DNA of 64,000 nt from the IMG/VR virus record IMGVR_UViG_3300025902_000014, positions 1 to 64,000 of that record; one strand, given 5' to 3'. The number at the start of each line of letters is the position of its first letter. Within the stretch, counting starts at the first letter, position 1. This document shows positions 1 to 64,000 of this stretch, one piece after another. The position numbers were made by a program, and so were the translations under genes. The DNA comes from a virus. Taxonomy: Duplodnaviria > Caudoviricetes. Under the pieces are notes generated by a model, which worked only from the letters and a program-made list of their open reading frames with translations, was not told the DNA's origin and did no database searches.

Positions 1-858
1 TCCTCGGTTGCGGCAACGATCGCCCGGGAGTGCCAGAAGCTCGGTGGAGCTGTGGTCTGGTACGACTCCGAGCACACGATCTTGCCGGACTACTTCAAGG
101 ACTTCGGCCTCGACATCTCGGACCTGACCTTCTTCTACAACCCCAACCTCGAAGGCTTCTTCTCCGCCGTCGAGGAGTTCGCCACGGGCTTCCGGGAGAT
201 CTTCCCGACGGCACCCCTCCTCTTCGTCCTCGACTCTGTGGCCGCCGCCCAGACGGCCAGTCAGGAGGAGGCCGACTACGAGAAGGCCGGGGTGGCCGCG
301 CAGGCCCGGGTCATGTCCGCCTCTCTCCGCAAGCTCGTGCCCCACCTCTCGAAGACCCAGTCCACCCTCGTCCTCGTCAACCAGTCCCGTACGAAGATCG
401 GCGTGATGTACGGCGACGACAACGACACCCCGGGCGGCCGGGCCATGAAGTTCTACGCCAGTCAGAGGATCGCCCTCCGCAAGGTCTCCAAGCCTTTGGT
501 GGACGAGAAGGACCGGCTCATCGGGATCGACGTCGAGGCCCACATCGTCAAGAACAAGGTGGCCCCCCCGTTCAAGAAGTCCGGGTTTCGGCTCCTGTTC
601 GGGCGCGGGATCTCCTACACCGAGTCCGCTTTCGACCTGCTCGTCCGGCGCGAGGTCATCCTTGGCGGCGCGGCCGGGAGGTACACCTATCCCGGGGTCG
701 TCTCCGGGAGCTTCTTCAAGAAGGAATTCCCGGACATCCTCGCCGCGCACCCGGTGATCCGGGAGGAAGTGTCCCGTCAGGTCCAGATTCCCGAGATGAC
801 GTTCGCAATCGAAGTCGATCCCACCCTCATCGAAGAAGACGAGAAAGCCCCGGAGTAA
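1..858 (+). CDS. recA: RecA/UvsX-like recombinase (5' truncated by window edge)
   Basis: RecA motifs LDSVAA, QARVMSASLRKL, NQSRTKIGVMYG-TPGGRAMKFYASQRI, VKNKVAPPFK; frame open from position 1. Confidence 0.95.
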   Translation, partial: SSVAATIARECQKLGGAVVWYDSEHTILPDYFKDFGLDISDLTFFYNPNLEGFFSAVEEFATGFREIFPTAPLLFVLDSVAAAQTASQEEADYEKAGVAAQARVMSASLRKLVPHLSKTQSTLVLVNQSRTKIGVMYGDDNDTPGGRAMKFYASQRIALRKVSKPLVDEKDRLIGIDVEAHIVKNKVAPPFKKSGFRLLFGRGISYTESAFDLLVRREVILGGAAGRYTYPGVVSGSFFKKEFPDILAAHPVIREEVSRQVQIPEMTFAIEVDPTLIEEDEKAPE

Positions 859-863
859 ACACG

Positions 864-2000
864 ATGCTTGCAGTCAGCGATCTTCACTTGGACCAACACC
901 CGGAGTTCGGAAGGCCGGACTCTGACGCACGGTTCCCCGGGTGTAACTCCCGGGCCGTGGCGATCCTGACTGCGCTCGAACGGGCCTACAACTACGCAGT
1001 CGCCGGGGAGCACAAGTACGTCGTGATCCCCGGCGACGTTTTTCACAGGCGGGGGATCGTCATGGTCCCCCTTCTCAACGCCCTCTGCAAGGTCTTCGAT
1101 CACTTCAAGGCCCAGCACGACATCATCACCATCGTCCTCCCGGGGAACCACGACTACGTGGACCGGCACGCCAAGTACGAGGCCGAGCACCTGCACGCCC
1201 TCTATTCCATGTCGGGGAACGTCATGGTCGCCTCGGAGCCCCAGATCGTCCGGGTCCGGGAGCACGGGTTCAACGGGCTGATCGGGCTCATTCCCTACAC
1301 CCCCAGCCGGGACGTCTGGAAGAAGCGGGCTGAGTCCCTCGCTTCCCTCGCCTCCAGTGCAAACAGTGGAAGGTCTCCGCACCTCGCCCTCTTCGCGCAC
1401 CAGTCCTTCGATGGGGCGCGGACTGGACCCCACGAGTACGTCATGAAGGAGGGTCTCGGCACCCTCGACGTTCCCGAGGGGGTGCAGGTGTTCACCGGGC
1501 ACTACCACCTCCACCAGACTATGGGGGACTGGGTCACCTACGTTGGAGGGCTCGTCCAGCAGAACTTCGGGGAGCGCGAATACACCCCGGGCTTTCTGGA
1601 GATCAAGCTGCCCTCGTGGGAGTGGAGACACATTGAAGATACGGAGGCACCTCGGTTCGTGGTCTACGAAGGCGCGGACCCTGTTGCCGTCCTCGAAGCC
1701 CAGAAGCTCGCGGCCGAGAGGGGGGATTACCTCAAGGTGCTCTTCACCGGGAAGACCACGGACCTCATGGACCTCGGGCACGAGACCAAGGGAGATGGGA
1801 ATGTCTCACTTCTCGACGCCACCGAGGACACCCTTGGGGACGTCCGGATGACCTTCACCGGAATGGAGGCATCCGTCGAGGTTGTTGAGAAGTACGTGGA
1901 GCACATGGGTAAGCTCGGGAAGATCCCGGGTGGGGCCAAGAGGGTCATCGAGGCGGGTCGGAAGATCCTCGAAACCTCTCGCCGGAATGCGGCGGTCTGA
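864..2000 (+). CDS. Mre11/SbcD/gp47-like metallophosphoesterase nuclease
   Basis: SDLHL, PGDVFH, PGNHD, FAHQ, TGHYH motifs; ATG 864 after GGAG; adjacent to Rad50-like gene. Confidence 0.93.
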   Translation: MLAVSDLHLDQHPEFGRPDSDARFPGCNSRAVAILTALERAYNYAVAGEHKYVVIPGDVFHRRGIVMVPLLNALCKVFDHFKAQHDIITIVLPGNHDYVDRHAKYEAEHLHALYSMSGNVMVASEPQIVRVREHGFNGLIGLIPYTPSRDVWKKRAESLASLASSANSGRSPHLALFAHQSFDGARTGPHEYVMKEGLGTLDVPEGVQVFTGHYHLHQTMGDWVTYVGGLVQQNFGEREYTPGFLEIKLPSWEWRHIEDTEAPRFVVYEGADPVAVLEAQKLAAERGDYLKVLFTGKTTDLMDLGHETKGDGNVSLLDATEDTLGDVRMTFTGMEASVEVVEKYVEHMGKLGKIPGGAKRVIEAGRKILETSRRNAAV

Positions 2001-2002
2001 CC

Positions 2003-3895
2003 ATGATCGAATTCCAGAACGTCAAGCTCATCGGGTTCTTCAACGCGGCCGAGCTGGTGGAGGTGCCCCTCGACACGAAGGGGCTCAACCTCGTCCTCGG
2101 GGAGAATGGGGCCGGGAAGTCCAGCCGGTACACGGAGGCGCTCTTCTGGGGGCTGTACGGCAAGACCCTCCGGGATTTGAAGTCCTCTGACGGGGTCATC
2201 AACAAGGACTCGGACACGGCGACGGTCGAGATCACCCTCACGGACGGAGGGGAAAAGCTCCAGATCCTCCGGGCCAAGACCCGGGGCAGGTCTCAGGTGC
2301 TGGAAGTCCGGAAGCTCGTGGGGACCGACGAGGTCGTCCTCTTCCCTGCGGCCAACCTCGCGGAGAAGCAGGAGAAGCTGGAAGAGTGGCTCGGGCTCGA
2401 CGCGAACACGTTCCAGAACAGCGTCATCTTCGGGCAGGGGGCCACGGCTCTCTTCGCCGCCGGGCTCTCCGACTCGGAGCGCAAGGCGGTCTTCGACCGG
2501 ATCTGCGGGCTCGACGAGTACGACCGGGCCTTCGAGGTAGCCCAGAGCCAGCGCAAGGCAGCCGACGTCGATGCCACGGTCCGGCAGACCCGCTTCGAGG
2601 ACGCGCAGGCCCGGTTGACCACCCTCCAGACCAACCTCGCCGAGGAGGAAGCCGGGCTCAACATCCTCACCAGTGAGATCGAGGCCGCCCGGGTCACGGT
2701 GTCGGCCCAGATCGAGGAGACCCAGCGGGAGTTGAAGGACGCGGAGGAGAAGCTCGAAACCGCGAAGGTGGCACTTCAGGACGCCAAGGCCACCCGGGAT
2801 GCCCTGCCCCCCGCGTCCGGAGACCCGGAAATCCTCAAGGACCGGAGCGAGACGACCACGCTCCTGCGCGGCCTCGCGGGAGAGAAGGAAGACCTCGGGC
2901 GCAAGCTCCGCGTGGGCCGTGGCAAGGTGGAGGGCTGGACCACGGAAGTGACCCGGCTCAAGGAGAGCATCAAGACCTCGAAGTGCGGGTACTGCGGCTC
3001 GACCCTGTCGAACGTGGAGACCGTTGAGGCCATGCTGGCCGCCCGGGGGAAGGATCTCCGCCTCGAACAGGAGGACGTGGCCCTGCTGGAGAAGCAGCTC
3101 GCAGCCGTGGAGGCCGACATCACCGAGACGGATGCCCTGCTCCGGCAGCTCAACGAGGCCGTGATCGGAGCGTCCCTCGACCGTCGGACGGCGGACGAGA
3201 AGGTGGCGGACCGGGCGGCCAACGTGTCGGCTTTCCGGCTCGTCGTCGAGACCAAGGCCAAGCACCTGACCGCCCTCGGGGGCACGGCGGAGGCCCTCCG
3301 GCGTCGGTTCGAGGCCGCCGAGCGGAACCTCGTGGCTCTGAAAGCGGAGCTGGCGGAGAAGACCGAGGAGATCGTGGGTCTTCAGAAGGCCCGCGACGAG
3401 GCCGTGGACAAGCAGGCTCTCTACCAGTTCTGGGAGGAGGGGTTCGGTCCGAAGGGGATCAAGGCGTTCCTCATCGAGAATGTCCTGCCCACCCTGAACC
3501 GGCTCATCAACGAGCACCTCGGATACCTGAGCGACGGCGGGATCACGGCGAAGGTCTCCGCGACGACGTCCCTCAAGAAGGGCGGGGTGGCCGAGCGGCT
3601 CAGCGTGGATGTCGTCAATGCCTCCGGGGCCGACCTGTACGGCGGGAACTCGGGAGGGGAGAAGCGGCGGATCGACCTCGCCATCCTCCTCGCTCTCCAA
3701 GACCTCGTGGGCTCCCGGGCCAGCCGGGCGGTGAACCTCTGCATCTACGACGAGGTGCTGGATGCCCTCGACGAGGACGGGACGACCAAGGCCGTGAACT
3801 ACCTGAAGATCCGGTCCGTCGGCAAGCCCACTTTTCTCATTTCGCATTCAGAACACACCAAGGCCCTCGTGGAGGATCTGATCCGTGTCGGCTGA
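2003..3895 (+). CDS. Rad50/SbcC/gp46-like SMC ATPase
   Basis: Walker A GENGAGKS, coiled coil with CGYC zinc hook, signature SGGEKRR, Walker B IYDEVLDALD, ISH loop. Confidence 0.95.
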   Translation: MIEFQNVKLIGFFNAAELVEVPLDTKGLNLVLGENGAGKSSRYTEALFWGLYGKTLRDLKSSDGVINKDSDTATVEITLTDGGEKLQILRAKTRGRSQVLEVRKLVGTDEVVLFPAANLAEKQEKLEEWLGLDANTFQNSVIFGQGATALFAAGLSDSERKAVFDRICGLDEYDRAFEVAQSQRKAADVDATVRQTRFEDAQARLTTLQTNLAEEEAGLNILTSEIEAARVTVSAQIEETQRELKDAEEKLETAKVALQDAKATRDALPPASGDPEILKDRSETTTLLRGLAGEKEDLGRKLRVGRGKVEGWTTEVTRLKESIKTSKCGYCGSTLSNVETVEAMLAARGKDLRLEQEDVALLEKQLAAVEADITETDALLRQLNEAVIGASLDRRTADEKVADRAANVSAFRLVVETKAKHLTALGGTAEALRRRFEAAERNLVALKAELAEKTEEIVGLQKARDEAVDKQALYQFWEEGFGPKGIKAFLIENVLPTLNRLINEHLGYLSDGGITAKVSATTSLKKGGVAERLSVDVVNASGADLYGGNSGGEKRRIDLAILLALQDLVGSRASRAVNLCIYDEVLDALDEDGTTKAVNYLKIRSVGKPTFLISHSEHTKALVEDLIRVG

Positions 3896-4115
3896 AGGCA
3901 CCCTCGAACTCACCACGGAGGAGAAGCTCTCCATCATCACGTCGGCGGTCTGCACCCTGTTGGAAGAGCACCGGCCCCAGACACTGGAAGTCGGGGTCAT
4001 GATGAACACGGGGTTCGGGTACGTCGTGAAGTACGACCCTGTTACTCGGCAGATCACGGTGTCCGAGTGCGGGTGCGAGAAGTGCCTCGAAGTCCGGGCA
4101 AGGGGGGTCGTGTGA
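3885..4115 (+). CDS. hypothetical protein (C-terminal CxCxxC)
   Basis: overlapping-gene chain, phage-like codon usage. Confidence 0.6.
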   Translation: MSAEGTLELTTEEKLSIITSAVCTLLEEHRPQTLEVGVMMNTGFGYVVKYDPVTRQITVSECGCEKCLEVRARGVV

Positions 4116-4411
4116 CGCAGCGTCCGAACAACCTCGTTCTGGCCTACCGGAAGGTGAAGTTCGATCCCACTCCTGCGGATGGCGGCATTCCCGTCGTCAA
4201 CCTGACGGTGGAGCCTTTCGCCTTCAACGACGACGCCTTCGCCAAGACCCACGGGGAGGCCGGGGTTCGGGCCATGGCTGAGCTGGTCGAGAAGGAAGCC
4301 CGGGTGGCCGAGTTGGAGCGGGCCGGGAAGTCCACGGAAGAGGCGGTGCTGGAGGTCTTCGGCCCGCCGATCGACGTTCCTGAGATCGACCTGACGAAGG
4401 GAGTGAAGTGA
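4112..4411 (+). CDS. hypothetical protein
   Basis: GTGA overlap with both neighbours. Confidence 0.6.
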   Translation: MTQRPNNLVLAYRKVKFDPTPADGGIPVVNLTVEPFAFNDDAFAKTHGEAGVRAMAELVEKEARVAELERAGKSTEEAVLEVFGPPIDVPEIDLTKGVK

Positions 4412-5004
4412 GAGCGAGCTTCATGGAGAAGCCCTGTCCTGACTGCAAGGGCACGGGCAAGGTCAAGGCCCGGACCAAGTCCGGGCAGGGGCGCATGGCG
4501 AAGACCAAGGGCTCAGCGACGGAGCTGCGGGTCGCCAAGATGATCGCCACAGCCATCGGGGTGCCGTACGAGGAGTGCCGCCGGACCCCGAACTCGGGAG
4601 CCCTCATCGAGCGGGGAGATCTCCGGCTCTCCAACCTCGCCCTCGAACGGTTCCCGTGGTTCGTCGAGGTCAAGGCCCGGGAAAGCTGGGACTTCTCCCA
4701 GCTCTTCAACCGGACCCTGAGTGACCTTGGGAAGTGGGAGCCGATCGCGTGGTTCCACGATGCCATCGTGAAGATGAAGTCGGACGCGAAGAACGGGTTC
4801 GGTGACGGGAAGGAGCACCCTGTTCTCCTCGTTCTCCTCCAGAACCGGAAGCCCCCGTTGGCCATGACGTTCACCATCTGGGCGAACGGCTGGAACGAGA
4901 GCTTCGTGAGCCTCGGAGTGGGGTACCAGTACACGATCGTGAAGTTCGAGGACGTCCTCATGTTGGCGACGAAGAAGCTGGCGGAGAACAAGAGCCACGA
5001 GTAA
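4408..5004 (+). CDS. PD-(D/E)xK nuclease, Holliday junction resolvase-like, with N-terminal CxxCxGxG
   Basis: KGSATELRVAK...RRTPNSGA...GDL...FVEVK pattern typical of phage Hjc-like resolvases. Confidence 0.75.
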   Translation: MRASFMEKPCPDCKGTGKVKARTKSGQGRMAKTKGSATELRVAKMIATAIGVPYEECRRTPNSGALIERGDLRLSNLALERFPWFVEVKARESWDFSQLFNRTLSDLGKWEPIAWFHDAIVKMKSDAKNGFGDGKEHPVLLVLLQNRKPPLAMTFTIWANGWNESFVSLGVGYQYTIVKFEDVLMLATKKLAENKSHE

Positions 5005-5604
5005 ATGAACGGAGCCCGCTCAGCACCTCGGGCCTACAGGCCCCCGATGAAGTCCGTGGTCTTCGTGGACATCCAGAACGTGTTCTACGGCTTGAAGAGG
5101 ATCACCGGCAATCAGAGAGCCCGGTGCGATTTCGTCAAGCTCCGGAACGTTCTGAGTTCCTCCGAGGACGACCTGTTCCTCGCCTACATCGTGACCCCTG
5201 TCATGGGCGCGGACTCCCCCCGGCCTCACGTTATGAAGGACGACTCGTGGTTCATCCACTTCCTCCGGAAGTCCGGGTATCAGGTCCGTCGCCACTTCGC
5301 CCGGGTGTTCCAGAACAAGGACGACGACTCCGTCCAGTTCGACCGGACGTCCCCCGTGCGCGAGATGGTCATCGACTCCCTTCGGCACATTCATTCTTTC
5401 GATCGGGTGGTGATCGTGTCGGGGTCCGGGGCCACCATCCCTCTGGCCGACAAGGCCCACGAGCTGGGCAAGCTGGTCGTCGTGGCCAGCTTTGAGCGGG
5501 CCGGAGACCTCAACCCGGGACTGAAGGCACGGGCGGACGAGACGGTCCAGCTCGATGCCTCGTTCCAGTACGTCCCACGGCGGGAGAGGAATCGTCATGT
5601 CTGA
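5005..5604 (+). CDS. NYN (LabA/DUF88, PIN-like) domain protein, probably degenerate
   Basis: VFVDIQNVF, VVIVSGSG, G+LVVVAS, L+A+AD; start may be ATG 5047. Confidence 0.8.
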   Translation: MNGARSAPRAYRPPMKSVVFVDIQNVFYGLKRITGNQRARCDFVKLRNVLSSSEDDLFLAYIVTPVMGADSPRPHVMKDDSWFIHFLRKSGYQVRRHFARVFQNKDDDSVQFDRTSPVREMVIDSLRHIHSFDRVVIVSGSGATIPLADKAHELGKLVVVASFERAGDLNPGLKARADETVQLDASFQYVPRRERNRHV

Positions 5605-6292
5605 TCTCGCGAAGGGCACCCTGAAGAAGGTTCCGATCCACATGATCCGGGAGAACCCGTGGAACCCGAACCGCATGACCCCCGAGATGTTCGAGCTGGA
5701 GAAGAAGTCCATCCGGGACAACGGGTACATCAGCCCCGTCATCGTCCGGTCTGTCGGGGAGGACGGGAAGCTCTTCGAGATCATCGACGGGGCGCACCGG
5801 TTCCGGGCCGTCGTCGCTCTCGGGGAGGAGGTCATCCGGGTCGTGGACCTCGGGGTACTTCCAGACCATCAGGCCAAGGCCCTGACCCTCAAGCTCAACG
5901 ACATCCACGGGGAGTCCGACGAGGAGCTGAAGCGCCAGCTCGTGGCCGATCTCCTCGGGGCCTTCACGCCGCTGGAGCTGACCGAGACCCTCCCGTACGA
6001 GACCGATTACTACGCCCAGTTCCCGGAGTTCGCGGAGTGGGTGGATAAGTCCCGGGAGGAGGCCACGGCCGATCTGGAGCTGTCCGCCACCGAGGTCGAG
6101 ATCAAGAAGCCCAAGAAGGCCACGTACGACGGGTTCACCCTCGTTCACCTCCTCGTCCCGAACGACGAGGTCAAGGGTCTGACCGCCCTCGCCAAGAAGG
6201 TCATGGCCGCCCGGGACATGGACGCCTCCCGGTTCGAGGTGGCCTTCGGTGAGCTGGTCCACGAACTTCTGAAGGAAGCCTCGGGAGAATGA
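5597..6292 (+). CDS. ParB/Srx-like N-terminal domain protein
   Basis: NPWNPNRM...SIRDNGYISPVIVR...IIDGAHRFRA. Confidence 0.85.
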   Translation: MSDLAKGTLKKVPIHMIRENPWNPNRMTPEMFELEKKSIRDNGYISPVIVRSVGEDGKLFEIIDGAHRFRAVVALGEEVIRVVDLGVLPDHQAKALTLKLNDIHGESDEELKRQLVADLLGAFTPLELTETLPYETDYYAQFPEFAEWVDKSREEATADLELSATEVEIKKPKKATYDGFTLVHLLVPNDEVKGLTALAKKVMAARDMDASRFEVAFGELVHELLKEASGE

Positions 6293-7095
6293 GCAGGGAG
6301 ATCCGGTCCCTCGCGGCGCGGCATCCCTTCGAGGTCCGCTACCGGGCTCGGGAGCTGTACCTGCGGGGGATTTCTCTGGCCGACATCCCCGAGCTGATCG
6401 GGCGGGAGCTGGACGAGAAGAACGCCATGCAGGCCAAGGAGGCCGGGCTGCCTGCACCCCCGCCGACAGAGCGGCTCGCCCCCCGGGTGGTCCGGTACTG
6501 GTTCGACGAGGGGAAGTGGAGCCACTACCGGAAGTCCACGGAACGGGTGGTCCTCAAGGAGCAGGTCAACCGGATCAAGCGGGAGTTCTCGGAGCGGATG
6601 CGGATTCAGGCCGCCCGGCTTCGCCTGAACCAGTCCGTGGTCGAGAGGTACTTCTACAAGCAGGAGCTGGGTGAGAAGGGGGAGGCCCTCTTCCGCCCGG
6701 ACGGCACTCCCAAGGTCGTCATCAAGACCCCCGAGGACGCGCCGATGGACATGGCCGACACCGTGCGCCTCCACCTCGCCGGGATCAAGCTGGACATCGA
6801 GCAACTGAAGGTGGCCGGGGACATGCTGGGTGGGTTCGTTCCGAAGGTTTCCCCCGAGGACTTCACCCTCGGGGCAGCCCCGCCTCCGCTCGCCCGGACC
6901 CGGGCCATCACCCCGGCCCCCGTGGAAGTCCCTGAGAGCCCCGTGGAAGTCCCGGCTTCGACCCCCGAGCCCGAGCCTTCCCCGAAGCCGAAGCGCACCC
7001 GGAAGCCCCGCGCCGTCGTCGTGGAGCCCGAACCCGTCGTTGCCCCCGAGCCCCCCGCGAAGAAGAAGAGAAAGAGGAGGAAGATTCATGCCTGA
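6289..7095 (+). CDS. N-terminal HTH protein, possible terminase small subunit; Pro-rich and basic tail
   Basis: ARELYLRGISLADI...VVRYWFDEGKW resembles TerS-type HTH; follows ParB-like gene. Confidence 0.5.
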   Translation: MSREIRSLAARHPFEVRYRARELYLRGISLADIPELIGRELDEKNAMQAKEAGLPAPPPTERLAPRVVRYWFDEGKWSHYRKSTERVVLKEQVNRIKREFSERMRIQAARLRLNQSVVERYFYKQELGEKGEALFRPDGTPKVVIKTPEDAPMDMADTVRLHLAGIKLDIEQLKVAGDMLGGFVPKVSPEDFTLGAAPPPLARTRAITPAPVEVPESPVEVPASTPEPEPSPKPKRTRKPRAVVVEPEPVVAPEPPAKKKRKRRKIHA

Positions 7096-7351
7096 GACGA
7101 CCCCCAAGACCGAGGAGCAGATCCAGCAGGAGCGCGAGGAGCTGGTCAACTGGCTCTTCACCTACCACGCCCCGGATGTGGACGCCGTCGAGGCCATGCA
7201 GGTCATCCGTGACACGGCCAAGGAGCTGGCCCTCGCGATCGACGCTCTCGTGCCTCCGGGCGCGGATCGGTCGGACTCCATCCGGAAGTTGCAGGAGTGC
7301 GTCAACACAGCCAACCGGGGCATCACCCTGAAGGGGAGGAGCTACAGGTGA
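7088..7351 (+). CDS. Acb2/Tad1-like helical-hairpin protein (putative nucleotide-signal sponge)
   Basis: FTYHAP...IRDTAKELALAIDALVP...RSDSIRKLQECVNTANRGI matches the FTYHxP...AxxKLEExxMWAN family pattern. Confidence 0.7.
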   Translation: MPETTPKTEEQIQQEREELVNWLFTYHAPDVDAVEAMQVIRDTAKELALAIDALVPPGADRSDSIRKLQECVNTANRGITLKGRSYR

Positions 7352-8073
7352 GCGAAGACCAGAAGCAGGACGACGGCAACGTGGTCCCCATGTCCCGGGG
7401 TGGTGGAGCCCCCGTGTCCCGGGGCGGTCCCGCAAAGCTGAAGGGCACTCCGGCCCCGACCGTCACCATGACGGAGATGGAGAAGAACGCCCCGGTCTTC
7501 AACTCCCCCAAGGAGTACCAGCAGTGGCTGGACGGCAAGCCGACCCGGCGCGAGGTGATTGCCGACGTCAAGAAACTTCAGGAGTGGTCGGCTTACATCT
7601 CCGCCCGGCTGGAGCAGGTGACCGAGCCTCTGGAGGCCCTGAAGACCCTTCTCGTCAAGCGGGGGGTCATCTCCTTCGAGGAGTACACGGCGCAGGCCAC
7701 CCTCCAGCTCAACTTCAAGCGGGTGCTGGACGCCATCAACTTCACCCCCCACTTCGCCATGACCGAGAAGATCCAGATGGCCCGGAGCTGGAACGAGGAG
7801 CACCCCGAAATCAAGATCGTGGGGGCTTACATCCGGGGACTCAAGGACTTCCTGAAAGACCCTGCGTCCGGCCTGACCCTCATGGAGAGGGCCGAGCACG
7901 CCTCCGAACTGGGGATCGGTGAAGAGACCGTCCTGACCGAGGTCGAGCTGTCCGAGCTGGCCGCTCAGCTCGCGGCCCCTCCGGTCACGGCCGACGAGGC
8001 CGAGTCGGACCCCGAAAAGGCTGCCGAGCTTCTGGCCGAAGCCGGTCTGACGTCCAACGAGAAGGAGCCCTGA
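7348..8073 (+). CDS. hypothetical helical protein
   Basis: GTG 7348 after GGGGAGG; long ORF with typical codon usage. Confidence 0.7.
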   Translation: MSEDQKQDDGNVVPMSRGGGAPVSRGGPAKLKGTPAPTVTMTEMEKNAPVFNSPKEYQQWLDGKPTRREVIADVKKLQEWSAYISARLEQVTEPLEALKTLLVKRGVISFEEYTAQATLQLNFKRVLDAINFTPHFAMTEKIQMARSWNEEHPEIKIVGAYIRGLKDFLKDPASGLTLMERAEHASELGIGEETVLTEVELSELAAQLAAPPVTADEAESDPEKAAELLAEAGLTSNEKEP

Positions 8074-8075
8074 CC

Positions 8076-8273
8076 ATGGCGATCGAACAGCGCACCATCG
8101 AACTTCCCGAGGATTCCAAGGCGAAGCTGGCCCTGAAGCAGCGGTACCAGTCCGAGGGGTGGCGGATCGTCTCGATGACCGCCGACTTCATCATCGTCGA
8201 GAGGGAGAAGCCCACGGTCCAGACCGAGGAGAGCACCGGGGGCATCCGCCGGAACGTGAAACTCACCGACTGA
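8076..8273 (+). CDS. hypothetical protein
   Basis: ATG after AAGGAG. Confidence 0.65.
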   Translation: MAIEQRTIELPEDSKAKLALKQRYQSEGWRIVSMTADFIIVEREKPTVQTEESTGGIRRNVKLTD

Positions 8274-8279
8274 TAGTGC

Positions 8280-8308
8280 TTGACAGTTCGATCTTCATCG
8301 TGTAACTT
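8280..8308 (+). promoter_or_regulatory. sigma70-type promoter TTGACA-N17-TAACTT
   Basis: AT-rich intergenic gap; same pattern recurs across the window. Confidence 0.7.
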
Positions 8309-8356
8309 CCTACTTGAGGTTTAGGGTTTCAATCCTGCCCTCATAGGAAGGTCCAC

Positions 8357-8614
8357 ATGATCGGAACGGGAAGCACATCGGCGACTGCCGGGAGCAGGGT
8401 GGGGGCCAATCTGGGGCTCACCGTCAACATCGGCAACTTCGAGAGCATCAGGTTCGATGTCTCGCAGGAGGTGACCTACACGGGGGAACCGGGGGACGAC
8501 AGGGAGACGGTGTTCGCGGCTCTCATGGAGGACATCCGCACGAAGCTCTACGAGACCCTCGCTGCCGAGATCCGGAACTTCCGAGAACTGAGGAAAAGTC
8601 TTGTTTCAAGCTGA
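8357..8614 (+). CDS. hypothetical phage protein (T-x-N-x-GNFES-x-R-x-DV type)
   Basis: motif common in small phage proteins; downstream of promoter. Confidence 0.7.
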   Translation: MIGTGSTSATAGSRVGANLGLTVNIGNFESIRFDVSQEVTYTGEPGDDRETVFAALMEDIRTKLYETLAAEIRNFRELRKSLVSS

Positions 8615-8633
8615 GGTAGCCCGAGGAGGAAAG

Positions 8634-9194
8634 ATGTCCAAAGAACCGATTCGCGTCCTGAAGGTCAGGACCAGAAAGCGCAGGGGAGTTCCGGAGAGCG
8701 TTCTCGTGGACGTCCCCTTCATTCGGGTCACTCCGAAAAAGAGTCAGGTCAGTCTCGGGAGGGATGCTCTGGCTGTCCTCGGGCGGCCCGCTAAGGTGGT
8801 CTGGGAGATCCACGACGGGAAGTTCCCCGAGGTTCCCCCGGGTACCCCCACCAGCTCGGTCAGGGTCTCCGACCGGATCAAGCTCCGGATCGTGGCCGCC
8901 GGGCCGGAAGACGCTGGCGGGTACGTCGTCAGCTACGGTAAGCTCCGGGACGCAGACGGCATGGAACGGTCTCGCCCGGCCGGGCTGACCACGGTCCCGG
9001 GGAACATCGGGAAGTTCCTGACCTCTCGCCGGTACTGGGCGATCTCGTGGTCCAAGCCCACCGACTACCCGAAGTGGTTCGAGTTTTCCCTGAAGTCCAC
9101 AGTTCCCACGGCGGCGGCGGCAGCGTCCGTCCCGCAAAGCAACAGCACGGACCCGGAGGCACTGACGGGTTCGCACGAAGGAGGCACCCAGTGA
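8634..9194 (+). CDS. hypothetical protein
   Basis: ATG after GAGGAGG. Confidence 0.65.
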   Translation: MSKEPIRVLKVRTRKRRGVPESVLVDVPFIRVTPKKSQVSLGRDALAVLGRPAKVVWEIHDGKFPEVPPGTPTSSVRVSDRIKLRIVAAGPEDAGGYVVSYGKLRDADGMERSRPAGLTTVPGNIGKFLTSRRYWAISWSKPTDYPKWFEFSLKSTVPTAAAAASVPQSNSTDPEALTGSHEGGTQ

Positions 9195-9646
9195 ACACCC
9201 TGAAGTTCCTCACGAAGACCTACGAGTCGGACCCCTACCTCAAGGCTTTCTTCGACAACGCCGCGAAGAACGCTCAGGAGAAGGGCACCCCCGTCATCAT
9301 GGCGTTCGCGCAGGAGGCCACGCGCCTCAGCTCGTTCGTCCTCGCAGCGGCTCCGGCCTCGTCCCCGGTGGCGGAACCGGCCATCGCCCCCAAGCGGCGT
9401 GGCCCCAAGCCGGGCAGCAAGCGGACCCCGAAGGTCGAGACGGCCCCCGCCGCGTCCTCGGACGCCGCGCAGGTCATCAAGGTCGGCAAGACGTCCGTCC
9501 CCACCGTGGCCACCGAGGCCCCCGTGAGGAAGAAGCCCGGCCCCAAGAAGGGCACCCCGAGGAAGGCCGCCGTCGCGGCGAGGGCCGCTCGCGTGAAGGG
9601 TCTCCCGGTCATCGACGAGGCCGAGGTCTCTGTTCCGCAGGTCTAA
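9191..9646 (+). CDS. basic Lys/Ala/Pro-rich putative DNA-binding (histone H1/AT-hook-like) protein
   Basis: KRRGPKPGSKR and RKKPGPKKGTPRK segments. Confidence 0.6.
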   Translation: MNTLKFLTKTYESDPYLKAFFDNAAKNAQEKGTPVIMAFAQEATRLSSFVLAAAPASSPVAEPAIAPKRRGPKPGSKRTPKVETAPAASSDAAQVIKVGKTSVPTVATEAPVRKKPGPKKGTPRKAAVAARAARVKGLPVIDEAEVSVPQV

Positions 9647-9733
9647 CCCCCTACCCCAGTGGCGTTTCGGGACGGGCACGCGCTACAATGGCACGTGCCC
9701 GTTATCCTTTTGCGGCGTTGAGGAGAACCGAGC

Positions 9734-10474
9734 TTGGCCGAAATCACGGGGGGGATGTCCGCACGCGAACGAAACACCCGCCTCTGGCAGGTGCTGCGAG
9801 CCATCCGGGAAGCCCCCGATTCAGATAGTTTGAAAGAAGATTGGGCATACGCCACGATCGACCTGACCCGGGCGGTTTTCATAACCCAGTTCGCCTCGTT
9901 GCGGGACTCGGCAGATCGTGAAGACCTCGAACAATCCGCTCTTCTGGAGTTCCACCGGGGTGTCGCAAAGCTGTCTATCTTCACGGATTACGTCTCACCT
10001 GAGACACTGTTTCGTATTCTTTACAGCGTGGCGAAGTTCTCCATGCTCCGGGAGCTGACCCGCCTGAAGCGCCACCTCCCGCAGGATCTCGTGCATGAGG
10101 TCGAGACCGCCCGGATGGTCCGGGTCGAGAGTCTCCCCGACGAGGAGGATGCAAATCACCCCACCATCCCCGGGCCGGACGTGGCTATGGACGCACAGGA
10201 TCGGGAGCGGTTTGTAGCCATCCAGCTTCCCCGGCAGATCGAGGCCGCCATCGACCGGCACAACCTCTACGCCAAGACCCAGTGGTGTGACCCGATCCGG
10301 TTCGTCACCATGCAGCGGCTGAAGGGGAAGTTCGTGTCCGTGAGCTTCGTGCGGTCCTACTGGAAGACCCCCGACCCAGAACTCGTGGTCAGCTACTCGG
10401 ATTACCTTGCTCGCACTGTCGTTCTCGCACTGGCGACGACCCACGCCCGGACCCGGCAGGTGACGTTCGCGTGA
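9734..10474 (+). CDS. sigma-factor-like protein (region 2-like)
   Basis: DREDLEQSALLEFHRGV...FRILYSVAKFSMLREL resembles sigma70/ECF region 2; TTG after GAGGAG. Confidence 0.5.
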   Translation: MAEITGGMSARERNTRLWQVLRAIREAPDSDSLKEDWAYATIDLTRAVFITQFASLRDSADREDLEQSALLEFHRGVAKLSIFTDYVSPETLFRILYSVAKFSMLRELTRLKRHLPQDLVHEVETARMVRVESLPDEEDANHPTIPGPDVAMDAQDRERFVAIQLPRQIEAAIDRHNLYAKTQWCDPIRFVTMQRLKGKFVSVSFVRSYWKTPDPELVVSYSDYLARTVVLALATTHARTRQVTFA

Positions 10475-10914
10475 CAGCCAAGAAGTTCATCCCTTCACTG
10501 GAGTATCTCGCCCGGGAGCTGGCCCCGCTGGAAACCATTCCCCATCGCAAGGTGCCCGCGAACATGACCGAGGCGGAAGCCCTCCGGACGTTCTTCGCGC
10601 TGAACGTCCCGACGTGTCCCCTCCTCGCCCACATGGCGGACTACGGGTTCAACCTGAAGACGACTCGGGATTTCCTTTCTACGTTTGCGGGGCAGACCAT
10701 CACGGTCCCGAGTCGGCGCACCCTTTCGCGCCAGTGGGACGACTTCCAGATCTGGCTGGCGGTGGAGCACCGGGTGTCTGTAGGGGATGCTCTTCCTGTC
10801 GCCCAGCAGAAGATCGCCGGGAAGTTCAAACTTCCGGTGAAGAAGGTCGAGGAGGTCTACACCCGGTTCCGTCGAGCGCATCAGGTTGTGGGCCACCCGA
10901 AGCATGGTGCTTGA
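10471..10914 (+). CDS. Mor/C-family-like transcription regulator
   Basis: FLSTFAGQTITVP followed by HTH-like QKIAGKFKLPVKKVEEVY. Confidence 0.55.
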   Translation: MTAKKFIPSLEYLARELAPLETIPHRKVPANMTEAEALRTFFALNVPTCPLLAHMADYGFNLKTTRDFLSTFAGQTITVPSRRTLSRQWDDFQIWLAVEHRVSVGDALPVAQQKIAGKFKLPVKKVEEVYTRFRRAHQVVGHPKHGA

Positions 10915-10939
10915 CAGTTCTATCTTGTGGTGCTAGTAT
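10911..10939 (+). promoter_or_regulatory. sigma70-type promoter TTGACA-N17-TAGTAT
   Basis: near-consensus -35/-10. Confidence 0.8.
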
Positions 10940-10981
10940 TCTCGTGCGGTCAGAAAAGACCCCGAGAAAGGTAAAGACGAA

Positions 10982-11644
10982 ATGGCAATGCCTCGGAAGC
11001 CCGCCCCTCCCCGCAAGCCCGTGATGGACATTGTGGACGAGTTCAACCTCCGGAACGGGTGGTTCAACACCCCGGGCCGGGTCGCTCTCGCCGAGAGGCT
11101 CAGGGAGAAGGCTGCCAAGTGGCCCTACTTCCTCGTCCTCTACCGGTTCCTCGAAACGCACGGGTACCTCGACGCCAAGATGCTCGCGGCGGCCGAGCGG
11201 CCCCTCCCGGGCGGCGGAAGGCCCCCGGTCCCCCGGACGTTCTCGGTCACCAAGGGGACGAACCCCAAGGGGAACTCGGTCTCGACTTCAGTCGCACCCG
11301 CGCCCCTCAAGGAGGAGAAGGAAATGCCCGCCCCCAAGGTCGAGGTCACGGCGACGTCGGCCGGAACCGCCACCGTGTCCTTCCCCCCGGTCCCGGCCAA
11401 GGCCACCGTTCCCTCTCTCGAAGAGATCCGGGCCAAGCTGGCAGCCATCAAGGCCGGAGTGGCCATGCCTCCCACGGCTCCGTCGGCGGAGAACCTCCGG
11501 GCGACGGTCGAGGCGGCCCCGAAGCCCTTCGTCCCGCCCGTGATCTTCACTCCGCCTCCGCCGCCCCCGAAGCCAGTGGACCCGCTGGCCATGCTCCGGG
11601 CCTCCATCCTCTCCGAGAGGTACGGGGTTTCCGTCAACGTCTGA
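10982..11644 (+). CDS. Pro-rich hypothetical protein (monocistronic early gene)
   Basis: own promoter and terminator. Confidence 0.75.
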   Translation: MAMPRKPAPPRKPVMDIVDEFNLRNGWFNTPGRVALAERLREKAAKWPYFLVLYRFLETHGYLDAKMLAAAERPLPGGGRPPVPRTFSVTKGTNPKGNSVSTSVAPAPLKEEKEMPAPKVEVTATSAGTATVSFPPVPAKATVPSLEEIRAKLAAIKAGVAMPPTAPSAENLRATVEAAPKPFVPPVIFTPPPPPPKPVDPLAMLRASILSERYGVSVNV

Positions 11645-11647
11645 TCG

Positions 11648-11678
11648 AAACGCGGGGCTCTTCGGAGCCCCGTTTTCC
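11648..11678 (+). terminator. intrinsic terminator hairpin
   Basis: CGGGGCTC-TTCG-GAGCCCCG followed by TTTT. Confidence 0.8.
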
Positions 11679-11689
11679 AAGGAGGTCGA

Positions 11690-11917
11690 ATGGACCAAAT
11701 CGTCATCGACGCGAGGCTGCTCGGGGATCAGCCCTTCGCCATCAACCTCTGTGACCTGTGCGCCAAGAGCTTCTACTCGGCGCTCTCCCGGCACCGGATG
11801 GAGGAGGCTAACAGGGTGGCACGAAAGGGCACGGACTTCGTTCCTGCCATCCTCGTGTGTCTGTCCGCGATCGTCGGCCTCGTGGTCGGCTTTCTGGTCG
11901 GAGTGGCAGTCGGATGA
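11690..11917 (+). CDS. small membrane protein
   Basis: AAGGAGG RBS; hydrophobic C-terminal helix. Confidence 0.65.
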   Translation: MDQIVIDARLLGDQPFAINLCDLCAKSFYSALSRHRMEEANRVARKGTDFVPAILVCLSAIVGLVVGFLVGVAVG

Positions 11918-12279
11918 GAGTCAAGATCACCCTCCTCCGCGACCATGGCACCCCGGTTCCCGAGAAGGACCAGAAGACCGTGGAAGGCGTCCTCATCTAC
12001 GAGGACCGTCAGTCTCTCGGGTACGTCGCGGCTCTCGTGGCCCCCGACGACCGCTCGTTCGCCAATCTCGTCCAGCCTCTCGTTCGGACCTTCCTCGCCA
12101 ACGTGACGGGGAACGCCTTCCTCCTGTCCGGTCTCGAAGCCGAGAACGGCAGCCCGAAAAGCATGGGGCCGCTCTGCCTCCAGCAGTGGAAGGTCGAGCC
12201 CCTCCCCCCGGTGAAGAAGCCAAAGAAGGGCGAGTCCCCGACTCCCGAGACCGAGGACGTCGAAGAGGTCGAGGCGTAG
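11914..12279 (+). CDS. hypothetical protein
   Basis: ATGA overlap. Confidence 0.6.
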   Translation: MRVKITLLRDHGTPVPEKDQKTVEGVLIYEDRQSLGYVAALVAPDDRSFANLVQPLVRTFLANVTGNAFLLSGLEAENGSPKSMGPLCLQQWKVEPLPPVKKPKKGESPTPETEDVEEVEA

Positions 12280-12295
12280 CCCGAGGAGTAAAGAC

Positions 12296-12559
12296 GTGAA
12301 GATGACCCTGAACCTCACACTCGAAAACCTGAGCCCCGACGAGGCGGCTCAGGTTCTCCAGACCCGCGTCCGGGCAATGCTCAGCGGCACCGTCTACGTC
12401 CGACCCCACTTCCGGCAGGTGCCCGGCTGGGGGAAGCTCTCGTCCGAGAAGCGGGTGAAGCGGATCGCGAAGTACGCCCTGAAGCTCACGAAGAACAAGG
12501 ACGAGGCCCGGAAGATCACCCGCCTCCCCGAGGCCGCCTTCGAGAGTCGGAGGGGCTGA
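12296..12559 (+). CDS. hypothetical basic protein
   Basis: GGAGTAAAGAC-GTG start context. Confidence 0.65.
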   Translation: MKMTLNLTLENLSPDEAAQVLQTRVRAMLSGTVYVRPHFRQVPGWGKLSSEKRVKRIAKYALKLTKNKDEARKITRLPEAAFESRRG

Positions 12560-12560
12560 C

Positions 12561-12815
12561 GTGTCCGACAAGGTCTGCGACACCTGTCACTTCCCGAAGC
12601 CGAGCCTTTGCTTCGACCATTCGGAGTCACGGCACGGAAGCCGTGTGAACACCTGTCAGTCCTGCCTCCGGGATGTCCGGTGGGCTTCCCGGAAGCGGGG
12701 TTCCGTCCGCCGGGCGGAGACGCGCCGGGACAAGCCTCTCAACCCCCTTGCCCCGCGCCGCAGCAAGGATGTCGCCGATGCTCTGGTCAACGGCTGGAAC
12801 CATCGCTGGCACTAG
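12561..12815 (+). CDS. small CxxC...CxxC zinc-finger protein
   Basis: CDTC and CQSC pairs. Confidence 0.55.
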   Translation: MSDKVCDTCHFPKPSLCFDHSESRHGSRVNTCQSCLRDVRWASRKRGSVRRAETRRDKPLNPLAPRRSKDVADALVNGWNHRWH

Positions 12816-12832
12816 AGGAACCGAGAAAGGAG

Positions 12833-13201
12833 ATGCGTGTGACATCGAAGCTGAGAACCACGAAAGAGCAGGTGCTCATGGCCGCGAGGCTCAAGCCTCC
12901 GGCCCACCACTTCCCGAGGAGCGAGCCGCACGAGGTCTGCCCCTTCATTACCCTGAACTTCGAGGAGAGGCAGGCCATCATCCGGCTGCTGGAGTACGGG
13001 ATCGAGGGGACGACCACCCCGATTCGCCGGGCCAGCGGGAAGTCCCTCGTTCTCTACAACGACCTCCACAAGCGGATTTCGGCCGTTCACGCGACCGTGA
13101 TCCAGAACCTCATCAAGGAGAGCAACCGGATCTGGAAGGCGACGAAGCGGGAACGCGAGAAGCAGAAGAAGCTGGCGGAGAAGCAGACGATCGGGACGTG
13201 A
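12833..13201 (+). CDS. hypothetical protein
   Basis: ATG after AAAGGAG. Confidence 0.65.
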   Translation: MRVTSKLRTTKEQVLMAARLKPPAHHFPRSEPHEVCPFITLNFEERQAIIRLLEYGIEGTTTPIRRASGKSLVLYNDLHKRISAVHATVIQNLIKESNRIWKATKREREKQKKLAEKQTIGT

Positions 13202-13623
13202 ACATAGACATTCGCTTTGACTCGTATGTAGAGCCTGAACCGATGTCCGGGTGCTTCTTGTGGGTTGGGCAGAACTGCGGCCCACGAAGTCGGTATGGCC
13301 GATTCTGGGACGGTCATCGGCAGGTGCTTGCCCATCGGTTCGCATACGAAAGGGAATACGGGCCGCTCCCCCCGGGAGCCTTGGCTCTTCATTCCTGCAA
13401 TAACCCTCCGTGTGTGAACCCCCGGCACTTGCGCCCCGGATCGCAGCTTCTGAACATGCAGGATAGGGATGGTGGGGGGAGGAACTTCTGTCGGCAGAAA
13501 ACTAGCTGTATTCGTGGGCACGTTTTTGACTCCGCCAACACTCATGTTCGGAAAAATGGGCGGCGGGCATGTCGGCGCTGCATGGCGGAGTACATGCGGA
13601 GGAAGAGGCAGGAAAAGAAGTGA
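13198..13623 (+). CDS. HNH homing endonuclease
   Basis: GCFLW...YGRF...AHRFAY...HSCNNPPCVNPRHL, C-terminal CxRGH...CRRC; lower GC than flanks. Confidence 0.9.
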   Translation: MNIDIRFDSYVEPEPMSGCFLWVGQNCGPRSRYGRFWDGHRQVLAHRFAYEREYGPLPPGALALHSCNNPPCVNPRHLRPGSQLLNMQDRDGGGRNFCRQKTSCIRGHVFDSANTHVRKNGRRACRRCMAEYMRRKRQEKK

Positions 13624-14003
13624 ACCCTCGCCTTCCTCTTTTTGTCCCGTGCCCTCATGTCAAGGGGGATCTGGCTGGTGGGGTGTGCGCGAGTTGCTGG
13701 GAGGAGCGGGCTTCCGCCCTCCATCAGGACTTCCTCGAACTCAAGAAGCTGAACGACTCGATCTCCGTCTGTGGCAAGCACCTCAAGGACATCACCAAGG
13801 GCGGGTGCGTCATCTGTAAGAGCGAGAGCGGCCGGGAAGTCCAGACTTACCTGACGCAGGTCGTCCAGCGGGCCGCCGAGGCACTGGATGCCCAGACCGA
13901 CGGCGACCCCCGGGCGGACAAGATGCTGGAGGCGGCACTGGAGGGAATCATCAAGGCCGGGGAGTTCATCGAGAAGCAGAAGCGCCCCGCGAAAAAGACT
14001 TGA
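13620..14003 (+). CDS. Cys-rich hypothetical protein
   Basis: GTGA overlap; CxH and CxxC pairs. Confidence 0.6.
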   Translation: MNPRLPLFVPCPHVKGDLAGGVCASCWEERASALHQDFLELKKLNDSISVCGKHLKDITKGGCVICKSESGREVQTYLTQVVQRAAEALDAQTDGDPRADKMLEAALEGIIKAGEFIEKQKRPAKKT

Positions 14004-14028
14004 CGAGTCTATCTTGATCTTGTAGTAT
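14000..14028 (+). promoter_or_regulatory. sigma70-type promoter TTGACG-N17-TAGTAT, leaderless ATG at 14035
   Basis: ATG 6 nt after -10, no SD. Confidence 0.75.
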
Positions 14029-14034
14029 CGAGGC

Positions 14035-14346
14035 ATGGAGAAAAGACGCGCCCCCCGCCTCGCCCAGCTCGCCATCGCCGTGAACTCCACGACCTCGGTG
14101 ACCGGCTTCAAGGCCACGATCGAGGAGGGGTACTGCAACACGGACCGCCGGTTCCGCAGCGGTGGCCGCTACTTCCGGAGCGAGGGCAAGGGCCGCTACG
14201 GCAACAAGCTCGTCGTCAAGGACGAGCGTGGCAAGATCATCCTCTCCCACAACTCCGCCGAGACCTACCGCACGAACGAGGAGGCCCTCCGCAAGGTCAT
14301 GGCCCTCCTCGGGTGGACCGAAGAGCAGATCAGGAGCGCGAAGTGA
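14035..14346 (+). CDS. hypothetical early protein
   Basis: directly behind promoter. Confidence 0.75.
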   Translation: MEKRRAPRLAQLAIAVNSTTSVTGFKATIEEGYCNTDRRFRSGGRYFRSEGKGRYGNKLVVKDERGKIILSHNSAETYRTNEEALRKVMALLGWTEEQIRSAK

Positions 14347-14621
14347 TGTTCACCCGCCACCACATCGGCAACGTTCTCATCCACGTCGGAGAGCCCCCCG
14401 GGGGCAACCCCTACGCCGGTTCGTCCCTCCTCGGGTCGGAAAGGGTCGCCGCGTTCCGCGCCGTCCTCAAGGGCGAGGACTACTCCAAGTGGACTTTCTG
14501 GTACGCCCCGAGCAACGGGGGAGCCTTCAAGCTCACGGTCCCGAAGGCCCAGATCGACTGGACCGCCATGAGCGACGAGGCCGGGATGTACGTCTTCGAT
14601 GCGGACGGGACGCTCAGGTGA
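14346..14621 (+). CDS. hypothetical protein
   Basis: TGATG overlap. Confidence 0.6.
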   Translation: MFTRHHIGNVLIHVGEPPGGNPYAGSSLLGSERVAAFRAVLKGEDYSKWTFWYAPSNGGAFKLTVPKAQIDWTAMSDEAGMYVFDADGTLR

Positions 14622-14968
14622 GCGGCCATCACCCCCAGCTCCTCGCCATGGCCGAAGTTCTCCGCGAGATGGCCGATACCGTGGAGGGCATCGCCCGCAC
14701 CACCGGGGTCGCGGCCCCGGGGGCAGCCCCGGTCACCGATCCTCTGGCCCCGGTGAAGCTCCACATCACCCTGTCCTGCGGGGGAGTCGGGTACGAGATC
14801 CCGATGTTCCAGCTCCGGGAAGTCCAGAAGTACACCCGCGCCATGCAGAAGATCAATGCCATCAAGCTGGTCCGGACTATCTGCCCCACGGCCGGGCTCA
14901 AGTCCGCTAAGGACTTCGTCGAGTCCGACTGTGGCGGCCTCTTCACCGGTCTCGATGCTGGATTCTAG
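14618..14968 (+). CDS. ribosomal protein L7/L12 C-terminal-domain-like protein
   Basis: KINAIKLVRTICPTAGLKSAKDFVE vs bL12 KIxVIKxVRxITGLGLKEAKDLVE. Confidence 0.8.
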   Translation: MSGHHPQLLAMAEVLREMADTVEGIARTTGVAAPGAAPVTDPLAPVKLHITLSCGGVGYEIPMFQLREVQKYTRAMQKINAIKLVRTICPTAGLKSAKDFVESDCGGLFTGLDAGF

Positions 14969-15044
14969 GGAGTAGAAATGGGCCTCAAAGGGGCTGAGGT
15001 TTGAGTCCTTCACCTCCACCCCGGAAGATCCGAAGGGAGGCTAG

Positions 15045-15359
15045 GTGACGCGCAAGAAGAGCCCGGAAGAACTTCCGACCCCGAGAGACCCGAACGACCC
15101 GAGACCCGCCCTCTACCACACCCAGTGGACCCTGAAGTACGGCCGGGTGATCTCGAACTACTTCGGGCCACCGGATTACGACCTCAAGGAGCTGAAGAGT
15201 CTCGTGTCCGACCTCACCTCGGAGCAGAACGAGATCATCGGCCTCGCCCTCCTCGCCTTTGAGAGGGACATCGAGAAGATGCGGGCCAAGGAGCACTACG
15301 CCCCTCCGGTCCTCGACGCCATCCGGGAAGCCCAGAAGCTCTTCCCGGTAGGAGACTGA
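15045..15359 (+). CDS. hypothetical protein
   Basis: GTG after GGGAGG. Confidence 0.65.
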   Translation: MTRKKSPEELPTPRDPNDPRPALYHTQWTLKYGRVISNYFGPPDYDLKELKSLVSDLTSEQNEIIGLALLAFERDIEKMRAKEHYAPPVLDAIREAQKLFPVGD

Positions 15360-15360
15360 G

Positions 15361-15588
15361 ATGCCCAGACTCACGGAAGAAGACCTCAAGGACTACGAGA
15401 TCTCGTTCGGCCTGACCCCGGGCTGGCCTGCGGGCCGCCCGGCCGAGGACGGGTGGGCAGGAGCGGTCATCCGCCTCATCCACGACCACCGGGAGATGGC
15501 CAAGGAGCTGGCGAGCGTGAGCACGGCGTCCACCCACGCCATGCGGAAGGTCTACCTCCGGGGCGACGAGAAGAAGGGGAAGTCCTGA
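15361..15588 (+). CDS. hypothetical protein
   Basis: tightly packed ORF with AGGAG RBS. Confidence 0.6.
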   Translation: MPRLTEEDLKDYEISFGLTPGWPAGRPAEDGWAGAVIRLIHDHREMAKELASVSTASTHAMRKVYLRGDEKKGKS

Positions 15589-15589
15589 G

Positions 15590-16138
15590 ATGCCCACGAA
15601 CGCCGACCTCCAGTACGAGTGGCTGGCCCCCAAGCTCTCCAGCTCCGAGAGGGAGGCCCTCGACCGGGTCTACGACGAGCTGAAGGTTCTCCGGGATCAG
15701 GCCACCGTCCTGAAGAAGCCCATGATCGTCAAGCCCCCCAAGACCGCGCAGGACACCTACTGGGTGGCGCTGGACCCCGAGGACATGTCCACTCTCCAAG
15801 GCCCCTACGCCACCCGGGCTTACGCCATCAAGGCCGGGCCGAAAGCCCTCGGTCTCGAAAAGGGCCAGACGTTCTGGTCGGGAAGGGCTGAGTGCTCCGC
15901 CGTCCGGGAAGTCCTGAAGCTCGCCGGATTCGCGGACCTCCTCCTCGAACACGTCGAGGGGGAGCTGGAAACCCTTCTCGGGGATACGATCGAGGGGTGG
16001 CTGGAGAAGATCACCCCCGGGGAGAAGGTCGAGCTGGAGGACAGGCTGTCCGCCGCCCTCCTCATCTGGCTCGTCAAGACCGGCCACTACCCCCCGTTCT
16101 TCGTCTTCGAGAGCGAGGAAAAGCATGACGCCCCCTGA
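15590..16138 (+). CDS. hypothetical protein
   Basis: tightly packed ORF. Confidence 0.65.
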   Translation: MPTNADLQYEWLAPKLSSSEREALDRVYDELKVLRDQATVLKKPMIVKPPKTAQDTYWVALDPEDMSTLQGPYATRAYAIKAGPKALGLEKGQTFWSGRAECSAVREVLKLAGFADLLLEHVEGELETLLGDTIEGWLEKITPGEKVELEDRLSAALLIWLVKTGHYPPFFVFESEEKHDAP

Positions 16139-16502
16139 TTCCGACCTGATCCTCTACCGGAAGAAGTCCACCGATTCCTACCGCATACGCTGGATCTACG
16201 AGGACGGAGTCGAGGGGGTCACTCTCGGGGCGGACCTTCCCAAGCCAACACTCGGGGCACTTCCGGAGGACACGCTCCTCGGAGACCCCGACCACAGGCG
16301 GGTCACCCGCCTCCTCGGGAACCTACCGGGGACACTTTGGGACGAGAACGGCTACTTCTGGCTCTCCCTCACGCAGGCAGAAACAGCCCTTCAGAGAGCC
16401 CGCAAGGCCATTTCTAAGTCAGCACTGCCCCTCCCCTATGAGGCTCAGGCCCTCACGGCCGGGTGGCTTCCCCCAGCGGGCTGGATGCCCGGGAAAAAGT
16501 AG
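16125..16502 (+). CDS. hypothetical protein
   Basis: overlapping ORF. Confidence 0.6.
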   Translation: MTPPDSDLILYRKKSTDSYRIRWIYEDGVEGVTLGADLPKPTLGALPEDTLLGDPDHRRVTRLLGNLPGTLWDENGYFWLSLTQAETALQRARKAISKSALPLPYEAQALTAGWLPPAGWMPGKK

Positions 16503-16544
16503 ACTAGCCCCCCGGCTGGAAGCCGGGAGAAAGGGAGAAATCCC

Positions 16545-16916
16545 ATGCCGACCCTCAAGAAGACCGGAACCCGCACCGCCCCCACGGCCCGCACCCCCGA
16601 GGAGGCCCGCAAGCACCGCGCCGAGCAGGCGGGGAGGGCCATCCTCGCCGGACGGGGCAACCGGGAGGCGAACTGGGAGCGGATCGCCCGCGCCCTCACC
16701 GATGGCCCGAAGAGGACCACGTTCGCCGGGATGGACATCCCCGAGGGGCTCGTCGCCCGGATCTGGCCGGACCCGGCTCCGACTCCCGAGCCGACCCCCG
16801 AGCCGACCCCCGAGCCGACCATCGAGGAGTTCGGGACGCTCGTCCGCGACCCCATTCTCGGGGACGTGCTGGAGATCGAGATGAGCCCCGAGGACATTCC
16901 GAACCCCCACCCCTGA
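16545..16916 (+). CDS. hypothetical protein with (PEPT)n linker
   Basis: GGGAG RBS. Confidence 0.65.
   Translation: MPTLKKTGTRTAPTARTPEEARKHRAEQAGRAILAGRGNREANWERIARALTDGPKRTTFAGMDIPEGLVARIWPDPAPTPEPTPEPTPEPTIEEFGTLVRDPILGDVLEIEMSPEDIPNPHP
16779..16820 (+). repeat. 12-bp coding tandem repeat CCGACYCCCGAG x3.5
   Basis: directly visible; encodes PTPEPTPEPTPEPT. Confidence 0.9.
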
Positions 16917-16919
16917 GTC

Positions 16920-17474
16920 ATGGGAGCTGGTCCCGCTGTGATGCTCCCGACGACCGTCGTCTACCTGCTCAGAGATCCGAGGGACAGCCGCATCAGGTAC
17001 GTGGGGGCTGCCCAGAAGCCTCGAAGCCAGCTCTCGAAGAACCTCTACCACGCCCGGAACCGTGCGACCGGTGCCTTCTACGACTGGCTCCGGGAACTCC
17101 GGGCCTCCGGGCTGCGCCCCACCGTCACCCCTGTCCGGGAAGTCCTGAAGCGTGACGCCGAGGCCCATGTCCAGATCGTCAAGGAGGCTTTTCACTTCAC
17201 CAGTCCACCCCGACGCCCGAGAGGCCCTGCACTGAAGTACCCCCATGATCTCCGGCGAGACACTCCCATGGTCCACGAGGACTACCACTATCAGGGCAGG
17301 ACGACTCCAGATATGAGGGACAAGTACATCCGAGCCCTCAAGCGCAACCTTCGTCTCCATGGACCCAAGCTAAAGTCTCTGAGAACTTCCAAGATCATAA
17401 TTCCACCTAACACTCCTGAAATGAGAGAGTTAGCACGCAAAACCGCACGCATGATCTTGAAAAGTAAGACTTGA
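16920..17474 (+). CDS. GIY-YIG-like endonuclease (possibly degenerate)
   Basis: VVYLLRDPRDSRIRYVGA; start may be ATG 16941. Confidence 0.7.
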   Translation: MGAGPAVMLPTTVVYLLRDPRDSRIRYVGAAQKPRSQLSKNLYHARNRATGAFYDWLRELRASGLRPTVTPVREVLKRDAEAHVQIVKEAFHFTSPPRRPRGPALKYPHDLRRDTPMVHEDYHYQGRTTPDMRDKYIRALKRNLRLHGPKLKSLRTSKIIIPPNTPEMRELARKTARMILKSKT

Positions 17475-17860
17475 CTTCAGACAGAAGGAACCAGCTAAAC
17501 CAGACCTCGGAGTCCGATTTCCCGGGCTCCCGGAAGGAAAAAACCCCCGGGGGAGACCCCGGGCCGACGGCGAATCCCGGTTGTCGCGGAAGGACAAGCC
17601 CATGTTGCACCCCGTTCTGGCTTGGCTCGACTGCCAAGACCCGATGACCCTCCTCCTCATCGTCCTCGTGGCTCTCGACATCTGGGTTCACATTCTCGGC
17701 TACGCGAAGAAGAAGCTGGCCCCCCGGAGGTGCCGCCTCGGGTTCCACACCTGCGCCCACTGCGCCATGGTCCTCGCCGTTCACGATCGGCGAAACCCCG
17801 TCCAGTGCGCGGAAGGTCGGGAAGTGGACCCGAAGGATCTGCCTCCCGGGCTTCGGGGCA

Positions 17861-18145
17861 GTGAGGAGAACCATGTACCGATCGGGTGAGGCCAAGGCCG
17901 TCCTCGGGGAAACGGATGCTCAGGGCTACCCCATCGAGGTCGAGCCGTACCACGATGCCCGGGAGAAAACGAACTTCCCGGGGGAGACCCCTCCCCTCCC
18001 CCGGGGAACCGTCTACCTCCCCCACTCGTGTCAGGAGTGGGTCATCGGGGGTCCGGAGCAGATTCAGGCCCTCATCGACGACCTGACGATCCTCCTCGCC
18101 CAGTACCCCCGGCCGTCGGCCGAAGACAGGACTTCCGGGCAGTGA
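17861..18145 (+). CDS. hypothetical protein
   Basis: likely ATG 17873 after GAGGAG; LPHSCxEWVIGG segment. Confidence 0.6.
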   Translation: MRRTMYRSGEAKAVLGETDAQGYPIEVEPYHDAREKTNFPGETPPLPRGTVYLPHSCQEWVIGGPEQIQALIDDLTILLAQYPRPSAEDRTSGQ

Positions 18146-18146
18146 C

Positions 18147-18278
18147 GTTATCGGGGGTCGTTTACGCCAAGTGCTGTGACACGACTCCTGTGATCCGTCA
18201 AGAACCCGCTGCCCATGCGGGTTCAAAACTGGACTTCTGGGACCACAAGATTCGTTGCGCCTAATCCGGCCTGATAAC
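18147..18278. ncRNA. putative structured intergenic RNA (closed multi-stem)
   Basis: outer GTTATCGG/CTGATAAC, inner GGGTCGT/ACGACTC and GAACCCGC/GCGGGTTC stems. Confidence 0.4.
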
Positions 18279-18288
18279 TCAAGTCTAC

Positions 18289-18317
18289 TTGACAGGACGA
18301 GCTTGAACTGACAGAAT
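18289..18317 (+). promoter_or_regulatory. promoter TTGACA-N17-CAGAAT, leaderless ATG 18324
   Basis: same spacing pattern as the other promoters. Confidence 0.65.
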
Positions 18318-18323
18318 AGCCCC

Positions 18324-18761
18324 ATGACGACGAAGAAGCTGGCGGGCCTCTACAGGAAGATGGCCGAGCACACCGGACCCCTCTGTGGGGGTCCGACATG
18401 CTTCAAGAACGCCCGACCCGAGGAGATCCCGCCCAACCGTTGCTGCTCGCCCGAATACTGCGAGATGGCCATCCAGTGGGCCGAGGAGATCCACGGGGTG
18501 AAGCTCGATCGGACCGGGCACCCCACCCTCCCGCTCATGGCCGTCGAGCCCGGGAAGGGCTGCACGGCGGCCCCGCACCTCCGGCCGATCTGCACGATGC
18601 ACGCCTGCTGCATCAACAGCCTCGGGTTCCATCCGGACGACCCGAAGTGGACGGACCGGTACTTCCGGCTCCGAGCCCAGATCGAGAGGTTGGAGACCGG
18701 GGAGGTTCAGGACAGCGGCGACCGGGCAGGTTGGATGTACGACCGACTGGAGGGAGCATGA
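18324..18761 (+). CDS. Cys-rich (metal-cluster/YkgJ-like) protein
   Basis: C-x4-C...CC-x4-C...GC...LRPICxxHxC. Confidence 0.6.
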   Translation: MTTKKLAGLYRKMAEHTGPLCGGPTCFKNARPEEIPPNRCCSPEYCEMAIQWAEEIHGVKLDRTGHPTLPLMAVEPGKGCTAAPHLRPICTMHACCINSLGFHPDDPKWTDRYFRLRAQIERLETGEVQDSGDRAGWMYDRLEGA

Positions 18762-18946
18762 CAAAGAAGGACTTCGAGATCGTGGCCGTGGGGCTCTGCA
18801 TGGCCCGGCCGGACGAGCCCGAGGGCAGCCACAAGTACGAGGCGCGGTACCACACGGTGGCGGTCATGACGAAGACCCTCGCCACCCAGAACCCGCGATT
18901 CAACCCGGAGGCGTTCCGGAAGGTCTGCATGGGGCCGAAGTAGGAG

Positions 18947-19336
18947 GTGACGATGTTCATCTGCGAGAAGTGCCACACCGGACCCCGGCAGGGATTCTGC
19001 GGAGGGAGAGGTTCGTACGGCCCGTGCGAGGGCTGCGGGATCTCCCGGGCCTGCTCGGACTGCCACTGTGACAACCCGTTCAATCGGAAGTCTCCGCCCA
19101 AGCCCGTGGTCAAGAAGAAGCCCGTGACTCGCATCCGCCACGCCGCGAAGTACGTGGTGACCGAGATCCGATACTGCCCGGTCTGCACGACCCCCCGGCA
19201 CGCCCCCGGACCGTTCGATTGCTGCAACGAGGTCATCCTTATGGAGAAGGTGGCCAAGCTCACGCTGGAGAGGCGCAAGCTCCGCAAGCAGGTCCGCACC
19301 CTCAAGGAGCAGTGGGCGAGGAGGAATCTGAGGTGA
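18947..19336 (+). CDS. Cys-rich zinc-binding hypothetical protein
   Basis: multiple CxxC pairs. Confidence 0.6.
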   Translation: MTMFICEKCHTGPRQGFCGGRGSYGPCEGCGISRACSDCHCDNPFNRKSPPKPVVKKKPVTRIRHAAKYVVTEIRYCPVCTTPRHAPGPFDCCNEVILMEKVAKLTLERRKLRKQVRTLKEQWARRNLR

Positions 19337-20054
19337 AGACGTATCGCCGGGTAACCCGGGTACCGGTGGCCGAGCTGGAGTCCGCGAAGTTCAGCGTCAT
19401 GGCCTTCCACATGGGGCAGGCGTGTGCGGAGGTTTTCTCCGCCGCCCAACGTGACCCCCACTACCTCAGCCGGGACATCGAGGTGGAGGTCATCATCCGA
19501 CCGGTGCCCGAGCCCCTCCCGGAGGTGGATACGTGATCTGCCCCCACCCCGGGTGCGGGAAGTCCCTCCACCCGGCCCACAAGGGGGAGTTCCGGGAGAG
19601 CCTCCAGCTCTACTTCTCTCCCCCGGGCCACGACCACGACGACAACTGCCGGGGACGGATCTACGGCTGTGAGGACGGGCACCGCATCCGGGTGTGCGTC
19701 CGCCGGACTTGCCCGGCCCCGGGCTGCGACTGGAAAGGGAAGACCACCTGCTTCTGCCACCCCGGGGAGAAGCTCGACCGGTGGCCGGAGGAGAAGAAAA
19801 GGTGAAGCTGAACGTCTACGTCTGCGACATCTGCGACCAGAGGTTCGAGCCCTCGAAGTACGAGGAGCAGAACCTCAAGCTGAACCTCGCCATCCACGGG
19901 CTCGTCCAGACCTACTACGCGGAGCGAAGCTGGGACCACGTCTGCATCCCCTGCAAGCTGGAGCTGGCCCACGTCATCGAGGTCAAGGTGACCGAGCTGA
20001 AGAACCGCCAGTTCGAGGCCGCCCGAAGGAAAGCGAACGACACCTAGTTTCCAA

Positions 20055-20083
20055 TTGACTTTCCGAGCTTGTACGTGTAAGGT
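20055..20083 (+). promoter_or_regulatory. promoter TTGACT-N17-TAAGGT, leaderless ATG 20090
   Basis: ATG 6 nt after -10. Confidence 0.7.
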
Positions 20084-20089
20084 GGCTGC

Positions 20090-20467
20090 ATGATCCATCC
20101 ACTCACCGAAGCCGAGAACGAAGAACTCCGAGCCCTGCTGAAAGCCCGCGACGACGCCATGGCGGCCAAGACCGCATGGCTCGACAGGAAGATGCTGGAG
20201 CACTCGACCCTGAAGGTGGGGGACGACATGTTCGACCTCGACACGGGGGAGTGCCTCGGGAAGATCACCAAGCTCTACCGGTACTGGAGCCCGGACGCGC
20301 AGGGCCGCCGGGACAACGACACCTCGATCTACTGCGACTATGAGTTCGGTCGGGGGATGAACACCTCGTGCGCCCCGGGGAGGCGGTTCGGGTCCAAGGA
20401 GGACTACATCCAGTCCCTGAAGAACCGGCTGGCCCGGATCGAGGCCCGGAAGGAAGCCCTGAAATGA
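20090..20467 (+). CDS. hypothetical protein
   Basis: behind promoter. Confidence 0.7.
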   Translation: MIHPLTEAENEELRALLKARDDAMAAKTAWLDRKMLEHSTLKVGDDMFDLDTGECLGKITKLYRYWSPDAQGRRDNDTSIYCDYEFGRGMNTSCAPGRRFGSKEDYIQSLKNRLARIEARKEALK

Positions 20468-20667
20468 CGGAAAACGGCTGGGCGTGGCCCCCACTCGCGG
20501 TGAAGTTCCACTACTTCGTCAACAACATGTCCCTGTGCCGGAAGTGGGCATACTCCGGCGAGCGTGATCCTATTCAGGAGATGGGTGAGCAGCCCACAGA
20601 GGTCGATTGCAAGGTCTGCTGGAAGCTGGCTAAGAAGCTGTCGGCTCTCGAAACGTAGGAGCAAGCG

Positions 20668-21408
20668 ATGACGGAGGAAAAGAGGACTCTGGAGACCCTG
20701 ATTCGGGAGATCGGGAAGTGGAACCGGGAGACCTTCCCGGGGAGCACGGTCAAGTCCAAGGCGGAGCACCTCCGGCGCGAGGCCATCGAGCTGGCCGAGA
20801 CCCCCGGGGATGAGAGCGAGATGGCCGACATCTTCATCCTGTGGGCCGGGATCGTGGACCTCTTGGGGGTGGACTACGTCCGGGCGATCGAGAAGAAGAT
20901 GGCCAAGAACTACAAGCGGAAGTGGAAGGCCCCGGACGAGCACGGGGTCATCGAGCACCTCGAAGAGGGGGAGGACGATGCGCCTCCGTCCCCGCCTCTG
21001 AAGACCCCGATCCCGGGTGCCCTCGACAAGGTGAACAGCCATCAGCTCGTCCTCTACGTGAAGAACATGGTCATCGACTGTCTGGCTCCTTTCGCCTACG
21101 AACCGAATGGCTCCAAGACGTGGGCGGGCATGACGACCCGCGTGGAGAAGTTCCTCTACTCCCTCATGGCCAAGCACCTCCTCTCGGATTTCAGGGTCAT
21201 CTGCAACGAGCACACCACGACGAAGGAGATGCAGGCCCGGGGGGAGATGGGGCTGCACCTCTACTACCGTCAGAGGCCCACGCTGGAGTTCATCGGGCTG
21301 CACTTCGTTCTTCGCCCGAACGACACGGAAGAGCCCGTCCAGACCCAGCAGGAAGACGTCGTCATCAACCTCAACCCCCCGTACGACGGGGAAGAGGTCG
21401 GCCCGTGA
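20668..21408 (+). CDS. MazG-like dATP/dGTP pyrophosphohydrolase (DUF550-like) fused to a tail-sheath C-terminal-like domain
   Basis: N-term WNRETFP...HLRREAIE...EMADIFIL...KMAKNYKRKW; C-term VNSHQLVLYVK...FAYEPN...TW...FRVICNE...EFIGLHF. Confidence 0.75.
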   Translation: MTEEKRTLETLIREIGKWNRETFPGSTVKSKAEHLRREAIELAETPGDESEMADIFILWAGIVDLLGVDYVRAIEKKMAKNYKRKWKAPDEHGVIEHLEEGEDDAPPSPPLKTPIPGALDKVNSHQLVLYVKNMVIDCLAPFAYEPNGSKTWAGMTTRVEKFLYSLMAKHLLSDFRVICNEHTTTKEMQARGEMGLHLYYRQRPTLEFIGLHFVLRPNDTEEPVQTQQEDVVINLNPPYDGEEVGP

Positions 21409-22240
21409 GAATCGACGGGATGAAAGTTCCCGGCACGATCAGCCTCCTGTTCTGGCTGGCCGTCATTCTCATTTTCGTGGCCGTGGTATGGGAGACCCGG
21501 GCGAAGCACAACTTCATGAAGGCGTGTCTCGACGACGGCAAGAAAGAGTACGAGTGTGAGGCCATGTGGCGCGGGGGGTACAGGTGATCGAGCCGACGAA
21601 GTGCCCCCTCTGCGGGTGCATCCTCCTGTACGGGAAGTTCGAGTTTACGGGGCACAACCCCGAGACCTGCCAGACGTGGACGAAGGTCCGGATTCGGGAT
21701 CTCGAACAGGCCCTCCAGAATCAGATTCTGGAGACCGCCCGGCTCCGGGACATGATCGCCCGGCACGAGTGCAAGGTGGACTAGATGCTCGATCGGCTGA
21801 ACCAGATCTAGACGTCCTACTGGCTGGGGTTCATCGGGGTGATGAATTTCTCGCTGGGGATGATCTGGTACCTGTGGTGCAAGGACCGCGAAGAGAAGAA
21901 CAGGAGAGTGGAAGAACATGTCCGACGAGAAGCTGCCCGGGGATACGTCCCATCCGATCAACAGCCTCCTGATGCTCGGGCTGCTGGCCCCCGCCCTCCT
22001 GAAGGCGGACATCGAGAAGTCCCAGCTTCGGGCCAAGGCCATCCTCGACCACGCTGACGCCACCCTAGAATCATCCGTCCTCCTCGCGAAGTGCCTCCCG
22101 TTCCTCCGGACGCTGGAGGCCAAGAAGCTCCGGGAGGAAGTTCTGAAGAACCTCGCCCTCGTCCACGAGAAGGCGGAAGTTCGGAAATCCTTCACGCGCA
22201 CGGACGGCTGACGTGACTATCCTCCTGAAGGAGGCCGCCC

Positions 22241-23743
22241 ATGGCCGTCAGGAAGCAGAGTGCCGCAGTCCGAACCCAGTCTGGCCCGGGAGAGGTGGCT
22301 GGTCCCCAGATCGTCAATGGTCTCCAGACGTTCCTCGCCGGTTTTCTCGCGAAGGCCCCGGTCGGCGGGGCGGGCATGGAACTCCTCGTCAACGAGGAAG
22401 AGATCTCCGTGGACCCGGCGGAAACCACCGTCTACTCCACGAAGAAGCTCCTCCCGGCTGCGTCCATCCTCCTCGGGGTGACGGCTCGCGTGACGGAGGA
22501 GATCCTCGACGAGGTCTACGCCGTCGGAGGCATGTCCATCGCCGGGGTCGGGGTTCTCGACGAAGAGTTCATGATCGACAATCAGGGCTTCGTCTTCAAG
22601 CATGGCCGGATCGGGCAGGGCTGGATCAACGGCGTGGCGAGCCCCTACGCGGTCGGTCAGGTTGCCGTCAGTGGCCCGGCGGCTCTGGAAGACACCCTCA
22701 CGGTCGGGGACCAGACGTACACCGTCAAGCCGATCCGGACCGGGGCCGGGGAAGTCACGGGGCTGACGAGCCCCTACGCCACTGGCACCTTCGAGGTGGG
22801 CGGGGCGGTCACGGCCGACACCGAGACCTTCACGATCGGGACCACGGTCTACACGTTCAAGGCGGCTCGGACGGGAGCAGGGGAAGTCACGGTGGGGGTC
22901 ACCCCTGCCGAGACGGCGGCCAACATGATCGCCGCCATCAACCTCGACCAGTCGGCGGAAGTGGTTGCTTCCCTCGTCCCCGAGACGACCACCGTCCTCG
23001 TGACGGCTGTTGCCGCCGGGGCTCCGGGACTTCTCGCCCTCGCCGAGACCACGGCGAACGTTCTCGTGAGCGGGGCCTTCCTCGCCTACCCGGACGTCGT
23101 GACGGCTTCGGACCTCGTGGACAACCTGATCGCCGCCATCAACCTCGACCAGTCGGACGAGGTAGTGGCCACCCGCCCGGACCTCCAGCAGGACATTCTG
23201 GCGCTGAGGGCCGTGGCGGAAGGGGCTCCCGGGGAGCTGGCCACTGTCGCGACCGGGGCGGTCATCTACTGTGCGGAGGCCACCCTGCTCCTGCCGGTGA
23301 TGGATACGGCCACCCTCCGGGCGAACATCATCACGGCCATCAACCTCGACCTCGCGGACCGGGTTGTGGCCTCGGAAGGGGTTGCCCCCGAGGACATCGT
23401 CCTGACATCGCTCGTCTCGGGCACCCCCGGGGCGTGGGCCATCACGAACGAGGGTCCGCTCACGAACATCACCTTCACGGACTTCGAGCTTCCCAGCAAC
23501 GACCTCTCGTGGACGATGGGAGACGAGGACACGCCGGACCGGTTCGGAACGGCTCTGGACAACCGTCTCGGGGCGCAGGTGGTCTACACCGGCCACTGGG
23601 ACACCCCGGCCTTCGAGCAGGAGATGGCATCCTCGATCGGCATCACGACATCGGCCACTCCCTTCACGGGGAAGGTCATCGCCACGGTCTTCGCCCTCAA
23701 GTTCCACCCGGCAGTGGGTGTGGCCCCTCTCGCGCCCGAATGA
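22241..23743 (+). CDS. putative virion structural/decoration protein with internal repeats
   Basis: acidic Thr/Ala/Gly/Val-rich; repeats TLTVGDQTYT/TFTIGTTVYT, RTGAGEVT x2, IAAINLD x3; AAGGAGG RBS. Confidence 0.65.
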   Translation: MAVRKQSAAVRTQSGPGEVAGPQIVNGLQTFLAGFLAKAPVGGAGMELLVNEEEISVDPAETTVYSTKKLLPAASILLGVTARVTEEILDEVYAVGGMSIAGVGVLDEEFMIDNQGFVFKHGRIGQGWINGVASPYAVGQVAVSGPAALEDTLTVGDQTYTVKPIRTGAGEVTGLTSPYATGTFEVGGAVTADTETFTIGTTVYTFKAARTGAGEVTVGVTPAETAANMIAAINLDQSAEVVASLVPETTTVLVTAVAAGAPGLLALAETTANVLVSGAFLAYPDVVTASDLVDNLIAAINLDQSDEVVATRPDLQQDILALRAVAEGAPGELATVATGAVIYCAEATLLLPVMDTATLRANIITAINLDLADRVVASEGVAPEDIVLTSLVSGTPGAWAITNEGPLTNITFTDFELPSNDLSWTMGDEDTPDRFGTALDNRLGAQVVYTGHWDTPAFEQEMASSIGITTSATPFTGKVIATVFALKFHPAVGVAPLAPE

Positions 23744-23750
23744 GTCATCG

Positions 23751-23779
23751 AGCCCCCCGGTCATCTTGATTGGGGGGCT
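23751..23779 (+). terminator. hairpin (terminator) overlapping next promoter
   Basis: AGCCCCCCGGTCA...TGATTGGGGGGCT. Confidence 0.6.
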
Positions 23780-23808
23780 TGACATTTTGATCTTGTCCGA
23801 GGTAGCAT
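23779..23808 (+). promoter_or_regulatory. promoter TTGACA-N18-TAGCAT
   Basis: near consensus. Confidence 0.7.
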
Positions 23809-23830
23809 CCACGGCCAAGGGGTAAAGACG

Positions 23831-24130
23831 ATGACTGGTCCCAAGGAAGCCTTCTACGACGCGAACATCTCCCCCCTCATGGACGACGTGATCCGCTTCT
23901 GCAAGGCGCAGGGCATCTCGATGCTGGCCTCCTTCGAGCTGGACATCGAAGAGGACGACCCCGACTGCCCGCTGCTCTGCACGACTCAGATCCTCCTGCC
24001 GGACTGCCAGAGCACTGTGCTGAAGAGGGCCGCGAACATCATCTACCCCGGCCCCTCGGTGTGCCTCGCGGAGACGATCGAGACCCTCCCGGACGGGGCG
24101 AAGAAGGTCACGATCGCGAGGATCTCGTGA
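23831..24130 (+). CDS. hypothetical phage protein
   Basis: KEAFYDxxISPLMxxVIxxCK pattern; behind promoter. Confidence 0.7.
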   Translation: MTGPKEAFYDANISPLMDDVIRFCKAQGISMLASFELDIEEDDPDCPLLCTTQILLPDCQSTVLKRAANIIYPGPSVCLAETIETLPDGAKKVTIARIS

Positions 24131-24421
24131 GCGATCCCGTTCGCCTCCTCGAAGACCTCGAACCCTACCTCGACGACCTGAGCACGTGGGAGACGGAGTT
24201 CGTGGAAAACATCACGACTCGCATCGCGTCCAAGCAGGAGCTGACCGAGAAGCAGCTCGCCAAGCTCGAAGAAGTCGTTGAGAGGCACACCCGCTGGTAT
24301 CCACCCCCAAAGGTGTGAAAATCCTCCTGTGGTTCATGGCCTACGCGGCGGTGGCGATTCTGTGCCTCGTCATCGGCTCGTGGTTCTGGATGAAGAGCAC
24401 GGTACGGTAGAAGGAGAGAAA

Positions 24422-24772
24422 GTGCCACGTCACGAGATCGGAACGAAGGTCTACGCCATCTACGGTTCGACCGAAGCCACGAAGACCCTCAAGGTGCTCG
24501 GCCCGGGGACGTACGTGGGCAACGAGATCCCGACGACGGCTGTCGGCTGGCTGGCCGAGGCTGCCGTCGAGGGGAAGATGAAGAACCCGAAGATCCTCCT
24601 CGACAACGGGGACGTGGTCTGGGGGTGCGAGTGCTGGTGGGGGGTCCGCGAGGGCGGAGAGCAGCAGGTCGAGGCTTACAAGAAGGACGGCTGGACCATC
24701 GAGACGATCCGGATCGAGGACGAGCGGGCCAAGCACCGGGCCGAGGTCAAGGCGGCCGAGGCGGGGAAGTGA
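24422..24772 (+). CDS. hypothetical phage protein (NPKIxLDNGxVVWGCECWW)
   Basis: AAGGAG RBS. Confidence 0.7.
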   Translation: MPRHEIGTKVYAIYGSTEATKTLKVLGPGTYVGNEIPTTAVGWLAEAAVEGKMKNPKILLDNGDVVWGCECWWGVREGGEQQVEAYKKDGWTIETIRIEDERAKHRAEVKAAEAGK

Positions 24773-25304
24773 AGACGCCCGAGCACATCTACCAGCCCGC
24801 GTGCGCTCGCTGCCGTGACGAGGCCGGGAAGGATCGAGCTGGAGTCACGGACACCTCGCTTTGCAACTGGCACACCAACGATCTCGTCCTGAGCCTACGC
24901 GCCGAGGTCGAGCGGCTGAAGAAGGCGCTGGCGGCTTGCACGGAGCGGCTCCGCCATCTACACGGGCTTCGCATGGAGGGCGAGCCAAAGGCGCTCGACT
25001 TTAGCCATGAGTTTGTCCTCATACGAAAGGCGCGAACGGCGAACCTCTCCGCTCCGGCCGAGGAGGAGGGGCGCGATGCGTGACGCGCTGGCCGTGGTGT
25101 GCCCGGTGTTCGTGTGCAGCGCTCGGCGCGGCGCCCCCTGCATCACGAAACGATGGCGAGCGAAAGACGGGTATCGGTTTGTCATCACGACACAGAGGGA
25201 CAAGCCCCACGCCGCCCGCGTCCGCGCGGCCGAGCGCGAGGAGCGCGGGGAGGAGAAGGAACGTGAGGCACACATCGCAGAGATCAGCACACGGGAGACG
25301 CTCA

Positions 25305-25721
25305 ATGACGACTGATGCAGCCCCCGCTTCCATCTCCGCCCTCATCGCCGAGGGGCGCAGGCTGATCGAGGCAGCGACGCCGGGGCCGGTGGAGACGAGC
25401 CTCCACGAGAAGCTCACGACCGTGGGCGACACGAACCATTGGACGGTGAAGGAGCATGAGTTCCCGCAGCCGCCATACGAAGGCCAACTGACCGAGGAGT
25501 GGGGCGTCTATCCACCTCTCGGAGAAGCCGGTCCCGTTGCGCTCGTTAGTGGGCCACACAACGCCGCTCTCTTCGTCTTCGCCGTCAACAACCTCCCGGC
25601 GCTCCTCGACGTGGCCGGTGCTGCGGATGCGGTGTCCAGCTCCGTGACGATGGCGCAGGAGCGCGAGGCAAAGGACGCCCTCGACTCCGCCCTCTCCCGG
25701 CTGCGGGGGGTGAGGTCGTGA
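25305..25721 (+). CDS. Ead/Ea22-like hypothetical protein
   Basis: AATPGP...NAALFVFAVNNLPALLD. Confidence 0.55.
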   Translation: MTTDAAPASISALIAEGRRLIEAATPGPVETSLHEKLTTVGDTNHWTVKEHEFPQPPYEGQLTEEWGVYPPLGEAGPVALVSGPHNAALFVFAVNNLPALLDVAGAADAVSSSVTMAQEREAKDALDSALSRLRGVRS

Positions 25722-25899
25722 GCGAGACCCGCGAGAACCACTGGGCTCACCTGATGGTCGCGATCGGGCTGCTCGTGACGGCATTCGGCACGATGGTCGC
25801 GGTGCAGATACCGCCCGGACCCGCGCGCCTCGCCCTAGTCGCGCTCGCAGCATCGTCGTTCTGGTACGGATGGGTGGCGCGCAGCAAGGAGCAGAAGCC

Positions 25900-26229
25900 G
25901 TGACCGCGCCCGCCTCGCGCATCGCGGAGGTCGTGGCGGAGGGAAGGAGGCTTGAGGAGTCCGCCGCCTTTGTCGGTCGCGAGTCGGTTCCGTGGGAGGA
26001 GTTCTCGGACGCCGGTGCGCGCGTTGAAGCCTTCTACACCGAGCATGGCCCGGCGCTCCTCGCCGTCGCGGAGGCTGCGGTGGAGTGGGAGGCGGCGGAC
26101 GCGGAGCAGCGCCGCGTCCCGGCGTGGTCGCGCGACACGGATCTGTTCGAGCGCATGTTGTTCCGGTCCCAGTCAGCGACGCGAGCCCTTCGCGCCGCCG
26201 TCCGGGGAGAGGAGAAGACGAATGGATAG
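25900..26229 (+). CDS. hypothetical protein, paralog of 25305-25721
   Basis: shares AEGRRLxE and PALLxVAxAA. Confidence 0.55.
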   Translation: MTAPASRIAEVVAEGRRLEESAAFVGRESVPWEEFSDAGARVEAFYTEHGPALLAVAEAAVEWEAADAEQRRVPAWSRDTDLFERMLFRSQSATRALRAAVRGEEKTNG

Positions 26230-26725
26230 CGCGCGGAAGATGGCCGAGGAGGCGCTGGCGAGTTCCCTCGTCACGCTGTCCAACAAGCCGAGATACGCCC
26301 ACCTCTTCGATGAAGTCTCGAATCTCCGAGACGCTCTCCGCGCCCTCCTCGCCCGGAGGATCACGCTCGACGGTCTGACGCGTGTGCAGAAGATCGCACT
26401 CGCCCTGCGCGTCTGCGAGGAGACGGACCCGAAGGGGGAGGTCGCCGCGCGGTACGTGTGCCGTGGCGGCCAGAAGGGAGGGGAGTGATGCTCCGTTACC
26501 TCATGTGCCGTCGGGTGCATGACCCGGCATCGGGCGAGATCTTCCGCTCCTTCTACACGACGACCGATCCCGAAGCTGTCGAGCGCGATCTTCTGGGCGG
26601 CGGCTACGGGCAGGGATTCGACCGGACCGAGTGCATCGGGATCGAGGTTGTGGACAACGACGCCGCCCTCCGGAGCGACGGGCGATGAGCACGCCCAGTC
26701 TTCCGGCGGCGAAGTAACTTTCGAC

Positions 26726-26754
26726 TTGACCCGGAATACTTGAAGTTGTAATCT
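26726..26754 (+). promoter_or_regulatory. promoter TTGACC-N17-TAATCT
   Basis: AT-rich gap. Confidence 0.7.
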
Positions 26755-26775
26755 TACATCCAAGGAGTAAAGACG

Positions 26776-28389
26776 ATGAAGACCGGCACTCTCCCCACCA
26801 CCTACCCGGAGCTGCACGACCCGGACCAGTACGAGGACTTCCTCCTCGGGATTCAGGAGACGTTCCTCGCCCGGACGGTGAAGAACGGGATGCGTCTCTT
26901 CACGACGGACGCCGCGAACCTCTTCGAGAACTTCCTCTTCGCTCTCCCGGCGGACGTGCAGGCACACTACACGTGTCACGCCTGCCGGAAGTTCGTGGAG
27001 GCGTACGGCGGCCTCGTGGCCATCGACGACGAGGGTGCTCTCATCCCCGTGATGTGGAACCCCGACACGGACATCACCCCGAAGCTCTATCGGCCCGCCG
27101 TTCGGGCGCTGGAGGAGAAGGTCCGGAAGGCCAAGGTTACCGGGGTCTTCCTCACGACCACCCCGGTCTGGGGTCAGCCGGTCACGGGGCCGTGGCACCA
27201 CATGCACGCCCTTCCCATGAAGGAGTGGCTTTTCAAGGGCACGACCCTGAAGAACGCGGATCAGGCCATGGCCGAGAAGCTGGAGGAGCGAGGGATGCTC
27301 CTGCGCGGGCTGGCCGAGTTCTCCAAGGACACGGTGGCCAAGGCCCTCCCCCTGCTGGAGGCCGATGCCCTCACCCGGTCCGAGAAGGTGCTCGGGATCG
27401 CCAAGTGGCTTCTCGCCCTCCACGAGGCCCGGGAGGAGACGAAGCGCGAGGACTTCCGTGAGAACCTCACGTGGAAGGCCGTGGCGGAAGCGCCGCCCGG
27501 CTGGTGCCACGTCAGGTCCACCATGATCGGCACCCTCCTCTCGGACATCGCCGAGGGGCTGCCGTTCGCCACCGTCGAGCGGAACTGGCGTCTCAAGATG
27601 GACCCGCTGGCCTACATGCGCCCGAAGGCCGCCCCGACCGACGGGCAGCTCGCTCAGGCCGAGAAGGTCATCAAGGAGCTGGACGCTCAGGGGTCGCTGG
27701 CCCGCCGGTTCGCCCGGATCGACGAGGTCAAGCTGCTCTGGTCCCCCAAGGCCCTCCCCGAGGGGAAGTCCGAGGGCGTCTTCGGCCACCTGAAGAAGAA
27801 TGCCGCCCGGTCCACCCCGGACCCGACGCTGGAGCCCCCGGCGGTCACGATCACGTGGGAGAAGTTCGTCCGCACGGTCCTGCCGTCGGCCCTGAAGATC
27901 GACTACCTCGTCCCGGTCACGGCTCCGTTCATCGGGCTCGTCACGGCGGTCAATCCCGAGGCCCCGCCGATCATCCAGTGGGATCACGCGGAGGCCCGCA
28001 ACCCGGTCTCGTGGTTCGTCTACCCGGGCAACTCCATGGCCGTCCAGTGGGGGCTCGTCCCGCGCCAGCGGGTCGAGGTCACCGGGGTCACCCTCTTCCC
28101 CCACATGTGGAACGAGAAGGTCGTCGCGGAGCAGCACTCCAAGGGGGCCATCTTCCTCCTGAACGGGTGCGTGGACACGAAGGACTCGGGCAACGCCCTC
28201 TTCCCCGAGATCCTGAAGTCCGAGTTTCACGGCATCCGGGCCACCATCGAGGCGTACTCCCAGAAGGAGAAGCTGCACGGGCGGAAGGAAGCGTCGGCTT
28301 GCGGGATCGACCTGCGGACGTGGAATCAGACCTTCCGGGTGACCACGGCGACGTCGAGGATCAGCTACAAGATCGACAGGTGGGACTAG
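26776..28389 (+). CDS. large hypothetical phage protein (HYxCxxCRxF motif)
   Basis: 537 aa, strongly biased codon usage, own promoter and RBS. Confidence 0.85.
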   Translation: MKTGTLPTTYPELHDPDQYEDFLLGIQETFLARTVKNGMRLFTTDAANLFENFLFALPADVQAHYTCHACRKFVEAYGGLVAIDDEGALIPVMWNPDTDITPKLYRPAVRALEEKVRKAKVTGVFLTTTPVWGQPVTGPWHHMHALPMKEWLFKGTTLKNADQAMAEKLEERGMLLRGLAEFSKDTVAKALPLLEADALTRSEKVLGIAKWLLALHEAREETKREDFRENLTWKAVAEAPPGWCHVRSTMIGTLLSDIAEGLPFATVERNWRLKMDPLAYMRPKAAPTDGQLAQAEKVIKELDAQGSLARRFARIDEVKLLWSPKALPEGKSEGVFGHLKKNAARSTPDPTLEPPAVTITWEKFVRTVLPSALKIDYLVPVTAPFIGLVTAVNPEAPPIIQWDHAEARNPVSWFVYPGNSMAVQWGLVPRQRVEVTGVTLFPHMWNEKVVAEQHSKGAIFLLNGCVDTKDSGNALFPEILKSEFHGIRATIEAYSQKEKLHGRKEASACGIDLRTWNQTFRVTTATSRISYKIDRWD

Positions 28390-28390
28390 C

Positions 28391-28558
28391 AGAAACGGCC
28401 CGTGGCAGGGCAATGCGGTAAGGGGGTAGTGGTTCCGGCCCCCCTCCCGCCGGACGTGTTCAAGCAGAGGGGGGAGCGCATATCAGCCGGACCACACCGG
28501 TTCCCCCAAGCAGGAGTCAACCTGAGAAGGCCACGTTCGGCACGCCACGGGTTTTTCT
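28391..28558. ncRNA. putative structured intergenic RNA
   Basis: nested stems CCCGTGGC/GCCACGGG, GTGGTTCCGGC/GCCGGACCAC, CCCCCCTC/GAGGGGGG, CAGG/CCTG. Confidence 0.55.
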
Positions 28559-28586
28559 TGACAGGGCAATCTTGATCTTCTAGACT
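28558..28586 (+). promoter_or_regulatory. promoter TTGACA-N17-TAGACT
   Basis: near consensus. Confidence 0.75.
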
Positions 28587-28605
28587 GCCCCATGGAGTAA
28601 ATACG

Positions 28606-29283
28606 ATGCCCACCAAACCCGTTCACCAGTGGCCGAAGTGGCCCGCCCTCCTCGTCGAGGGGGACAGGGTCACGAAGGATCAGGCCGCCGAGATCATCGT
28701 CCGCACCTTCCCGAGGTACTTCAGCACGAACGACCGGGAGTGGGAGAAGCTCGTCCGCAAGAAGTTCGGACTTCCGGCGGTGCGCGAGTCGTCCTCCATG
28801 CCGACTTTCGAGCAGGAGGAAAAAGCCTTCGACGCTCTCGGGATTCTCCGCCTCAACTACCTCCAGAACGACTGGATCATGTCTGCGTGGGTCGGGGGTC
28901 CGCACGGCTGGGTGGACTGGAACGGGCGAGTCTTCACGGCCAACTACAACATCGGGAAGTGGCCTTCCCCGGGGGATGTCCGCCGGGACTGGGACGCCAT
29001 CGCCAAGGCGTTCCCCTTCCTCAAGCTCAAGGCCCAGCTCATGAGCGGGGAGACGTGCGAGGAAGGTACCCACGTCATCGCCGAGTACAAGGTGGCCCGG
29101 GGCAAGGTCGTTCGGTCCAAGGTTCCCGGCAAGGTCATCTGCGGCGGCCCGGCGGACGAGGTCGAGGACTTCGCTCGGCACCTCGCCTTCCCGAGTTCCC
29201 TGCGCGAGCGTGGGTGCGATGAGGCCCAGCTCGACCACGCCATCGAGATCGTCAAGGCAAAGCTGAAGGGAGCGAAGAAGTGA
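28606..29283 (+). CDS. hypothetical phage protein (KWP...GGPHGW...NIGKWPS)
   Basis: behind promoter and RBS. Confidence 0.75.
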   Translation: MPTKPVHQWPKWPALLVEGDRVTKDQAAEIIVRTFPRYFSTNDREWEKLVRKKFGLPAVRESSSMPTFEQEEKAFDALGILRLNYLQNDWIMSAWVGGPHGWVDWNGRVFTANYNIGKWPSPGDVRRDWDAIAKAFPFLKLKAQLMSGETCEEGTHVIAEYKVARGKVVRSKVPGKVICGGPADEVEDFARHLAFPSSLRERGCDEAQLDHAIEIVKAKLKGAKK

Positions 29284-29747
29284 CCCGCTACGCCACCAAC
29301 ACGACGGTCTCGTCCGAGCGGTCCCGGGGAGAGATCGAGGGGCTCCTCCGGAAGTACGGGGCCGGGAAGTTCGGGTATCTCTGGGAGGGGGAATCTGCGA
29401 TCATCGTCTTCGAGATGAAGGCGCGGCGGGTGAAGTTCGTCCTTCCTCTCCCCAACCAGAACGACCCGATGTTCTTCAAGACCCCGACGGGGCGCACGAA
29501 GCGCAACCCCAACGGCTCCCTCGAAGCGTGGGAGCAGGCGTGCCGGTCCCGGTGGCGGGCTCTGGTCCTGTGCATCAAGGCCAAGCTGGAGTCCGTGGAG
29601 CCCGAGATCGAGACCTTCGAGGAGGCTTGGTTTTCACATATACTCCTCCCGGACGGGCAGACGGCCGGGGAGCACCTCATCCCCCAGATCGCCGAGATCT
29701 ACCAGACCCGCAAGATGCCGAAGATGCTCATGGGAGGAGTCGGATGA
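29280..29747 (+). CDS. hypothetical phage protein (YAxxTxVSxERSRxEIE...IKAKLE)
   Basis: family-like motif; GTGA overlap. Confidence 0.75.
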   Translation: MTRYATNTTVSSERSRGEIEGLLRKYGAGKFGYLWEGESAIIVFEMKARRVKFVLPLPNQNDPMFFKTPTGRTKRNPNGSLEAWEQACRSRWRALVLCIKAKLESVEPEIETFEEAWFSHILLPDGQTAGEHLIPQIAEIYQTRKMPKMLMGGVG

Positions 29748-30193
29748 CCGAAGCCCTGTTCTGGGACTGCCGGGACGCTGAGAACCTGACCCACAGCTCC
29801 CCCGAGGAGGCCATCGAGGAGTACCTCGACTACCTCTACGAGAAGGATGTCTCGCTCCTCGACCAGATCAAGAAGATCTGCCCGCTGAAGGTCACCGGGT
29901 ACGCCCGGGAGGAGATCACCCCGGAGTTCATCTCGGGGATGGCCCACCGGTTCGCGGAGAAGTTCACCGAAGAGATCGAGGAGGAGTACGGCGACCCCGA
30001 GGGGGACCACCCGATGCTCTCGCCCGAGGACGAGAAGTCTCTCCCGGTGGCCTTCCAGCTCGCGTTCTCCCAGATCCTCGCGAAGGCCACGGTCTGGCGG
30101 TGCAAGGTCGTCGAGACGAAGACCTTCACGGCCGAGGAAGTCGAAACGATGATGAGGGAGTCGAACCCGAGTTGGTTCGAGGAGGAAGCGTGA
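29744..30193 (+). CDS. acidic hypothetical protein
   Basis: ATGA overlap, GGAGG RBS. Confidence 0.65.
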   Translation: MTEALFWDCRDAENLTHSSPEEAIEEYLDYLYEKDVSLLDQIKKICPLKVTGYAREEITPEFISGMAHRFAEKFTEEIEEEYGDPEGDHPMLSPEDEKSLPVAFQLAFSQILAKATVWRCKVVETKTFTAEEVETMMRESNPSWFEEEA

Positions 30194-30543
30194 AAATCAG
30201 CACCGAAGACTTCACCGACGAGCTGGAGTGCCCCGGATGCGGGGGGCGCAACCTCCACCACCGGGAGGTTCACGTTTTTGAACGGAGGGAAGACGAGTCC
30301 ACTGGAGTCCGGACCCGGATTTACGGTAAGGAGACCTGCGTGGACACGAGCATGAACGGGAACCCGAGTTCCCGTCGGGATGGGCTTTCCATCTTTTTCG
30401 ATTGCGAGACGTGTGACGCGCTGCCCGTCCTGAACATCTTCCAGCACAAGGGTACGACCTTCTTGGAGATGAGCATCCCTCGGCGGAAAGGGCTCAACCC
30501 GAAAGACCCCAAAGCGGTTGCTTGTTACCCGAAAATGCCGTGA
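30190..30543 (+). CDS. zinc-ribbon hypothetical protein (CPGC...NPSxRRxG...CExC...QHKG)
   Basis: GTGA overlap. Confidence 0.65.
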   Translation: MKISTEDFTDELECPGCGGRNLHHREVHVFERREDESTGVRTRIYGKETCVDTSMNGNPSSRRDGLSIFFDCETCDALPVLNIFQHKGTTFLEMSIPRRKGLNPKDPKAVACYPKMP

Positions 30544-30763
30544 AGATGAAAACCGAACTTCCGAACGGGGCGAGCACCGAGTCCTGTCTCCGCATCACGG
30601 TAGGGCCGGATGGGGCTACACGCACGGAGATGGGTGCATCCCCGAATGAGCGGGCCATCCAGATGGCGGAGGAGTTCTTCCGGTTCAGCGTGGAGCAGAA
30701 GGACACTTTTCAGAATCATCTGGACGAACTGACGTACGAGTCCATGCAGGACGAGGAGGAGTC

Positions 30764-31276
30764 ATGAGCGAAACGACACGGCGTGGAATTCTGGGGCTCT
30801 TTGGCACGGCTGCGGCGACCGCTGTGGCCGCCCCGCTGGCGGCCAGCCTGCCCACCCCCCACATCGAGGCCCCGCCCCCGGAGCTGCCCCCCTGCCCCCC
30901 GAGGCGGCACTGCCGGATCTGCGACAGGGTCTTCGACAAGGGCGAGAAGCAGATGCCCTTCCTCGACTTCTTCATCGTCGAGCGGAAGGGGCCGAAGGGG
31001 ACTTCCGTCGAGGCCATGGCCCTCGCCAAGGCGACCGGGCTGGTGGTGGCCGGAGCCCTGACCGGGGACGAGCACGAGAAGGTTCCGCTCCGGGACTTGG
31101 AGATCACGAGCGGGGTGGACATGTGCTGCGAGAAGTGCTTCGTTCTCTACACGCACGGCCAGCTCGTTCATCACCCCGATGGGACGGTGGCCATGGAGAA
31201 GCCCGCGCTCTCGGTGGCGGAGCAGAGGGTCTGGAAGAACTACCGGGAACGCATGATGCGGTTTCCGGGTGTCTGA
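30764..31276 (+). CDS. hypothetical protein with twin-arginine-like N-terminus and CxxC pairs
   Basis: TTRRGILGLFGTAAATAVA. Confidence 0.6.
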   Translation: MSETTRRGILGLFGTAAATAVAAPLAASLPTPHIEAPPPELPPCPPRRHCRICDRVFDKGEKQMPFLDFFIVERKGPKGTSVEAMALAKATGLVVAGALTGDEHEKVPLRDLEITSGVDMCCEKCFVLYTHGQLVHHPDGTVAMEKPALSVAEQRVWKNYRERMMRFPGV

Positions 31277-31280
31277 GTTT

Positions 31281-31312
31281 TGATTGACACTTCAAGCTCG
31301 CACTGATAGGCT
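31281..31312 (+). promoter_or_regulatory. promoter TTGACA-N17-TAGGCT, copy 1 of a 32-bp exact repeat
   Basis: TGATTGACACTTCAAGCTCGCACTGATAGGCT also at 34016-34047. Confidence 0.85.
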
Positions 31313-31330
31313 CCCCTGAAGGAGTAGAAC

Positions 31331-31849
31331 GTGACGAAGAAAACGAATCCCGTGTTCAAGCTCGGAGACATCGTGAGCTGGATCTCGCAGGCGCAGGGCT
31401 GCACCCGCAAGAAGGTCGGGGAGATCGTCGAGGTCGTCCCGCCCGGGGAGTACCCGGATCGCGATCGGTTCCTGCCCCTCTACAAGGGCTCGGGGGTCGG
31501 GCTCTGCCGCGACCACGAGTCCTACGTGGTCGAGGCCCGGCAGGTGTCTGGGCGGAAGACCAAGAAGATCTACTGGCCCCGGGTGAACCAGCTCCAGACG
31601 GAACGGATCGTCACAGGGCCTGTGACGATGTGCGACTCCTGTGACATCCCTGTTGCGGGTAGGCCCTACCCTCAGTGGCAGGTTCAGGTGGTGGACCCGG
31701 CGGGGACCATCGTGGGGGCGGTGAAGTTCGCCCCCGACATTGGCAAGGAGCTGGCCCGGATTCACGGGGTGGATGCCAAGGCTGAGATCGTGGGCATCAC
31801 CCTCACAGAGGTGGAGCGGATCTTGACCGAAGTCCTGAAGGAGAACTGA
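31331..31849 (+). CDS. hypothetical protein (SH3/KOW-like N-terminus)
   Basis: FKLGDIVSW...KxGEIVEVV...YWPRV. Confidence 0.65.
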   Translation: MTKKTNPVFKLGDIVSWISQAQGCTRKKVGEIVEVVPPGEYPDRDRFLPLYKGSGVGLCRDHESYVVEARQVSGRKTKKIYWPRVNQLQTERIVTGPVTMCDSCDIPVAGRPYPQWQVQVVDPAGTIVGAVKFAPDIGKELARIHGVDAKAEIVGITLTEVERILTEVLKEN

Positions 31850-32068
31850 TGCCCCAGACGAAGACCCAGAAGCGCGAGACTGCCCTTTGGAAGCTGGAGA
31901 GGGATCTGGCCGACCTGAAGACGGAAGTCCACCGTGAGCGGCTGCTCCAGCACTACAGAGCGTACGACAACCCGGTCGAGTTCGTGCGTCAGCTCATGGC
32001 CCGGCGCGAGAAGCGGATGGAGACCGAGATCACCAACCTCAAGAAGAAGCTCGGGAAGGAGTAGGACC

Positions 32069-32269
32069 ATGGCCATGGACAGACCGAAAGTGACCGTCAC
32101 CCAGATCGAACACGAGTGGCTCGTCCGGATCTTCGGGAAGAACGGGAGGCAGATCCTCTCGGACGAGACCCTCACGAAGAAGAGCTACGCCGTCAAGAAG
32201 GGGCGGGGGATCGCCAAGCAGCTCGGGGCCAGCCTCTGGGTCTCCGGGGTCTTCGTCGAGTCCTACTAG
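32069..32269 (+). CDS. YegP/DUF1508-like small protein
   Basis: WxVRIxGKNGRQIxSxETxTKKSYA. Confidence 0.5.
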   Translation: MAMDRPKVTVTQIEHEWLVRIFGKNGRQILSDETLTKKSYAVKKGRGIAKQLGASLWVSGVFVESY

Positions 32270-32276
32270 CCCGTCC

Positions 32277-32642
32277 ATGTGGTTCCAGAAGTTCATCGCT
32301 CCCGAGGGGTCCGACCTGAAGAGCCAGATCGTTCAGGTGGTCACCGAGGCGCTCAACCTTCAGATCGGCGAGCCGATCGACGACCAGACCTTGGACGTCA
32401 TCGTGGACACCGTCTTCGATGGGGTGGGCGAGATCTATGCCGAGGACTTCCTCGTGGAATGCTCGACCCGTAACAACCCCCCGGACCTCGTGGACCGGAA
32501 CGGCCTCGCTGTCCGGCTCATCTTCTTCGGGGAGGCCCACCCGAAGCCCGATGACCTGTATGGGAAGGTGGACATCCTGTTCGACCCCACGAATGGGAAT
32601 CAGACCCCCAAGGCCGAATGGCTGTCGGAGACCAGACGGTGA
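32277..32642 (+). CDS. stand-alone tail-sheath C-terminal-like fragment
   Basis: GEPIDDQT...DFLVECSTRNNPPDLVDRNGLAVRLIF resembles sheath F-x-V-x-C-D-xx-NN-x-P-xx-ID-x-N-x-L. Confidence 0.6.
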   Translation: MWFQKFIAPEGSDLKSQIVQVVTEALNLQIGEPIDDQTLDVIVDTVFDGVGEIYAEDFLVECSTRNNPPDLVDRNGLAVRLIFFGEAHPKPDDLYGKVDILFDPTNGNQTPKAEWLSETRR

Positions 32643-33061
32643 AGCTCGACGCTGTCCTCTTCATCTGCGACAAGCCGAATAAGAATGGGCGGATCTACTC
32701 CCGGGAGCTGGCGAACAGGATCGTCGAGCGGTTTCACGACATGCCCGATCTGTGCGGGCAGGTGGGGATGCCCGAGGACGGGAAGCTCCTCCTGAACAAC
32801 ATCAGCCACGTGGTCCGGGAGCTGAAGGTGACGGAAGTCGGGGAGGACTGGGGGCTCGTGGCGACCATCGAGACCCTTCCATTGGCAGAGAAGGGGCTGA
32901 CCCTCGCGAAGCTCTTGGAGGACGATGACACCCGCAAGCTCTACACCTTCCGGACTGCCGGAACCGGCACCCTGACCGAGATGCCGGACGGGACCGTCCG
33001 CATCAACAACGACTACGTGTTGGAGTCCGTGAACCTCGTCCCGGCCAAGGACGCCGCGTGA
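32639..33061 (+). CDS. catalytically degenerate gp21-like prohead protease paralog
   Basis: NKNGRIYS, GQVGMP (vs ELDHP), ETLP-KG-L, RTAGTG (vs SSRGEG), SVNLV (vs FDFV) aligned with 51290-53236. Confidence 0.8.
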   Translation: MKLDAVLFICDKPNKNGRIYSRELANRIVERFHDMPDLCGQVGMPEDGKLLLNNISHVVRELKVTEVGEDWGLVATIETLPLAEKGLTLAKLLEDDDTRKLYTFRTAGTGTLTEMPDGTVRINNDYVLESVNLVPAKDAA

Positions 33062-33381
33062 GCTTCCCCGGGCTGGAGCCCCCCTTCCTCGGGCTGCCGA
33101 TCACGAACCTCCTCAACGAGGAGGACGCACTCACGGCCATCCGGGCCGGGTTTGTTTACGTCCCGGACGTCCCATTTTTCGTGAACAAGCACCTGCCCTT
33201 CGAGTTCGTTCTCAAGCCCCACCTCGGTCCCCCTCTGCGGCTTCTGGCTCCGTCGTACGTGGACGGGCTGGAGATCGTGGCCCCGGAGCCGATCGTGGTC
33301 TTCAAGCCCGGGGTGTACGCCCGGAACTGGACCACCATCAAGATCCTGATCGAAAAACTGAATAGGAGAAACGGTCATTGA
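33058..33381 (+). CDS. small protein carrying major-capsid C-terminal-like motif
   Basis: NEEDAL...AGFVYVPDVPFF vs MCP NADEAI...SGYVYAPWVPFY. Confidence 0.55.
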   Translation: MSFPGLEPPFLGLPITNLLNEEDALTAIRAGFVYVPDVPFFVNKHLPFEFVLKPHLGPPLRLLAPSYVDGLEIVAPEPIVVFKPGVYARNWTTIKILIEKLNRRNGH

Positions 33382-33737
33382 GCGGAACTGTGATCGAGTT
33401 TGGGAAGGGGCAGGTCGTCACGACCATCATGTCCCGGGGGATCGGCGGGCCGCTTCAGGGGCTCCTGCTCTCGTCCATCGAGGGGCGGCTCGAAGTGGGG
33501 GGCGTGCTCTCTCATCTCGAAGCGGACAAGGCGGTGCCCCTGACCCTTCTCTGGTTCAACGACCCGAAGTCCATCGACGTCCTGATCCACCAGCTCTCCA
33601 AGCTCCGGCTCTACTACGGGCGGCCCACGAAGGACACCGCCTGCCACGGCCGGGAAGTGGACGCTTTCCCCGTCCCGGACGACCTCTGCCTCGCGATCCC
33701 CGACGACAACCTCCCCCTCTTCAAGGCCGGGCTGTGA
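33378..33737 (+). CDS. hypothetical protein
   Basis: TTGA overlap, AGGAG RBS. Confidence 0.6.
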   Translation: MSGTVIEFGKGQVVTTIMSRGIGGPLQGLLLSSIEGRLEVGGVLSHLEADKAVPLTLLWFNDPKSIDVLIHQLSKLRLYYGRPTKDTACHGREVDAFPVPDDLCLAIPDDNLPLFKAGL

Positions 33738-34015
33738 AGAACCTGACCGTCGAAGAACTCAAGCCCTTTCAGGATCGGCTGGTTCCCTGCATCTGTGGGG
33801 GGCACCCGTCCCTCGCTATGTCGATCTGCGCCAAGCCCCAGACCTACTCCGTCCACTGCATGGGGGACGCCGGGCCGAACTGCTGGAAGTCCCCTCAGAC
33901 CCAGTCCCCCGAGGAGATGGTCCAGCTCTGGAACGGGGTAATGGAGGCCGCTCGGGCGGCTGGGCTGGCCTTCACCCATCCGCCCCGGGAGAAGTTCTCG
34001 GGCAACACCCTTTAC

Positions 34016-34047
34016 TGATTGACACTTCAAGCTCGCACTGATAGGCT
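34016..34047 (+). promoter_or_regulatory. promoter copy 2 (exact 32-bp repeat), leaderless GTG 34054
   Basis: identical to 31281-31312. Confidence 0.85.
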
Positions 34048-34474
34048 TCCTACGTGAGCACAGAGACCATACTCATCAACCTCGGCTCGGCAGTCCTCGC
34101 CTTTTTCTGGGTCAGGGCTTTTTCTCGTTGGATGGAGAAGCACGGGTGACGAATCCCGACATCCCCCTGACCATCCTTCACTGCGAGATCTGTGGGCACC
34201 CCCGGGCCATCTACGGGGCCAAGGAGACGGGCGGGTACTGCGAACGGTGCGCCCACACTGTGTCCACCCACGTTCTGCTCGTGGAGATCCGCACCGAGAC
34301 GGCGGACAGGCACGTGCCCTACCGGACGGGCCGGATCTTCGCGGTGAAGCGCGAGAAGTACGAGGAGAAGTTCCCGGATCGCAAGGGCACCCAGTGGTAT
34401 CAGGTGACCGAGGACGACCTGAAAGCCCTCATCCCCGAGGACGTCCTGAACGCTCCGGCCCCGGTGGAGATGAC

Positions 34475-34837
34475 ATGACCTTCGACGCAGAGAACGACCC
34501 GAAGCTCATCCCGGTCCTCGACGTCGAGCTGACCTCGAAGCCGGTGACCGCTCATCCGGGGAGGGAACTCGCGGCCGGGTGGAAGGTGGAAAAGGCCAAG
34601 CCGCTACAGGCGTTCTACTCCCCCGATGTCATGGACCAGATGTGGATGCAGATGCGGGTGGGCAACCGGGTGTGGCACCGCATCGCCGAGGGGGTGCCCC
34701 CGATCGAGGTGGTCATCCAGCGGATCTCCAACGGGCCGATCCCGAAACACTACTGCGAAGCCGTGGAAACGGGCTACCACTTCAAGCTCCGGCGGGACCA
34801 GCTCTGGTGGTCGGAGGCGTGTGGAGCCAAGGAGTAA
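34475..34837 (+). CDS. small protein with N-terminal major-capsid (gp23) fragment
   Basis: IPVLDVELTSKPVTAHPGRELAAGWKVEKAKPLQA vs MCP IPQIDLILTSTPVVARP-RKLRARWSIEAAAQLKA. Confidence 0.75.
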   Translation: MTFDAENDPKLIPVLDVELTSKPVTAHPGRELAAGWKVEKAKPLQAFYSPDVMDQMWMQMRVGNRVWHRIAEGVPPIEVVIQRISNGPIPKHYCEAVETGYHFKLRRDQLWWSEACGAKE

Positions 34838-35085
34838 AGACGTGAAGACAGCGAAGATCAAAATCCTCGTGGCCGTGGGTAGCAACGGTGACTGGGCGGC
34901 GAGTGGCTGGGGTCTGAAAGGCAAGGCTCCCGACAAGCGCAGCATCGAGTCCATGAAGGACACGGTCACCGACATGGTCGAGGCTGAGGACTACCAGTAC
35001 GTCTGGGTCGAGGCGGAAGTCCCGGTTCCCGAGATCGGAACCGTCTTCGGCAGCGTCATCAATACCGAGCCGTCTCGGTGATCCC

Positions 35086-35451
35086 ATGACGGGGTTCAGG
35101 ATGTTCCTGCGTCTCTCGGGGCCGCCGGGAAGCCCGGACTTCGAGCAGCCAGTCGCGGCCATGGATGTGGACTACATCCATCAGCTTCTGCACCTGAAAT
35201 TCAGGGTCGAATTTCCTCTCATCAAAGACCTCGAAACGTGGTGGACACACTCGCATCGCACGCTCCCGTTTCTCCATCTCGTCTGGGTGGACCCGGAAGG
35301 GGACGAGCAGAACAGCGTGTCCTTCGAGCAGTGCCACACCGCCCAGATCGCTACGACCACGGAATACTCCAGCCCGCAAGCAGTGACCGTGGCTCTTGAC
35401 CTCGTGTTCAGCAAGCCCAGCCGGAGCTTTCCGGGGTCCAGCGGATGGTGA
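35086..35451 (+). CDS. tail-tube (gp19)-like degenerate protein
   Basis: LETWW...LVWVDPEGDEQNSVSFEQC...EYSSPQAVTVALDLVF resembles T4-type tube C-terminal half. Confidence 0.5.
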   Translation: MTGFRMFLRLSGPPGSPDFEQPVAAMDVDYIHQLLHLKFRVEFPLIKDLETWWTHSHRTLPFLHLVWVDPEGDEQNSVSFEQCHTAQIATTTEYSSPQAVTVALDLVFSKPSRSFPGSSGW

Positions 35452-36053
35452 AGCTCTTCTTCTCCGAGGCTGGCCCCCGGGCGGCGGGGTACGCCCGGAC
35501 CATCCGTACCCTTCGGGCCTACCGGCGCATGGGGCAGAAAGAGCTGGCCGAGAAGTCGGGGTACTCCATTGCTTCCGTCATTCTGTGGGAGGCGGGGAAG
35601 GTGGAGCCTGCCGAGGCGGCCCGGATCGACCTCGCGCAGTCCTTCAAGGTTCCGCTTCGGGTCTTCGATTGGCTGGCGGCTACCTCCGACCCCCTGAGCG
35701 TGGACTTCCTCGTGCCCGAGGAGCAGGAAGACCCGGGGAAGCTGTACTTCCGGGCGGAGGAGGTCTGCGCCGAAGCCGGGGTCTGCATGAACACCTTCTA
35801 CAAGATCCGGAAGGTCATGAAGGTCAAGGCCAAACGCATGGCCGGGCAGCTCTGGTACACTCGGGACGACATCGAGGCCATCCGGTGGGAAAGCCATCGG
35901 CGGGCGCGGATGAAAAGTGAGAAACTCGCCGAGTCGGCGCTGGCCCGGCACGAGTACAGGAGGCAGCATGGCGAATTCCGATCCGTGGGTTCACAGGTCC
36001 GAAGGGATGACGTGCAAGACGTGCATGTGGTACGCCCCGAAGAAGTCGGCTGA
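35445..36053 (+). CDS. XRE-type HTH plus second HTH transcription regulator
   Basis: IRTLRAYRRMGQKELAEKSGYSIASVILWEAG; EEVCAEAGVCMNTFYK. Confidence 0.7.
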   Translation: MVKLFFSEAGPRAAGYARTIRTLRAYRRMGQKELAEKSGYSIASVILWEAGKVEPAEAARIDLAQSFKVPLRVFDWLAATSDPLSVDFLVPEEQEDPGKLYFRAEEVCAEAGVCMNTFYKIRKVMKVKAKRMAGQLWYTRDDIEAIRWESHRRARMKSEKLAESALARHEYRRQHGEFRSVGSQVRRDDVQDVHVVRPEEVG

Positions 36054-36419
36054 TGACAACGTCTACCTCGGGCGATGCCGGAAGAACGCTCCCGAGATCA
36101 GCGGCTACCCGGCGGTCTTCCCCGGGGACTGGTGCGGGCAGCACAAGCTCGACGAGAACAGCCTGATTCCGCAGGTGATCCTGACCAGCACGGCTGAGGT
36201 CACGACGGGCAAGAAGGGGAAGTAGGGTGTTCGGCTTCACCCCCGAGCAGGTCATCGAGAACCTGAAGCTCCAACTGGCCACGGCGTGGTGGGTCATGCG
36301 GTGGCCGATGTTCGTGGTCTGCTTGGGGGTGGGGCTCTTCTGGCTCTGGGACGTCTGGCAGGAGCACCTCGCACACGAGAAGGAACTGAAGGGTAACTAC
36401 AAGTTCCGCGAGTAGGAGC

Positions 36420-36449
36420 TTGACTCTCTAACCTTGGTTGTGCTAGATT
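36420..36449 (+). promoter_or_regulatory. promoter TTGACT-N18-TAGATT, leaderless ATG 36456
   Basis: ATG 6 nt after -10. Confidence 0.7.
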
Positions 36450-36637
36450 ATCGCCATGATGAACTGCATCGCTTCCCTTCCTCTGGCGGAGACGGGGTTC
36501 GAGCAGCAGGGGCTTCTCTCCTGCCTTCAGACCTTCGCTCTCCCCACCCTCGCGGGGGTCTTCCTCGGCTACCTCCTGCACCTCTTTCAGGAACTCTGCG
36601 GTCGCCTCTGGGAAAAGTGGACCGAGAGGAGCGGGAA

Positions 36638-37273
36638 GTGAGCTTCGAGACGTTCTTCCCCACCGACCTCACGTCCGTCATCCCGGCTCAGAAGCTGGGA
36701 GTGGCTGAGATCCAGCACTTCGAGGTCTCCGAGCAGGCAGCCAAGCTGGGGAACCTGCGGGCGGCCATGCACGGCTCCTACGAAGACATGGTCCAGCCCG
36801 GGAAGTACACCCGGCTCCTCGTCGGCGGGCGGCTCATGATGACCGACACCCCGATGGAGAAGAGGACGAACCTCGGGTTCATGTCCAAGGCCAAGGGGCG
36901 CGTCCTCGTCGCCGGTCTCGGGATCGGGATGATCCTCCACAAGCTCCTCGAAAAGCCCGAGGTCACCGAGGTCGTGGTCGTCGAGAAGTACCCCGATGTC
37001 ATCAAGCTCGTGGCCGAGTCGCTCCCCGAAGTCCCGGGCAAGGAACTTATCCACGTATGCGCGGACATCTTCGACTGGAAGCCTGTGAAGGGTGAGAAGT
37101 TCTCAACAATCTACTTCGACATCTGGCCGGACATCTGCACGGACAACCTCAAGGACATCACGAAGCTCAAGCGCAGGTTCCGCAGTTCCCTCGCCCCGGG
37201 TGGCTGGATGGGCGCGTGGGTCGAGGACCGGCTCCGGGTGCAGGCCCGGAGGGAGAAAAGGAGAGGCTGGTAA
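36638..37273 (+). CDS. class I SAM-dependent methyltransferase (spermidine-synthase-like fold)
   Basis: MMTDTPME...GRVLVAGLGIG...VVVEKYPDVI...ADIF...YFDIW. Confidence 0.85.
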   Translation: MSFETFFPTDLTSVIPAQKLGVAEIQHFEVSEQAAKLGNLRAAMHGSYEDMVQPGKYTRLLVGGRLMMTDTPMEKRTNLGFMSKAKGRVLVAGLGIGMILHKLLEKPEVTEVVVVEKYPDVIKLVAESLPEVPGKELIHVCADIFDWKPVKGEKFSTIYFDIWPDICTDNLKDITKLKRRFRSSLAPGGWMGAWVEDRLRVQARREKRRGW

Positions 37274-37581
37274 CACGAGGCCCTAGCCCGAGGCGAAGGG
37301 GACAAGTTCTCCCACCCCCGGGTATCTATCTATCCTCGTATTTTTTCGGAGGTAACGACGTTGCGTGTCATCACCCGGGGCGTTCAGCCCGGCGACTACA
37401 TTTACACGGCCACCTGCGAGAACTGCCAGACGACGGTGGAGTTTGCCCGGCGCGAGGCACAGGAGTGTCCCGACTTCCGGGGGCCGCTGATGCTGAAGGT
37501 GAACTGCCCGGTTTGCGCGTGCTCCGTCTACGTGGAAACTGACACGGGGCGGAAACCCACCATCGTCCCGGAGCCTTCCCG

Positions 37582-38082
37582 ATGATCCCCCTCACGAAAG
37601 AAGAAGTGCGCTCCCTGATCGGGGAAGGCTTCCACTCGATGCTTCGCAAGGGGATCGACGGACACGGAAGCGCGGAGCTGTGGAAGTACATCAACGACAT
37701 GCCCGAGGGGGAGTGGCGCGGGATGCTGGACCACTGGATCGTGACCCCCCTCATGCGGGAGATCCAGCGCACGGGTCGGGCGATCCGGCTCCGCTTCCCG
37801 GCTCCGGAGCCCCGGCTCAGGATGATCGTCCTGCGGTACATCAAGGTCCGGCACTTCGAGGTGCTCTGGACGGCCGAGGTCAACCGACTGGACCACGAGT
37901 GGAGGCGGCACACTCCCCGGGAGCGGGAAGACCCCTTGCTCCAGCACATCGTGCATCCCATCCTGATGGCCTGTCGGCACGCAGCCCGGAAGATGCGGCA
38001 GGCCCGGCGGCTGGAGAAGGAACTGCTGACCGCCGTGACCGTCGCCTCGGGGGAGGCCCCCCTTGACCGCTATCGAGTCTGA
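37582..38082 (+). CDS. hypothetical protein
   Basis: ATGA overlap. Confidence 0.6.
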   Translation: MIPLTKEEVRSLIGEGFHSMLRKGIDGHGSAELWKYINDMPEGEWRGMLDHWIVTPLMREIQRTGRAIRLRFPAPEPRLRMIVLRYIKVRHFEVLWTAEVNRLDHEWRRHTPREREDPLLQHIVHPILMACRHAARKMRQARRLEKELLTAVTVASGEAPLDRYRV

Positions 38083-39463
38083 AGCCCATGAGCTGGACTT
38101 CCTGCACTGGATGGTCTTCGGCACCCGGGCCGGGGTGGTGGGGGGTACCCCCATCACCTTCCCGTACCTCGAAAGCCGGATTCCCCATGCCTTCGATGAT
38201 GCCGAGGTGGTCTCCCGGCTGGTCCTGAAGGCTGTCCGGATGGCCGGGCGGCTGACCCCGTGGGCGGCCCGGGGGCTGGTCTGGCTCTGCCGGAACCGTT
38301 CCCGGGACTTCCCGGCGGTCTTCCACTCCACGGTCAACTCGGCCGAGGAGCTGCTGGTCTTCGCCTCGACGTACTCCCGGTCCCACGCGCACTGGGGGAA
38401 GATGGCCAAGGAGCACATCGCCCAGTGGCTGGAGCTGAGGCTGGACGAGGTGGAGGTGGCGGCCCACCGGAAGTACCACCGTCGGCACCGGCACTCCCTC
38501 GCCGACCTCGTCCGGCTGGCCCACCCGACCTTCGGCGGCCGGAAGTCCTCGTCCGTGGACTGGCTCCTCGGCCGGTACACCCCGGGCCAGAACAGCTTCC
38601 TCGACCGGATGAGGTGGCTCTCGGACCCGGCCCTGCCCCGGGAACTCCGGCTGGAAGTCCTCGGGGAGACCCGTGTGCCCTCCCCGTTGGCCGAGATGGC
38701 TGCTGGATCGGACCTCGACCTCTGGCACGCAGCGATTCCGAGCCTGTCGGTGGAGGCCCTCCTCGCGGGCTTTCCCCGGCGAGCCGGGCGGGAAGTGACT
38801 CAGCGGGCCGTGTTGGCCCGGCTGAGGGAGCTGGTCCCGCTCAACGTCCCCCGGCTCCTGCGGGCGGCGTGGAAGGTTCCCCGGGTGCCTGAGACCCTCC
38901 CCTTCCGGGAAGCCCTCGGGCAGCTCCTCTGGGAGGCCGCCAAGGCCATCCCGAGGCCCCCCGGGCGGACCCTCGTCCTCATCGACCGGTCTGCTTCCTG
39001 CCCCCCAGCGTTCTTCCGTGAGGCCCTCGCGGCGGCGGCCTTCGGCCCGTCCCGGCTCTATCTGGTAGACGATGTGGTCGAAGAAGCGTCCGGGCGGCCC
39101 ATGGACCTGCTCCAGAATCTGGGGGCTTTCGCCCCCCGGGGCGGGTCCGGGCTCCACAAGCCCCTCCAGCTCACCCTCGCGTCCCGGGACTTCTACGACC
39201 GGATCGTGGTCTTCGCGAAGGGCTACCCCTTCCTGCTCCCCGAAGTTGGCCCGACCCTCGCGGCTCTGCTGGAACGATACCGGGAGAGCGTCAACCCTCA
39301 CTGCCTCTGGACGTCGGTCGTCCCCGGCCCCCTCGATCGCATTCCCGGACTTCCCACCCACCGGGACCGTCTGGTCTTCGGGGCGGAGTGGGTTCAGCCC
39401 GTCCTGCCTTGGCTCCGGTCGGCGGAAGCCATCCTCTCGGAAAAGGAGAACGTGTCAAAATGA
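38063..39463 (+). CDS. TROVE/Ro60-like protein with degenerate vWA domain
   Basis: KYHRRHRHSLADLVRLAHP (TROVE KYxxRxxxSxxDLxRLxHP); RTLVLIDRSAS (vWA DxSxS); DRIVVF. Confidence 0.75.
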   Translation: MTAIESEAHELDFLHWMVFGTRAGVVGGTPITFPYLESRIPHAFDDAEVVSRLVLKAVRMAGRLTPWAARGLVWLCRNRSRDFPAVFHSTVNSAEELLVFASTYSRSHAHWGKMAKEHIAQWLELRLDEVEVAAHRKYHRRHRHSLADLVRLAHPTFGGRKSSSVDWLLGRYTPGQNSFLDRMRWLSDPALPRELRLEVLGETRVPSPLAEMAAGSDLDLWHAAIPSLSVEALLAGFPRRAGREVTQRAVLARLRELVPLNVPRLLRAAWKVPRVPETLPFREALGQLLWEAAKAIPRPPGRTLVLIDRSASCPPAFFREALAAAAFGPSRLYLVDDVVEEASGRPMDLLQNLGAFAPRGGSGLHKPLQLTLASRDFYDRIVVFAKGYPFLLPEVGPTLAALLERYRESVNPHCLWTSVVPGPLDRIPGLPTHRDRLVFGAEWVQPVLPWLRSAEAILSEKENVSK

Positions 39464-39651
39464 CGTACTTTTTCGTGTTCCTCGCGATCGGCCTCATGGC
39501 CTCGGCCTACTCCATCGGCTGGGTCATGGGGTTCAAGAAGGGGGCTACTCTCATGGAGGTCTCCGTGCTGTCCAAGCTGAAGAAGAATTACGGCGCGAAC
39601 TTCGAGAACTCCGATGGTCCCGGGAGCATCGAGTCCCCGTGACTATCGAGC

Positions 39652-39741
39652 GGAGGGTGTCTTCCTACCCTTGCCGCCGTGCCTCCCGGGGGGACAGGGA
39701 CCGGTCCTCCTCCCGGTCCTGCGGGCAGGGAGACAGCCTCC
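39652..39741 (+). ncRNA. putative small structured RNA (candidate Y-RNA-like partner of TROVE protein)
   Basis: 15-bp terminal stem GGAGGGTGTCTTCCT/AGGGAGACAGCCTCC, inner hairpin GGGACCGG/CCGGTCCT with pyrimidine loop. Confidence 0.55.
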
Positions 39742-39761
39742 TCTTTCGCACCTGTTTGAGC

Positions 39762-39790
39762 TTGACAGTTTGAGCTTGAAGACATACACT
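39762..39790 (+). promoter_or_regulatory. promoter TTGACA-N17-TACACT, leaderless ATG 39797
   Basis: near consensus. Confidence 0.8.
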
Positions 39791-39796
39791 ACAGGC

Positions 39797-40114
39797 ATGA
39801 GAAAGCCCGACCTCTCCAAGGCCCCCCGGTCCTGCAAGCAGGTCACGAAGGCCCTGAACGTCCCGGGAGTGGACTTCTGGTACAACCCCCAGTACGGGTA
39901 CTTCTACCTGAGCGGCGGGAAGGCCGGACAGCTCTTCTCCTCGACGGTCTTCGAGGGCGGGTTCACCCGTCTCGCGGACTACACCCTCGGGGAGTGGGTC
40001 GCCGAGTGCCAGCGGATGCTGGCGGAGGTTCCGGAGCCCGTGGAGTCCGGCGACGGAGCCATCAAGGTCTATCTAGCGGAGAAGACGTTCTTCACGGTCG
40101 AGGTGAAATCGTGA
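39797..40114 (+). CDS. hypothetical early protein
   Basis: leaderless start behind promoter. Confidence 0.7.
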   Translation: MRKPDLSKAPRSCKQVTKALNVPGVDFWYNPQYGYFYLSGGKAGQLFSSTVFEGGFTRLADYTLGEWVAECQRMLAEVPEPVESGDGAIKVYLAEKTFFTVEVKS

Positions 40115-40420
40115 ACCGGTCCCGGACTCTCGGAACTGATAGCCCGGGGGGAGGGAAGGGGCAACCCTTGCAGGGGTCGGGCACGTTCTCGGGCCGCCGG
40201 AACTTTTTCCTCACGATACGAGACATGGCTCTCGGCTACATGCTCGGGAAGCCGAACGTGGCGGCGGCCTACAGCTCCTCGAAGTGCGTCTGCGGGAGAA
40301 ACTCCTTCAGACCGTTCGAGTTCGGCACCCAGAAGATCCTCGTCTGCACGAGGTGTGGACTCATGTTCATGGACAAGTTCAAGAACAGCGACCCCGTGCC
40401 GGGGTAAGAAAGGATGCGTC

Positions 40421-40708
40421 GTGGAAAAGAAGGAAGCTCTCCGTCGGCACTCGAAGAAGAGGATGCGCGAGCGGTTCGGAATCGCGGGGAACCACCGTGA
40501 CTATGCTCGGATCGTCGAGGCCATCAGAACCCAGACAGCGAAGTTTATCGGCCGGGCGTCTCACCGGGTGTCAGTCTTCATGGTGGATTCCCAGACCGGG
40601 CCGATGAAGGTGCTGTACGACGGACGCCGGGGTGAGGTCATCACGGTGCTGACTCCGGACATGCACGTCACCGTCCGTCCAACCCGGAACGCGGAGGTGT
40701 CGGAATGA
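40421..40708 (+). CDS. small basic protein, HxxxRxxER motif (possible BECR-fold RNase-like)
   Basis: RHSKKRMRERFGI...VLYD...VITVL. Confidence 0.5.
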   Translation: MEKKEALRRHSKKRMRERFGIAGNHRDYARIVEAIRTQTAKFIGRASHRVSVFMVDSQTGPMKVLYDGRRGEVITVLTPDMHVTVRPTRNAEVSE

Positions 40709-41052
40709 CCATCGTCGAGAAGTTCTCTCCCACGGTCGTGGAGGTGCTCGGGGTTCGGGCGGCCCGTTTCCTCGGATTCCTGAAGCCGTGTCTCCCGGTG
40801 CGCTCGATGTCGGAGCTGTCGTCCCTCGGGTACGACGAGGCGGCACAGCTCGCGAATTCCTTCTCGGTCCACCTCATGGACGCGGCGGTCTGCATCGAGG
40901 ACCACGTCTTCAGCTCGACTAGGAATTCCACCTGCCCGAGGTGCGGGACGGCAGTCTGGTCCCACCTGACGGATCTGAAGGTCTACCCGGTCAACCCGTC
41001 CGAGCTGTGGGACGAGGAGAAGAGGCTCCGTCGTGATTCTGCTTCCTCCTGA
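40705..41052 (+). CDS. hypothetical protein with C-terminal zinc ribbon
   Basis: ATGA overlap, GGAGG RBS. Confidence 0.6.
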   Translation: MTIVEKFSPTVVEVLGVRAARFLGFLKPCLPVRSMSELSSLGYDEAAQLANSFSVHLMDAAVCIEDHVFSSTRNSTCPRCGTAVWSHLTDLKVYPVNPSELWDEEKRLRRDSASS

Positions 41053-41614
41053 ACTTCCGAAGTTCAAGGGTTCGGTGCAGGTCTACGACTCCGGGCTGCG
41101 GGAGTTCGAGGAGATCGCTCGGAAAGAGCCGTTCACCATCCTCTACTTGGAGGGGTACATCGGGTCGCCGATCATCTCGCTGGTCCTGCGCGGCCCGGTG
41201 ACGATCACGGCGTACTGCGGGGTGCCCCCGGACATGCTGTTGGCGGAGAGGTTCTCCGCCCCCTACGACGAGCTGAACAACTACATCGAGTCGGCCCACG
41301 GGGGTCTGACGTTCTCGGGCAAGCACGAGCTGGCCTTGGTGGAGTTCGCCCCGTTCATGAACTACCACTTCTGGGGCTGGGACTACGGGCACGCAGGGGA
41401 CGCCACGATGTTGCGGTTTGATCTGGCCGACATGGCTAACCCCAAGCTGGCCTTCCTGTCTCACGGGAAGAAGTGGACCCTTCCGGAAGTGCTTTCGGAG
41501 ACTCGGGAGGTGGCCATCGAGCTACACTCTTACGTCATGGGGGTCGAAGAGCTGGCGACGGATTCCCGGCACCGTCACCCCGGGATGCTCCCGAAGCTGG
41601 GAGGTGGCAGGTGA
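41033..41614 (+). CDS. phage protein with HGGLTF...WxGxDxxH motif
   Basis: motif recognisable in many phage hypotheticals. Confidence 0.7.
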   Translation: MILLPPELPKFKGSVQVYDSGLREFEEIARKEPFTILYLEGYIGSPIISLVLRGPVTITAYCGVPPDMLLAERFSAPYDELNNYIESAHGGLTFSGKHELALVEFAPFMNYHFWGWDYGHAGDATMLRFDLADMANPKLAFLSHGKKWTLPEVLSETREVAIELHSYVMGVEELATDSRHRHPGMLPKLGGGR

Positions 41615-42189
41615 TTCACGATCCGTTGGACGACCTGATCCGCAGAGACGACCTGATCCGCAGAAGCGCAGCGTGGGGGACGAAGAAGGTCGGGGAGGAG
41701 TTCGACCGGGCACGGGACATCGTGCTCGGGAAGATCCCGCCCTCGCGTCCGACCGACCCGGAGAAGCACATGCGCGATTCCGTGGTGGCCATGATGGCTG
41801 CCATTGGATCGGCCAAGCCCCCCGACCTCTCCTCGGCCCGGATCAAGGATCTCAAGGCGAAGGTTCGCAAGGTCATCTCCGGGGCGGAGAAGGAACTTCC
41901 GGCCGAGCCGGAGGACTCTCCTGCCTTGAAGGTGGCCCGGGAGCTGAGGAAGAAGCTGGCCAAGAGTGCCCCGCCCTCTCGGCCCTCTGCCGGGCGCATC
42001 CTCGCTGGGGCGGAAGACGAGCCTCTGGGTGGACGTCCGCAGGTTCGGTCCCGGGCGCGGGACAAGGCGGAGGCGGCGGCCGAGGCCCGGATCTCCGAGG
42101 AGTTCACCGTGTCCGAGCAGCTCGGACCGCTCCGGAATTCCCTCTACAACGAGAGGTATCTTCGGGTGGAGATGCCTGTTGACTCCTGA
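41611..42189 (+). CDS. hypothetical protein
   Basis: GTGA overlap, GGAGG RBS. Confidence 0.6.
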   Translation: MIHDPLDDLIRRDDLIRRSAAWGTKKVGEEFDRARDIVLGKIPPSRPTDPEKHMRDSVVAMMAAIGSAKPPDLSSARIKDLKAKVRKVISGAEKELPAEPEDSPALKVARELRKKLAKSAPPSRPSAGRILAGAEDEPLGGRPQVRSRARDKAEAAAEARISEEFTVSEQLGPLRNSLYNERYLRVEMPVDS

Positions 42190-42664
42190 CCCGCAGCACC
42201 GCACGACCCTCGTTCTGGCCCGGGATTTCGGTGTCTCGTATTTCGTCGAGACTCCGTTTCTTCATGTTCATTACTGCTTCTTGGATTCGGAAGCTGAGGC
42301 TGTTGGGTACACGGCCCACGAGTTCTGCTGTCACCTCTGCGGGAAGTCCCTTCTCGTGTTTGCGGACTTCCGGAAGCTGGAGGACTCGGACGAGTTCGGG
42401 GTGTCGCATGAAGACCAGATCCAGATGAGCTGGCTCTTCACCCGATTCTCCCGGGAGCATCAGCCTTGTCACATGACAGGCCCCCCGGGGCAGAGCCAGA
42501 TGTACCGGGAGGTGTTCGAGGCCGCTCTGGACGCTGGAGACGACGACGTCTTCTGTTCTGAGACCCGAACCCAGAAGGCCACCCGCGATCTTCGGACGGT
42601 GGAGGTTCTCCCACAGTAGATTCATACAGGATCTTCCTCCGCCACTATCGGGGGGAGGCTCTGC

Positions 42665-43639
42665 ATGAACACGGACTGGTTCAGCATCGTTCCGGAGAGC
42701 TACATGGATTCGCAGGGCGATCCGCAGGTGACTCCGTCTCTGCCTGCGCTCTCGGACTTCCGGCTGACGTGGTACGCCCCGGATCTTCCTGCCGTCGCGG
42801 CTCCTGTTCCGGTCCCGGCTGACGACCTCGTTCTGGAGTACGCCTCGGAAGCCATCAAGGCGTTCCGGGGGGACGATCCCGGGGACACCATCGTTCGGTT
42901 CCGGGGACTTCCGTTCTCCGCCACTCGGATGCTCCTACTGGTGGAGTGGGAGGTGGACAACGCCACCCCCCTCATCCCCCTGATCTCCGGGGCGACCGTC
43001 GGCGGGCAGTCGGAAGAGGTGAACGTCCTGTACGGGCTCCTCGCGGCCACCCCGGGCCTGACCCCGGTCCACTTCGACTTCCGGGAGGCTGGGTCGGGTG
43101 ACCCGGTCGGCGGGGTCGAGATCACCGTCTGGGACGACACCCTCGACGTTCCCCTCATCCCCCTCCTGCGGACGACGGTCGGCGGCCGGGCCACCTGTGG
43201 GCTTCCCCCGGGGGCGTACAAGGTTTTCGCCTACAAGCCCTACTCGTCCTTCACGGATGAGTTCCCGGTGCCCCTGACGGTCGGGGCGGACGTGGTCACC
43301 CTGTCCATGACCCTCTCTCAGGCCCGCCCGGCCCTCCCGGTGGTTCCGAAGGTGACGGTCTTCGGCTGGGTGCTCCGGCCCGACTTCGTTCCCGTTCCGG
43401 AGGCGGAGGTCAAGCTCCGACTTCTCAACACCCCCCAGATGTCCAACGGGGGAGGCGGCCTCACCCGGTTCGAGATCACGGCGTTCACGGACGCCGAGGG
43501 GCGCTTCGAGCTGTACCCCATCGGGGGCATCACGGCTCTCCTGACGTGTGAGGCGACGGGGTACTCCCGGAAGGGTGCTCTCCCCCTCAGCGGTTCCCTG
43601 AACTGGAAAGATTTCGCGAAGGAAACGATCGGAGCATAG
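42665..43639 (+). CDS. putative virion protein with Ig/carboxypeptidase-regulatory-like beta domains
   Basis: PVGGVEITV...TTxxGRA...LPPGAYKV and PVPEAEV...TDAEGRF repeats. Confidence 0.6.
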   Translation: MNTDWFSIVPESYMDSQGDPQVTPSLPALSDFRLTWYAPDLPAVAAPVPVPADDLVLEYASEAIKAFRGDDPGDTIVRFRGLPFSATRMLLLVEWEVDNATPLIPLISGATVGGQSEEVNVLYGLLAATPGLTPVHFDFREAGSGDPVGGVEITVWDDTLDVPLIPLLRTTVGGRATCGLPPGAYKVFAYKPYSSFTDEFPVPLTVGADVVTLSMTLSQARPALPVVPKVTVFGWVLRPDFVPVPEAEVKLRLLNTPQMSNGGGGLTRFEITAFTDAEGRFELYPIGGITALLTCEATGYSRKGALPLSGSLNWKDFAKETIGA

Positions 43640-43640
43640 G

Positions 43641-44015
43641 ATGAAGCATTTCGCAGATCAGTTGTTCGAGTCTCTGGACGAGGGGGTGGACCCCAAGTTC
43701 AAGTCCGATCTGGAAAACCTCAAGAGGTACTTGGTCGGGATGGTCGGACAGTTCCACGTTTCGGACTTCGCGGGAGAGTTCAAGCGTATGGGAGACGACG
43801 CTCATGCGTGCCTCGTCATGGCCGAGAAGCTCGAAAAGCATCCCGGGCGACTGCTTCCCGGCGACATCGTGGGGGGCGTGCAGGAGAAGGTCCACGTGGC
43901 GGCGGCGACGTACGTCAAGCTCGGGGCCGAGATTCGCGAAGTGGACGCGCTCCTTCAGAAGATGAAGGCCAACCTCGCGAAGGCGGTCAACCGGCAGGAG
44001 ACCACGGAGTCATGA
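43641..44015 (+). CDS. leader-bearing small protein (MKHFADQLFESLDE)
   Basis: variant of shared N-terminal leader. Confidence 0.7.
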   Translation: MKHFADQLFESLDEGVDPKFKSDLENLKRYLVGMVGQFHVSDFAGEFKRMGDDAHACLVMAEKLEKHPGRLLPGDIVGGVQEKVHVAAATYVKLGAEIREVDALLQKMKANLAKAVNRQETTES

Positions 44016-44722
44016 AGTTCACCGAGGCTGAGCAGTTCCGCATCCAGTGCATCGTGGAGTCCCTCTTCGTCGAGGGGGTCTTCGACCCGGCGATCTTCAA
44101 GGCGTTCTTCATGGCCGGAGGTCCGGGGTCTGGGAAGTCCTTCGTTTCCCGGGCGGTCACGGGCGGCCATGGCCTCGTGACCGTCAACTCCGACACGGCG
44201 TTCGAGATCCTCCTCAAGAAGGCTGGGATGTCCCTGAAGCTCGACACCCTTGACCCGGCGGAGTACGGGGCCGTCCGGGCGCACGCAGGGGATCTGACGA
44301 AGGTGCGGCAGCATCACTGGGTCAACGAGCGGCTGGGAATGGTCATCGACGGAACGGGGCGGGAAGCCTCGAAGATCGAGCATCAGAAGCACGCTCTCGA
44401 ACAGCTCGGGTACGACACGTACATGATCTTTGTGAACACCTCGCTGGAGGTGGCCCTCTCCCGGAACGCGCAGCGGGATCGCACTGTCCCGGAGCACGTC
44501 GTCCGGGAAGCGTGGCAGCACGTGCAGGACAACATCCCGGCTTTCCGGTCCATGTTCGGTGGGCACTTCTACGTAGTCGAGAACAACGGTCCCAATCAGG
44601 ATCTTCTCGACCTCGCGTCGAAGTGGGTCCGCTCGCTCGTGAACACCCCGCCCCAGAACCCCATCGCCAAGAAGTGGATCGCCGACCGGGGAGGCACCGG
44701 GGCCATCGCCAAGTGGAGCTAG
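44012..44722 (+). CDS. P-loop kinase (zeta-toxin/AAA_33-like) with N-terminal leader
   Basis: IVESLFVE|GVFDPAIFKAFFMAGGPGSGKS, VNSD, VIDGTG, ALSRNAQRDR. Confidence 0.85.
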   Translation: MKFTEAEQFRIQCIVESLFVEGVFDPAIFKAFFMAGGPGSGKSFVSRAVTGGHGLVTVNSDTAFEILLKKAGMSLKLDTLDPAEYGAVRAHAGDLTKVRQHHWVNERLGMVIDGTGREASKIEHQKHALEQLGYDTYMIFVNTSLEVALSRNAQRDRTVPEHVVREAWQHVQDNIPAFRSMFGGHFYVVENNGPNQDLLDLASKWVRSLVNTPPQNPIAKKWIADRGGTGAIAKWS

Positions 44723-44730
44723 GAGGAGAG

Positions 44731-44916
44731 ATGCCGTACGAAGTCCTGACCGTGTACCTCGACCTGTTCACCCGCGAGGGCTGCCTCGAATTCAAGCGGC
44801 TCTGCGAGGTCGAGGGTTGGCGGCTCCTGTGGCAGGAGCAGGTTCTGAGGAACGACGGGAAGACGGACTTCTCGTCCCACCTCGTCCACTTCCACCGTGG
44901 CGGAGAAGTGAAATGA
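44731..44916 (+). CDS. hypothetical protein
   Basis: AGGAGGAG RBS. Confidence 0.55.
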   Translation: MPYEVLTVYLDLFTREGCLEFKRLCEVEGWRLLWQEQVLRNDGKTDFSSHLVHFHRGGEVK

Positions 44917-45158
44917 AGATCACGACGAAGCTCGTCGAGTCCATCGTGGAGTTCGACCTGCCCGCTTTGACCCCCAAGCAGGAGCTGGAGAACCGGGTCC
45001 GGGACATCTTCCACATTCATCGCGGGGAGATGACGGATCAGGACGTCAAGTGGCAGCTCAAGACGAAGGCCATGCGCGACGTTCTCGCGGCGCTGGTCAA
45101 GGACAAGATCGTGCTCAAGCGCGGGGGCAAGTACGTGTGGCCCGACATGCGGCACTGA
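44913..45158 (+). CDS. leader-bearing small protein (MKITTKLVESIVE), winged-helix-like body
   Basis: shared leader; ATGA overlap. Confidence 0.75.
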   Translation: MKITTKLVESIVEFDLPALTPKQELENRVRDIFHIHRGEMTDQDVKWQLKTKAMRDVLAALVKDKIVLKRGGKYVWPDMRH

Positions 45159-45168
45159 CATTTCTAGC

Positions 45169-45196
45169 TTGACAGTTTGAGACTTTCTGATAGAGT
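45169..45196 (+). promoter_or_regulatory. promoter TTGACA-N16-TAGAGT, leaderless ATG 45203
   Basis: ATG 6 nt after -10. Confidence 0.65.
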
Positions 45197-45202
45197 AGAG
45201 CC

Positions 45203-45511
45203 ATGAGAGTGAAGACGAACCTGACCGAGAAGTTCCTCCCCGATCGCGGGGATCTCCACCCCATCGTTCACTCGAACGGGTCGGGCAAGGCGAACCTTCT
45301 CGCGTGGGCTGAGCACTGCGAGAGTGCTCTGGCGGACGCTCTCACGGCCCTGCACTACGCCGGGGCTCCCCACCAGCGTGACTACTACATCGAAGGCCCC
45401 GAGGCATGGAACAAGGCCAAGAAGGGGTTCGAGGACCGGGTCAAGGCTGTCGCCGAGGTCCACGACTTCTACAGGGATCTGATCGACTACCTGCACACGG
45501 TGAAAGGTTGA
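45203..45511 (+). CDS. leader-bearing small protein (MRVKTNLTE)
   Basis: shortened shared leader. Confidence 0.75.
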   Translation: MRVKTNLTEKFLPDRGDLHPIVHSNGSGKANLLAWAEHCESALADALTALHYAGAPHQRDYYIEGPEAWNKAKKGFEDRVKAVAEVHDFYRDLIDYLHTVKG

Positions 45512-45513
45512 CC

Positions 45514-45828
45514 ATGAAAATCAGGACGAACCTGACCGAGGCCCTCGTTGAGGGGCGCGATCTTCCAATCCGATACACCGTCAACCTGACCGCTCCGGGG
45601 ATGCACTACACCCCGATGCAGTGGCGGACTCGGCCGCAGGGACAGATCCCGTCCTACGGTGCGCCGACTAACGCCAACCTCGCAAAGTTCATGGCCAAGT
45701 TCCTCGAAACCATGAAGCCGGGTGGTCACAGCGCTCATCTGGGGGATAAGGGTATTCCTACCCGTGCGACCATCATGGACCACGACACGGGGCAGGTCGT
45801 CGCTTCGTGGATAAATCCGGAGCACTAA
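45514..45828 (+). CDS. leader-bearing small protein (MKIRTNLTEALVE)
   Basis: shared leader. Confidence 0.8.
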   Translation: MKIRTNLTEALVEGRDLPIRYTVNLTAPGMHYTPMQWRTRPQGQIPSYGAPTNANLAKFMAKFLETMKPGGHSAHLGDKGIPTRATIMDHDTGQVVASWINPEH

Positions 45829-45829
45829 G

Positions 45830-46096
45830 ATGAAGGTCAAGACACGTCTCACCGAGGCGCTCACCGAGAGCAACCCGAACGACATGTTCGCCGGGCTCAG
45901 CAAGCCCTTCAAGGGGCTCAAGGCCGGGGACACGGTGTACTTCAAGCAGTACGCCGGGATGGGCCGGGGTGGCCCCGAGTACAGGACCGCCAAGGGCAAG
46001 GTGCTGAAGTACCTCGTCTTCCCCGACCACGTCATGGTCTCGGGGGGCTGGGCGGGTCAGCTCGTCAACGACGAGAACTTCATCAAGAAGGGCTGA
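45830..46096 (+). CDS. leader-bearing small protein (MKVKTRLTEALTE), SH3-like body
   Basis: shared leader. Confidence 0.8.
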   Translation: MKVKTRLTEALTESNPNDMFAGLSKPFKGLKAGDTVYFKQYAGMGRGGPEYRTAKGKVLKYLVFPDHVMVSGGWAGQLVNDENFIKKG

Positions 46097-46098
46097 AC

Positions 46099-46434
46099 AT
46101 GAAGGTCACCACCCAGCTCGCCGAATCTCTCACCGAGGCCGAGGGAAAAGAGGTCTTCCCGCACACCTTGGTCCAGCCGATCGCCCAGCGTCTGGCATCG
46201 GCCGCGCCCCTCCCCGGCCAGCGGAACACGGCCGTGATGCCGCTCGTGGGGATGCTCAAGCCCGGCGGACAGTGGTACCGGGACATCCCGTGGACCGTGA
46301 TCGAGGGTGTGGCGAAGAAGCTGGCCATGAAGGAGTACGCCGGGCCGGGGCAGAGCGTGTCCCTCGCTTTGGCGCTGGCGCGGATCTCCATGATCTGGCA
46401 GGACGTCTACCACAAGTGGCAGAGCGGGGCGTAG
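46099..46434 (+). CDS. leader-bearing small protein (MKVTTQLAESLTE)
   Basis: shared leader. Confidence 0.8.
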   Translation: MKVTTQLAESLTEAEGKEVFPHTLVQPIAQRLASAAPLPGQRNTAVMPLVGMLKPGGQWYRDIPWTVIEGVAKKLAMKEYAGPGQSVSLALALARISMIWQDVYHKWQSGA

Positions 46435-46444
46435 GAGGCCGGTG

Positions 46445-46756
46445 ATGCGCGTCTCGACCCGCCTGACTGAAACCCTCGTCGAGGCCGCCCCGATCGGGGG
46501 GAGCTTCCCGTCCCGGGTGCTCCACGACACGGAGCCCCTCGGGGGCAAGTACGTGCTGTTGGTTCTCTGGGACAAGGGCGACAAGGGAGCCTACGTCTTC
46601 GGCGGGCCGGACATGATGGCCCACGCCGGGGGCAACGCACGCGCCGGGAACGCCCGGTCGATCGCCTACACGAAGAAGCTCCCGAAGCAGACCGTCGGGG
46701 AGTTCAAGGCCAAGCTCGCCGGATCGAAGTACGCCGGAGCGGAGGTTCACGCATGA
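46445..46756 (+). CDS. leader-bearing small protein (MRVSTRLTETLVE)
   Basis: shared leader; AGGAGG RBS. Confidence 0.8.
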   Translation: MRVSTRLTETLVEAAPIGGSFPSRVLHDTEPLGGKYVLLVLWDKGDKGAYVFGGPDMMAHAGGNARAGNARSIAYTKKLPKQTVGEFKAKLAGSKYAGAEVHA

Positions 46757-46983
46757 AGGTCACGACGAACCTGACCGAGGCCCTGACTGAAGCTCCCCGG
46801 AAGTGGAAGCGGGGGCAGTCCGAGGTCTTCAAGGACAAGGGCATCGTGGTCCAGTGGCTCCCCGCGAATCAGGCATGGTTCGTCGGGTTCGGCCGCGACC
46901 CCCAGACCGCCAGCCGCCTCCGGGTCATCAGCGACCCGGTCGAGCTGGACGACTACCTCCGGGTGGACCTGAAGCTCTACTGA
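46753..46983 (+). CDS. leader-bearing small protein (MKVTTNLTEALTE)
   Basis: shared leader; GGAGG RBS. Confidence 0.8.
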   Translation: MKVTTNLTEALTEAPRKWKRGQSEVFKDKGIVVQWLPANQAWFVGFGRDPQTASRLRVISDPVELDDYLRVDLKLY

Positions 46984-47003
46984 GCTGACTCGCAAGTTCT
47001 AGA

Positions 47004-47033
47004 TTGACAGGTCTAGAACTCTCGTGGTAGCCT
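47004..47033 (+). promoter_or_regulatory. promoter TTGACA-N18-TAGCCT
   Basis: pattern match. Confidence 0.65.
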
Positions 47034-47055
47034 TCCCTTGGTTGGAGGTACCGAT

Positions 47056-47472
47056 ATGACGAACCCCAATGTTCTGGTGGCCACCCTGCTGGAGTCCGAA
47101 AAGCTCCTCGCGGCTCTCACGACTTCGGCCGAGGCAGTCGGCCTGAAGCTCTCCCCGAAGCTCGTCCCGAGGACCGACCTCGACGACGAGCACATCTCGG
47201 TGGACGAGAACACCCTCGTGGACATCTACCCCGCCGGAGTCGAGGTCCGAACGCTCTCCGGAAGCATCCACGTTCCGGGCTACGTGGTCACGACGACCAA
47301 CGTCATCCCGGCCTCCCGGTGGGTGCCCGAAGACGCCGACATCACGGACGAGATCGTCACCCGGAGCATCTCCGAGGCTGTCCACGTCGCCCTCGGATGC
47401 GTGCTCAACAGGCGACTCGAAGAGTTCATCATGGCGAGTTCGGAGGCAGGACTCGCTGAGGAGGGTGAATGA
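47056..47472 (+). CDS. acidic hypothetical protein
   Basis: GGAGG RBS. Confidence 0.7.
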   Translation: MTNPNVLVATLLESEKLLAALTTSAEAVGLKLSPKLVPRTDLDDEHISVDENTLVDIYPAGVEVRTLSGSIHVPGYVVTTTNVIPASRWVPEDADITDEIVTRSISEAVHVALGCVLNRRLEEFIMASSEAGLAEEGE

Positions 47473-47548
47473 GGTACTGCTAGTCACCTCGCAGCACACA
47501 CCCCAAGGATACGCAGGCCCCCCGTGAGGGGGGCTTGTCGTTTTATGC

Positions 47549-47620
47549 TTGACAGGATAAGCCTACTTCTGGTATCTTCTGGGTGTGGGCGAGACGCCCC
47601 GAAGAAAGCGAGAAACGAAA
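47549..47620 (+). promoter_or_regulatory. promoter TTGACA-N18-TATCTT plus conserved 5' leader hairpin
   Basis: GTGGGC-GAGAC-GCCCCGAAGAAAG, repeated at 48056 and 56178. Confidence 0.75.
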
Positions 47621-47974
47621 ATGACCAAGCCCGCCGCCGCCCCCACGACCACGGTCCGGAACGCCACGACCTACAAGTACGAGGAGATCCCGGTGGTCGT
47701 CGGAATGGGCGTGACCGAGTCCTGCGGCTCCGACGCCTACCCCTACGAGGTCATCGAGATCCGCACGGCGGGCAAGATCATCGTCCGCTCGATGAACGCG
47801 GAGAACGGCCCCGGTGGCCAGCCCTACTCCGGGATCGAGAACTGGATCATCACCTCGAACCCCGAGGGGCGGATCGAGACCCTCCGCAAGGGCAAGGACG
47901 GGCGCTGGAAGGCCGCCTGCGGCACCCGCTACTACGTCGGGCACGCCTCCCGCCACCACGACCCGCACTTCTAA
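47621..47974 (+). CDS. hypothetical early protein
   Basis: highly biased codons; own promoter and terminator. Confidence 0.75.
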   Translation: MTKPAAAPTTTVRNATTYKYEEIPVVVGMGVTESCGSDAYPYEVIEIRTAGKIIVRSMNAENGPGGQPYSGIENWIITSNPEGRIETLRKGKDGRWKAACGTRYYVGHASRHHDPHF

Positions 47975-48019
47975 CCCCGGGCCTCCTCCGAGAAACTCTT
48001 CAAGCCCCCGCGAGGGGGC

Positions 48020-48089
48020 TTGACTGTTTTAGCTTGTTCGTGCTAGATTACGGGTGTGGGCGAGAGAGCCCCGAAGAAAGCGAGACGCC
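48020..48089 (+). promoter_or_regulatory. promoter TTGACT-N18-TAGATT plus conserved 5' leader hairpin
   Basis: overlaps hairpin CAAGCCCCC-GCGA-GGGGGCTTG (48001-48022). Confidence 0.75.
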
Positions 48090-48422
48090 ATGAAACTCCT
48101 CACCGCCGCCACGACCAAAGCCTTCCAGAAGTTCCCGCTTCGCTCGCAGGAGGGCAAGTTCTTCGAGGCCAAGGTGGTCGCGAAGTTCTTCATGCCGTCC
48201 GGGCGCTTCACCTTCCTCGCCACGGAGGGGTCGCCCCTCCCGAACGGGGACTTCGAGTTCTTCGGGTTCTGCGTCTCCGCCCTCGGCTCGGACTGCGACG
48301 AGTGGGGCTACACGACCCTCTCCCAGCTCAAGTCGGCCAAGGGGATGTTCGGGCTCGGGATGGAGCGAGACCTGAGCGTGGCCCCCGGGAAGCGCACCGC
48401 CGGTTCCCTCCTCGGGATCTAG
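48090..48422 (+). CDS. DUF2958-like protein
   Basis: VAKFFMP...TFLATE...FFG...EWGYxxLxxL...ERDL. Confidence 0.75.
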   Translation: MKLLTAATTKAFQKFPLRSQEGKFFEAKVVAKFFMPSGRFTFLATEGSPLPNGDFEFFGFCVSALGSDCDEWGYTTLSQLKSAKGMFGLGMERDLSVAPGKRTAGSLLGI

Positions 48423-48436
48423 GAAGAAGGGATAAC

Positions 48437-48862
48437 ATGGGATACCTGACGAACGCCATTCGACTCGCTTCCCTCGCACACGCTGAGCAGGTCGATAAGG
48501 CCGGTCAACCGTATGTGTTTCATGTGTTGAGGGTCATGCTCTCCCCGACGCTGACCACCGAGGCCGAGCGAATCGTCGCGGTCCTCCACGACCTCAAGGA
48601 AGATCAGATCCACCTCTGGCCCGCCGTCGTCCGACAGTACGGCTGGAGCCCCGAGATCATGGCCGGGCTCGACGGGATCACGTGGCGGCCGGAAGAGACG
48701 TGGAAGGCGTACCTGATCCGGGCCAAGGCCAACCCGATCTCCCGGAAGGTCAAGCTCGCCGACATGACCGACAACCTCCGGGGGGTGCCGAACGCCACGA
48801 GGGTGGACGAGAGGCGCACCGAGAAGTACAGGAAGGGCATCAAGTTCCTGATGGCTGACTAA
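48437..48862 (+). CDS. HD-domain (SpoT/Mesh1-like, small alarmone hydrolase-like) protein
   Basis: AHAEQVDKAGQPYVFH...AVLHDLKED...VKLADMTDN. Confidence 0.85.
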   Translation: MGYLTNAIRLASLAHAEQVDKAGQPYVFHVLRVMLSPTLTTEAERIVAVLHDLKEDQIHLWPAVVRQYGWSPEIMAGLDGITWRPEETWKAYLIRAKANPISRKVKLADMTDNLRGVPNATRVDERRTEKYRKGIKFLMAD

Positions 48863-49257
48863 CCGCCCACCCGGGTTCGGGGACGATGAAGCTGGCCGGG
48901 CATCCGGTCGGTGGAGAAACCGAGTCAAGCCCGGCGAAGGCCGCTGGAACGGCAGCACACCCGCCCGCCCGGTCCGTTCAACCGGCGGCATGTTGAGGAG
49001 GAAACCATGGGGCTCTACGCGACGGAATGGGTGGTCCCGGGGACGGGGTCCACGAGACGGGAGCTGAAGGAAGCTCGGGAGCAGGCTCTCGGGACGAAGA
49101 TCTCCCGGGATGAGTTCGACGACCGGAAGTCCCGGCTCCGGATCATCTCCCGGCCGGTCAAGGAGGACTTCGACCTCCTCCGGATCGAGGCCGCCCTGAC
49201 CCAGTTCCCCGGGGATCTGGAAGAGTTCGGCCCTGAGAACGACGGTGAGGAGGACGT

Positions 49258-49761
49258 ATGAAGCTGGCGAAGAAGAAGGCTCCGGTCAAGAAGAAGGTTC
49301 TGGTCAAGAAGGCCCCGGTCAAGAAGCCGAGCAAGGGGGTCTCGTTCACGGACTTCCCGACCCTCGGGGACATCATCACGCGGCTGGAAGTTCAAGCGAT
49401 CAAGCTGCACGAGGCCGAGAAGAAACTCCGGCTCACCGAGGCGGCCCACCTCGCGTCTGTGGAACGGGAGAACGTCCTGACCCGGGATCTCGATACGGCC
49501 CGGGAGAAGGTGGCCGTCCTCGGGCGGGAAGTCCTCGACCTCAAGGCGTCCAAGACCCTGTTTCAGGCCCGGGTGAAGGAGCTGGAGAAGATCCGGAAGG
49601 TGACCGCCAAGGTTCCCGGGGTCAAGGCCCGGCTGGACATCCTCCTCGACGGGGACTTCCACCGGTACTTCCGGAACGTGGAGGCCGGGGGCAACAGCCT
49701 CCCCGACCTCACGATCATCCTGAGAGAGCTTCAGAGCATCCGGGACGGCATCGCCGACTAG
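49258..49761 (+). CDS. coiled-coil protein with Lys-rich N-terminus (KKAPVKK repeats)
   Basis: GAGGAGG RBS. Confidence 0.7.
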   Translation: MKLAKKKAPVKKKVLVKKAPVKKPSKGVSFTDFPTLGDIITRLEVQAIKLHEAEKKLRLTEAAHLASVERENVLTRDLDTAREKVAVLGREVLDLKASKTLFQARVKELEKIRKVTAKVPGVKARLDILLDGDFHRYFRNVEAGGNSLPDLTIILRELQSIRDGIAD

Positions 49762-49790
49762 GCTTTCCACTACCACACGGGATTCCAACC

Positions 49791-49812
49791 ACCCCCCGAA
49801 AGGGGGGTTTTT
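49791..49812 (+). terminator. intrinsic terminator
   Basis: ACCCCCC-GAAA-GGGGGG-TTTTT. Confidence 0.85.
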
Positions 49813-49881
49813 CGCGTTCATCCTCCTGAAAAACCAGCAGTTTTAGGCATGGCACTTCAAGAGGTTTCTCTATCGGGGTGC

Positions 49882-50520
49882 ATGAGTGCCCCGCACCTCA
49901 TCTACGGCTTGGCAGATCCCGAAACCGGAAAGCTCCGGTATGTCGGGCAGACCCACCGTACGCTGGATGCCCGGCTCTACCACCACATCTGGGATGCCAT
50001 TCACCACTCTCACAAGAACCGCAAGGACGCTTGGATCTGCAACCTGACGGTGCGGGGCCTGCGTCCGAACATCGTACTTCTGGAGGAGACATCCTCATGG
50101 AAGACCCGTGAGAAGCACTGGATCGCCCAGTTCCCGGATCTCCTGAACTGCACCGAAGGCGGAGAGGGGATCGTCGGGTACAGGCACACCCCGGAAGCCC
50201 GGCAGAAGATCGCTGCGGCGAATCGGCTCAAGGCTGGGAAGAAGCGCACCGGGGAAGCTCTGGCCAACATCACTCGGGGCAACCTGAGTCGGCGGGGTCG
50301 GCCTCAGTCGGCGGAGACCATCGCGAAGAAGGTGGCGGCTCTTCGTGGGAAAAAGGCATCTCCTGAGCTGTGTGCGAAGCGGAAAGCCATGTGGGCTACT
50401 CCGGAACGCCGGGAGCAGGGCCGCCTGAACGCGCAGAAACGTTGGGATAGGGAAGAGGCCGAGTGGCGGGCTTCCTATCCAGAGTCATTCACCAGTCTGA
50501 GCACAACTCAGACAAACTAG
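49882..50520 (+). CDS. GIY-YIG homing endonuclease with NUMOD3 repeats
   Basis: IYGLADP...RYVGQT...R...H, LLNxTEGGEG, HTPEARQKIA. Confidence 0.9.
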   Translation: MSAPHLIYGLADPETGKLRYVGQTHRTLDARLYHHIWDAIHHSHKNRKDAWICNLTVRGLRPNIVLLEETSSWKTREKHWIAQFPDLLNCTEGGEGIVGYRHTPEARQKIAAANRLKAGKKRTGEALANITRGNLSRRGRPQSAETIAKKVAALRGKKASPELCAKRKAMWATPERREQGRLNAQKRWDREEAEWRASYPESFTSLSTTQTN

Positions 50521-50534
50521 GAGGACTGTTCAAA

Positions 50535-50810
50535 ATGGCATCAATCGCCTTCGATATCCAGAACCTCGCCAAGAAGCTCGACCGGCTCGACGCCAAGGGG
50601 CCGACCTCGCGGAATCTCCAGTCCGCGTGGGCCATGGCGCAGACCATCAACTCCCTTCTTCAGGCCACCAAGGCCGACGGCGCGGGGCACTACACCCTCT
50701 CGGAGGACTGGACCGAGGCCACTCGGACCCCCTACGAGGCCGCCGTGGACGCCGCTCAGGTCGCTCTCACCGCCGCCCTCGCCCAGCTCAAGGTTCTCGT
50801 CAAGGCGTAA
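50535..50810 (+). CDS. hypothetical head-module protein
   Basis: AGGAGG RBS; upstream of protease. Confidence 0.7.
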   Translation: MASIAFDIQNLAKKLDRLDAKGPTSRNLQSAWAMAQTINSLLQATKADGAGHYTLSEDWTEATRTPYEAAVDAAQVALTAALAQLKVLVKA

Positions 50811-50816
50811 CCTTCG

Positions 50817-51293
50817 ATGCTGAACCGGGTGACCCAAGTCTTCTCCCCGTTCGGGTCGGGGGGCTTTCTCAGGCAGATGGCCGAGGCTGCGCTTCGGAAC
50901 GTCAAGGAGTTTGAACTCAAGGTCGGCTCCTCTGAGAAGAGCCCCTACGACTTCCCGGTGGAGAAGCTCGGGGATCTCATGCTGGTCAGCATCGACGAGG
51001 AAGGTACGGTCCTCCGGGCACGGACCGTCAAGAACTCTCCCGGGAAGGATTACCAGTGGGCGGGTCCATGCACCCCCAAGGCGAATCTGTTCCGTGTCCT
51101 GAAGTTCGTCGGGGATGACCCTCTCGACCGTCAGAAGTTTCTTGACTACGTCTACAACTTCCGGAACGTCCTGATCGACCTCAAGAAGGAAACCATCGTC
51201 GTCATCGACGAGAACACGGCGGAAGCGTTGACGGTCACCAGCGGGGTTCAGGCTCCTCGGGTGGCCGCCATCATGACCGCACTGGGACAGTGA
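50817..51293 (+). CDS. hypothetical head-module protein
   Basis: coupled to protease gene. Confidence 0.7.
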   Translation: MLNRVTQVFSPFGSGGFLRQMAEAALRNVKEFELKVGSSEKSPYDFPVEKLGDLMLVSIDEEGTVLRARTVKNSPGKDYQWAGPCTPKANLFRVLKFVGDDPLDRQKFLDYVYNFRNVLIDLKKETIVVIDENTAEALTVTSGVQAPRVAAIMTALGQ

Positions 51294-53236
51294 TGAGACT
51301 TCTCGAAGCATCTTACTTTGAGGGTTACGAGATCCTCGAAGGCTCGGGCGAGGGGGCCAAGCCCCTGATCGTGCGGGGTGTGTTCGGGCGGGCGAATGTC
51401 AAGAACGAGAACGGACGGATCTACCCGGACAGCGTCTGGAGGAAGGTTCTCTCTGAGAGTTCCGAGGCCATGGGACGAATCAAGTCCCGGAACTTCTTCA
51501 GCGAACTCGACCACCCGGACGATGGCCGGACTCTTCTTCAGCGTGTGGCCGGACTGACCACGCGACTGGAGATGCGTCCCGACTGGGCCGTGTACGGTGA
51601 GGCGGAGATCCTCCCGACCCCGGCGGGGAAGATCCTCGAAGCCCTTTTCCGCTCGAAGGCCAAGATCGGCATCTCTTCGCGTGGGGAAGGGGATCTCCTG
51701 AAGACCGAGTCTGGTGACATCGTTCAGGAGAACTTTGAACTTCAGGCATTCGACTTCGTCCACAACCCCTCGACTCAGGGGGCCTATCCCAACCCCGTCT
51801 TCGAGCATCTTCTGGCCCGAAGGACAGGAGATCGAATGATGGATCTGATGGAAGAGTTCAAGGCACTGGAGAGGTCCGTCCTCGAACTCGTGAACCTGAA
51901 GCCCTCGGAGGTGTCCGCCGCCATGCGGCCCCTCGTCGAGCGTCAGGCGACCGAGACGATGGTCAAGCTCTCCAAGCTGTCCGAGTCGGCGGGGGACATG
52001 AAGCCCCTGTTCATCGGACTTCTCTCCGAACTGAACACCGCTCGTCGTCCTTTCGTCCGTCTGGGCGAGAACGACGGCGGCAACTACCACCCGGGGCTCG
52101 TGGACAAGCTCCTCGCGGCGACCAACACGGCCAAGGCCGGTGAGGCCGGAAGCGTCGAGGCCCTCCCCGCGACGGTGGAACCCGACTCTCTCCCCCTCAT
52201 CCCCGGCGCGGACCCGAAGGCCGTGGGTGAGTCCAAGACCGAAAAGACCCGCAAGGAGGAAGCCAAGATGGCCGAGGCCGCGAAGAAGAATTCCATGAGC
52301 AAGGCCCTCCGGTCGGCGATCCGTGAAGCCGAGGACGAGCTGGATCAGATCGCCACCGACGAGAGCGAGGACGAGACCGCCCTCGCGGCACAGGAGGCGG
52401 CGCAGAAGTGCGAGTCCCGGCTCCTCAAGGCCGCCCGGAAGGTCATGGAGGGGGACGGCGCGAACCTCATGCCCGACTCCTACGAGCCCGCCGAGCCCAA
52501 GGGCGAGGAAGAGATCGGCGAGTCCGAGGACGGTGACGAGGACGACGTCCCGACCCTCACGGCGTCCGACGACGACGAGAACCAGTTCGGCGAGGACGAG
52601 AACGGCCCGCCGCCCGAGATTCAGGCCAAGATCGACGCCAAGGAGTCCAAGCGCAGGCGGCCCTCCGCCCTCCGCCGGTTCTCCGAGAGCGACGACGACA
52701 GCATCGACATCCCGGCCCCTCCCAAGGAGGAGGCCGAGACCGAGCCCACGGACGACGACGGTCAGCCCCTCCCCCCGATGGAGGCGAAGATCGTCAAGAC
52801 CTACCGCAAGCTCGTCCGCGAGAACCGCCGGATGCGCTACGAGGCGAGGGTCACCGAGGCCATCGCGGCCAAGGCCATCGCCAAGCTCACCCGCAGGGTC
52901 CGCGCCACCGAGGCGGCCCGCCCGTCCGCCCCGGCCTTCATCGTGGCCGGTGGCCAGAAGATCCCGGTCAAGGTGGCCGGGTCGGTCATCGAGTCCCTCG
53001 TCCGCCGCTACAAGGAGCTGAAGAAGACCTCCGGCGGCAAGGTCACGGAGTCCGCCGGTTCGCCCGACCCGGGCAGCATCTCCGAGGGTCCGTTCGGCGT
53101 TCCGTCGTTCGCCAAGGTGGGCAACGTCGCCCGCCTGAACGAGGCCGCCACGGCCGGACGCAAGACCGAGAAGTCGATCCTCGAAAGTCAGGCTGAGCTG
53201 GGTGCCCGCGTGGCCGCCCGGATCGGTCGGGTCTAA
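51290..53236 (+). CDS. T4 gp21-like prohead protease fused to acidic scaffold/core domain
   Basis: NENGRIYP, ELDHP, ILPTPAGKIL, GISSRGEG, FDFVHNPSTQGA; acidic coiled-coil C-terminus; directly upstream of MCP. Confidence 0.92.
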   Translation: MMRLLEASYFEGYEILEGSGEGAKPLIVRGVFGRANVKNENGRIYPDSVWRKVLSESSEAMGRIKSRNFFSELDHPDDGRTLLQRVAGLTTRLEMRPDWAVYGEAEILPTPAGKILEALFRSKAKIGISSRGEGDLLKTESGDIVQENFELQAFDFVHNPSTQGAYPNPVFEHLLARRTGDRMMDLMEEFKALERSVLELVNLKPSEVSAAMRPLVERQATETMVKLSKLSESAGDMKPLFIGLLSELNTARRPFVRLGENDGGNYHPGLVDKLLAATNTAKAGEAGSVEALPATVEPDSLPLIPGADPKAVGESKTEKTRKEEAKMAEAAKKNSMSKALRSAIREAEDELDQIATDESEDETALAAQEAAQKCESRLLKAARKVMEGDGANLMPDSYEPAEPKGEEEIGESEDGDEDDVPTLTASDDDENQFGEDENGPPPEIQAKIDAKESKRRRPSALRRFSESDDDSIDIPAPPKEEAETEPTDDDGQPLPPMEAKIVKTYRKLVRENRRMRYEARVTEAIAAKAIAKLTRRVRATEAARPSAPAFIVAGGQKIPVKVAGSVIESLVRRYKELKKTSGGKVTESAGSPDPGSISEGPFGVPSFAKVGNVARLNEAATAGRKTEKSILESQAELGARVAARIGRV

Positions 53237-53268
53237 CCGCAGAGCGAGAAGCGAAGGAGATCTGAAAG

Positions 53269-54693
53269 ATGGAACTCAACGAAGCAACGTTCAAGATGGG
53301 AACCTCGGAGCGGGTCAACAACGCTCTGGCCGCGTCCAAGTGGCGCAGGTTCCTCGAAGCCGCCAAGGTGCCCGAGGCCAAGCGGCCCTTCATCGCCCGG
53401 CTCTGCGAGAACCAGCTCACGTGGATGAGCCAGCTCGACGAGGAGACCCGTGTGGCCTCCATCGGGTCGTTCGAGAAGTTCGTCTTCCCGATGATCCGTG
53501 CGGTCTACCCGAACCTCGTCGCGCAGGATCTCGTCTCGGTGCAGCCGATGGAGGCTCCGACCTCCCTCGTGTTCTACCGCGACACCCGGTTCGGCTCCAA
53601 CAAGGGCGCGGTGAAGGCGGGTGATCCGCTCTTCAGTGCGCGCACCGGCTGGAACAACGCCTCCGGGTTCAACTACACCTCCGAGGTCGTCGAGAACGAA
53701 GAGATCGAGATGTCCACGGGCACGGGCGTGTCCTTCACGGGCAACCTCGCCTACCACCCCCTCCGTCCGGGCGGGCTGGTGATCTCCTACCTCAAGACCG
53801 CCGGGACCGCTGCGACCCTCACCGACGACGGCGCGGGCGGCCTCATCGGCGCGGCCGGTGAGCTGGCCGGGACGAACACGATCGACTACGGCACGGGTGC
53901 CTACGTCATCACCTTCGACACCGGGAAAGACCCGGCGGCCGGGGCCTTCACGGCCACGTACGACTACAACTCCGAGGGCTACGGGGACATCCCGCAGATC
54001 GACCTCATCCTCACGAGCACGCCCGTCGTGGCTCGCCCGAGGAAGCTCCGCGCTCGGTGGAGCATCGAGGCGGCGGCCCAGCTCAAGGCGGTCCACGGTG
54101 ACGAGGCCGAGGTCGAGCTGATGACCGACATGGCCAACGAGATGCGGATCGAGGTCGATCGCGAGATCATCTACGACCTCATCACCCTCGCCAACTCCAA
54201 CAACACCTCTGGCACGATCACCGAGACGACGTTCGCCAAGGCCGCGCCTTCGAACATCAGCCTCTACCTGCACCGCCAGAGCTTCATCTACTCGCTCATC
54301 GAAGCCTCGAACAAGATCTTTCAGGCGACCCGTCGCCACGGAGCCACGTGGCTCATCGGCGGCACGAACGTCTGCTCGATCATTCAGGGTCAGGAGGGCG
54401 AGCAGTTCGTCCCGGCCGGTGGCGACTATCAGGGTTCCGGCGTCCAGTTCATCGGCACCCTGAAGGGCCAGTGGAAGGTCTACCTCGACCCGTACATGAA
54501 CGCGGACGAGGCCATCCTCGGCTACAAGGGCGGGTCGTTCCTCGACAGCGGCTACGTCTACGCGCCGTGGGTTCCCTTCTACGCCACCCCGACCATCTAC
54601 CTCGACGACTTCGTCGGCCGCAAGGGGCTCTTCACCAGCTACGCGAAGAAGCCGATCAACGGGCTCTTCTATGCAAAGTTGAGGCTCACCTAA
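53269..54693 (+). CDS. major capsid protein (T4 gp23-like)
   Basis: ENQ, PMIRAVYPNLVAQDLVSVQPM, RKLRARWSIEAAAQLKAVHG, EVDREII, YLDPY, GYKG...YVYAPWVP. Confidence 0.95.
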   Translation: MELNEATFKMGTSERVNNALAASKWRRFLEAAKVPEAKRPFIARLCENQLTWMSQLDEETRVASIGSFEKFVFPMIRAVYPNLVAQDLVSVQPMEAPTSLVFYRDTRFGSNKGAVKAGDPLFSARTGWNNASGFNYTSEVVENEEIEMSTGTGVSFTGNLAYHPLRPGGLVISYLKTAGTAATLTDDGAGGLIGAAGELAGTNTIDYGTGAYVITFDTGKDPAAGAFTATYDYNSEGYGDIPQIDLILTSTPVVARPRKLRARWSIEAAAQLKAVHGDEAEVELMTDMANEMRIEVDREIIYDLITLANSNNTSGTITETTFAKAAPSNISLYLHRQSFIYSLIEASNKIFQATRRHGATWLIGGTNVCSIIQGQEGEQFVPAGGDYQGSGVQFIGTLKGQWKVYLDPYMNADEAILGYKGGSFLDSGYVYAPWVPFYATPTIYLDDFVGRKGLFTSYAKKPINGLFYAKLRLT

Positions 54694-54730
54694 CTAAGTC
54701 TAACCTAGTTGGGGGCCTAAAGTCAAGTGC

Positions 54731-54762
54731 GGGGCCGCCTTCGGGCGGCCCCTCTCTTTTTT
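54731..54762 (+). terminator. intrinsic terminator after MCP
   Basis: GGGGCCGCC-TTCG-GGCGGCCCC then T tract. Confidence 0.9.
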
Positions 54763-54784
54763 ATGTCTGACCGGCCTATTAGAC

Positions 54785-54813
54785 TTGACACCAATCACAG
54801 TCTAATATACATT
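54785..54813 (+). promoter_or_regulatory. promoter TTGACA-N17-TACATT, leaderless ATG 54820
   Basis: ATG 6 nt after -10. Confidence 0.75.
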
Positions 54814-54819
54814 TCCCCC

Positions 54820-55482
54820 ATGGTCAGCATCTACATCCTCATGGACCCTGCCGGTCAGATCCGGTACGTGGGCAAGGCGAAAGACCCGGAGCAAAGGCTG
54901 AAGGTCCATCTCAAGACCAGAGGGGTGGTCAGGTGGTGGGCTGAACAGCTCTCCGGACCGCCCACACTGAGGGTGGTAGACGAGGTGGGAGACCACCTGT
55001 GGCAGCACGCAGAGCGGTTCTGGATCAAGAAGCTGCGGGATGCGGGGTGTGACCTGCTCAACCGTGCTGAGGGTGGCCAAGGTGGTGCTTACCCGAAAGG
55101 AGAGGCTCAGCGCAGGGCGATCGGAGAAGCCAGTCGCAAGAACTGGACTGATCCTGCTTTCCGGGAGAAGGTGATCTCTGGTCGGGTGGGGTATCGGCAT
55201 TCTGAGGAGACGAAGCAGAAGATCAGTGCGGCCATGCAGGGCAAAACGCATCGGGGAGTTCCACACACGGAGGCAACTAAACAACGGCTACGGGAACTGC
55301 ATCTTGGTGTACGGCGAGGTTCACAGTCTGTAGAAGCTCGTCAAAAAATGTCTGAGGCGAAAAGGAGGTACTGGCATGAGTGGCGGGAACGACGTGCTGT
55401 CGAAGCTGGATCTGTGGAAACAGGAGCGACAGGAGGAAGCCGAGAAACTGACCCCAAGGGATCTTCTCAAGCTGGAAGCTGA
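54820..55482 (+). CDS. GIY-YIG homing endonuclease with NUMOD3 repeats
   Basis: IYILMDP...RYVGKA...R...H, LLNRAEGG, HSEETKQKIS, HTEATKQRL. Confidence 0.9.
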   Translation: MVSIYILMDPAGQIRYVGKAKDPEQRLKVHLKTRGVVRWWAEQLSGPPTLRVVDEVGDHLWQHAERFWIKKLRDAGCDLLNRAEGGQGGAYPKGEAQRRAIGEASRKNWTDPAFREKVISGRVGYRHSEETKQKISAAMQGKTHRGVPHTEATKQRLRELHLGVRRGSQSVEARQKMSEAKRRYWHEWRERRAVEAGSVETGATGGSRETDPKGSSQAGS

Positions 55483-55954
55483 AGTGGCTGCGGAGGAGGC
55501 GGGGCGTCTGGCTAAGAAAGTCGAGTTGGGTGACAAGATCTCCCTTGCCCTGTCCGGGAGAACTCTGTCGCCTGCGCACAAGCTGGCGATCTCCGAGGCC
55601 AAGCTCGGTATCAAGCAGAGCCCCGAGCACATCGCTGCCCGGGTGGCCCCCCGTCTGGGGAGGCCCCTCACCGAAGAACATCGGAGGCATTGCTCGGAGG
55701 CACGGCTGGGGTGGAACCCGTCGGAGGAGACTCGGGCGAGGATGTCGGCGGCCAAGAAGGGAAAACCCGGCCGGAAGCTGACCCCGGAAGACATCGCCCG
55801 GCTCAACGCCTCGCGCCAGACTCCGGAGTGGAGGGAGAAGATCCGGGTGGCGAACACGGGGCAGAAACGTTCCCCCGAAACCCGGGAGAAGATCCGGCTC
55901 GCCAAGCTCGGGAAGAAGCTCGGGCCTCGGGTGAAGGTTGCACTATCCCAGTGA
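55376..55954 (+). CDS. NUMOD3-repeat DNA-binding protein without nuclease domain
   Basis: about 7 repeats like SPAHKLAISEAKLG, SEETRARMSAAKKG, SPETREKIRLAKLG; AAGGAGG RBS. Confidence 0.75.
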   Translation: MSGGNDVLSKLDLWKQERQEEAEKLTPRDLLKLEAEVAAEEAGRLAKKVELGDKISLALSGRTLSPAHKLAISEAKLGIKQSPEHIAARVAPRLGRPLTEEHRRHCSEARLGWNPSEETRARMSAAKKGKPGRKLTPEDIARLNASRQTPEWREKIRVANTGQKRSPETREKIRLAKLGKKLGPRVKVALSQ

Positions 55955-55959
55955 AACAA

Positions 55960-56126
55960 CCTGCCTGCCCCGAGAGGGCAGAGCGTTGAACCAGAGCGGC
56001 CCCGGAAGCACACAGCTCCGGGGCCACTCACTTTCTGCTAGACTCCCCACATCGTATAGCCCGTCTGCCACGGGTGAAGCGAAGCCGGGGGGTCCGGAAT
56101 GGGGCAGACACCGGAACCCCCGGCGA
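55960..56126. ncRNA. putative multi-hairpin structured RNA, possible pseudoknot
   Basis: hairpins CTGCCC/GGGCAG, GGCCCCGGA/TCCGGGGCC, CCCGT/ACGGG, GCCGGGGG-TCCGG/CCGGA-CCCCCGGC; GTCTGCC complementary to loop GGCAGAC. Confidence 0.5.
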
Positions 56127-56142
56127 ACACTACACATTTATC

Positions 56143-56210
56143 TTGACAGTTCAAGCTAATTCGTCTATCCTTTCTTTGTGGGCATGAGAGCCCCGAAGAA
56201 AGGAAACGGA
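56143..56210 (+). promoter_or_regulatory. promoter TTGACA-N17-TATCCT plus conserved 5' leader hairpin
   Basis: GTGGGCATGAGAGCCCCGAAGAAAG. Confidence 0.75.
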
Positions 56211-56351
56211 ATGGACGAGAACCTCCTCCCCGACATCGAGAACGACGAGACCCTCGACGAGGTCGTCGCCGAGTTCGACGAGATCGAGGACGCTGGCTGG
56301 AAGCTCCTCCACAACTGGGGCCGCAACACCTTCCACAAGACCCCCCGCTGA
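56211..56351 (+). CDS. 46-aa highly acidic protein
   Basis: MDENLLPDIENDETLDEVVAEFDEIEDAGW...; AAAGGA RBS; below ORF-track cutoff. Confidence 0.65.
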   Translation: MDENLLPDIENDETLDEVVAEFDEIEDAGWKLLHNWGRNTFHKTPR

Positions 56352-56367
56352 GAAAGAGGAGACTGAC

Positions 56368-56589
56368 ATGCCCACCCCCTTCCTCTCCTTCGTCCCCGGC
56401 ACCTCCCCCCGGTTCACCCACGACTGCGAGGAGTGCCTCTTCCTCGGGTACGCCCTCTACGAGGGGACCGAGGTGGATGTCTACTCCCACCCCCGTGCCG
56501 GGCGCACCGAGGTCGTCGGCCGCTTCGGGGACGAGGGTCCGAACTACGTCTCCGTCCCCTCCCTCTCCTTCTTCGCCTCGGTGGCCTGA
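56368..56589 (+). CDS. small hypothetical protein (HDCxxCxFLG)
   Basis: GAGGAG RBS. Confidence 0.65.
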   Translation: MPTPFLSFVPGTSPRFTHDCEECLFLGYALYEGTEVDVYSHPRAGRTEVVGRFGDEGPNYVSVPSLSFFASVA

Positions 56590-56599
56590 AAGGACGGAC

Positions 56600-56839
56600 A
56601 TGAACGAAGCCCTGCTCAACTTCCTCTCCGGTCCCTCCGCCGCCTTCACTTGGACCTGCGGGGCCGGGGTCCGGCTCCCCCATCCCGACACCCTCGCCGA
56701 GTGGGAGGCCACCGAAGAGGTCGTCCCCGTCTTCGGCCCGGTGCCCGATCCGGAGCCGGGGTCCGAGGAGTGGCTGGCCAACCCGGACGACCGGCCTCTC
56801 CGGCCGGACGAGGTGGACGACGACGGGTTCCCCCTCTGA
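56600..56839 (+). CDS. small acidic hypothetical protein
   Basis: AAGGA RBS. Confidence 0.6.
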   Translation: MNEALLNFLSGPSAAFTWTCGAGVRLPHPDTLAEWEATEEVVPVFGPVPDPEPGSEEWLANPDDRPLRPDEVDDDGFPL

Positions 56840-56930
56840 GGCATCGCCGGGTTCCCCGGCGTAACATCCTCCCCGGAAACTGGCCCCGGTCACCCGACCG
56901 GGGCCTTGCACTATCGTGTGGAGAACACGT

Positions 56931-57257
56931 ATGCGAATCGCCGAACAGATCGTCTCAGCCCTTCTTCAGGAAAACGACCCTGAGAAGCCGGTGATGAAGC
57001 CCAACGCGAAGGAAATCGCTCGGGGGTCGCACGGGTACACGGCTGTGGTTCGCCCGGCTGCCGGGGGTGGTTGGAACGCCGCTGTGGTGGACATCCGCAC
57101 GGGGATTCCGATCTTCAAGGTGCGGCACTGTGCGAGCCAAGCTCAGGTTCAGTCGGAACTAGCTTCCGATCTCCGGATGATGGACAAGACGGGCTTTCCG
57201 GGGATGGCTGGCCCTTCCCGAGACCGTAACTACTTCACGAAGTACGGGAGATCCTGA
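56931..57257 (+). CDS. leader-bearing small protein (MRIAEQIVSALLQE)
   Basis: shared leader; GGAG RBS. Confidence 0.75.
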   Translation: MRIAEQIVSALLQENDPEKPVMKPNAKEIARGSHGYTAVVRPAAGGGWNAAVVDIRTGIPIFKVRHCASQAQVQSELASDLRMMDKTGFPGMAGPSRDRNYFTKYGRS

Positions 57258-57258
57258 C

Positions 57259-57627
57259 TTGCGCGTCCGGACCCGGCTCACCGAAGCTCTCTTGGGGGAG
57301 ATGGCCATGGACGGGTCGGAGTACCCGGCCGTGGTCAAGGTCTTCGTGCAGGGTATCCACACCGGGGACGTGAACAACCCCAGCAAACTCGTCGCGCAGG
57401 TGCCTCCCGGGAGTCTCGGGAAGAGGATCAAGTACGACGCTCTCTCGAACGAACTCACCCGGCAGATCCTGAAGGACACGGGGCTTGTCCGGAAGTTCGA
57501 GATTCCCGAGTCCTTCCGGGATGCGGTGGAAAGGGTGCAAGAGATCTTCCGGGATGCGGTCATCAAGTTCATGACCTACATGGAGAGGACCGGTGGTAGC
57601 GAAGCCAGCTACGGCCGGTACATGTAG
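57259..57627 (+). CDS. leader-bearing small protein (TTG start; MRVRTRLTEALLGE)
   Basis: shared leader; GGGAG RBS. Confidence 0.75.
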   Translation: MRVRTRLTEALLGEMAMDGSEYPAVVKVFVQGIHTGDVNNPSKLVAQVPPGSLGKRIKYDALSNELTRQILKDTGLVRKFEIPESFRDAVERVQEIFRDAVIKFMTYMERTGGSEASYGRYM

Positions 57628-57648
57628 AGGCAGGCAGGAGGAGGCAAC

Positions 57649-58155
57649 GTGCAGGAACCAGTTCTGGCGAATCTCTCGGGGTACTCGGTCCTGATCCGGA
57701 CCCCCGAGGGGAACCACATCCATCTGCGGGCCGGGGCGGGAGTGGCAGGCCCCGGGTTCGAGCAGTACATCGACAACAAGACCCTCAACCGGGTGGCCCC
57801 GACCTTCGCCGGGCCGATCGTCTACGAGACTCCTGTCAAGGCCCCGGTCCCGGAAATCCTTGTTCCGGTCCCGGCGAAGGTCGAGGTCGAGGAAGAGGTT
57901 TCCGCCCTTTACGAGGAGCTGATCGGGCAGCCCGGGACACCGGCCTCTGAGCCCGAGCCGAAGCCCCCGTCCTACGATCTGAAGTACGGCGGGAACAACA
58001 TCACGGTCCCGTCCAACGCCAGCCTCCAGACGATGTCGAAGTCGGAGCTGATCTTTCTCGCCACGAAGCTGGGGATGCGGACGGACGGTTCCCGTGCCCA
58101 GCTCGCGTCCCGCATCCAGCCGCTGGCCGGGAAGTCCGTGGCTGCGAAGAAGTAG
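57649..58155 (+). CDS. protein with C-terminal SAP/Rho-N-like helix-extension-helix
   Basis: LQTMSKSELIFLATKLGMRTDGSRAQLASRI; AGGAGGAGG RBS. Confidence 0.7.
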   Translation: MQEPVLANLSGYSVLIRTPEGNHIHLRAGAGVAGPGFEQYIDNKTLNRVAPTFAGPIVYETPVKAPVPEILVPVPAKVEVEEEVSALYEELIGQPGTPASEPEPKPPSYDLKYGGNNITVPSNASLQTMSKSELIFLATKLGMRTDGSRAQLASRIQPLAGKSVAAKK

Positions 58156-58164
58156 GGAGTCTTC

Positions 58165-58917
58165 ATGTCCGAGGTCACCACCTATCCTGAGCGTCATACT
58201 GAGAAGTTCGACGAGGAGGAATACTACGACTGGGTGCTCCGCCAGCTCGGACATCCGGACGTCGAGGTGGAGCTGTCCAAGGACAACGTCAAGGACGCCA
58301 TGAAGGAGGCGCTGGCCTTCTACTCCAAGTACAAGCCCCAGCGGGTCACGGAAGCCTTCATCGTGGCTCAGGGGGTCACCCCGTACAAGCTGAAGTACCC
58401 CGGGGTGCGGGGGGTCTACCACATCGAGATGATGGGGGTCACGGACGGGCTCTCCAGCCCGAACATCGAGTCCCAACTCATGTCCGGGTCGTACACCTAC
58501 TACGGGGTCGCGGCCCCCAAGATGGACCTCCGGTACTACGAGTACCTCCGCCAGTGGGTGAAGGTGGCCTCACGGGAACTGTCGTCCGAGCAGGACTACC
58601 ACCTCTCCGACGACGGGACGACGATCTGGATCTACTCCCCGGGGCGGGAAACGAAAGTCACGGCGACCCTGACCCTCGACCACGTGAGTCCCGCGACGAT
58701 CCCGAGCCACGACCAGATCTGGCTCCGGAAGTATGTGCTTGCCCAGTGCAAGCTGGTCCTCGGGGAGAAGAGATCCAAGTTCAACTCGATCCTCGGGGCG
58801 AACAAGGAAATCACTCTGAACGGGAAGGAACTCAAGGAAGAGGGTAAGGCCGAGATCGAGAAGCTGGAAGAGAAGATCGAGAAGGCGCGGACTCACTTGA
58901 GTCCGTCTTGGGGTTGA
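58165..58917 (+). CDS. neck/head-completion protein (T4 gp13-like)
   Basis: VLRQLGHPDVEVEL, WLRKYVLAQCKxxLGxxRSKF, ITLNG...EGKAEIEKLEE. Confidence 0.85.
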   Translation: MSEVTTYPERHTEKFDEEEYYDWVLRQLGHPDVEVELSKDNVKDAMKEALAFYSKYKPQRVTEAFIVAQGVTPYKLKYPGVRGVYHIEMMGVTDGLSSPNIESQLMSGSYTYYGVAAPKMDLRYYEYLRQWVKVASRELSSEQDYHLSDDGTTIWIYSPGRETKVTATLTLDHVSPATIPSHDQIWLRKYVLAQCKLVLGEKRSKFNSILGANKEITLNGKELKEEGKAEIEKLEEKIEKARTHLSPSWG

Positions 58918-58922
58918 AGAAA

Positions 58923-59171
58923 ATGAAGATCCGAAGCATGTTGGTAGGTTCCCTGCTGGAAGACATCCACGCCCTGCGCCCCTGCTCACAGGCGGAGTGG
59001 GACGTGTTTCTCGCGCACCTCCCCTCCGGAGCGGCACGAAGGGACGTTCCCTCTGGCCTCTCGTTCGTGAGGCAGATCCTTCTTCACGGGAAGGTCATCG
59101 GGCAGAAGACGACGCAGTTCAAGGGTGGTCGTCCGGTGGCCACATCGTACATGAAAGACCCCTCGTACTGA
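58923..59171 (+). CDS. leader-bearing small protein (MKIRSMLVGSLLE)
   Basis: variant leader. Confidence 0.65.
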   Translation: MKIRSMLVGSLLEDIHALRPCSQAEWDVFLAHLPSGAARRDVPSGLSFVRQILLHGKVIGQKTTQFKGGRPVATSYMKDPSY

Positions 59172-59179
59172 GGATTGAG

Positions 59180-59629
59180 ATGGCGTACTGGGTTCTGAGA
59201 TCAACGTCAACTTCCCAGATCGAGGAGGACGTGGACTCGATCGTGGAAGATCTCCTCGTCCCGGACATGCAGACCCTCGAAGCTCTCGAAGAGGGAATGC
59301 TTCAGCATGGCTGGGTGAAGTTCAAGGCCATCGTGAAGAAGCTGCTGCCGGACGTCTTCAGCAAGATCAGCAACGCCAAGCACCAGCGGTTCCTCGTCCA
59401 GATGGGGGAGCGGCCGGGAAGTCCCACCGTCGAGGTGGACCACTCTCTCGACGCAGCCCCTCGTGCGCCGGTTCAGCCCGGGGACAAGATCCAGATCCGT
59501 GGCCTGCTCGAACCTCACGGCGGCGACGGGAACAAGCCCGTGGTCCACTTCACCCACAAGTCCCGGGATGGATCTGAGGCTGGCTTCATCTGGAAGGGTG
59601 AGACCCCTCCGGTGTGGACGGTGAAGTGA
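59180..59629 (+). CDS. DUF3465-like OB-fold protein with acidic leader
   Basis: KLLPD...HQRF...H-x-LDAAPR-x-P...GD...VHFTH...GFI. Confidence 0.7.
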   Translation: MAYWVLRSTSTSQIEEDVDSIVEDLLVPDMQTLEALEEGMLQHGWVKFKAIVKKLLPDVFSKISNAKHQRFLVQMGERPGSPTVEVDHSLDAAPRAPVQPGDKIQIRGLLEPHGGDGNKPVVHFTHKSRDGSEAGFIWKGETPPVWTVK

Positions 59630-60477
59630 GCACGAAAACCTTCCTCGTTCTCCGGTTGGGCCACAACGTCGCGGCCTCGCTGGACAACAAGAACGCGGCG
59701 AACATCGGGGGGATGGCCTCGTTCATCCTCTCGGCGCTGGACAAGGACATCGCTTTCGGAGACAAGCTCTCCCTGTACGAGGTCACGGCCGAGCTGCCGT
59801 TCGCAGGCTACATCCAGTACCGGGGGTCGTCCGTCCAGAACCGTTACCTCGATGGGGATGTCCGTGCCGAGCACGTGGGAGAGATGACGATCCACACAAA
59901 CGCGAAGTGGTACTCGTTCCCGGCGGGTGGGAAGTGGAAGGCCCACCTGAAGCGGACGGTGGACAACGCCATCCACGTGCTGGACGCCATGGTCCCGGAG
60001 AGGTTCCCCCGGGAGAAGCGCATCGCCATGTGCGGCGAAGTCCAGATTCAGCAGCTCTTGAAGCACGTTTTCCACGAGATGCACGAGGAGAAGAATATGA
60101 AGACCACCACGAAGATCGTTGAGGCTCTGCTCGGAGAGGGATTCGGGGGCTCGGGCAAGACCGTCAAGCTCTCTCCCGGTGATCGGTCGCAGATCAACAG
60201 GGGTATCTACTCGGCGACGTTGAACAAGTATTTCAACAGTCTTGCGGCGGCCATCGAGGTAATCAACCATGCCATGAAGCCGGTGGGTTACTTCATCATG
60301 GCATCGTCCGACTACATGGGCAGGGATGACGGGCACAAGAACCTCCCGATCCACAAGGAGCACCCGGAGGGTACGGACCCGTTCATGGGCCACGATGAGG
60401 TCTCGAACTGCTGGCTCTCGTTCTCATGGCACAAGATGGGGTCCGGGAAGTACGAGATCACGGCGTACGTGAGCTGA
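59626..60477 (+). CDS. two-part protein; internal in-frame start at 60097 (MKTTTKIVEALLGE leader)
   Basis: GAGGAG-N6-ATG at 60097 followed by shared leader. Confidence 0.7.
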   Translation: MSTKTFLVLRLGHNVAASLDNKNAANIGGMASFILSALDKDIAFGDKLSLYEVTAELPFAGYIQYRGSSVQNRYLDGDVRAEHVGEMTIHTNAKWYSFPAGGKWKAHLKRTVDNAIHVLDAMVPERFPREKRIAMCGEVQIQQLLKHVFHEMHEEKNMKTTTKIVEALLGEGFGGSGKTVKLSPGDRSQINRGIYSATLNKYFNSLAAAIEVINHAMKPVGYFIMASSDYMGRDDGHKNLPIHKEHPEGTDPFMGHDEVSNCWLSFSWHKMGSGKYEITAYVS

Positions 60478-61150
60478 GTCCCTGAACATGCTTCCATGTG
60501 ACGCCGCGCACGATCCAGCTTATGGTCATCTGTCCCACACCATAGGTGCGGGCCAGTTCGGCTTGGCTGATTGTGCCTTCCGCGTAACGAAGACGGATTT
60601 CCCGAACTTGAGCTTCAGTAAGTTTGGCGTGCTTGCAGACCTCGCCCCTGATGTAACGGGAGGTCTCTGGGGGGCCTTGAAGGGTGTGCTTCCACGCATG
60701 ACCTTGAAGGATGTGTCCGATCATGCCGTCGGTTACTCCAAATTTCAGGGCCAGTGCTCGTTTCGTCCACGCGCCAGTACGGTACAGCTCCTCCATTTCA
60801 AGCACTTGTTCCTTCACGAGTTTTCGGGCCAGCCGCCCATGCTTGGCTGCATGGCGCACGTTGTCTCCGATAGAGAGGTATTCCAAGTTCACAGCCCGGT
60901 TGTCCATTCGGTCGAAATTCTTGTGATTGACCGGAAGGTCAGACGGCCCCAGAAACGCTTCAGCAACCAGACGGTGAGCCAAGCGAGTCGTCCGCCAGCC
61001 AAGGTGCGACAGCGCGACGTACAGGTACCCGTCTGGTCGTCGGTGCGGGTTGAGCGGTCTGCCATTGCTGTGGCAGAACCGACCCAACGAGGACACGATG
61101 TAGTAGGTGAAGTTCGGAACCGTTTTCCAGACTTCAGGGGGTGTGGGCAT
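60458..61150 (-). CDS. NUMOD4-HNH homing endonuclease with two C-terminal HTH domains
   Basis: EVWKTV...YIVSSLGR, AHRLVAEAFL, VNHKNxDRMDNRAVNLEY, KLTEAQVREIR...SQAELARTYGV. Confidence 0.9.
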   Translation of the reverse strand: MPTPPEVWKTVPNFTYYIVSSLGRFCHSNGRPLNPHRRPDGYLYVALSHLGWRTTRLAHRLVAEAFLGPSDLPVNHKNFDRMDNRAVNLEYLSIGDNVRHAAKHGRLARKLVKEQVLEMEELYRTGAWTKRALALKFGVTDGMIGHILQGHAWKHTLQGPPETSRYIRGEVCKHAKLTEAQVREIRLRYAEGTISQAELARTYGVGQMTISWIVRGVTWKHVQGLSSRTP

Positions 61151-61676
61151 GGCTAGTCTCCTGTTTCAGAGTGAAAGGGATTTGAGCTTCTGGAAGCGTA
61201 TCAATAGGGAAGTATATCGCACTTTTCTGAAGAAGGTCGAGGTCTACCTCTACGACAGGCAGATGAAAGATCCCCTGTACGGGGAGGCCCTCGACCTGAG
61301 CTTCAACGAGGCTACGTCCAAGCCCTCCTACGAGGTCGAAGCGTTCTTCGAGGAACTTCCCGAGTGGAAGCTGAAGCTCATGAAGCACGGGCTGGACGAG
61401 GCCCGTCCCATCAAGGCGTACTTCTTCATCGACTCGTTCGCCGAGCTGGGGGTGGCCCCTCCCCGGGTGGGTGACCGTCTCCGGGTGGAGGGAGAACTCT
61501 ACAAGGTCATGCAGGACAACCCGAAGGACTACTTCGGGAACACCCAGAAGGTGTTGACCCACTCCGTGGATCTCCAGCGTGTCCGTCCCGAGTCCATCAA
61601 GGCCCGGCCCCGCCCGGCCGAGGCGGACGACATCTACCCGGCGAGCCAGTTCGGTGGGGACTTCCAGAAGAAGTAG
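61149..61676 (+). CDS. neck/head-closure protein (T4 gp14-like)
   Basis: D-x-SF-x-KRINRE...DPLYGEA...PRVGD; position between gp13-like and gp15-like genes. Confidence 0.7.
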   Translation: MASLLFQSERDLSFWKRINREVYRTFLKKVEVYLYDRQMKDPLYGEALDLSFNEATSKPSYEVEAFFEELPEWKLKLMKHGLDEARPIKAYFFIDSFAELGVAPPRVGDRLRVEGELYKVMQDNPKDYFGNTQKVLTHSVDLQRVRPESIKARPRPAEADDIYPASQFGGDFQKK

Positions 61677-61685
61677 GATGGGGCC

Positions 61686-62285
61686 GTGGCTGTCCGGGTG
61701 AAAACGCAGATCAAGAAGCCCGCCAAGCGGGCTTCCTACGTCCTCGTGAACACGTTCGGGGACAACCGCAAGCCCGGGTCTCTTCTCCTCGCCATCCAAG
61801 GCACCTGCCGGAAGATCGCACAGGAGATGGCTCAGGAGATGCGGGATGCTTTTTACCGGCAACGGTTCAAGATGGCCCCGTTGACCGCCCAGTACCTCGC
61901 CATGAAGAAGCGTAAGGGTCTCGATAAAAGAACCCTCATCGCCTACAAGAAGTACGTCAAGGCTATCGGGTTCATAAAGACTCCCTACGGCGGCATGATC
62001 GGGATAACTCGGGCCTTCCGGATCGACCAGCGGGGGAAGAAGACCCGGAAGCTCTCGTACCATCTTCTCCAGCGGTGGCTCGAATACGGCACCCGGAAGA
62101 AACGCGGGATGACGAAAACCGGGAAGCAGAAGTACGGAAAGATGGGGTCTAGGATGCCCGCCCGTCCGATATGGCGGCCAATGATGCGGTACTGGAAGGC
62201 CCACCGTAGGGACTATGGGCTCCGGCTCAAGAACGTCATCGGGTTCGAGTTGCGGCAGAAACTTCGAGCGTTCGCAGTACGCTGA
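61686..62285 (+). CDS. basic tail-completion/neck protein (HK97 gp10-like motif)
   Basis: WLEYGT...MPARPIWRP. Confidence 0.7.
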   Translation: MAVRVKTQIKKPAKRASYVLVNTFGDNRKPGSLLLAIQGTCRKIAQEMAQEMRDAFYRQRFKMAPLTAQYLAMKKRKGLDKRTLIAYKKYVKAIGFIKTPYGGMIGITRAFRIDQRGKKTRKLSYHLLQRWLEYGTRKKRGMTKTGKQKYGKMGSRMPARPIWRPMMRYWKAHRRDYGLRLKNVIGFELRQKLRAFAVR

Positions 62286-62307
62286 ACTATCTGAACGAGA
62301 GGACATC

Positions 62308-62679
62308 ATGGATCAGAAACCGGAAGCCATCGTCGAGTCCCTTCTCGGAGAAGGCTCCCTCACTGAGGGGGACGTCCACGGTCTCATGTCGTCCATCGAC
62401 GGCTTCGAGCGGGTCATGTCCGGGTCGGACTTCCAGCACATCTACGCGGCCCTTCAGGTCGTCAAGCCGGACGTCTGGGGGCATCTTCCGGGTGAGGTTG
62501 TGGGGAACCTGAAGTCCAAGCTCGACACGGCCCGGGTGGGGCTCGTCAACTTCGTCACGGCGGCCAAGGCAGCGGTGGGGAAGGCGAACTCCTACAAGCC
62601 CCCGACGGAGTACAGCGGGTACGACTCGGCCGCTCATTCCGGGGAGCACAACCCGACCGTCCACGGGCTCGGGGTCTGA
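62308..62679 (+). CDS. leader-bearing small protein (EAIVESLLGEGSLTE)
   Basis: variant leader; GAGG RBS. Confidence 0.7.
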   Translation: MDQKPEAIVESLLGEGSLTEGDVHGLMSSIDGFERVMSGSDFQHIYAALQVVKPDVWGHLPGEVVGNLKSKLDTARVGLVNFVTAAKAAVGKANSYKPPTEYSGYDSAAHSGEHNPTVHGLGV

Positions 62680-62680
62680 C

Positions 62681-62980
62681 ATGGCCGAAGGCCGGGGTCC
62701 GCGACGGAACAACCTCGTCGAGGCCATCGCGGATCTTCTGATCTTCCGGGCTCTTCTGCCCCTCCACGAGGGGGCATGGGATGCTCCGTACATGACGGTC
62801 CTGAAGTCTCTGGAACGGGAAGTAGAACGGTTCATCGCTCTCGTTCCGAAGGTGGAGAAACTCAATCCCGGGCTGGCGAAGACGCTCTGGCATGAACTGG
62901 GGGCGAAGAGCATGGAGATCCATCAGCTCTACGCCGAGCTGGATCAACGGGTCAAGGAAGCAGAAAGGCATCAAGCATGA
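62681..62980 (+). CDS. small helical protein, possible variant leader (NLVEAIADLL...LHE)
   Basis: within leader-gene cluster. Confidence 0.6.
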   Translation: MAEGRGPRRNNLVEAIADLLIFRALLPLHEGAWDAPYMTVLKSLEREVERFIALVPKVEKLNPGLAKTLWHELGAKSMEIHQLYAELDQRVKEAERHQA

Positions 62981-63327
62981 GGATCGCCGAACAGCTCGCC
63001 CAGAGCCTGACCGAGCAGACCGTCACCGAGATGGACGACTCCGCCCTCCTCGTGGTGGACCGCATCCTGTCCGACATCGACCGGTACATCGCGGCCCACC
63101 TCGAACACGAGTTGGGGATGCTGAAGGACGGGTTGAAGAGCGCGGAGAAGCAGATCGCCGGGCTCAAGAATGCGGGGGCCGGGAAGACGGAGCACGACTC
63201 CATCCTCCTCAAGGTTGTCATGCCCGCGTGGCACCGCTTCGAGTCGCAGGTCACGGACATGGGCACCCGGTTCAAGAAGCTCGAAGCTGCCGCCAAGGCG
63301 GGAGGAAGGGAATGGGACGCACCGTGA
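62977..63327 (+). CDS. leader-bearing small protein (MRIAEQLAQSLTE)
   Basis: shared leader. Confidence 0.8.
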   Translation: MRIAEQLAQSLTEQTVTEMDDSALLVVDRILSDIDRYIAAHLEHELGMLKDGLKSAEKQIAGLKNAGAGKTEHDSILLKVVMPAWHRFESQVTDMGTRFKKLEAAAKAGGREWDAP

Positions 63328-63593
63328 GAATCGCCGAACAGCTCGCTGAGGCCCTGACCGAAGCCGTCGCACCTCTGAAAGACCGGAGCGAAGAGGCCGC
63401 CCACGAAGCCAACACCGTCATCCACTCTCTTCGGGACGCCATCGGCCAGATCGAGCACGAGATCAAGTGGCTGGAACATGACATCGAGGAGCGCACCATT
63501 CACGGGGCGCAGATCCTTCCCGGTCTCAAGACCGCCCGGACTCAGCTTGGGGTGGCTTTGACCACACTTCGGACCACGGCCCACAAGGTGTAA
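63324..63593 (+). CDS. leader-bearing small protein (MRIAEQLAEALTE)
   Basis: shared leader; GTGA overlap. Confidence 0.8.
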   Translation: MRIAEQLAEALTEAVAPLKDRSEEAAHEANTVIHSLRDAIGQIEHEIKWLEHDIEERTIHGAQILPGLKTARTQLGVALTTLRTTAHKV

Positions 63594-63603
63594 GGAGGCT
63601 CCC

Positions 63604-64000
63604 ATTCTCCGACGCTACGACTCAGCGGTGATGGAGTTCCTTCGGGCCTCCATAAACGGGGAGAAGATCCCCATGGGCTTTGCCACGCCCCGCCGCGAGT
63701 TCGGGACGCAGGAAGAGATGAACCCCATGGAGGCCGGGGATGTCCCGGTTCATGGGAGCAAGACGGTCAAGCTCCCGAGCATGGTCGTCCAGCGGCTCAA
63801 CTGGACCCTCGCCGAGAACAGGATGAACTACACCCGGCACCGGAAGATCCGGTGGTCGGATGACCTGAACCTCGTGACGCAGGCCCAGCACCCGATCGCC
63901 TACGACATCGCCTACCAGCTCGACATCTGGACGAAGTACCGGGATGACGCGAACATTCTGACGAGTGCGGTCATCATCAAGTTCCCTCGTCGGATGGCGA
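63604..64000 (+). CDS. tail terminator/sheath stabiliser (T4 gp15-like), 3' truncated; probable ATT start
   Basis: manual translation LRRYDSAVMEF...KLPSMVVQR...PIAYDIAYQLDIWTKYRDDANIL; AAGGAGG 5 nt before ATT. Confidence 0.75.
   Translation, partial: MLRRYDSAVMEFLRASINGEKIPMGFATPRREFGTQEEMNPMEAGDVPVHGSKTVKLPSMVVQRLNWTLAENRMNYTRHRKIRWSDDLNLVTQAQHPIAYDIAYQLDIWTKYRDDANILTSAVIIKFPRRMA

Follow-up and report, generated by a model that had tools for sequence, protein, structure and literature searches.

Small look-alikes of virion proteins in an accessory region

The window, a stretch of 64,000 nucleotides from the ~144 kb genome of an uncultured wastewater phage, carries six small ORFs (A to F) that the initial annotation had described as truncated or dead mimics of virion proteins. 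Sequence or fold comparison confirmed five of them (A, B, C, E and F) as such look-alikes. They lie among small accessory genes outside the late structural modules; the head and tail genes are ~16–45 kb away. The five ORFs B to F together span 3,175 bp, in agreement with the 3.2 kb first reported. Because the canonical gp25-like wedge protein, sheath, tube, protease and major capsid protein (MCP) are each encoded elsewhere in the same genome, the copies are supernumerary.

Table 1. Positions of the mini-copies, two of their virion parents, weaker candidates and promoter-like elements.
Feature	Coordinates	Strand	Description
A	20668..21408	+	246-aa fusion: MazG-like dATP/dGTP pyrophosphohydrolase (residues 12-100) and tail-sheath C-terminal domain (116-215, nt 21013-21312)
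B	32277..32642	+	121-aa free-standing tail-sheath C-terminal domain
C	32639..33061	+	140-aa catalytically dead S77 (gp21-type) prohead-protease core; GTG start overlapping the B stop codon
D	33058..33381	+	107-aa ORF; putative likeness to MCP C-terminus
E	34475..34837	+	120 aa; first ~60 aa like own MCP, rest unique
F	35086..35451	+	121 aa, Hcp/tail-tube fold, fast-evolving
Real prohead protease, parent of C	51293..53236	+	S77 domain fused to ~420-aa C-terminal part
Real MCP (Gp23 family), parent of E	53269..54693	+	PF07068 3.3e-58; phrog_138 1.9e-60; T4 gp23 structures 2.7e-23
Weaker candidate	12839..13201	+	47-aa stretch resembling MCP residues 318-356
Weaker candidate	23831..24130	+	60-aa stretch resembling mid-part of C (ETIETLP...)
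Promoter-like element 1	31284..31312	+	TTGACA-N17-TAGGCT; followed by g31331 and the B-C-D string
Promoter-like element 2	34019..34047	+	exact copy of element 1; followed by a 31-codon hydrophobic ORF and the I-E-J-F string

When late-region proteins were compared with early-region proteins of the same genome by phmmer (all against all), only four pairs fell below E 1e-3: sheath–A, MCP–E, sheath–B and protease–C. Judged from their 24–33% identity to the virion parents, the mini-copies are old, and they are shorter than the parental proteins (140 vs 647 aa for C, 121 vs 839 for B, 120 vs 474 for E and 121 vs 165 for F). None of them carries the MKxxTxLxExLxE leader of the capsid-cargo genes of this phage, a large L-x-E family of roughly 25 proteins, and the NACTATC motif that precedes many of its late genes is absent before the mini-copy genes.

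The two promoter-like elements form an exact 29-nt repeat, for which the chance expectation is zero. They had been described as identical early-type promoters; the identity stands (29/29 nt), but the label 'early' is unsupported because the same type (TTGACA-N17-TAnnnT) is also present in the head and tail regions. RNA-library contigs with 100% identity cover positions 31216–33071, a weak hint as to transcription. Overlapping stop and start codons (GTGA, ATGA) link neighbouring ORFs and this coupling is conserved in relatives; the initial annotation had described the ORFs as mostly translationally coupled and not frameshifted.

Likeness of the copies to their virion parents

The sheath C-terminal domain is the part that links subunits within the sheath mesh, a hub that takes strands from neighbouring subunits. 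In A, the N-terminus matches the Pfam profile PF04447 (9e-12), while residues 116–215 align with residues 728–827 of the phage's own sheath (31% identity, BLASTP E 2e-15, shuffle z 26), match 'tail sheath' profiles (phrog_10581, 6e-12; phrog_23, 7e-10) and hit 871 phage sheaths by tblastn; the other PF04447 homologues compared with A lack the sheath domain. B resembles own sheath residues 745–804 through the motif D[FY]xVxC..NPPDxxDRN (BLASTP E 2e-5, shuffle z 7.2), and tblastn retrieved 329 phage records, almost all labelled tail sheath, whose sheath C-termini align over B residues 18–105. The proposal of two sheath C-terminal-like domains therefore holds. Both correspond to the final ~100 residues of a phage sheath, the C-terminal domain of the T4 gp18 type (Pfam Phage_sheath_1C), but they lack the remaining sheath domains, are encoded outside the tail module and, in the case of A, are fused to a nucleotide pyrophosphohydrolase. 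The sheath initiator gp25/TssE is also a small relative of this domain, yet B shows no similarity to the gp25-like wedge protein of this phage (85623–85997).

The real prohead protease is readily recognised (phrog_207, 2.6e-41; PF03420, 5.6e-13; PDB 5JBL, 4.6e-8). C hits the same profile (phrog_207, 'head maturation protease') at 6.7e-7 and aligns with the phage's own protease across 132 aa at 1e-6. With catalytic positions mapped via T4 gp21 (PDB 5JBL) and the identity of the triad taken from PMC5694885, all three residues are replaced in C (His to Met, ELDHP->VGMPE; Ser to Thr, SSRG->RTAG; Asp to Asn, FDFV->VNLV), bearing out the report of a protease paralog without catalytic residues. The initial annotation knew of no described operon of such mimics, a statement that needs qualifying because truncated, inactive, 'cryptic' prohead-protease paralogs of 136–145 aa and unknown function have been published for phiKZ-like phages (SPN3US gp117; 201phi2-1 gp206, 145 aa; PhiPA3 gp143, 136 aa; PMC5694885). 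No published precedent was found for any mini-copy other than C. Like those paralogs, C is a second, strongly diverged head-maturation protease copy of ~140 aa, without the catalytic His and without the C-terminal part that targets the prohead, and its gene stands apart from the head genes. It differs in belonging to the S77 (T4 gp21) lineage rather than S80, in having lost the whole triad (SPN3US gp117 retains Ser and Asp) and in occurring together with mini-proteins derived from sheath, capsid and tube, none of which are described in the phiKZ-like paper (PMC5694885).

The best outside match of C is a second protease copy in the uncultured 595-kb megaphage LR756511.1 (33% over 129 aa, 7e-15). 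This ORF (242618–242992) shares with C the His-to-Met 'GMP' motif, an SHVVxxLK motif and a position far from the MCP-linked protease of its genome, but keeps the Ser and Asp positions and belongs to a 304-aa open frame that carries additional parts at both the N- and the C-terminus. That C is closer to this copy than to its own protease (7e-15 vs 1e-6) suggests that the two form a conserved protease subfamily. The LR756511.1 record itself carries no annotation.

Two MCP fragments had been proposed, and only one, E, was upheld. Residues 1–62 of E align with residues 214–294 of the phage's own MCP (BLASTP E 6e-9, shuffle z 13.5, phmmer 7e-6), a segment that runs from a strand into the spine helix and corresponds to ~T4 gp23 256–300; E matched neither the Pfam Gp23 profile nor anything among 50,697 phage records. 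As its capsid-derived part (~45–60 aa) is too little for an HK97 fold, E may be a recruited peptide with a role unrelated to its capsid origin. E resembles the capsid segments read by bacterial defences (T4 Gol by Lit; MCP by Avs7/8/10 and CapRel) in that it carries a conserved stretch from within a gp23-family capsid protein, here as a separate small protein. Unlike them, it includes neither the Gol region nor the A-domain reported to be gripped by Avs7, Avs8 and Avs10. A mimic of the Lit-activating Gol segment was considered and rejected, because Gol lies in the first quarter of gp23 and E maps to a different region. For D, the likeness to the MCP comes down to one 12-aa motif (AGFVYVPDVPFF vs SGYVYAPWVPFY; pairwise E 0.003, z 3.4) whose score was reached by 10 of 1000 shuffles; its AlphaFold2 model has a pLDDT of 38 and nothing in the ESM Atlas matched it. 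D is nevertheless conserved (dN/dS 0.22) and, by this measure, is a real gene.

The tail-tube likeness of F was borne out by fold. The structural hits of its ESM Atlas model are Hcp, TssD and gp19 (TM 0.67–0.75), and its AlphaFold2 model (pLDDT 69.8) gives Foldseek matches to Hcp at 1e-4 and, in VIA, a Z of 12.3 with an rmsd of 2.0 Å over 99 residues, all of the top 50 matches being to the tube family. In this predicted model, 99 of the 121 residues adopt the beta-sandwich-plus-helix fold of Hcp/TssD and phage tubes (T4 gp19; PDB 7YW0, 5XHH). In contrast to those families, F has no detectable sequence family membership: pairwise and shuffle comparisons found no sequence likeness to the phage's own tail tube (79248–79745), and one ortholog only was recovered among 1.84 billion representatives. 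In structure F comes closest to small Bacteroides-type Hcp proteins, which are also of its size, and it could, on the model, derive from a bacterial Hcp/TssD instead of a phage tube.

Conservation and selection in relatives

All six ORFs are intact and syntenic in two relatives, L006 (91% nucleotide identity) and L007 (87%), with dN/dS of about 0.2–0.55 and dN significantly below dS (Fisher p 1e-5 to 1e-2); they are real genes under purifying selection. Individual values are 0.30 and 0.32 for B, 0.34 for C, 0.31 for E, whose MCP-like motif is retained in the L006 ortholog, and 0.55 for F. The orthologs of C (98, 74 and 68% identity) all start at MKLD, and in one wastewater variant the indels of C are solely in-frame or compensated.

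These data bear on the possibility that the ORFs are relics or neutral by-products, i.e. structural-gene pieces copied by illegitimate recombination and kept open by the rarity of stops at 64% G+C, or recruited for unrelated roles. Such a G+C content does yield many long spurious ORFs in this DNA, recombination in large phages can be expected to create paralogs of short pieces, E and D hold only short parental segments and the coding score of F is low. Neutral copies that have diverged so far from their parents would, however, be frameshifted, whereas here the frames and the stop/start coupling are preserved under selection, and A, B, C and E resemble genes in GC3 and coding score. We consider this origin highly improbable.

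Conservation is sharply unequal among the members: C and D are 98–100% identical to L006 and F only 47% (amino acids), which argues against one coordinated system. We judge the copies to be a class of independently retained mini-paralogs rather than a system with a proven common function. Extra protease or sheath copies are absent from the four nearest cultured relatives, so the role of these copies is dispensable in that phage group.

Possible roles of the mini-copies

The most likely role, in which we place middling confidence, is that the shortened, non-catalytic paralogs of self-assembling virion proteins ('pseudo-subunits') encoded by these selected genes bind via inherited interfaces. 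The set comprises two sheath C-terminal (handshake) domains, one of them MazG-fused, a triad-less protease core, a novel small protein that bears a strand-plus-helix segment of the capsid protein, and a minimal Hcp/tail-tube fold, presumably transcribed from host-type promoters amid small accessory genes rather than from the head and tail modules. Each copy would retain the binding surface of its parent but not the means to polymerise or cut, and would thus take the parent's usual place at an interface. C might bind e.g. L-x-E leader peptides or protease oligomers, A and B sheath arms, E capsid neighbours or chaperones, and F tube rings; candidate partners are the phage's own assembly line, host sensors or rival contractile machines.

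A tentative alternative is that the copies serve the phage's own morphogenesis, the dead protease by receiving, holding or timing the ~25 L-x-E cargo proteins or the active protease, and the sheath and tube mini-domains as chaperones or caps against premature polymerisation. The phiKZ-like phages with dead protease paralogs also have heavy protease-dependent head cargo (PMC5694885), a large leader-tagged family is present here too, and the His-less protease subfamily is conserved in distant phages. Moreover, T4 gp21 forms oligomers and becomes part of the scaffold core (PMC9958956), so that a dead subunit could co-assemble with it. Less easily accommodated are the distance from the head and tail modules without the NACTATC motif, the fast-evolving and lineage-specific F and E, unusual for assembly factors, and the cultured relatives that manage without such copies.

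The initial annotation had favoured immune decoys or interference with assembly, and the preconditions of this idea are seen here, i.e. homology or fold, intactness, dN below dS, lack of a leader and a position outside the late modules; none of the contrary results it had named beforehand appeared. As decoys, the fragments would be made before or alongside the virion proteins and bind host sensors without triggering them, blunting abortive infection. Avs/STAND sensors are triggered by capsid and tail-tube proteins, among many core virion proteins, and bind the monomers at their assembly interfaces (preprint 10.64898/2026.01.04.697583). The fragments are not leader-tagged cargo, and their host-type promoters would allow early expression. 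The accessory region is also mosaic, E, J and F being 47–70% identical between phages whose flanks are 97–100% identical, as expected of conflict genes. In E-J-F, however, dS is high as well as dN (dN/dS 0.3–0.55), which indicates recombination with a diverged allele and not positive selection. Furthermore, no such phage decoy was found in the literature searched, E lacks the segments read by Lit (Gol) and by Avs7, Avs8 and Avs10 (A-domain), and the conservation of C-like copies between very different phages is easier to reconcile with a role intrinsic to the phage than with one specific to a host. Decoys are therefore, in our estimate, unlikely.

We hold it to be very doubtful that the copies are dominant-negative poisons of foreign contractile machines (co-infecting related phages, host tailocins or T6SS), in which a capping sheath domain or Hcp-like subunit would enter the assembly. 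Satellites redirect helper assembly by means of capsid-protein homologues, which offers a parallel, B and the C-terminal domain of A retain the strand-accepting sheath hub and not the rest of the sheath, and F is structurally nearest to T6SS Hcp proteins. Yet A and B most resemble the phage's own sheath lineage and would threaten its own tail assembly.

Two weaker candidates were noted besides the six ORFs. The stretch at 12839..13201 matches the MCP by pairwise BLASTP at 1e-4 (z 6.1), borderline once multiple testing is considered. The gene at 23831..24130, exactly absent in one wastewater variant, matches C at 2e-5 (shuffle z 7.1) and belongs to phrog_20111 (function unknown).

Virion-protein copies outside the structural modules

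The window spans positions 1 to 64,000 of a 96,313-bp IMG/VR record (67% complete according to CheckV) to which a 144,067-bp JGI contig is identical, with further copies in two other samples, and the sequencing runs containing the stretch are labelled as anaerobic-digester, activated-sludge and wastewater metagenomes. The genome has a G+C content of 64% and every called gene lies on the + strand. The phage is a distant myovirus of the gp23 family, whose major capsid protein (MCP) shares at most ~36% identity with those of Bacillus phage SP-15, Listeria phage LIS04 and others. The ~420-aa C-terminal part of its prohead protease is probably a scaffold; the same layout is seen in SP-15-like phages, in which protease ORFs of ~560 aa adjoin the MCP gene. 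An endonuclease VII gene (phrog_2914, 2e-33; genome 79749-80186, or 15749-16183 in sequence L008) is found within the tail module, directly after the tail-tube gene.

Six ORFs (A to F) had been described in the initial annotation as dispersed mimics of virion proteins. These and their neighbours were translated and compared with Pfam, the PHROGs and all ORFs of the genome, and then pairwise with their supposed parents. Five of the six were recovered as such copies, four (A, B, C and E) by sequence and F by fold, while D, sharing a 12-aa motif only with its supposed parent, is no more than a putative fragment of it.

Structural genes of the phage and the ORFs compared with them
Feature	Position	Strand	Description
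A	20668-21408	+	MazG-like domain and sheath C-domain
B	32277-32642	+	Sheath C-domain
C	32639-33061	+	Protease core without catalytic residues
D	33058-33381	+	Alleged MCP fragment
E	34475-34837	+	MCP segment
F	35086-35451	+	Hcp/tube fold (predicted)
Prohead protease	51293-53236	+	S77 (gp21-type) with ~420-aa C-terminal part, 647 aa; parent of C
MCP	53269-54693	+	Gp23 family
Tail sheath	66250-68769	+	839 aa, both Pfam domains (Phage_sheath_1 and Phage_sheath_1C)
Tail tube	79248-79745	+	
Wedge protein	85623-85997	+	gp25-like

The clearest case is A, in which an N-terminal dATP/dGTP pyrophosphohydrolase domain (PF04447) is joined to a stretch (residues 116-215) that aligns without gaps to residues 728-827 of the phage's own sheath (31% identity, 2e-15) and also matches PHROG sheath families. 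A tblastn search with the sheath part reached 871 phage records and, among the matches listed, all were annotated as tail sheath. Other PF04447 homologues bear different partners, and the fusion, an unusual architecture in itself, is specific to this lineage. B resembles residues 745-804 of the sheath (2e-5) through the motif D[FY]xVxC..NPPDxxDRN, and its residues 18-105 gave weak tblastn matches to the sheath C-termini of cyanophages. Shuffle controls gave z values of 26 for A and 7.2 for B. Both correspond to no more than the C-terminal ~100 residues of the sheath, and not to the full multi-domain subunit able to polymerise. The possibility that B is a sheath initiator (gp25/TssE) was discarded, given that it has no match to PF04965 and that the phage's gp25-like wedge protein is unlike it.

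C is similar to the phage's own S77 protease over 132 aa (1e-6; shuffle z 8.8), to the head-maturation proteases of phrog_207 (6.7e-7) and, by tblastn, to phage proteases (1e-4); the Pfam model PF03420 gave no match at E<=1. Its orthologs place the start at the GTG at 32639, overlapping the stop codon of B, at 32.6 kb and outside the head module, where the protease and MCP genes occupy 51.3-54.7 kb. An alignment of the phage's protease to T4 gp21 (5JBL), and then to C, gave the catalytic positions. Of the His-Ser-Asp triad of gp21 (PMC5694885) nothing is left in C, where His is replaced by Met, Ser by Thr and Asp by Asn, invariantly in four orthologs.

Although no described operon of such mimics was known to the initial annotation, a precedent exists for this member of the set. 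Thomas and co-workers described diverged, truncated and presumably inactive prohead-protease paralogs in phiKZ-like phages (SPN3US gp117, 201phi2-1 gp206 and PhiPA3 gp143, the latter two of 136-145 aa), which were called unprecedented at the time (PMC5694885). C fits the class description of these cryptic paralogs, typified by SPN3US gp117, in being a second diverged copy (140 aa compared to the 647 aa of its parent) located 18 kb from the head module, lacking both the C-terminal targeting region and the catalytic His; it therefore adds a case from the S77 lineage, whereas SPN3US gp117 is of the S80 type. In database searches C was closest (7e-15) to a second protease-like ORF of the 595-kb megaphage LR756511.1 (242618-242992), far from the MCP-linked protease of that genome. 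Both have a His-to-Met 'GMP' motif in common, but the megaphage ORF retains the Ser and Asp that C has lost. PHROG profiles that do detect C and A recovered this megaphage ORF too, but no more than one protease and one sheath in each of SP-15, LIS04, GXN1 and HSE3; these were used in place of PF03420 and PF17482 because the Pfam models miss C and A even here.

The capsid homology of E is confined to its residues 1-62, which match residues 214-294 of the phage's MCP (6e-9; shuffle z 13.5). The C-terminal half of this 120-aa protein is unrelated to the MCP, and E does not comprise the whole HK97 fold (A and P domains). It has no match to PF07068 or in any phage record searched, resembling the MCP of this phage only. 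The segment is equivalent to residues ~256-300 of T4 gp23, a position that rules out a mimic of the Gol peptide, located in the first quarter of gp23, and that lies outside the MCP A-domain reported to be bound by Avs7, Avs8 and Avs10 (preprint 10.64898/2026.01.04.697583). As for D, its likeness to the MCP C-terminus amounts to the 12-aa motif (AGFVYVPDVPFF / SGYVYAPWVPFY; z 3.4); its AlphaFold2 model was unusable (pLDDT 38), ESM Atlas gave neither a model nor a match, and a homolog search recovered only the same genome (100% identical copies in three JGI samples, L010-L012).

F has no sequence likeness to the phage's tube (z 0.3) and no Pfam or PHROG match at E<=1, including the tube/Hcp families PF05638, PF17642 and PF06841. 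An exhaustive HMMER search of 1.84 billion representatives returned just one ortholog and a spurious repeat protein (P0010). An Atlas feature search, taken as a lead only, pointed to TssD at 0.93, the ESM Atlas model resembles the structures of Hcp, TssD and gp19, and the AlphaFold2 model (pLDDT 69.8) matched Hcp in Foldseek at 1e-4. In an exhaustive VIA search (Z 12.3, rmsd 2.0 A over 99 residues) the top 50 matches were, without exception, Hcp, tail-tube or tube-like baseplate proteins. With two independent models in agreement, F is predicted to have the tail tube / Hcp fold.

When all late-region proteins were compared with all early-region proteins by phmmer, the only matches below E 1e-3 were those of A, B, C and E with their parents; together with the shuffle z values, this shows that the pattern is not due to chance.

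Selection, coupling and promoters

Diverged relatives were obtained from Logan assemblies, one at ~91% nucleotide identity and syntenic over 27.8-42.7 kb (L006) and another at 87% (L007). All six ORFs are intact in both, and dN was significantly lower than dS in every case (dN/dS of 0.30 and 0.32 for B, 0.34 for C, 0.22 for D, 0.31 for E and 0.55 for F), in keeping with the initial annotation, which had held them to be intact and not frameshifted relics. In a further wastewater variant, C carries compensated or in-frame indels only. The copies share 24-33% identity with their parents, which makes them old; in neutral relics the reading frames would have been lost by now. That they are pure relics is thus very unlikely in the face of this purifying selection. 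Conservation is uneven, C and D being nearly invariant while F is only 47% identical to its ortholog. Beyond these relatives, no match to the region came up among 50,697 phage records by blastn or megablast, and IMG/VR pattern scans with C, E and the MCP retrieved no relatives.

Translational coupling, also claimed earlier for most of the ORFs, was borne out as well. Start/stop overlaps (GTGA, ATGA) join B, C and D to the small neighbouring ORFs G and H, and join E to the preceding ORF I; J and F come next with gaps of 4 nt, and the gene after F begins at 35445, so that it overlaps the end of F by 7 nt.

The two promoters regarded as early in type are indeed identical 29-nt elements (TTGACA-N17-TAGGCT, at 31284 and 34019). 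However, ~20 similar TTGACA-type promoters are spread across the genome, many of them leaderless, and several precede leader-tagged head genes or lie in the tail region, so that a promoter of this type is no mark of an early gene. Sites of the form TTGACA-N17-TAnnnT with an ATG or GTG 6-8 nt past the -10 occur at 18289, 20055, 36420, 39762, 45169 and 54785 in the window and at 71545, 72998 and 73370 in the genome, and this short spacing suggests leaderless mRNAs. Such mRNAs are commonly made by Actinobacteria and Deinococcus-Thermus hosts; these promoters could be a clue to the host. A 31-codon hydrophobic ORF (MSTETILINLGSAVLAFFWVRAFSRWMEKHG, 34056-34148), whose GTG start lies 9 nt past the second identical element and which overlaps the start of the next gene, may encode a leaderless small membrane peptide.

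Another motif, NACTATC, found as (C/G/A)ACTATC 22-30 nt before start codons, is mostly located beyond 42.6 kb, in the structural half (window 42643 and 56909; genome 74341, 78029, 78395, 81403 and others), and is a candidate late-promoter element. One copy at 22215 precedes a 500-aa gene at 22241. The 31-36 kb cluster around B-F has none, which is compatible with non-late expression. Contigs of one metatranscriptome library span 31216-33071 at 100% identity and give a weak hint of transcription, showing neither timing nor strand; neither contig depths in general nor the fact that contigs of run X13 reach no further than 31.2-33.1 kb was taken as evidence. The MKxxTxLxExLxE leader of this phage is present in none of A-F, which are therefore not tagged capsid cargo.

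Proposed inherited binding surfaces and possible partners

What the five proteins have in common is an origin in self-assembling virion components and the loss of what polymerising or cutting requires. The most economical mechanism, to which we give about even weight, is that each would act through a binding surface inherited from its virion parent. Given that conservation differs strongly among the members, we do not take them to form a single demonstrated system.

The partner of these surfaces might be the phage's own morphogenesis, a tentative proposal that draws on the link of dead protease paralogs with protease-processed cargo and on the deep conservation of the His-less protease subfamily. 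Host immune sensors, for which the copies would serve as decoys, are an unlikely partner, and our data neither support nor refute this reading. Recognition by bacterial immune sensors has, since 2022, been shown for core virion proteins, among them capsid, tail tube and prohead protease, exactly the proteins copied here, and the neighbourhood of E, J and F is mosaic and fast-changing. To our knowledge, few phage answers to such recognition have been described. Rival contractile machines seem quite improbable as partners.

In print, the set is preceded only by the cryptic protease paralog known from giant phages, to which no function has been assigned since 2017. No sheath-, capsid- or tube-derived mini-proteins, nor structural-protein decoys, were found in the literature. 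Our finding places the cryptic protease paralog in a broader set of virion-protein mini-copies, since in this S77-type phage it is accompanied by versions derived from sheath, capsid and tube proteins, and may belong to a general, unexplained feature of large phage genomes. That large phages carry recurrent mimics of this kind (truncated, inactive capsid, protease, sheath and tube copies), expressed apart from the structural genes as decoys or caps, is in our estimation rather doubtful; if true, they would be non-activating decoys for Avs/STAND, CapRel, DSR2 and CBASS, or caps poisoning rival contractile machines. Selected, non-functional-looking mini-copies of four virion proteins among the accessory genes are concrete candidates for decoys, assembly timers or rival-tail poisons.

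Neighbouring genes and weaker candidates

Two other ORFs are weaker, additional candidates. A 120-aa ORF (12839-13201) resembles MCP residues 318-356 over 47 aa (SLIEASNKIFQATRR vs NLIKESNRIWKATKR; shuffle z 6.1) and may be a further capsid-derived piece. A 99-aa gene (23831-24130; phrog_20111) has a 60-aa stretch in common with C and is exactly deleted in one wastewater variant (run X5, joint 23833 to 24132), a presence/absence polymorphism that marks it as accessory. The small cluster ORF g31331 was rejected as a relative of the tube, the similarity being too weak (z 4.2; phmmer 0.0096). Its L006 ortholog is cut to 94 aa, the C-terminal half missing, and L006 carries inserted genes absent from the window (L006 positions 1974-2537, 187 aa, and 6566-6976, 136 aa) with no similarity to proteins of this genome, all of which shows rapid gene flux in the region.

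Among the neighbouring small proteins, NCBIfam named none except an Xre-type HTH at 35445. A 94-aa protein (33734-34018) has a CxCGG...C...C pattern followed by WN, which we take to be reminiscent of Lar-type restriction-alleviation zinc ribbons; Pfam, PHROG and NCBIfam gave no support. The accessory region also holds a conserved large phage protein of 537 aa (26776-28389), which strongly matches phrog_1735 (1.6e-99, function unknown) and is labelled DUF8224 in the public gene call.

Follow-up and report, generated by a model that had tools for sequence, protein, structure and literature searches.

A MazZ/DUF550-type enzyme joined to an orphan tail-sheath C-terminal domain on a dispensable cassette of an uncultured T4-like phage

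Why would a phage place, in a single reading frame, a nucleotide pyrophosphohydrolase and the terminal domain of a tail sheath? The question is raised by P0001 (20668..21408, + strand), an ORF of 246 aa in the window analysed here, by which we mean the whole stretch of 64,000 nt. The ORF encodes a MazZ/DUF550 domain, i.e. an all-alpha NTP pyrophosphohydrolase with two short C-terminal beta strands typical of MazZ (20701..20967, + strand; residues 12-100), a linker (20968..21012, +; residues 101-115), a tail-sheath C-terminal (handshake) domain of an orphan lineage, consisting of two helices and a three-stranded sheet (21013..21312, +; residues 116-215), and an acidic, Pro-containing tail (21313..21405, +; residues 216-246). 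The initial annotation had called a MazG-like/DUF550 enzyme and a sheath C-terminal domain in one protein, which is borne out by profile, sequence and fold matches. The Pro-rich linker that it described is present as well; it is acidic before it becomes Pro-rich and is disordered in the AF2 model, with pLDDT about 50 (below 50 at residues 109-115). The tail, modelled with pLDDT about 40, takes the place of the sheath C-terminal arm and is ~20 residues longer (alignment A1). Both domains are well known, and what is new is their combination and the existence of free-living copies of the sheath handshake domain. In the literature on PF17482, DUF550 and tail sheath with MazG, no description of such a fusion or of a free-living handshake domain was found.

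A genuine single-gene fusion

P0001 is one coding frame, as indicated by a GC3 of 0.88-0.95 from end to end (0.95 in the N domain, 0.88 in the linker and C domain and 0.90 in the tail), which agrees with that of the genome. Inspection by eye showed no internal start codon in frame and accompanied by a ribosome-binding site ahead of the C domain. Contigs from independent samples cross the junction: one of 2.9 kb, assembled in another study, spans it with 0 differences, a groundwater contig covers the region from the linker to the C domain, and the exact protein is found on 3 contigs, the longest being 144 kb. The same architecture is seen in P0002, a 246-aa allele from a separate assembly which is 97% identical to P0001, and the long form is present in several independent studies and habitats. 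It had been considered that relatives might encode the two halves as separate ORFs. P0002 is the same fusion, while P0003 and the short alleles described below are without the C domain, and a separate C-domain ORF after the enzyme was never seen among these relatives. An artefact, either a chimeric contig or two genes joined by a lost stop codon, is hardly conceivable in view of the independent contigs that cross the junction, the diverged allele of the same design, the unbroken coding signal and the lack of any relative with a separate C-domain ORF. P0001 is a true fusion within one gene, and it belongs to an uncultured phage that is T4-like, with a Gp23-type capsid, and whose genome is probably about 144 kb.

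The enzyme, the sheath domain and its orphan lineage

The domain assignments held up in profile searches. PF04447 (dATP/dGTP pyrophosphohydrolase, formerly DUF550) matches residues 12-100 of P0001 with 45.5 bits, well above the cut-off of 23, and scores 47.6 bits in P0002. The N domain matches MazZ of cyanophage S-2L (7ODY) both in sequence (E 5e-7) and in fold (TM 0.78, range 0.74-0.79, rmsd 2.6 A); in the AF2 model, helices at residues 8-82 and strands near residues 85 and 97 form the same all-alpha MazG-HisE four-helix fold as in MazZ, its two additional strands at the C-terminus included. It also matches in sequence the DUF550 (PF04447) dATP/dGTP pyrophosphohydrolase of Acinetobacter phage SH-Ab 15497. 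The MazZ residues in question are the acidic metal ligands E35, E38, E50 and D53, and R83, as described in PMC8342488. When P0001 is compared with that description, E33/E38, E51, D54, K77, N81, R84 and W86 align with the metal and pocket residues, including counterparts of K76, N80, R83 and W85. In the HMMER alignment, E38, E51, D54 and R84 pair with MazZ ligands and H34 is opposite E35, and a register shift of 3 residues would place E38/E41 on E35/E38. The pattern AEHL..EA.EL...EMAD is common to P0001 and its relatives P0003-P0005. From these alignments the metal and pocket residues of P0001 appear to be kept, and judged by sequence the first 100 residues make up an entire MazZ/DUF550 enzyme, with catalysis predicted. 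By homology to S-2L MazZ and the SH-Ab 15497 protein, the enzyme is most likely a tetramer that would cleave pyrophosphate off dGTP and/or dATP, or off a related NTP. PurZ was not found in the 96-kb record (67% complete), and the enzyme is therefore not evidently part of a Z-genome pathway. The known DUF550 fusions, to DUF5664 or to EaA-type N-terminal regions, are unlike P0001, and a C-terminal sheath domain occurs in no described MazZ or DUF550 protein. Scans of IMG/VR and metagenomes with P0001 returned solely distant relatives of the N domain.

The C-terminal half is matched by the PHROG tail-sheath profiles (E 6e-12 and 7e-10), and 100 residues of the C domain align without gaps to the PF17482 part of the sheath that the phage itself encodes (31% identity, E 2e-15). 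A PDB sequence search gave residues 541-645 of T4-type gp18 (E 3e-4), and nearly all of the 462 matches in a representative library fall in sheath C-termini. The initial annotation had allowed for a C-terminus without a sheath fold. The C domain is modelled with pLDDT about 90 and superposes on the solved sheath subunits of T4, KP1, PVC and AFP (6RAP, 6RBN, 9F4A, 6J0B) with an rmsd of 1.9-2.8 A over 89-99 residues. Homology to the handshake domain of contractile sheaths (T4 gp18 ~541-645, PF17482) is thus found in both sequence and fold, and the sheath motifs ALDxVN, EPN..TW, DFRVIC and EFI.L.F are kept. Against the PF17482 cut-off of 26.9 bits, P0001 scores 12.1 and P0002 17.8. P0001 departs from the sheath consensus at Q126 and G148, where P0002 keeps R and D.

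In sheaths, the C-terminal domain has its beta-sheet completed by the linkers of neighbouring subunits (PMC8195476). P0001 matches just the last ~110 residues of sheaths and, in contrast to sheath proteins, possesses this one domain alone; the N-terminal arm, PF04984 and the protrusion domains are all lacking, and a longer acidic tail stands where sheaths have a short C-terminal arm. By these sequence comparisons P0001 is not a sheath, and the real sheath of the phage is encoded by a separate 839-aa gene (G000:C1:66250-68769). Since the N-terminal arm and the body of a sheath are missing, P0001 would not be able to build a sheath lattice. The self-polymerising enzyme proposed in the initial annotation is accordingly unlikely, as P0001 has just the C-terminal portion of the handshake domain. 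There is a likeness in concept to T4 gp25/TssE, the initiator of sheath polymerisation, which is also a small non-sheath protein with a handshake-like fold and engages sheath subunits at the lattice end. The two show no sequence relationship, and P0001, unlike gp25/TssE, is outside the baseplate module, fused to an enzyme and dispensable. The PF04965 (gp25/TssE) profile gave no match in the Pfam search of P0001, and the fold match to 5IW9 is weak (E 0.16, TM by target 0.54).

Sequence comparison and the tree place the C domain of P0001 in a clade of orphan sheath C-terminal domains, known only from metagenomes, that stand alone or behind other N-termini; it was not recently copied from the sheath of the phage itself. 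All 10 orphans cluster in the tree, where P0001/P0002 are joined first by P0007 (support 100/97) and next by P0085 (99/87), and the phage's own sheath is nested far inside a distinct clade of sheaths. The other members of this unnamed family (P0007, P0085, P0130, P0104, P0042, P0045, P0060 and P0041) have a short or unrelated N-terminus before the domain; an enzyme in front of it is found in P0001 and P0002 only. In the closest non-self relative, P0007 (45% identity), the domain follows a small, unrelated beta domain, which is found by itself in 5 IMG/VR loci. P0007 and the other orphans exceed the PF17482 cut-off, and P0007, P0085 and P0041 retain a sheath-like C-terminal arm. P0042 (SRREFLK) and P0085 (RRKFL) begin with peptides resembling Tat signals, and this hints at targets beyond the cytoplasm, in a location where no sheath is assembled. 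Over at least 55% sequence divergence and in several architectures, the domain has stayed open and foldable in this lineage. Neither orphan domain proteins nor a fusion of the P0001 type were found among 50,697 cultured-phage records, and IMG/VR scans with P0003, the 500-aa neighbour, the capsid protein, P0085 and P0130 gave no relatives.

Several candidates for the family were discarded. A 'hypothetical protein' of a Stenotrophomonas jumbo phage is the C-terminus of a 715-aa unannotated sheath, short matches with an upstream NPI...GQKT motif are fragments of real sheaths, and P0024 (423 aa; a sheath C domain with a portal fragment) may be a chimera and was left out of the conclusions. A PF04984 assignment for the N-domain of P0007, from an Atlas feature search, was set aside because it shared 97-129 features, when true relatives usually share at least 170. 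A further lead is given by Atlas clusters of viral proteins of 106-137 aa with the same features as the orphans.

Transcription unit and dispensable cassette

The fusion gene is located in an accessory region at a long distance from the tail genes, with ~45 kb between it and the sheath gene. The transcription unit that holds it is headed by a sigma70-like promoter (18289..18317, +; TTGACA-N17-CAGAAT, with TG) and is ended by a terminator-like hairpin with a T run (23748..23782, +), the next TTGACA promoter beginning at 23779. This promoter is one of a set of TTGACA promoters on the + strand, with 12 matches to a stricter pattern vs 0.14 expected, and the T4 late-promoter motif TATAAATA was not found within the 64,000-nt window. 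Transcribed from a promoter of host type, the enzyme would probably act early.

A segment of 429 nt (20959..21387, +), comprising the linker, the sheath domain and most of the tail, is missing, with the frame kept, from the allele that dominates run X5, whose short product ends in ...EH-EPDE-GEEVGP (depth 70.6). Another contig skips 20979-21583. The short allele is known only from contigs, and a word-based search for shorter relatives gave none; runs labelled RNA, which are probably DNA or viromes, were handled as contigs and carry no expression claim. Downstream of the fusion lies the small ORF P0006 (21420..21587, +; 55 aa, GC3 0.85), with one N-terminal transmembrane helix, two Cys and no family match in profile searches. 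It is absent together with the sheath domain from the short alleles and probably belongs to the same cassette. P0003, the nearest relative without the C domain, ends exactly at the start of the linker (...EHIEEG stop). This end point, and the near-identical phages without 20959-21387 and P0006, argue for an insertion at the 3' end of the enzyme gene and for its dispensability. As they are absent from near-identical phages, the sheath domain and P0006 constitute a dispensable cassette. We picture this cassette as having been inserted at the very end of the enzyme, where it would have brought a flexible linker and a copy of the handshake domain, together with the membrane ORF downstream; the added domain would go back to an old lineage of orphan sheath C-terminal domains whose members are either free-standing or preceded by other small phage proteins.

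The two long alleles have diverged unevenly. All 7 amino-acid differences between P0001 and P0002 are in residues 126-238 and 0 in residues 1-112 (Fisher p = 0.013), and the coding changes inferred from P0002 and the contigs are non-synonymous in 7/7 cases, with no synonymous change seen. This pattern fits relaxed constraint as well as adaptation.

Possible roles of the fusion

The reading that we prefer, with a probability of about 45%, is that P0001 is an early nucleotide-pool enzyme equipped with a module that docks on or caps sheaths by binding sheath arms, carried on a dispensable cassette of the orphan lineage, with presumed substrate, timing and partner. The C domain has retained the helices and the three-stranded acceptor sheet and is without the N-terminal arm and body of a sheath, and it would most likely bind the beta-strand arms of gp18-type sheath subunits, the phage's own or those of a rival. 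Such binding would dock or cap the subunits and bring the tetrameric enzyme to sheath protein or to the ends of sheaths. Some features speak against docking. The unit with its host-type promoter is ~45 kb from the sheath gene, and the timing of enzyme and sheath may differ; P0001 has drifted in sequence at Q126 and G148 and does not reach the PF17482 cut-off; its long tail, as modelled, is not clearly a sheath arm; and the Tat-like starts of two orphan relatives (P0042, P0085) suggest a different location. The initial annotation had offered an enzyme tethered to the tail or an anti-defence protein, and both are possible. Three observations bear on these readings: the sigma70-type unit is far from the tail genes, the domain is dispensable, and it comes from the orphan lineage and not from the phage's own sheath.

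Should the orphan domain prove to bind sheath arms, nature would have supplied a portable tag or terminator of contractile machines, useful to study and engineer sheath assembly in phages, tailocins, eCIS and T6SS, and a new layer of phage-phage or phage-host conflict around structural proteins would be indicated. It is tempting to go further, although this is doubtful, and to see in the orphan handshake domains an unrecognised family of phage accessory proteins targeting contractile-sheath lattices, as terminators or caps or as decoys for sheath sensors. The domain would be pasted on as an address tag, here delivering a tetrameric dNTP pyrophosphatase, and would be one of several structural-protein mimics in the genome.

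Decoy action or interference is also conceivable, but we hold it to be rather unlikely. The orphan domain would mimic the most conserved part of gp18-type sheaths and either blind or soak up a sheath sensor of the host, or poison the assembly of a co-infecting myovirus, a tailocin or a T6SS-like machine, and the enzyme would contribute a separate counter-defence activity of its own on the same chain. An acceptor sheet without an N-terminal arm has the geometry of a chain terminator, the sigma70-type and probably early unit is away from the structural genes, and presence/absence polymorphism with fast amino-acid change is typical of conflict genes, although the divergence statistics are too small for positive selection. 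The genome also holds other small copies of structural domains, namely a prohead-protease paralog and a second stand-alone ORF resembling sheath C-termini (32277..32642, +; 121 aa). The latter is much more diverged and not part of the fusion; it matches residues 745-804 of the own sheath (E 2e-5), the C-domain HMM (15.8 bits, E 9e-5) and profile A3 (E 1.2e-4), and gave no Pfam or PHROG match. We know of no sensor of sheath protein; none was found here, no defence or anti-defence family was matched, and the Tat-like relatives are a misfit for interference in the cytoplasm.

It is similarly improbable that the fusion is a neutral or decaying mosaic, in which a mobile orphan cassette landed in frame at the 3' end of a working enzyme gene and is tolerated via the flexible linker, with no sheath-related role. 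Near-identical phages lack the cassette and the short form is dominant in run X5, the differences between the long alleles are all in the C half and all non-synonymous, and P0001 has lost consensus residues and scores under the PF17482 cut-off. On the other hand, the C domain is confidently folded in the model, its lineage has remained foldable through that divergence and those architectures, the GC3 of P0001 is like that of the genome, and the long form recurs across studies and habitats. Even if the domain does nothing, the locus is a clean example of domain gain and loss in an accessory gene by cassette insertion.

We regard as still less probable that the domain is a generic tag for binding or oligomerisation, unrelated to sheaths and acting as a beta-strand-accepting adaptor for, e.g., P0006 or a periplasmic target. 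The co-variation of the 55-aa membrane ORF with the domain, the Tat-like or transmembrane-like N-termini of P0042 and P0085 and the diverse N-terminal partners among the orphans are consistent with such an adaptor. Against it, the closest relatives of the domain retain both sheath-like motifs and the C-terminal arm.

Domain composition and integrity of the fusion

The ORF at 20668..21408 (+ strand) was found exactly as described in the initial annotation, and encodes a protein of 246 aa (P0001). Its proposed composition, a MazG-like enzyme followed by a tail-sheath C-terminal domain, was confirmed for both halves by profiles, sequence matches and folds. Residues 12-100 match Pfam PF04447 (dATP/dGTP pyrophosphohydrolase, formerly DUF550) with 45.5 bits against a cut-off of 23, and several PHROGs of the same kind also match this domain. 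Residues 113-232 match the extreme C-termini of the tail-sheath families phrog_10581 (E 6e-12) and phrog_23 (E 7e-10), while the match to PF17482, the tail-sheath C-terminal (handshake) domain of Pfam, is weak (12.1 bits, below the 26.9 cut-off). Among PDB sequences, HMMER aligned the N half with MazZ of cyanophage S-2L (7ODY, E 5e-7) and the C half with residues 541-645 of 659 of a T4-type gp18 (E 3e-4). The AF2 model (33-row alignment, mean pLDDT 74.9) has four helices and a short hairpin at residues 8-98, a disordered linker, a helix-helix-strand-helix-strand-strand domain at 122-215 (pLDDT about 90) and a disordered tail at 220-246. In Foldseek comparisons the N domain superposed on 7ODY with TM 0.74-0.79 and rmsd 2.3-2.8 A, and the C domain on the sheath subunits of T4, Klebsiella phage KP1, PVC and AFP with rmsd 1.9-2.8 A over 89-99 residues; the match to the sheath initiator gp25 was weaker (E 0.16). 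Structure matches in BFVD fell into the same two classes and included a DUF550 protein already tested biochemically, that of Acinetobacter phage SH-Ab 15497. Profile and fold make P0001 a PF04447 member, and its C domain is a PF17482 homologue, yet the protein is not itself a sheath.

S-2L MazZ is a homotetramer whose metal ligands are E34, E35, E38, E50 and D53; its transition state is stabilised by R83, and its pocket is lined by K76, N80 and W85 (PMC8342488). The counterparts in P0001, according to the HMMER alignment, are E33/E38, E51, D54, K77, N81, R84 and W86; MazZ E35 faces H34, with E41 one turn further on, and the register is ambiguous there. The pattern AEHL..EA.EL...EMAD is common to P0001 and its enzyme relatives P0003-P0005. 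Judged from these residues, P0001 is probably active as the predicted NTP pyrophosphohydrolase. PurZ was not found in the IMG/VR record that holds the window (96,313 bp, 67% complete according to CheckV), so nothing points to a Z-genome pathway.

The GC3 values of the N domain (0.95), the linker with the C domain (0.88) and the tail (0.90) argue for a single, continuously coding frame. A second allele of 246 aa, 97% identical (P0002), comes from a separate Logan assembly, and the stretch is present in runs from about 12 studies of anaerobic digester, activated sludge, wastewater and groundwater. Contigs of four runs were compared with window positions 20400-21700. An 11.8-kb contig of the activated-sludge run X2, which may be the source sample, covers the whole of this stretch without differences, and a 2.9-kb contig from a different digester study (X4) covers 20400-21172, across the junction, also without differences. 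From groundwater (X6), a 166-nt contig spans 20966-21131, from the linker into the C domain, with three differences. The P0002 allele and the contigs across the junction therefore show that the fusion is neither an assembly artefact nor a read-through caused by sequencing error; the initial annotation had proposed confirmation in reads and relatives, and here the junction is supported by P0002 and by the assembled contigs of X2, X4 and X6. A groundwater variant in X6 carries a 15-nt in-frame insertion at 20671, directly after the fusion start codon.

Presence and absence of the sheath domain

The wastewater run X5 is dominated by contigs without the sheath domain, the fusion form reaching a depth of only about 2. 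One of these contigs (record 8, depth 70.6) follows the window to 20958 and, after 12 other bases, contains 21388-21408, then 12 more other bases before resuming at 21600; it encodes a 107-aa enzyme ending in ...EH-EPDE-GEEVGP. In another (record 7, depth 36.5), 51 other bases separate 20978 from 21584, where the next conserved gene begins with its GTG codon. Upstream, the flanks of the dominant strain match the window at all but 2 of 531 bases, and the downstream flank of record 8 is far more diverged (15 differences in 101 nt), which suggests mosaic replacement and not a simple deletion. A 55-aa membrane ORF at 21420-21587 (P0006) is lost along with the sheath domain. The closest enzyme relative outside the species, P0003 (74% identity), ends in ...EHIEEG followed by a stop exactly where the P0001 linker begins. 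We infer that the enzyme-only gene is ancestral, and that linker, sheath domain and small membrane ORF were later inserted at its 3' end; whichever the direction of change, the sheath domain is dispensable.

The seven residue differences between P0001 and P0002 (Q126R, G148D, G154D, A168T, K169Q, L235P and P238R) are confined to the C half, with residues 1-112 unchanged (Fisher p = 0.013). The compared contigs cover about 396 nt of the C half, where no synonymous change was seen. Four base changes were seen directly in contigs (21044, 21169, 21371 and 21380), and the difference counts per contig leave room only for the other three, deduced from P0002; with so few changes, relaxed constraint and positive selection cannot be told apart. 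P0002 keeps the sheath-consensus residues R at 126 and D at 148, and therefore it is the allele of the window that has drifted, which fits the PF17482 scores (17.8 bits for P0002 against 12.1 for P0001).

Origin of the sheath domain

The real sheath of the phage is encoded by a separate gene outside the window, about 45 kb downstream of the fusion gene (G000:C1:66250-68769 in the full record), as an 839-aa protein with PF04984 and PF17482. Residues 116-215 of P0001 align without gaps with residues 728-827 of this sheath, its PF17482 domain (31% identity, E 2e-15). An exhaustive HMMER search with residues 113-246 against 1.84 billion cluster representatives gave 462 matches at E <=1e-3. The best after P0002 was P0007, a metagenome protein of 239 aa with 45% identity and the domain at residues 128-231, followed by full sheaths of 500-1260 aa with 30-36% identity; the sheath of this phage itself comes only at about rank 133. 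About ten short matches are genuine short proteins and not sheath fragments. These orphans carry the domain behind an unrelated small beta domain (P0007), behind an N-terminus of no known kind (P0041, 203 aa), between a short N-terminus and a C-terminal extension (P0045 and P0060, 165 and 152 aa) or alone (P0104 and P0130, 121 aa each), and two have Tat-signal-like starts (P0042, 157 aa, MTISRREFLK; P0085, 145 aa, MNRRKFL), which hints at export of a sheath-type domain. All of these lie above the Pfam PF17482 cut-off. In P0042 (SRREFLK) and P0085 (RRKFL) a hydrophobic stretch follows the Tat-like start.

Without the sheath domain, the N-terminal part of P0007 is present in five IMG/VR loci, where each ORF (about 130-220 aa) stops soon after it; examples are 3314-3715 of L006, between terminase and portal genes, and 7863-8270 of L007. 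The family is without annotation and has the motifs YACWYPQMGGY and WHDG.FPF...HHC. In its AF2 model, P0007 combines the small beta domain, through a disordered linker, with a confidently predicted sheath domain that has one additional strand at its C-terminus. Independently of P0001, it is thus a second case of a sheath C-terminal domain joined to a small phage protein. A further match, P0024 (423 aa), combines an N-terminus of unknown kind, a sheath C-terminal domain (183-281) and a T4-type portal fragment (PF07230 positions 245-308), and is a chimera or else one more mosaic of pieces from structural proteins.

Trees of the domain of about 100 residues (151 rows by a quick method, 55 rows under LG+C20+F+G4) place P0001/P0002 with P0007 (support 100/97) and then with P0085 (99/87), and the phage's own sheath deep inside a well-supported sheath clade. 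The ten orphans cluster strongly: the trees need 2-3 label changes, shuffled labels 9.4-11.7, and none of 500 shuffles was as low. Of the bootstrap trees, 48% show the orphans as monophyletic, and a single origin is uncertain because of long branches. In the long run the orphan lineage has clearly been maintained, P0001 and P0007 being 45% identical and both having confidently modelled domains. Among cultured phages the two halves of P0001 were never both matched in one record (532 records match, none covering >=80% of the query), and a stand-alone orphan matched a single place in each of 2,297 records, always a sheath. In the ESM Atlas, viral proteins of 106-137 aa that share the orphans' features form many clusters, which we regard as a lead only. 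Fusions of DUF550 to DUF5664 or EaA-type regions are already known (PMC12884076, and in part from the cultured-phage matches), whereas a sheath domain is not a known partner of DUF550, and the open-access literature yielded no paper on sheath C-terminal domains, whether free or fused. Both component kinds are known; what is new is the architecture, which exposes an undescribed orphan-domain family. Taken jointly, a real fusion with these domain identities, the cassette and the orphan lineage appear very likely.

Genomic setting and possible role

The phage has a Gp23-type capsid (PF07068, E 3e-58), a T4 gp21-like prohead protease and SbcCD-like nucleases, and is therefore an uncultured T4-like myovirus. 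Its genes lie almost throughout on the + strand (GC about 64%), and the exact P0001 protein is also present on a 144-kb contig. A + strand promoter family, TTGACA-N15-19-TANNNT, has 12 matches in the window against 0.14 expected, spanning 8280-56171, with the common extended motif TTGACAGTTC.A.CTTG...; the sites at 31284 and 34019 have the same sequence over 29 nt. A TTGACA-type promoter lies upstream of the fusion gene at 18289-18317, its second hexamer (CAGAAT) being outside the stricter TANNNT pattern, and a terminator-like hairpin at 23748-23782 marks the downstream boundary of the unit. By analogy with T4, such host-type promoters suggest that the fusion gene may be expressed early or in the middle phase. 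Its neighbours within the unit are small ORFs without family match, those upstream (18324-20658) including several with many CxxC-type, zinc-ribbon-like cysteine pairs, and, as last gene, a 500-aa protein (22241-23743) whose internal repeats centre on AAINLDQS.EVVA and which matches neither Pfam nor PHROG.

The mesh of a sheath is made up of the handshake domains of its subunits, in each of which linkers from adjacent chains complete the beta sheet (PMC8195476). P0001 has the helices and acceptor sheet of the C-terminal part of this domain, and lacks the N-terminal arm and the PF04984 and protrusion domains. It cannot therefore propagate a lattice, and the self-polymerising enzyme considered in the initial annotation is unlikely. 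The C domain could plausibly accept, and perhaps donate, a strand; such exchange would allow binding of sheath subunits or free lattice ends, and fusion to a tetrameric enzyme would make the binding multivalent. Our tentative reading, with a probability of about 0.45, is a dispensable module that binds sheath arms (dock or cap) on an active early enzyme of the nucleotide pool. That the added domain is instead a decoy or interference module seems unlikely, and a neutral mosaic equally so. More doubtful still is an adaptor for some partner other than sheath protein, an idea prompted by the relatives with Tat-like starts and by the membrane ORF that co-varies with the domain; an artefactual fusion is extremely improbable.

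Besides the sheath (E 2e-47) and the fusion (E 1e-43), the domain profile finds a weak third copy in the phage record (E 1.2e-4) at 32325-32525, inside a 121-aa ORF (32277-32642) equal in length to the stand-alone orphans P0104 and P0130. This ORF has no Pfam or PHROG match and weakly resembles residues 745-804 of the phage's own sheath (E 2e-5), with support consistent across searches. A small ORF at 32618-33061, distant from the real protease at 51290-53236, has a match to positions 35-134 of phrog_207, a profile of head-maturation proteases (E 7e-7).

Follow-up and report, generated by a model that had tools for sequence, protein, structure and literature searches.

A small virus-encoded protein that is very probably a catalytically dead, selectively maintained relative of the T4 prohead protease

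The phage gene described here codes for a protein of 140 amino acids, P0001, which we classify as a non-peptidase homologue of prohead protease. It is very probably a dead member of the S77 fold family, to which T4 gp21 belongs, that has been kept under selection. Sequence comparisons place it in an old and widespread family of mini-proteins found only in viruses, and not as a recent duplicate of the protease encoded from position 51290 of the same genome. As to its function, the explanation that we tentatively favour is that P0001 acts as a non-catalytic binder or shield, either of I/L-x-E segments or of the protease.

The gene is located in a window of 64,000 nucleotides, the whole stretch of DNA that was analysed, which is part of the IMG/VR virus record IMGVR_UViG_3300025902_000014 (96 kb, judged 67% complete; referred to below as G000). 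The genome has a G+C content of 64% and shows several T4-like features, namely SbcCD-type nuclease genes at the left end and a protease-scaffold fusion, a major head protein and a head-tail adaptor encoded in this order. The base composition of the P0001 frame is the coding-frame pattern of a genome of this G+C content, and the ORF is therefore considered real (Table 1). Its GTG start codon is preceded by a GGAG sequence (32627-32630) 8 nt upstream and overlaps the stop codon of the preceding 121-codon gene by 4 nt. An alternative in-frame ATG is present at 32618. The GTG was preferred, because the P0004 ortholog has an equivalent start codon and the same 4-nt overlap, as checked in the DNA, and because the P0005 ortholog is called from the residue equivalent to the start of P0001 (protein only). 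The upstream 121-residue ORFan has no Pfam or PHROG match. The P0001 gene precedes the genes of the protease-scaffold fusion and the major head protein by 18 kb and is surrounded by ORFans, the neighbours being assigned by PHROG and Pfam scans to families of unknown function only.

Table 1. Position of the P0001 gene, its main sequence motifs and the related genes of the window
Feature	Position	Strand	Remarks
Upstream ORFan, 121 aa	32277..32642	+	Translationally coupled to P0001; co-conserved in the two nearest relatives; dN/dS 0.32
Mini pseudo-protease gene (P0001), 140 aa	32639..33061	+	Intact 140-codon frame; GC3 0.90, GC2 0.36
N-K-N-G-R-I-Y, residues 14-20	32678..32698	+	N-x-N-x-R-x-Y motif common to all true S77 proteases
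G-Q-V-G-M-P, residues 40-45	32756..32773	+	Met44 at the place of the catalytic His (E-L-D-H-P in the 51290 protein)
Ser56-His57	32804..32809	+	98% in the mini family, 73% in true proteases
F-R-T-A-G-T-G, residues 104-110	32948..32968	+	Arg105 for the nucleophile Ser, Thr106 for the second Ser, Ala107 for the Arg of S-S-R-G
S-V-N-L-V, residues 130-134	33026..33040	+	Asn132 for the triad Asp (F-D-F-V in the 51290 protein)
C-terminal P-A-K-D-A-A	33041..33058	+	Protein ends where true proteases run on into a C-terminal extension
True prohead protease fused to scaffold-like region, 648 aa	51290..53236	+	PF03420 E 5.5e-13; phrog_207 E 2.3e-41; 5JBL E 3.5e-8
Major head protein gene	53269-54693		Directly after the 51290 protease-scaffold fusion; followed by the head-tail adaptor

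The 51290 protein carries its protease domain at approximately residues 1-200, with His75, Ser129 and Asp155, and has only a marginal match to PF20034. The preliminary description had aligned P0001 with this domain in a series of short blocks. All of these blocks were found in the sequence, and the homology was borne out by BLASTP, which aligned residues 14-134 of P0001 with residues 39-157 of the 51290 protein (E 3e-6, 24% identity). When a profile built from six orthologs was run against the 96-kb record, the 51290 protease was the sole other match (E 8.4e-10), and P0001 also matched PHROG 207, the head maturation protease family (E 4e-6). Pfam returned nothing at E <= 1 for P0001, which hence falls below the curated PF03420 cut-off passed by many of its relatives (63.7, 50.5 and 38.7 bits), and searches of NCBIfam and of the PDB sequences gave no usable match.

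The AlphaFold2 model of P0001 (pLDDT 86.5, pTM 0.80) has the herpesvirus-protease-like barrel fold. It superposes on T4 gp21 (PDB 5JBL) with a VIA Z score of 13.5 and an rmsd of 2.5 Å over 126 residues, and Foldseek matched the two with an E value of 4.9e-6 and a probability of 1.0. The absence of a fold match to gp21, which the preliminary description had named as an outcome that would speak against its reading, is thus contradicted by the model. VIA aligned the model with residues 38-172 of gp21 only, and P0001 is therefore modelled as an S77 (T4 gp21-type) prohead protease reduced to its beta-barrel core. Its first residue lies 13 positions ahead of the N-x-N motif, and its final D-A-A is aligned with P-D-A-W of gp21. 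Compared to gp21, P0001 lacks the N-terminal 37 residues, which form the autoinhibitory LL-x-E plug with the self-cleavage site, and some 40 residues at the C-terminus. In the gp21 zymogen this N-terminal segment plugs the active site and is self-cleaved (PMC9958956).

The catalytic columns were set by aligning 11-12 true S77 proteases with P0001 and its family. The gp21 triad consists of His, Ser and Asp (PMC5694885). Two columns of the 5JBL sequence carry Ala, that of His and that of the first S-S-R-G serine, exactly where wild-type T4-like sequences have His and Ser, and this coincidence identifies the columns; the catalytic Ser sits two residues ahead of R-G. His, the nucleophile Ser (the first of S-S-R-G), the Arg of S-S-R-G and the triad Asp are each 100% conserved in the true S77 proteases and the second-Ser column is mostly Ser, whereas P0001 has Met44, Arg105, Ala107, Asn132 and Thr106, respectively. 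The replacement of all three triad residues, reported in the preliminary description, therefore holds in columns that are invariant in true proteases. With the triad and the neighbouring invariant Arg replaced, the serine-protease mechanism appears to be gone, and P0001 should not be able to cut by it. Sequence, profile, fold and the loss of the triad and Arg thus all support the earlier reading of P0001 as a catalytically dead prohead-protease homologue. Other parts of the domain are shared with active enzymes. N14, N16 and Y20 are 100% conserved in both the true proteases and the mini family, and R18 is found in 100% of the former and 84% of the latter. The Ser56-His57 pair is missing from T4 gp21 and from the 51290 protease.

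A word-indexed search with P0001 found five small relatives. When 1.84 billion representatives were searched exhaustively with a profile, 3252 matches were obtained at E <= 1e-3, 548 of them at E <= 1e-10. The family count was restricted to about 150 clusters (50% identity), the best 150 of the 3252, as true proteases are mixed in lower down; with the broader family profile, true proteases reached up to ~99 bits in a scan of IMG/VR. Nearly all of these ~150 clusters are metagenomic. The best 150 of the 3252 measure 116-190 aa (median 134 aa), save three longer proteins with extended or tandem domains, and P0001, at 140 aa, falls within this domain-only size range. It also carries the family motifs G-x-[LIVM]-G-M-P, F-R-x-[AS]-G-x-G and S-[IV]-N-x-V, as GQVGMP, FRTAGTG and SVNLV. 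The nucleophile column is occupied by Arg in 145 of 151 family members (96-98%), the His column by Met in 109 of 152 (72-73%) and the Asp column by Asn in 99 of 152 (65-66%). Among the 152 members, only P0151 has His in the His column, with the full triad kept. Judging from the aligned residues, the mini family is not uniformly dead, as P0151 and g109 of the Yersinia phage fHe-Yen9-04 retain all or some of the catalytic residues. The fusions P0106 and P0152 and a 297-aa form in phage LR756511 contain no recognisable extra domain. A scan of IMG/VR with degenerate patterns yielded 80 loci, two of which were of the Met/Arg/Asn type and two odd, the rest being mostly true proteases.

Codon comparisons indicate that the mini family is under purifying selection. 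The dN/dS ratio of P0001 against its 74%-identical P0004 ortholog was 0.34. A 99.3%-identical copy in L003 differs by three nonsynonymous and no synonymous changes and gives no informative dN/dS.

A maximum-likelihood tree separated 56 mini-proteins from 12 true proteases on one branch (SH-aLRT 90). P0001 was no closer to the 51290 protease than to the proteases of other phages, and neither this pair nor the mini/true pair of LR756511 were sisters. The separation on one branch and the absence of sister pairs point to an old split between mini-proteins and true proteases rather than to copying within a genome. The preliminary description had called P0001 a paralog of the 51290 protein; the homology stands, but a copy made within this genome does not agree with the tree. 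When the long-branch mini-proteins (fHe-Yen9-04 g109 and a copy in the IMG/VR phage G002) were added, the edge of the mini group blurred, and the tree gave no firm placement for them or for P0151.

In the ESM Atlas, the clusters closest in feature space are all (100%) viral, and a scan of 185,579 species genomes, limited to sequence patterns, revealed no prophage or bacterial copies. A link to YonD of SPbeta, to which an Atlas neighbour cluster and a weak precomputed PF27290 match had pointed, was dropped, as no match was found in the SPbeta genome. In a tblastn search of 50,697 phage records, true proteases aside, the Met/Arg/Asn type was detected only in the uncultured 595-kb phage LR756511, where the true protease lies 280 kb from the mini-protein. 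A structure search of viral models revealed further mini barrels in cultured jumbo phages. A true protease is encoded in the same genome in every larger genome checked (G000, LR756511 and fHe-Yen9-04), and G002 combines a protease fusion, located at 56 kb, with a small copy at 33 kb that is more degenerate. The six family loci are all non-structural and consist of early, replication or accessory genes; none is in a head module. They contain genes for PRPP synthetase, dUTPase, PhoH, thymidylate synthase, a DnaB-like helicase with DNA polymerase A, or rIIB, or runs of ORFans. No conserved neighbour was detected by all-against-all BLASTP of the ORFs within 5 kb at these six loci, the mini-protein alone being shared.

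About 20% of the relatives (30/152) are longer, at ~170 aa, and begin with M-[DN]-R-R-x-F-L, next to which stand an uncharged stretch of 10-18 residues and then a variable linker. In the AlphaFold2 model of one of them (pLDDT 87.8), the N-terminus is a helix of low confidence (pLDDT 53-63) detached from a domain with values of 90-98. Three Tat-signal HMMs match below threshold (e.g. 13 bits for a cut-off of 16.7 and 12.7 bits for one of 22.7). The N-terminus of the long forms is likely to be a Tat signal. If these proteins are exported, a ligand common to the family would not be confined to the prohead or the cytoplasm. P0001 has no such extension and begins directly at the first strand of the domain. 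The F-L-x-E of the long forms is also similar to the L-L-x-E with which true proteases begin, and this weakens the reading as a Tat signal.

The motifs that true and dead proteins have best conserved in common (N-x-N-x-R-x-Y, T-P-x-G, G-x-G and S-H) have been kept and new residues have been fixed at the catalytic positions, including the near-invariant Arg, which suggests that the site has been re-tooled rather than left to decay. The preliminary description had proposed that P0001 may bind L-x-E leaders, as a possible regulator of the cargo system, or act as a defence decoy. A binder role fits the non-structural context, the conservation of the replacement residues and the absence of both terminal regions, which gp21 uses for autoinhibition and, by analogy with SPN3US gp245, presumably to enter the prohead. 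We consider it rather probable that P0001 acts by non-catalytic binding; that its ligand is an I/L-x-E segment or the protease itself is more doubtful. Binding would occur via the retained groove, made up of the N-x-N-x-R-x-Y, G-x-G and S-H motifs and the near-invariant Arg at the nucleophile position. For a P0001 residing in the cytoplasm, the likeliest candidate ligands would be the I/L-x-E segments on which the active enzyme acts, or that enzyme itself, so that the mini-protein could compete with cleavage outside the prohead or shield against it. Such shielding might protect either the leader peptides of the phage or host 'tripwire' loops that sense protease activity. Several observations run against this explanation as a whole: the Met and Asn replacements are conserved at only ~65-73%, the six loci share no conserved neighbour or partner gene, a few mini-proteins retain catalytic residues, and the Tat-like signals of about a fifth of the relatives, if they lead to export, speak against a prohead or cytoplasmic component as the common ligand, so that the shared activity may have nothing to do with the prohead.

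A concrete target for a decoy or shield is provided by the sensing of gp21 by CBASS. T4 gp21 cleaves an LPE-bearing loop of a CD-NTase and thereby switches CBASS on, and ~24% of CBASS operons have such I/L-x-E loops (2026 preprint, PMC12991175). In its broadest form, the idea would be that the Met/Arg/Asn mini-proteins are widespread non-cutting I/L-x-E binders, serving in the cytoplasm as a safety catch against protease-sensing immunity or for the protection of leaders, with the Tat-bearing relatives doing the same in the periplasm; we regard this as a long shot. The narrower alternative, in which the mini-protein is an anti-defence shield or decoy that occupies host bait loops, e.g. those of CBASS CD-NTases, or some other protease sensor, also seems improbable. 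It is in line with the cleavage of these loops by gp21 and their frequency in CBASS operons, with the position of P0001 among accessory ORFans typical of counter-defence loci and with the diversity and patchy distribution of the family. However, the case is purely circumstantial, no recognised anti-defence gene adjoins P0001 according to the PHROG and Pfam scans, and the exported relatives would be out of reach of a cytoplasmic sensor. The compartment matters likewise for a quite unlikely alternative, in which P0001 would be a poison or regulatory subunit that joins a gp21-type pentamer or zymogen, tunes when and where the protease is active and so acts as a head-assembly factor. gp21 is a pentamer with tightly controlled activation (PMC9958956), the whole core fold is retained by P0001, and a true protease co-occurs in every larger genome checked. 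Nevertheless, the Tat-like relatives would be in the wrong compartment for this task, the head module never encodes the mini-protein at the loci examined, and P0001 does not cluster with the protease of its own phage in the tree. Also missing from P0001 is the C-terminal extension, to which prohead targeting has been ascribed by inference in SPN3US gp245 (PMC5694885).

The putative Tat signals could instead indicate a function unrelated to proteolysis, perhaps at the cell envelope, for which the barrel would have been re-used as a binding or structural module, P0001 doing the same job inside the cell. The start M-[DN]-R-R-x-F-L with its uncharged stretch in 30 of the 152 relatives, the detached helix in the one model, the three HMM matches just under threshold and the near-invariant Arg, which at the former nucleophile position suggests a new anionic ligand, are all compatible with such a role. 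We still hold it to be unlikely, because the HMM scores remain under their cut-offs, no fusion or neighbour hints at a ligand and the best-conserved part consists of the motifs common to true proteases. Catalysis by other residues, for example Ser56-His57, is very unlikely. Both residues are conserved at 98% in the mini family, fHe-Yen9-04 g109 keeps Ser and Asp, P0151 has the full triad and SPN3US gp117 likewise has an alternative His nearby. However, adjacent residues of a strand face opposite sides, the pair is present in 73% of the true proteases alongside a complete triad and missing from the active T4 gp21, and the nucleophile column is Arg in nearly all members. The truncation at both ends and the loss of the catalytic residues might finally be read as those of a functionless, decaying remnant of a duplicated protease gene. 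This is contradicted by conservation and can practically be dismissed: the frame is intact, with the GC3 of a coding sequence and a dN/dS of 0.34, the fold is predicted with confidence, and ~150 divergent clusters retain the length and the replacement residues.

Prohead proteases are core machines of the tailed phages and of herpesviruses, and a family of dead mini-copies that is both large and conserved suggests that viral proteolysis is controlled at a further, so far unstudied level. This control could take the form of self-regulation, of substrate protection or of evasion of protease-sensing defence. We found no paper on the Met/Arg/Asn mini-family or on its Tat-bearing forms, and the family is unnamed. 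Automated annotation misses such genes or labels them 'prohead protease', with the consequence that head genes are miscounted in metagenomic phages.

Compared with T4 gp21 (MEROPS S77, PF03420, 5JBL), P0001 has the fold and the N-x-N-x-R-x-Y, T-P-x-G and G-x-G motifs in common, but lacks His, Ser, Asp and the Arg of S-S-R-G and is encoded 18 kb from the head module. Among five features that define S77, it has the fold and departs in the other four, i.e. the Pfam cut-off, the triad, the terminal segments and the location in the head module. The herpesvirus assemblins (VZV, HCMV, EBV) have the same barrel at lower scores (Z 8.6 and 6.4). They are active Ser-His-His enzymes of ~220 residues without sequence similarity to P0001.

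The 'cryptic' prohead-protease paralogs of the giant phiKZ-like phages, SPN3US gp117, 201phi2-1 gp206 (145 aa) and PhiPA3 gp143 (136 aa), were termed unprecedented in 2017 (Ali et al. 2017, PMC5694885). Like P0001, they are small, truncated second copies of a head protease, encoded apart and presumed inactive. They come from the S80 (phiKZ gp175) branch, whereas the P0001 family comes from S77. In SPN3US gp117, Ser and Asp are still present and the aligned His alone is missing, with an alternative His noted nearby (PMC5694885), whereas P0001 lacks all three residues. Membership of gp117 and PhiPA3 gp143 in the same family was rejected, as the profile of the P0001 family found nothing in the SPN3US or PhiPA3 genome at E <= 1 (HMMER). 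At the level of HMMER comparison, the cryptic S80-type paralogs thus parallel the P0001 family without belonging to it.

Among cultured phages, the closest relative found is g109 of fHe-Yen9-04 (VUE36155.1, 144 aa, annotated as 'hypothetical protein'; BFVD A0A2C9CXB2), with 76 bits in the search with the family profile and a Foldseek E value of 4.8e-9. Similarly to P0001, it has the mini architecture, is encoded in a non-structural region, beside a PhoH-like gene, and has a separate true protease in its genome. It differs from P0001 in that it keeps S-S-R-G and Asp, having lost His alone, and in its long branch in the tree. With this protein available from a cultured phage and with the T4/CBASS assay, the function of the family becomes experimentally tractable.

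The gene for P0001, the mini pseudo-protease, is 99.3% identical between the window and L003, the locus of one of its two nearest relatives, and the identity of the flanks is about 92%. All three differences within the gene are nonsynonymous, and one of them is a Phe to Leu change adjoining Arg105, the residue at the position of the nucleophile Ser. The ORFan just upstream is kept alongside the mini pseudo-protease both in L003 and in L101, the locus of the other nearest relative, with a dN/dS of 0.32. Comparison of this ORFan with Pfam and PHROG gave no match.

Coordinates of the features considered
Feature	Location	Strand	Description
Region compared with L003	window 32618-33061		L003 4357-4800
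ORFan	window 32277-32642	+	121 aa; translationally coupled to the mini pseudo-protease gene
Tat-like ORF	window 30764-31276	+	170 aa; 1.4 kb upstream of the mini pseudo-protease
Homing-endonuclease-like gene (phrog_314)	window 49849-50520	+	immediately upstream of the head module
Second small protease-like gene	L104 ~1400-1893 (IMG/VR record G002, ~33.3 kb)		~150 aa; more degenerate
Protease fusion of G002	56.4 kb of G002
Relatives with M-[DN]-R-R-x-F-L N-terminus	outside the window (alignment A3)		include P0013, P0028, P0044, P0100 and P0109

Some family members depart from the usual architecture. The metagenomic protein P0152 (452 aa) has an unrelated N-terminal region followed by two tandem mini pseudo-protease domains, while P0106 (278 aa) and the form found in the uncultured phage LR756511 (297 aa) carry extensions without a recognised domain. 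Another metagenomic relative, the mini-sized P0151 (175 aa), retains the His and Asp as well as a Ser adjoining the nucleophile column. P0151 is possibly a minimal protease that is still active, and its placement in the tree is unstable.

Record G002, which comes from a related high-G+C phage, also contains the protease fusion. The location of its small protease-like gene is similar to that of the mini pseudo-protease gene of the window, and in its product the His motif is replaced by I-P-D-D and S-S-R-G by L-Y-L-R-G-R-G. The scaffold-like region fused to the true protease of the window is long and acidic, with many I/L-x-E motifs.

In approximately 20% of the family, the N-terminus consists of M-[DN]-R-R-x-F-L and a hydrophobic stretch, which looks like a Tat export signal. 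Tat HMM matches to this segment scored slightly under the threshold, and in the structure predicted for one member it forms a detached helix of low confidence. The Tat-like ORF of the window begins with M-S-E-T-T-R-R-G-I-L-G-L-F-G and an Ala-rich stretch, a putative second Tat-like signal, and has a weak Pfam match to the ubiquinol-cytochrome c reductase N-terminal region. Tat export signals are unusual in phage proteins.
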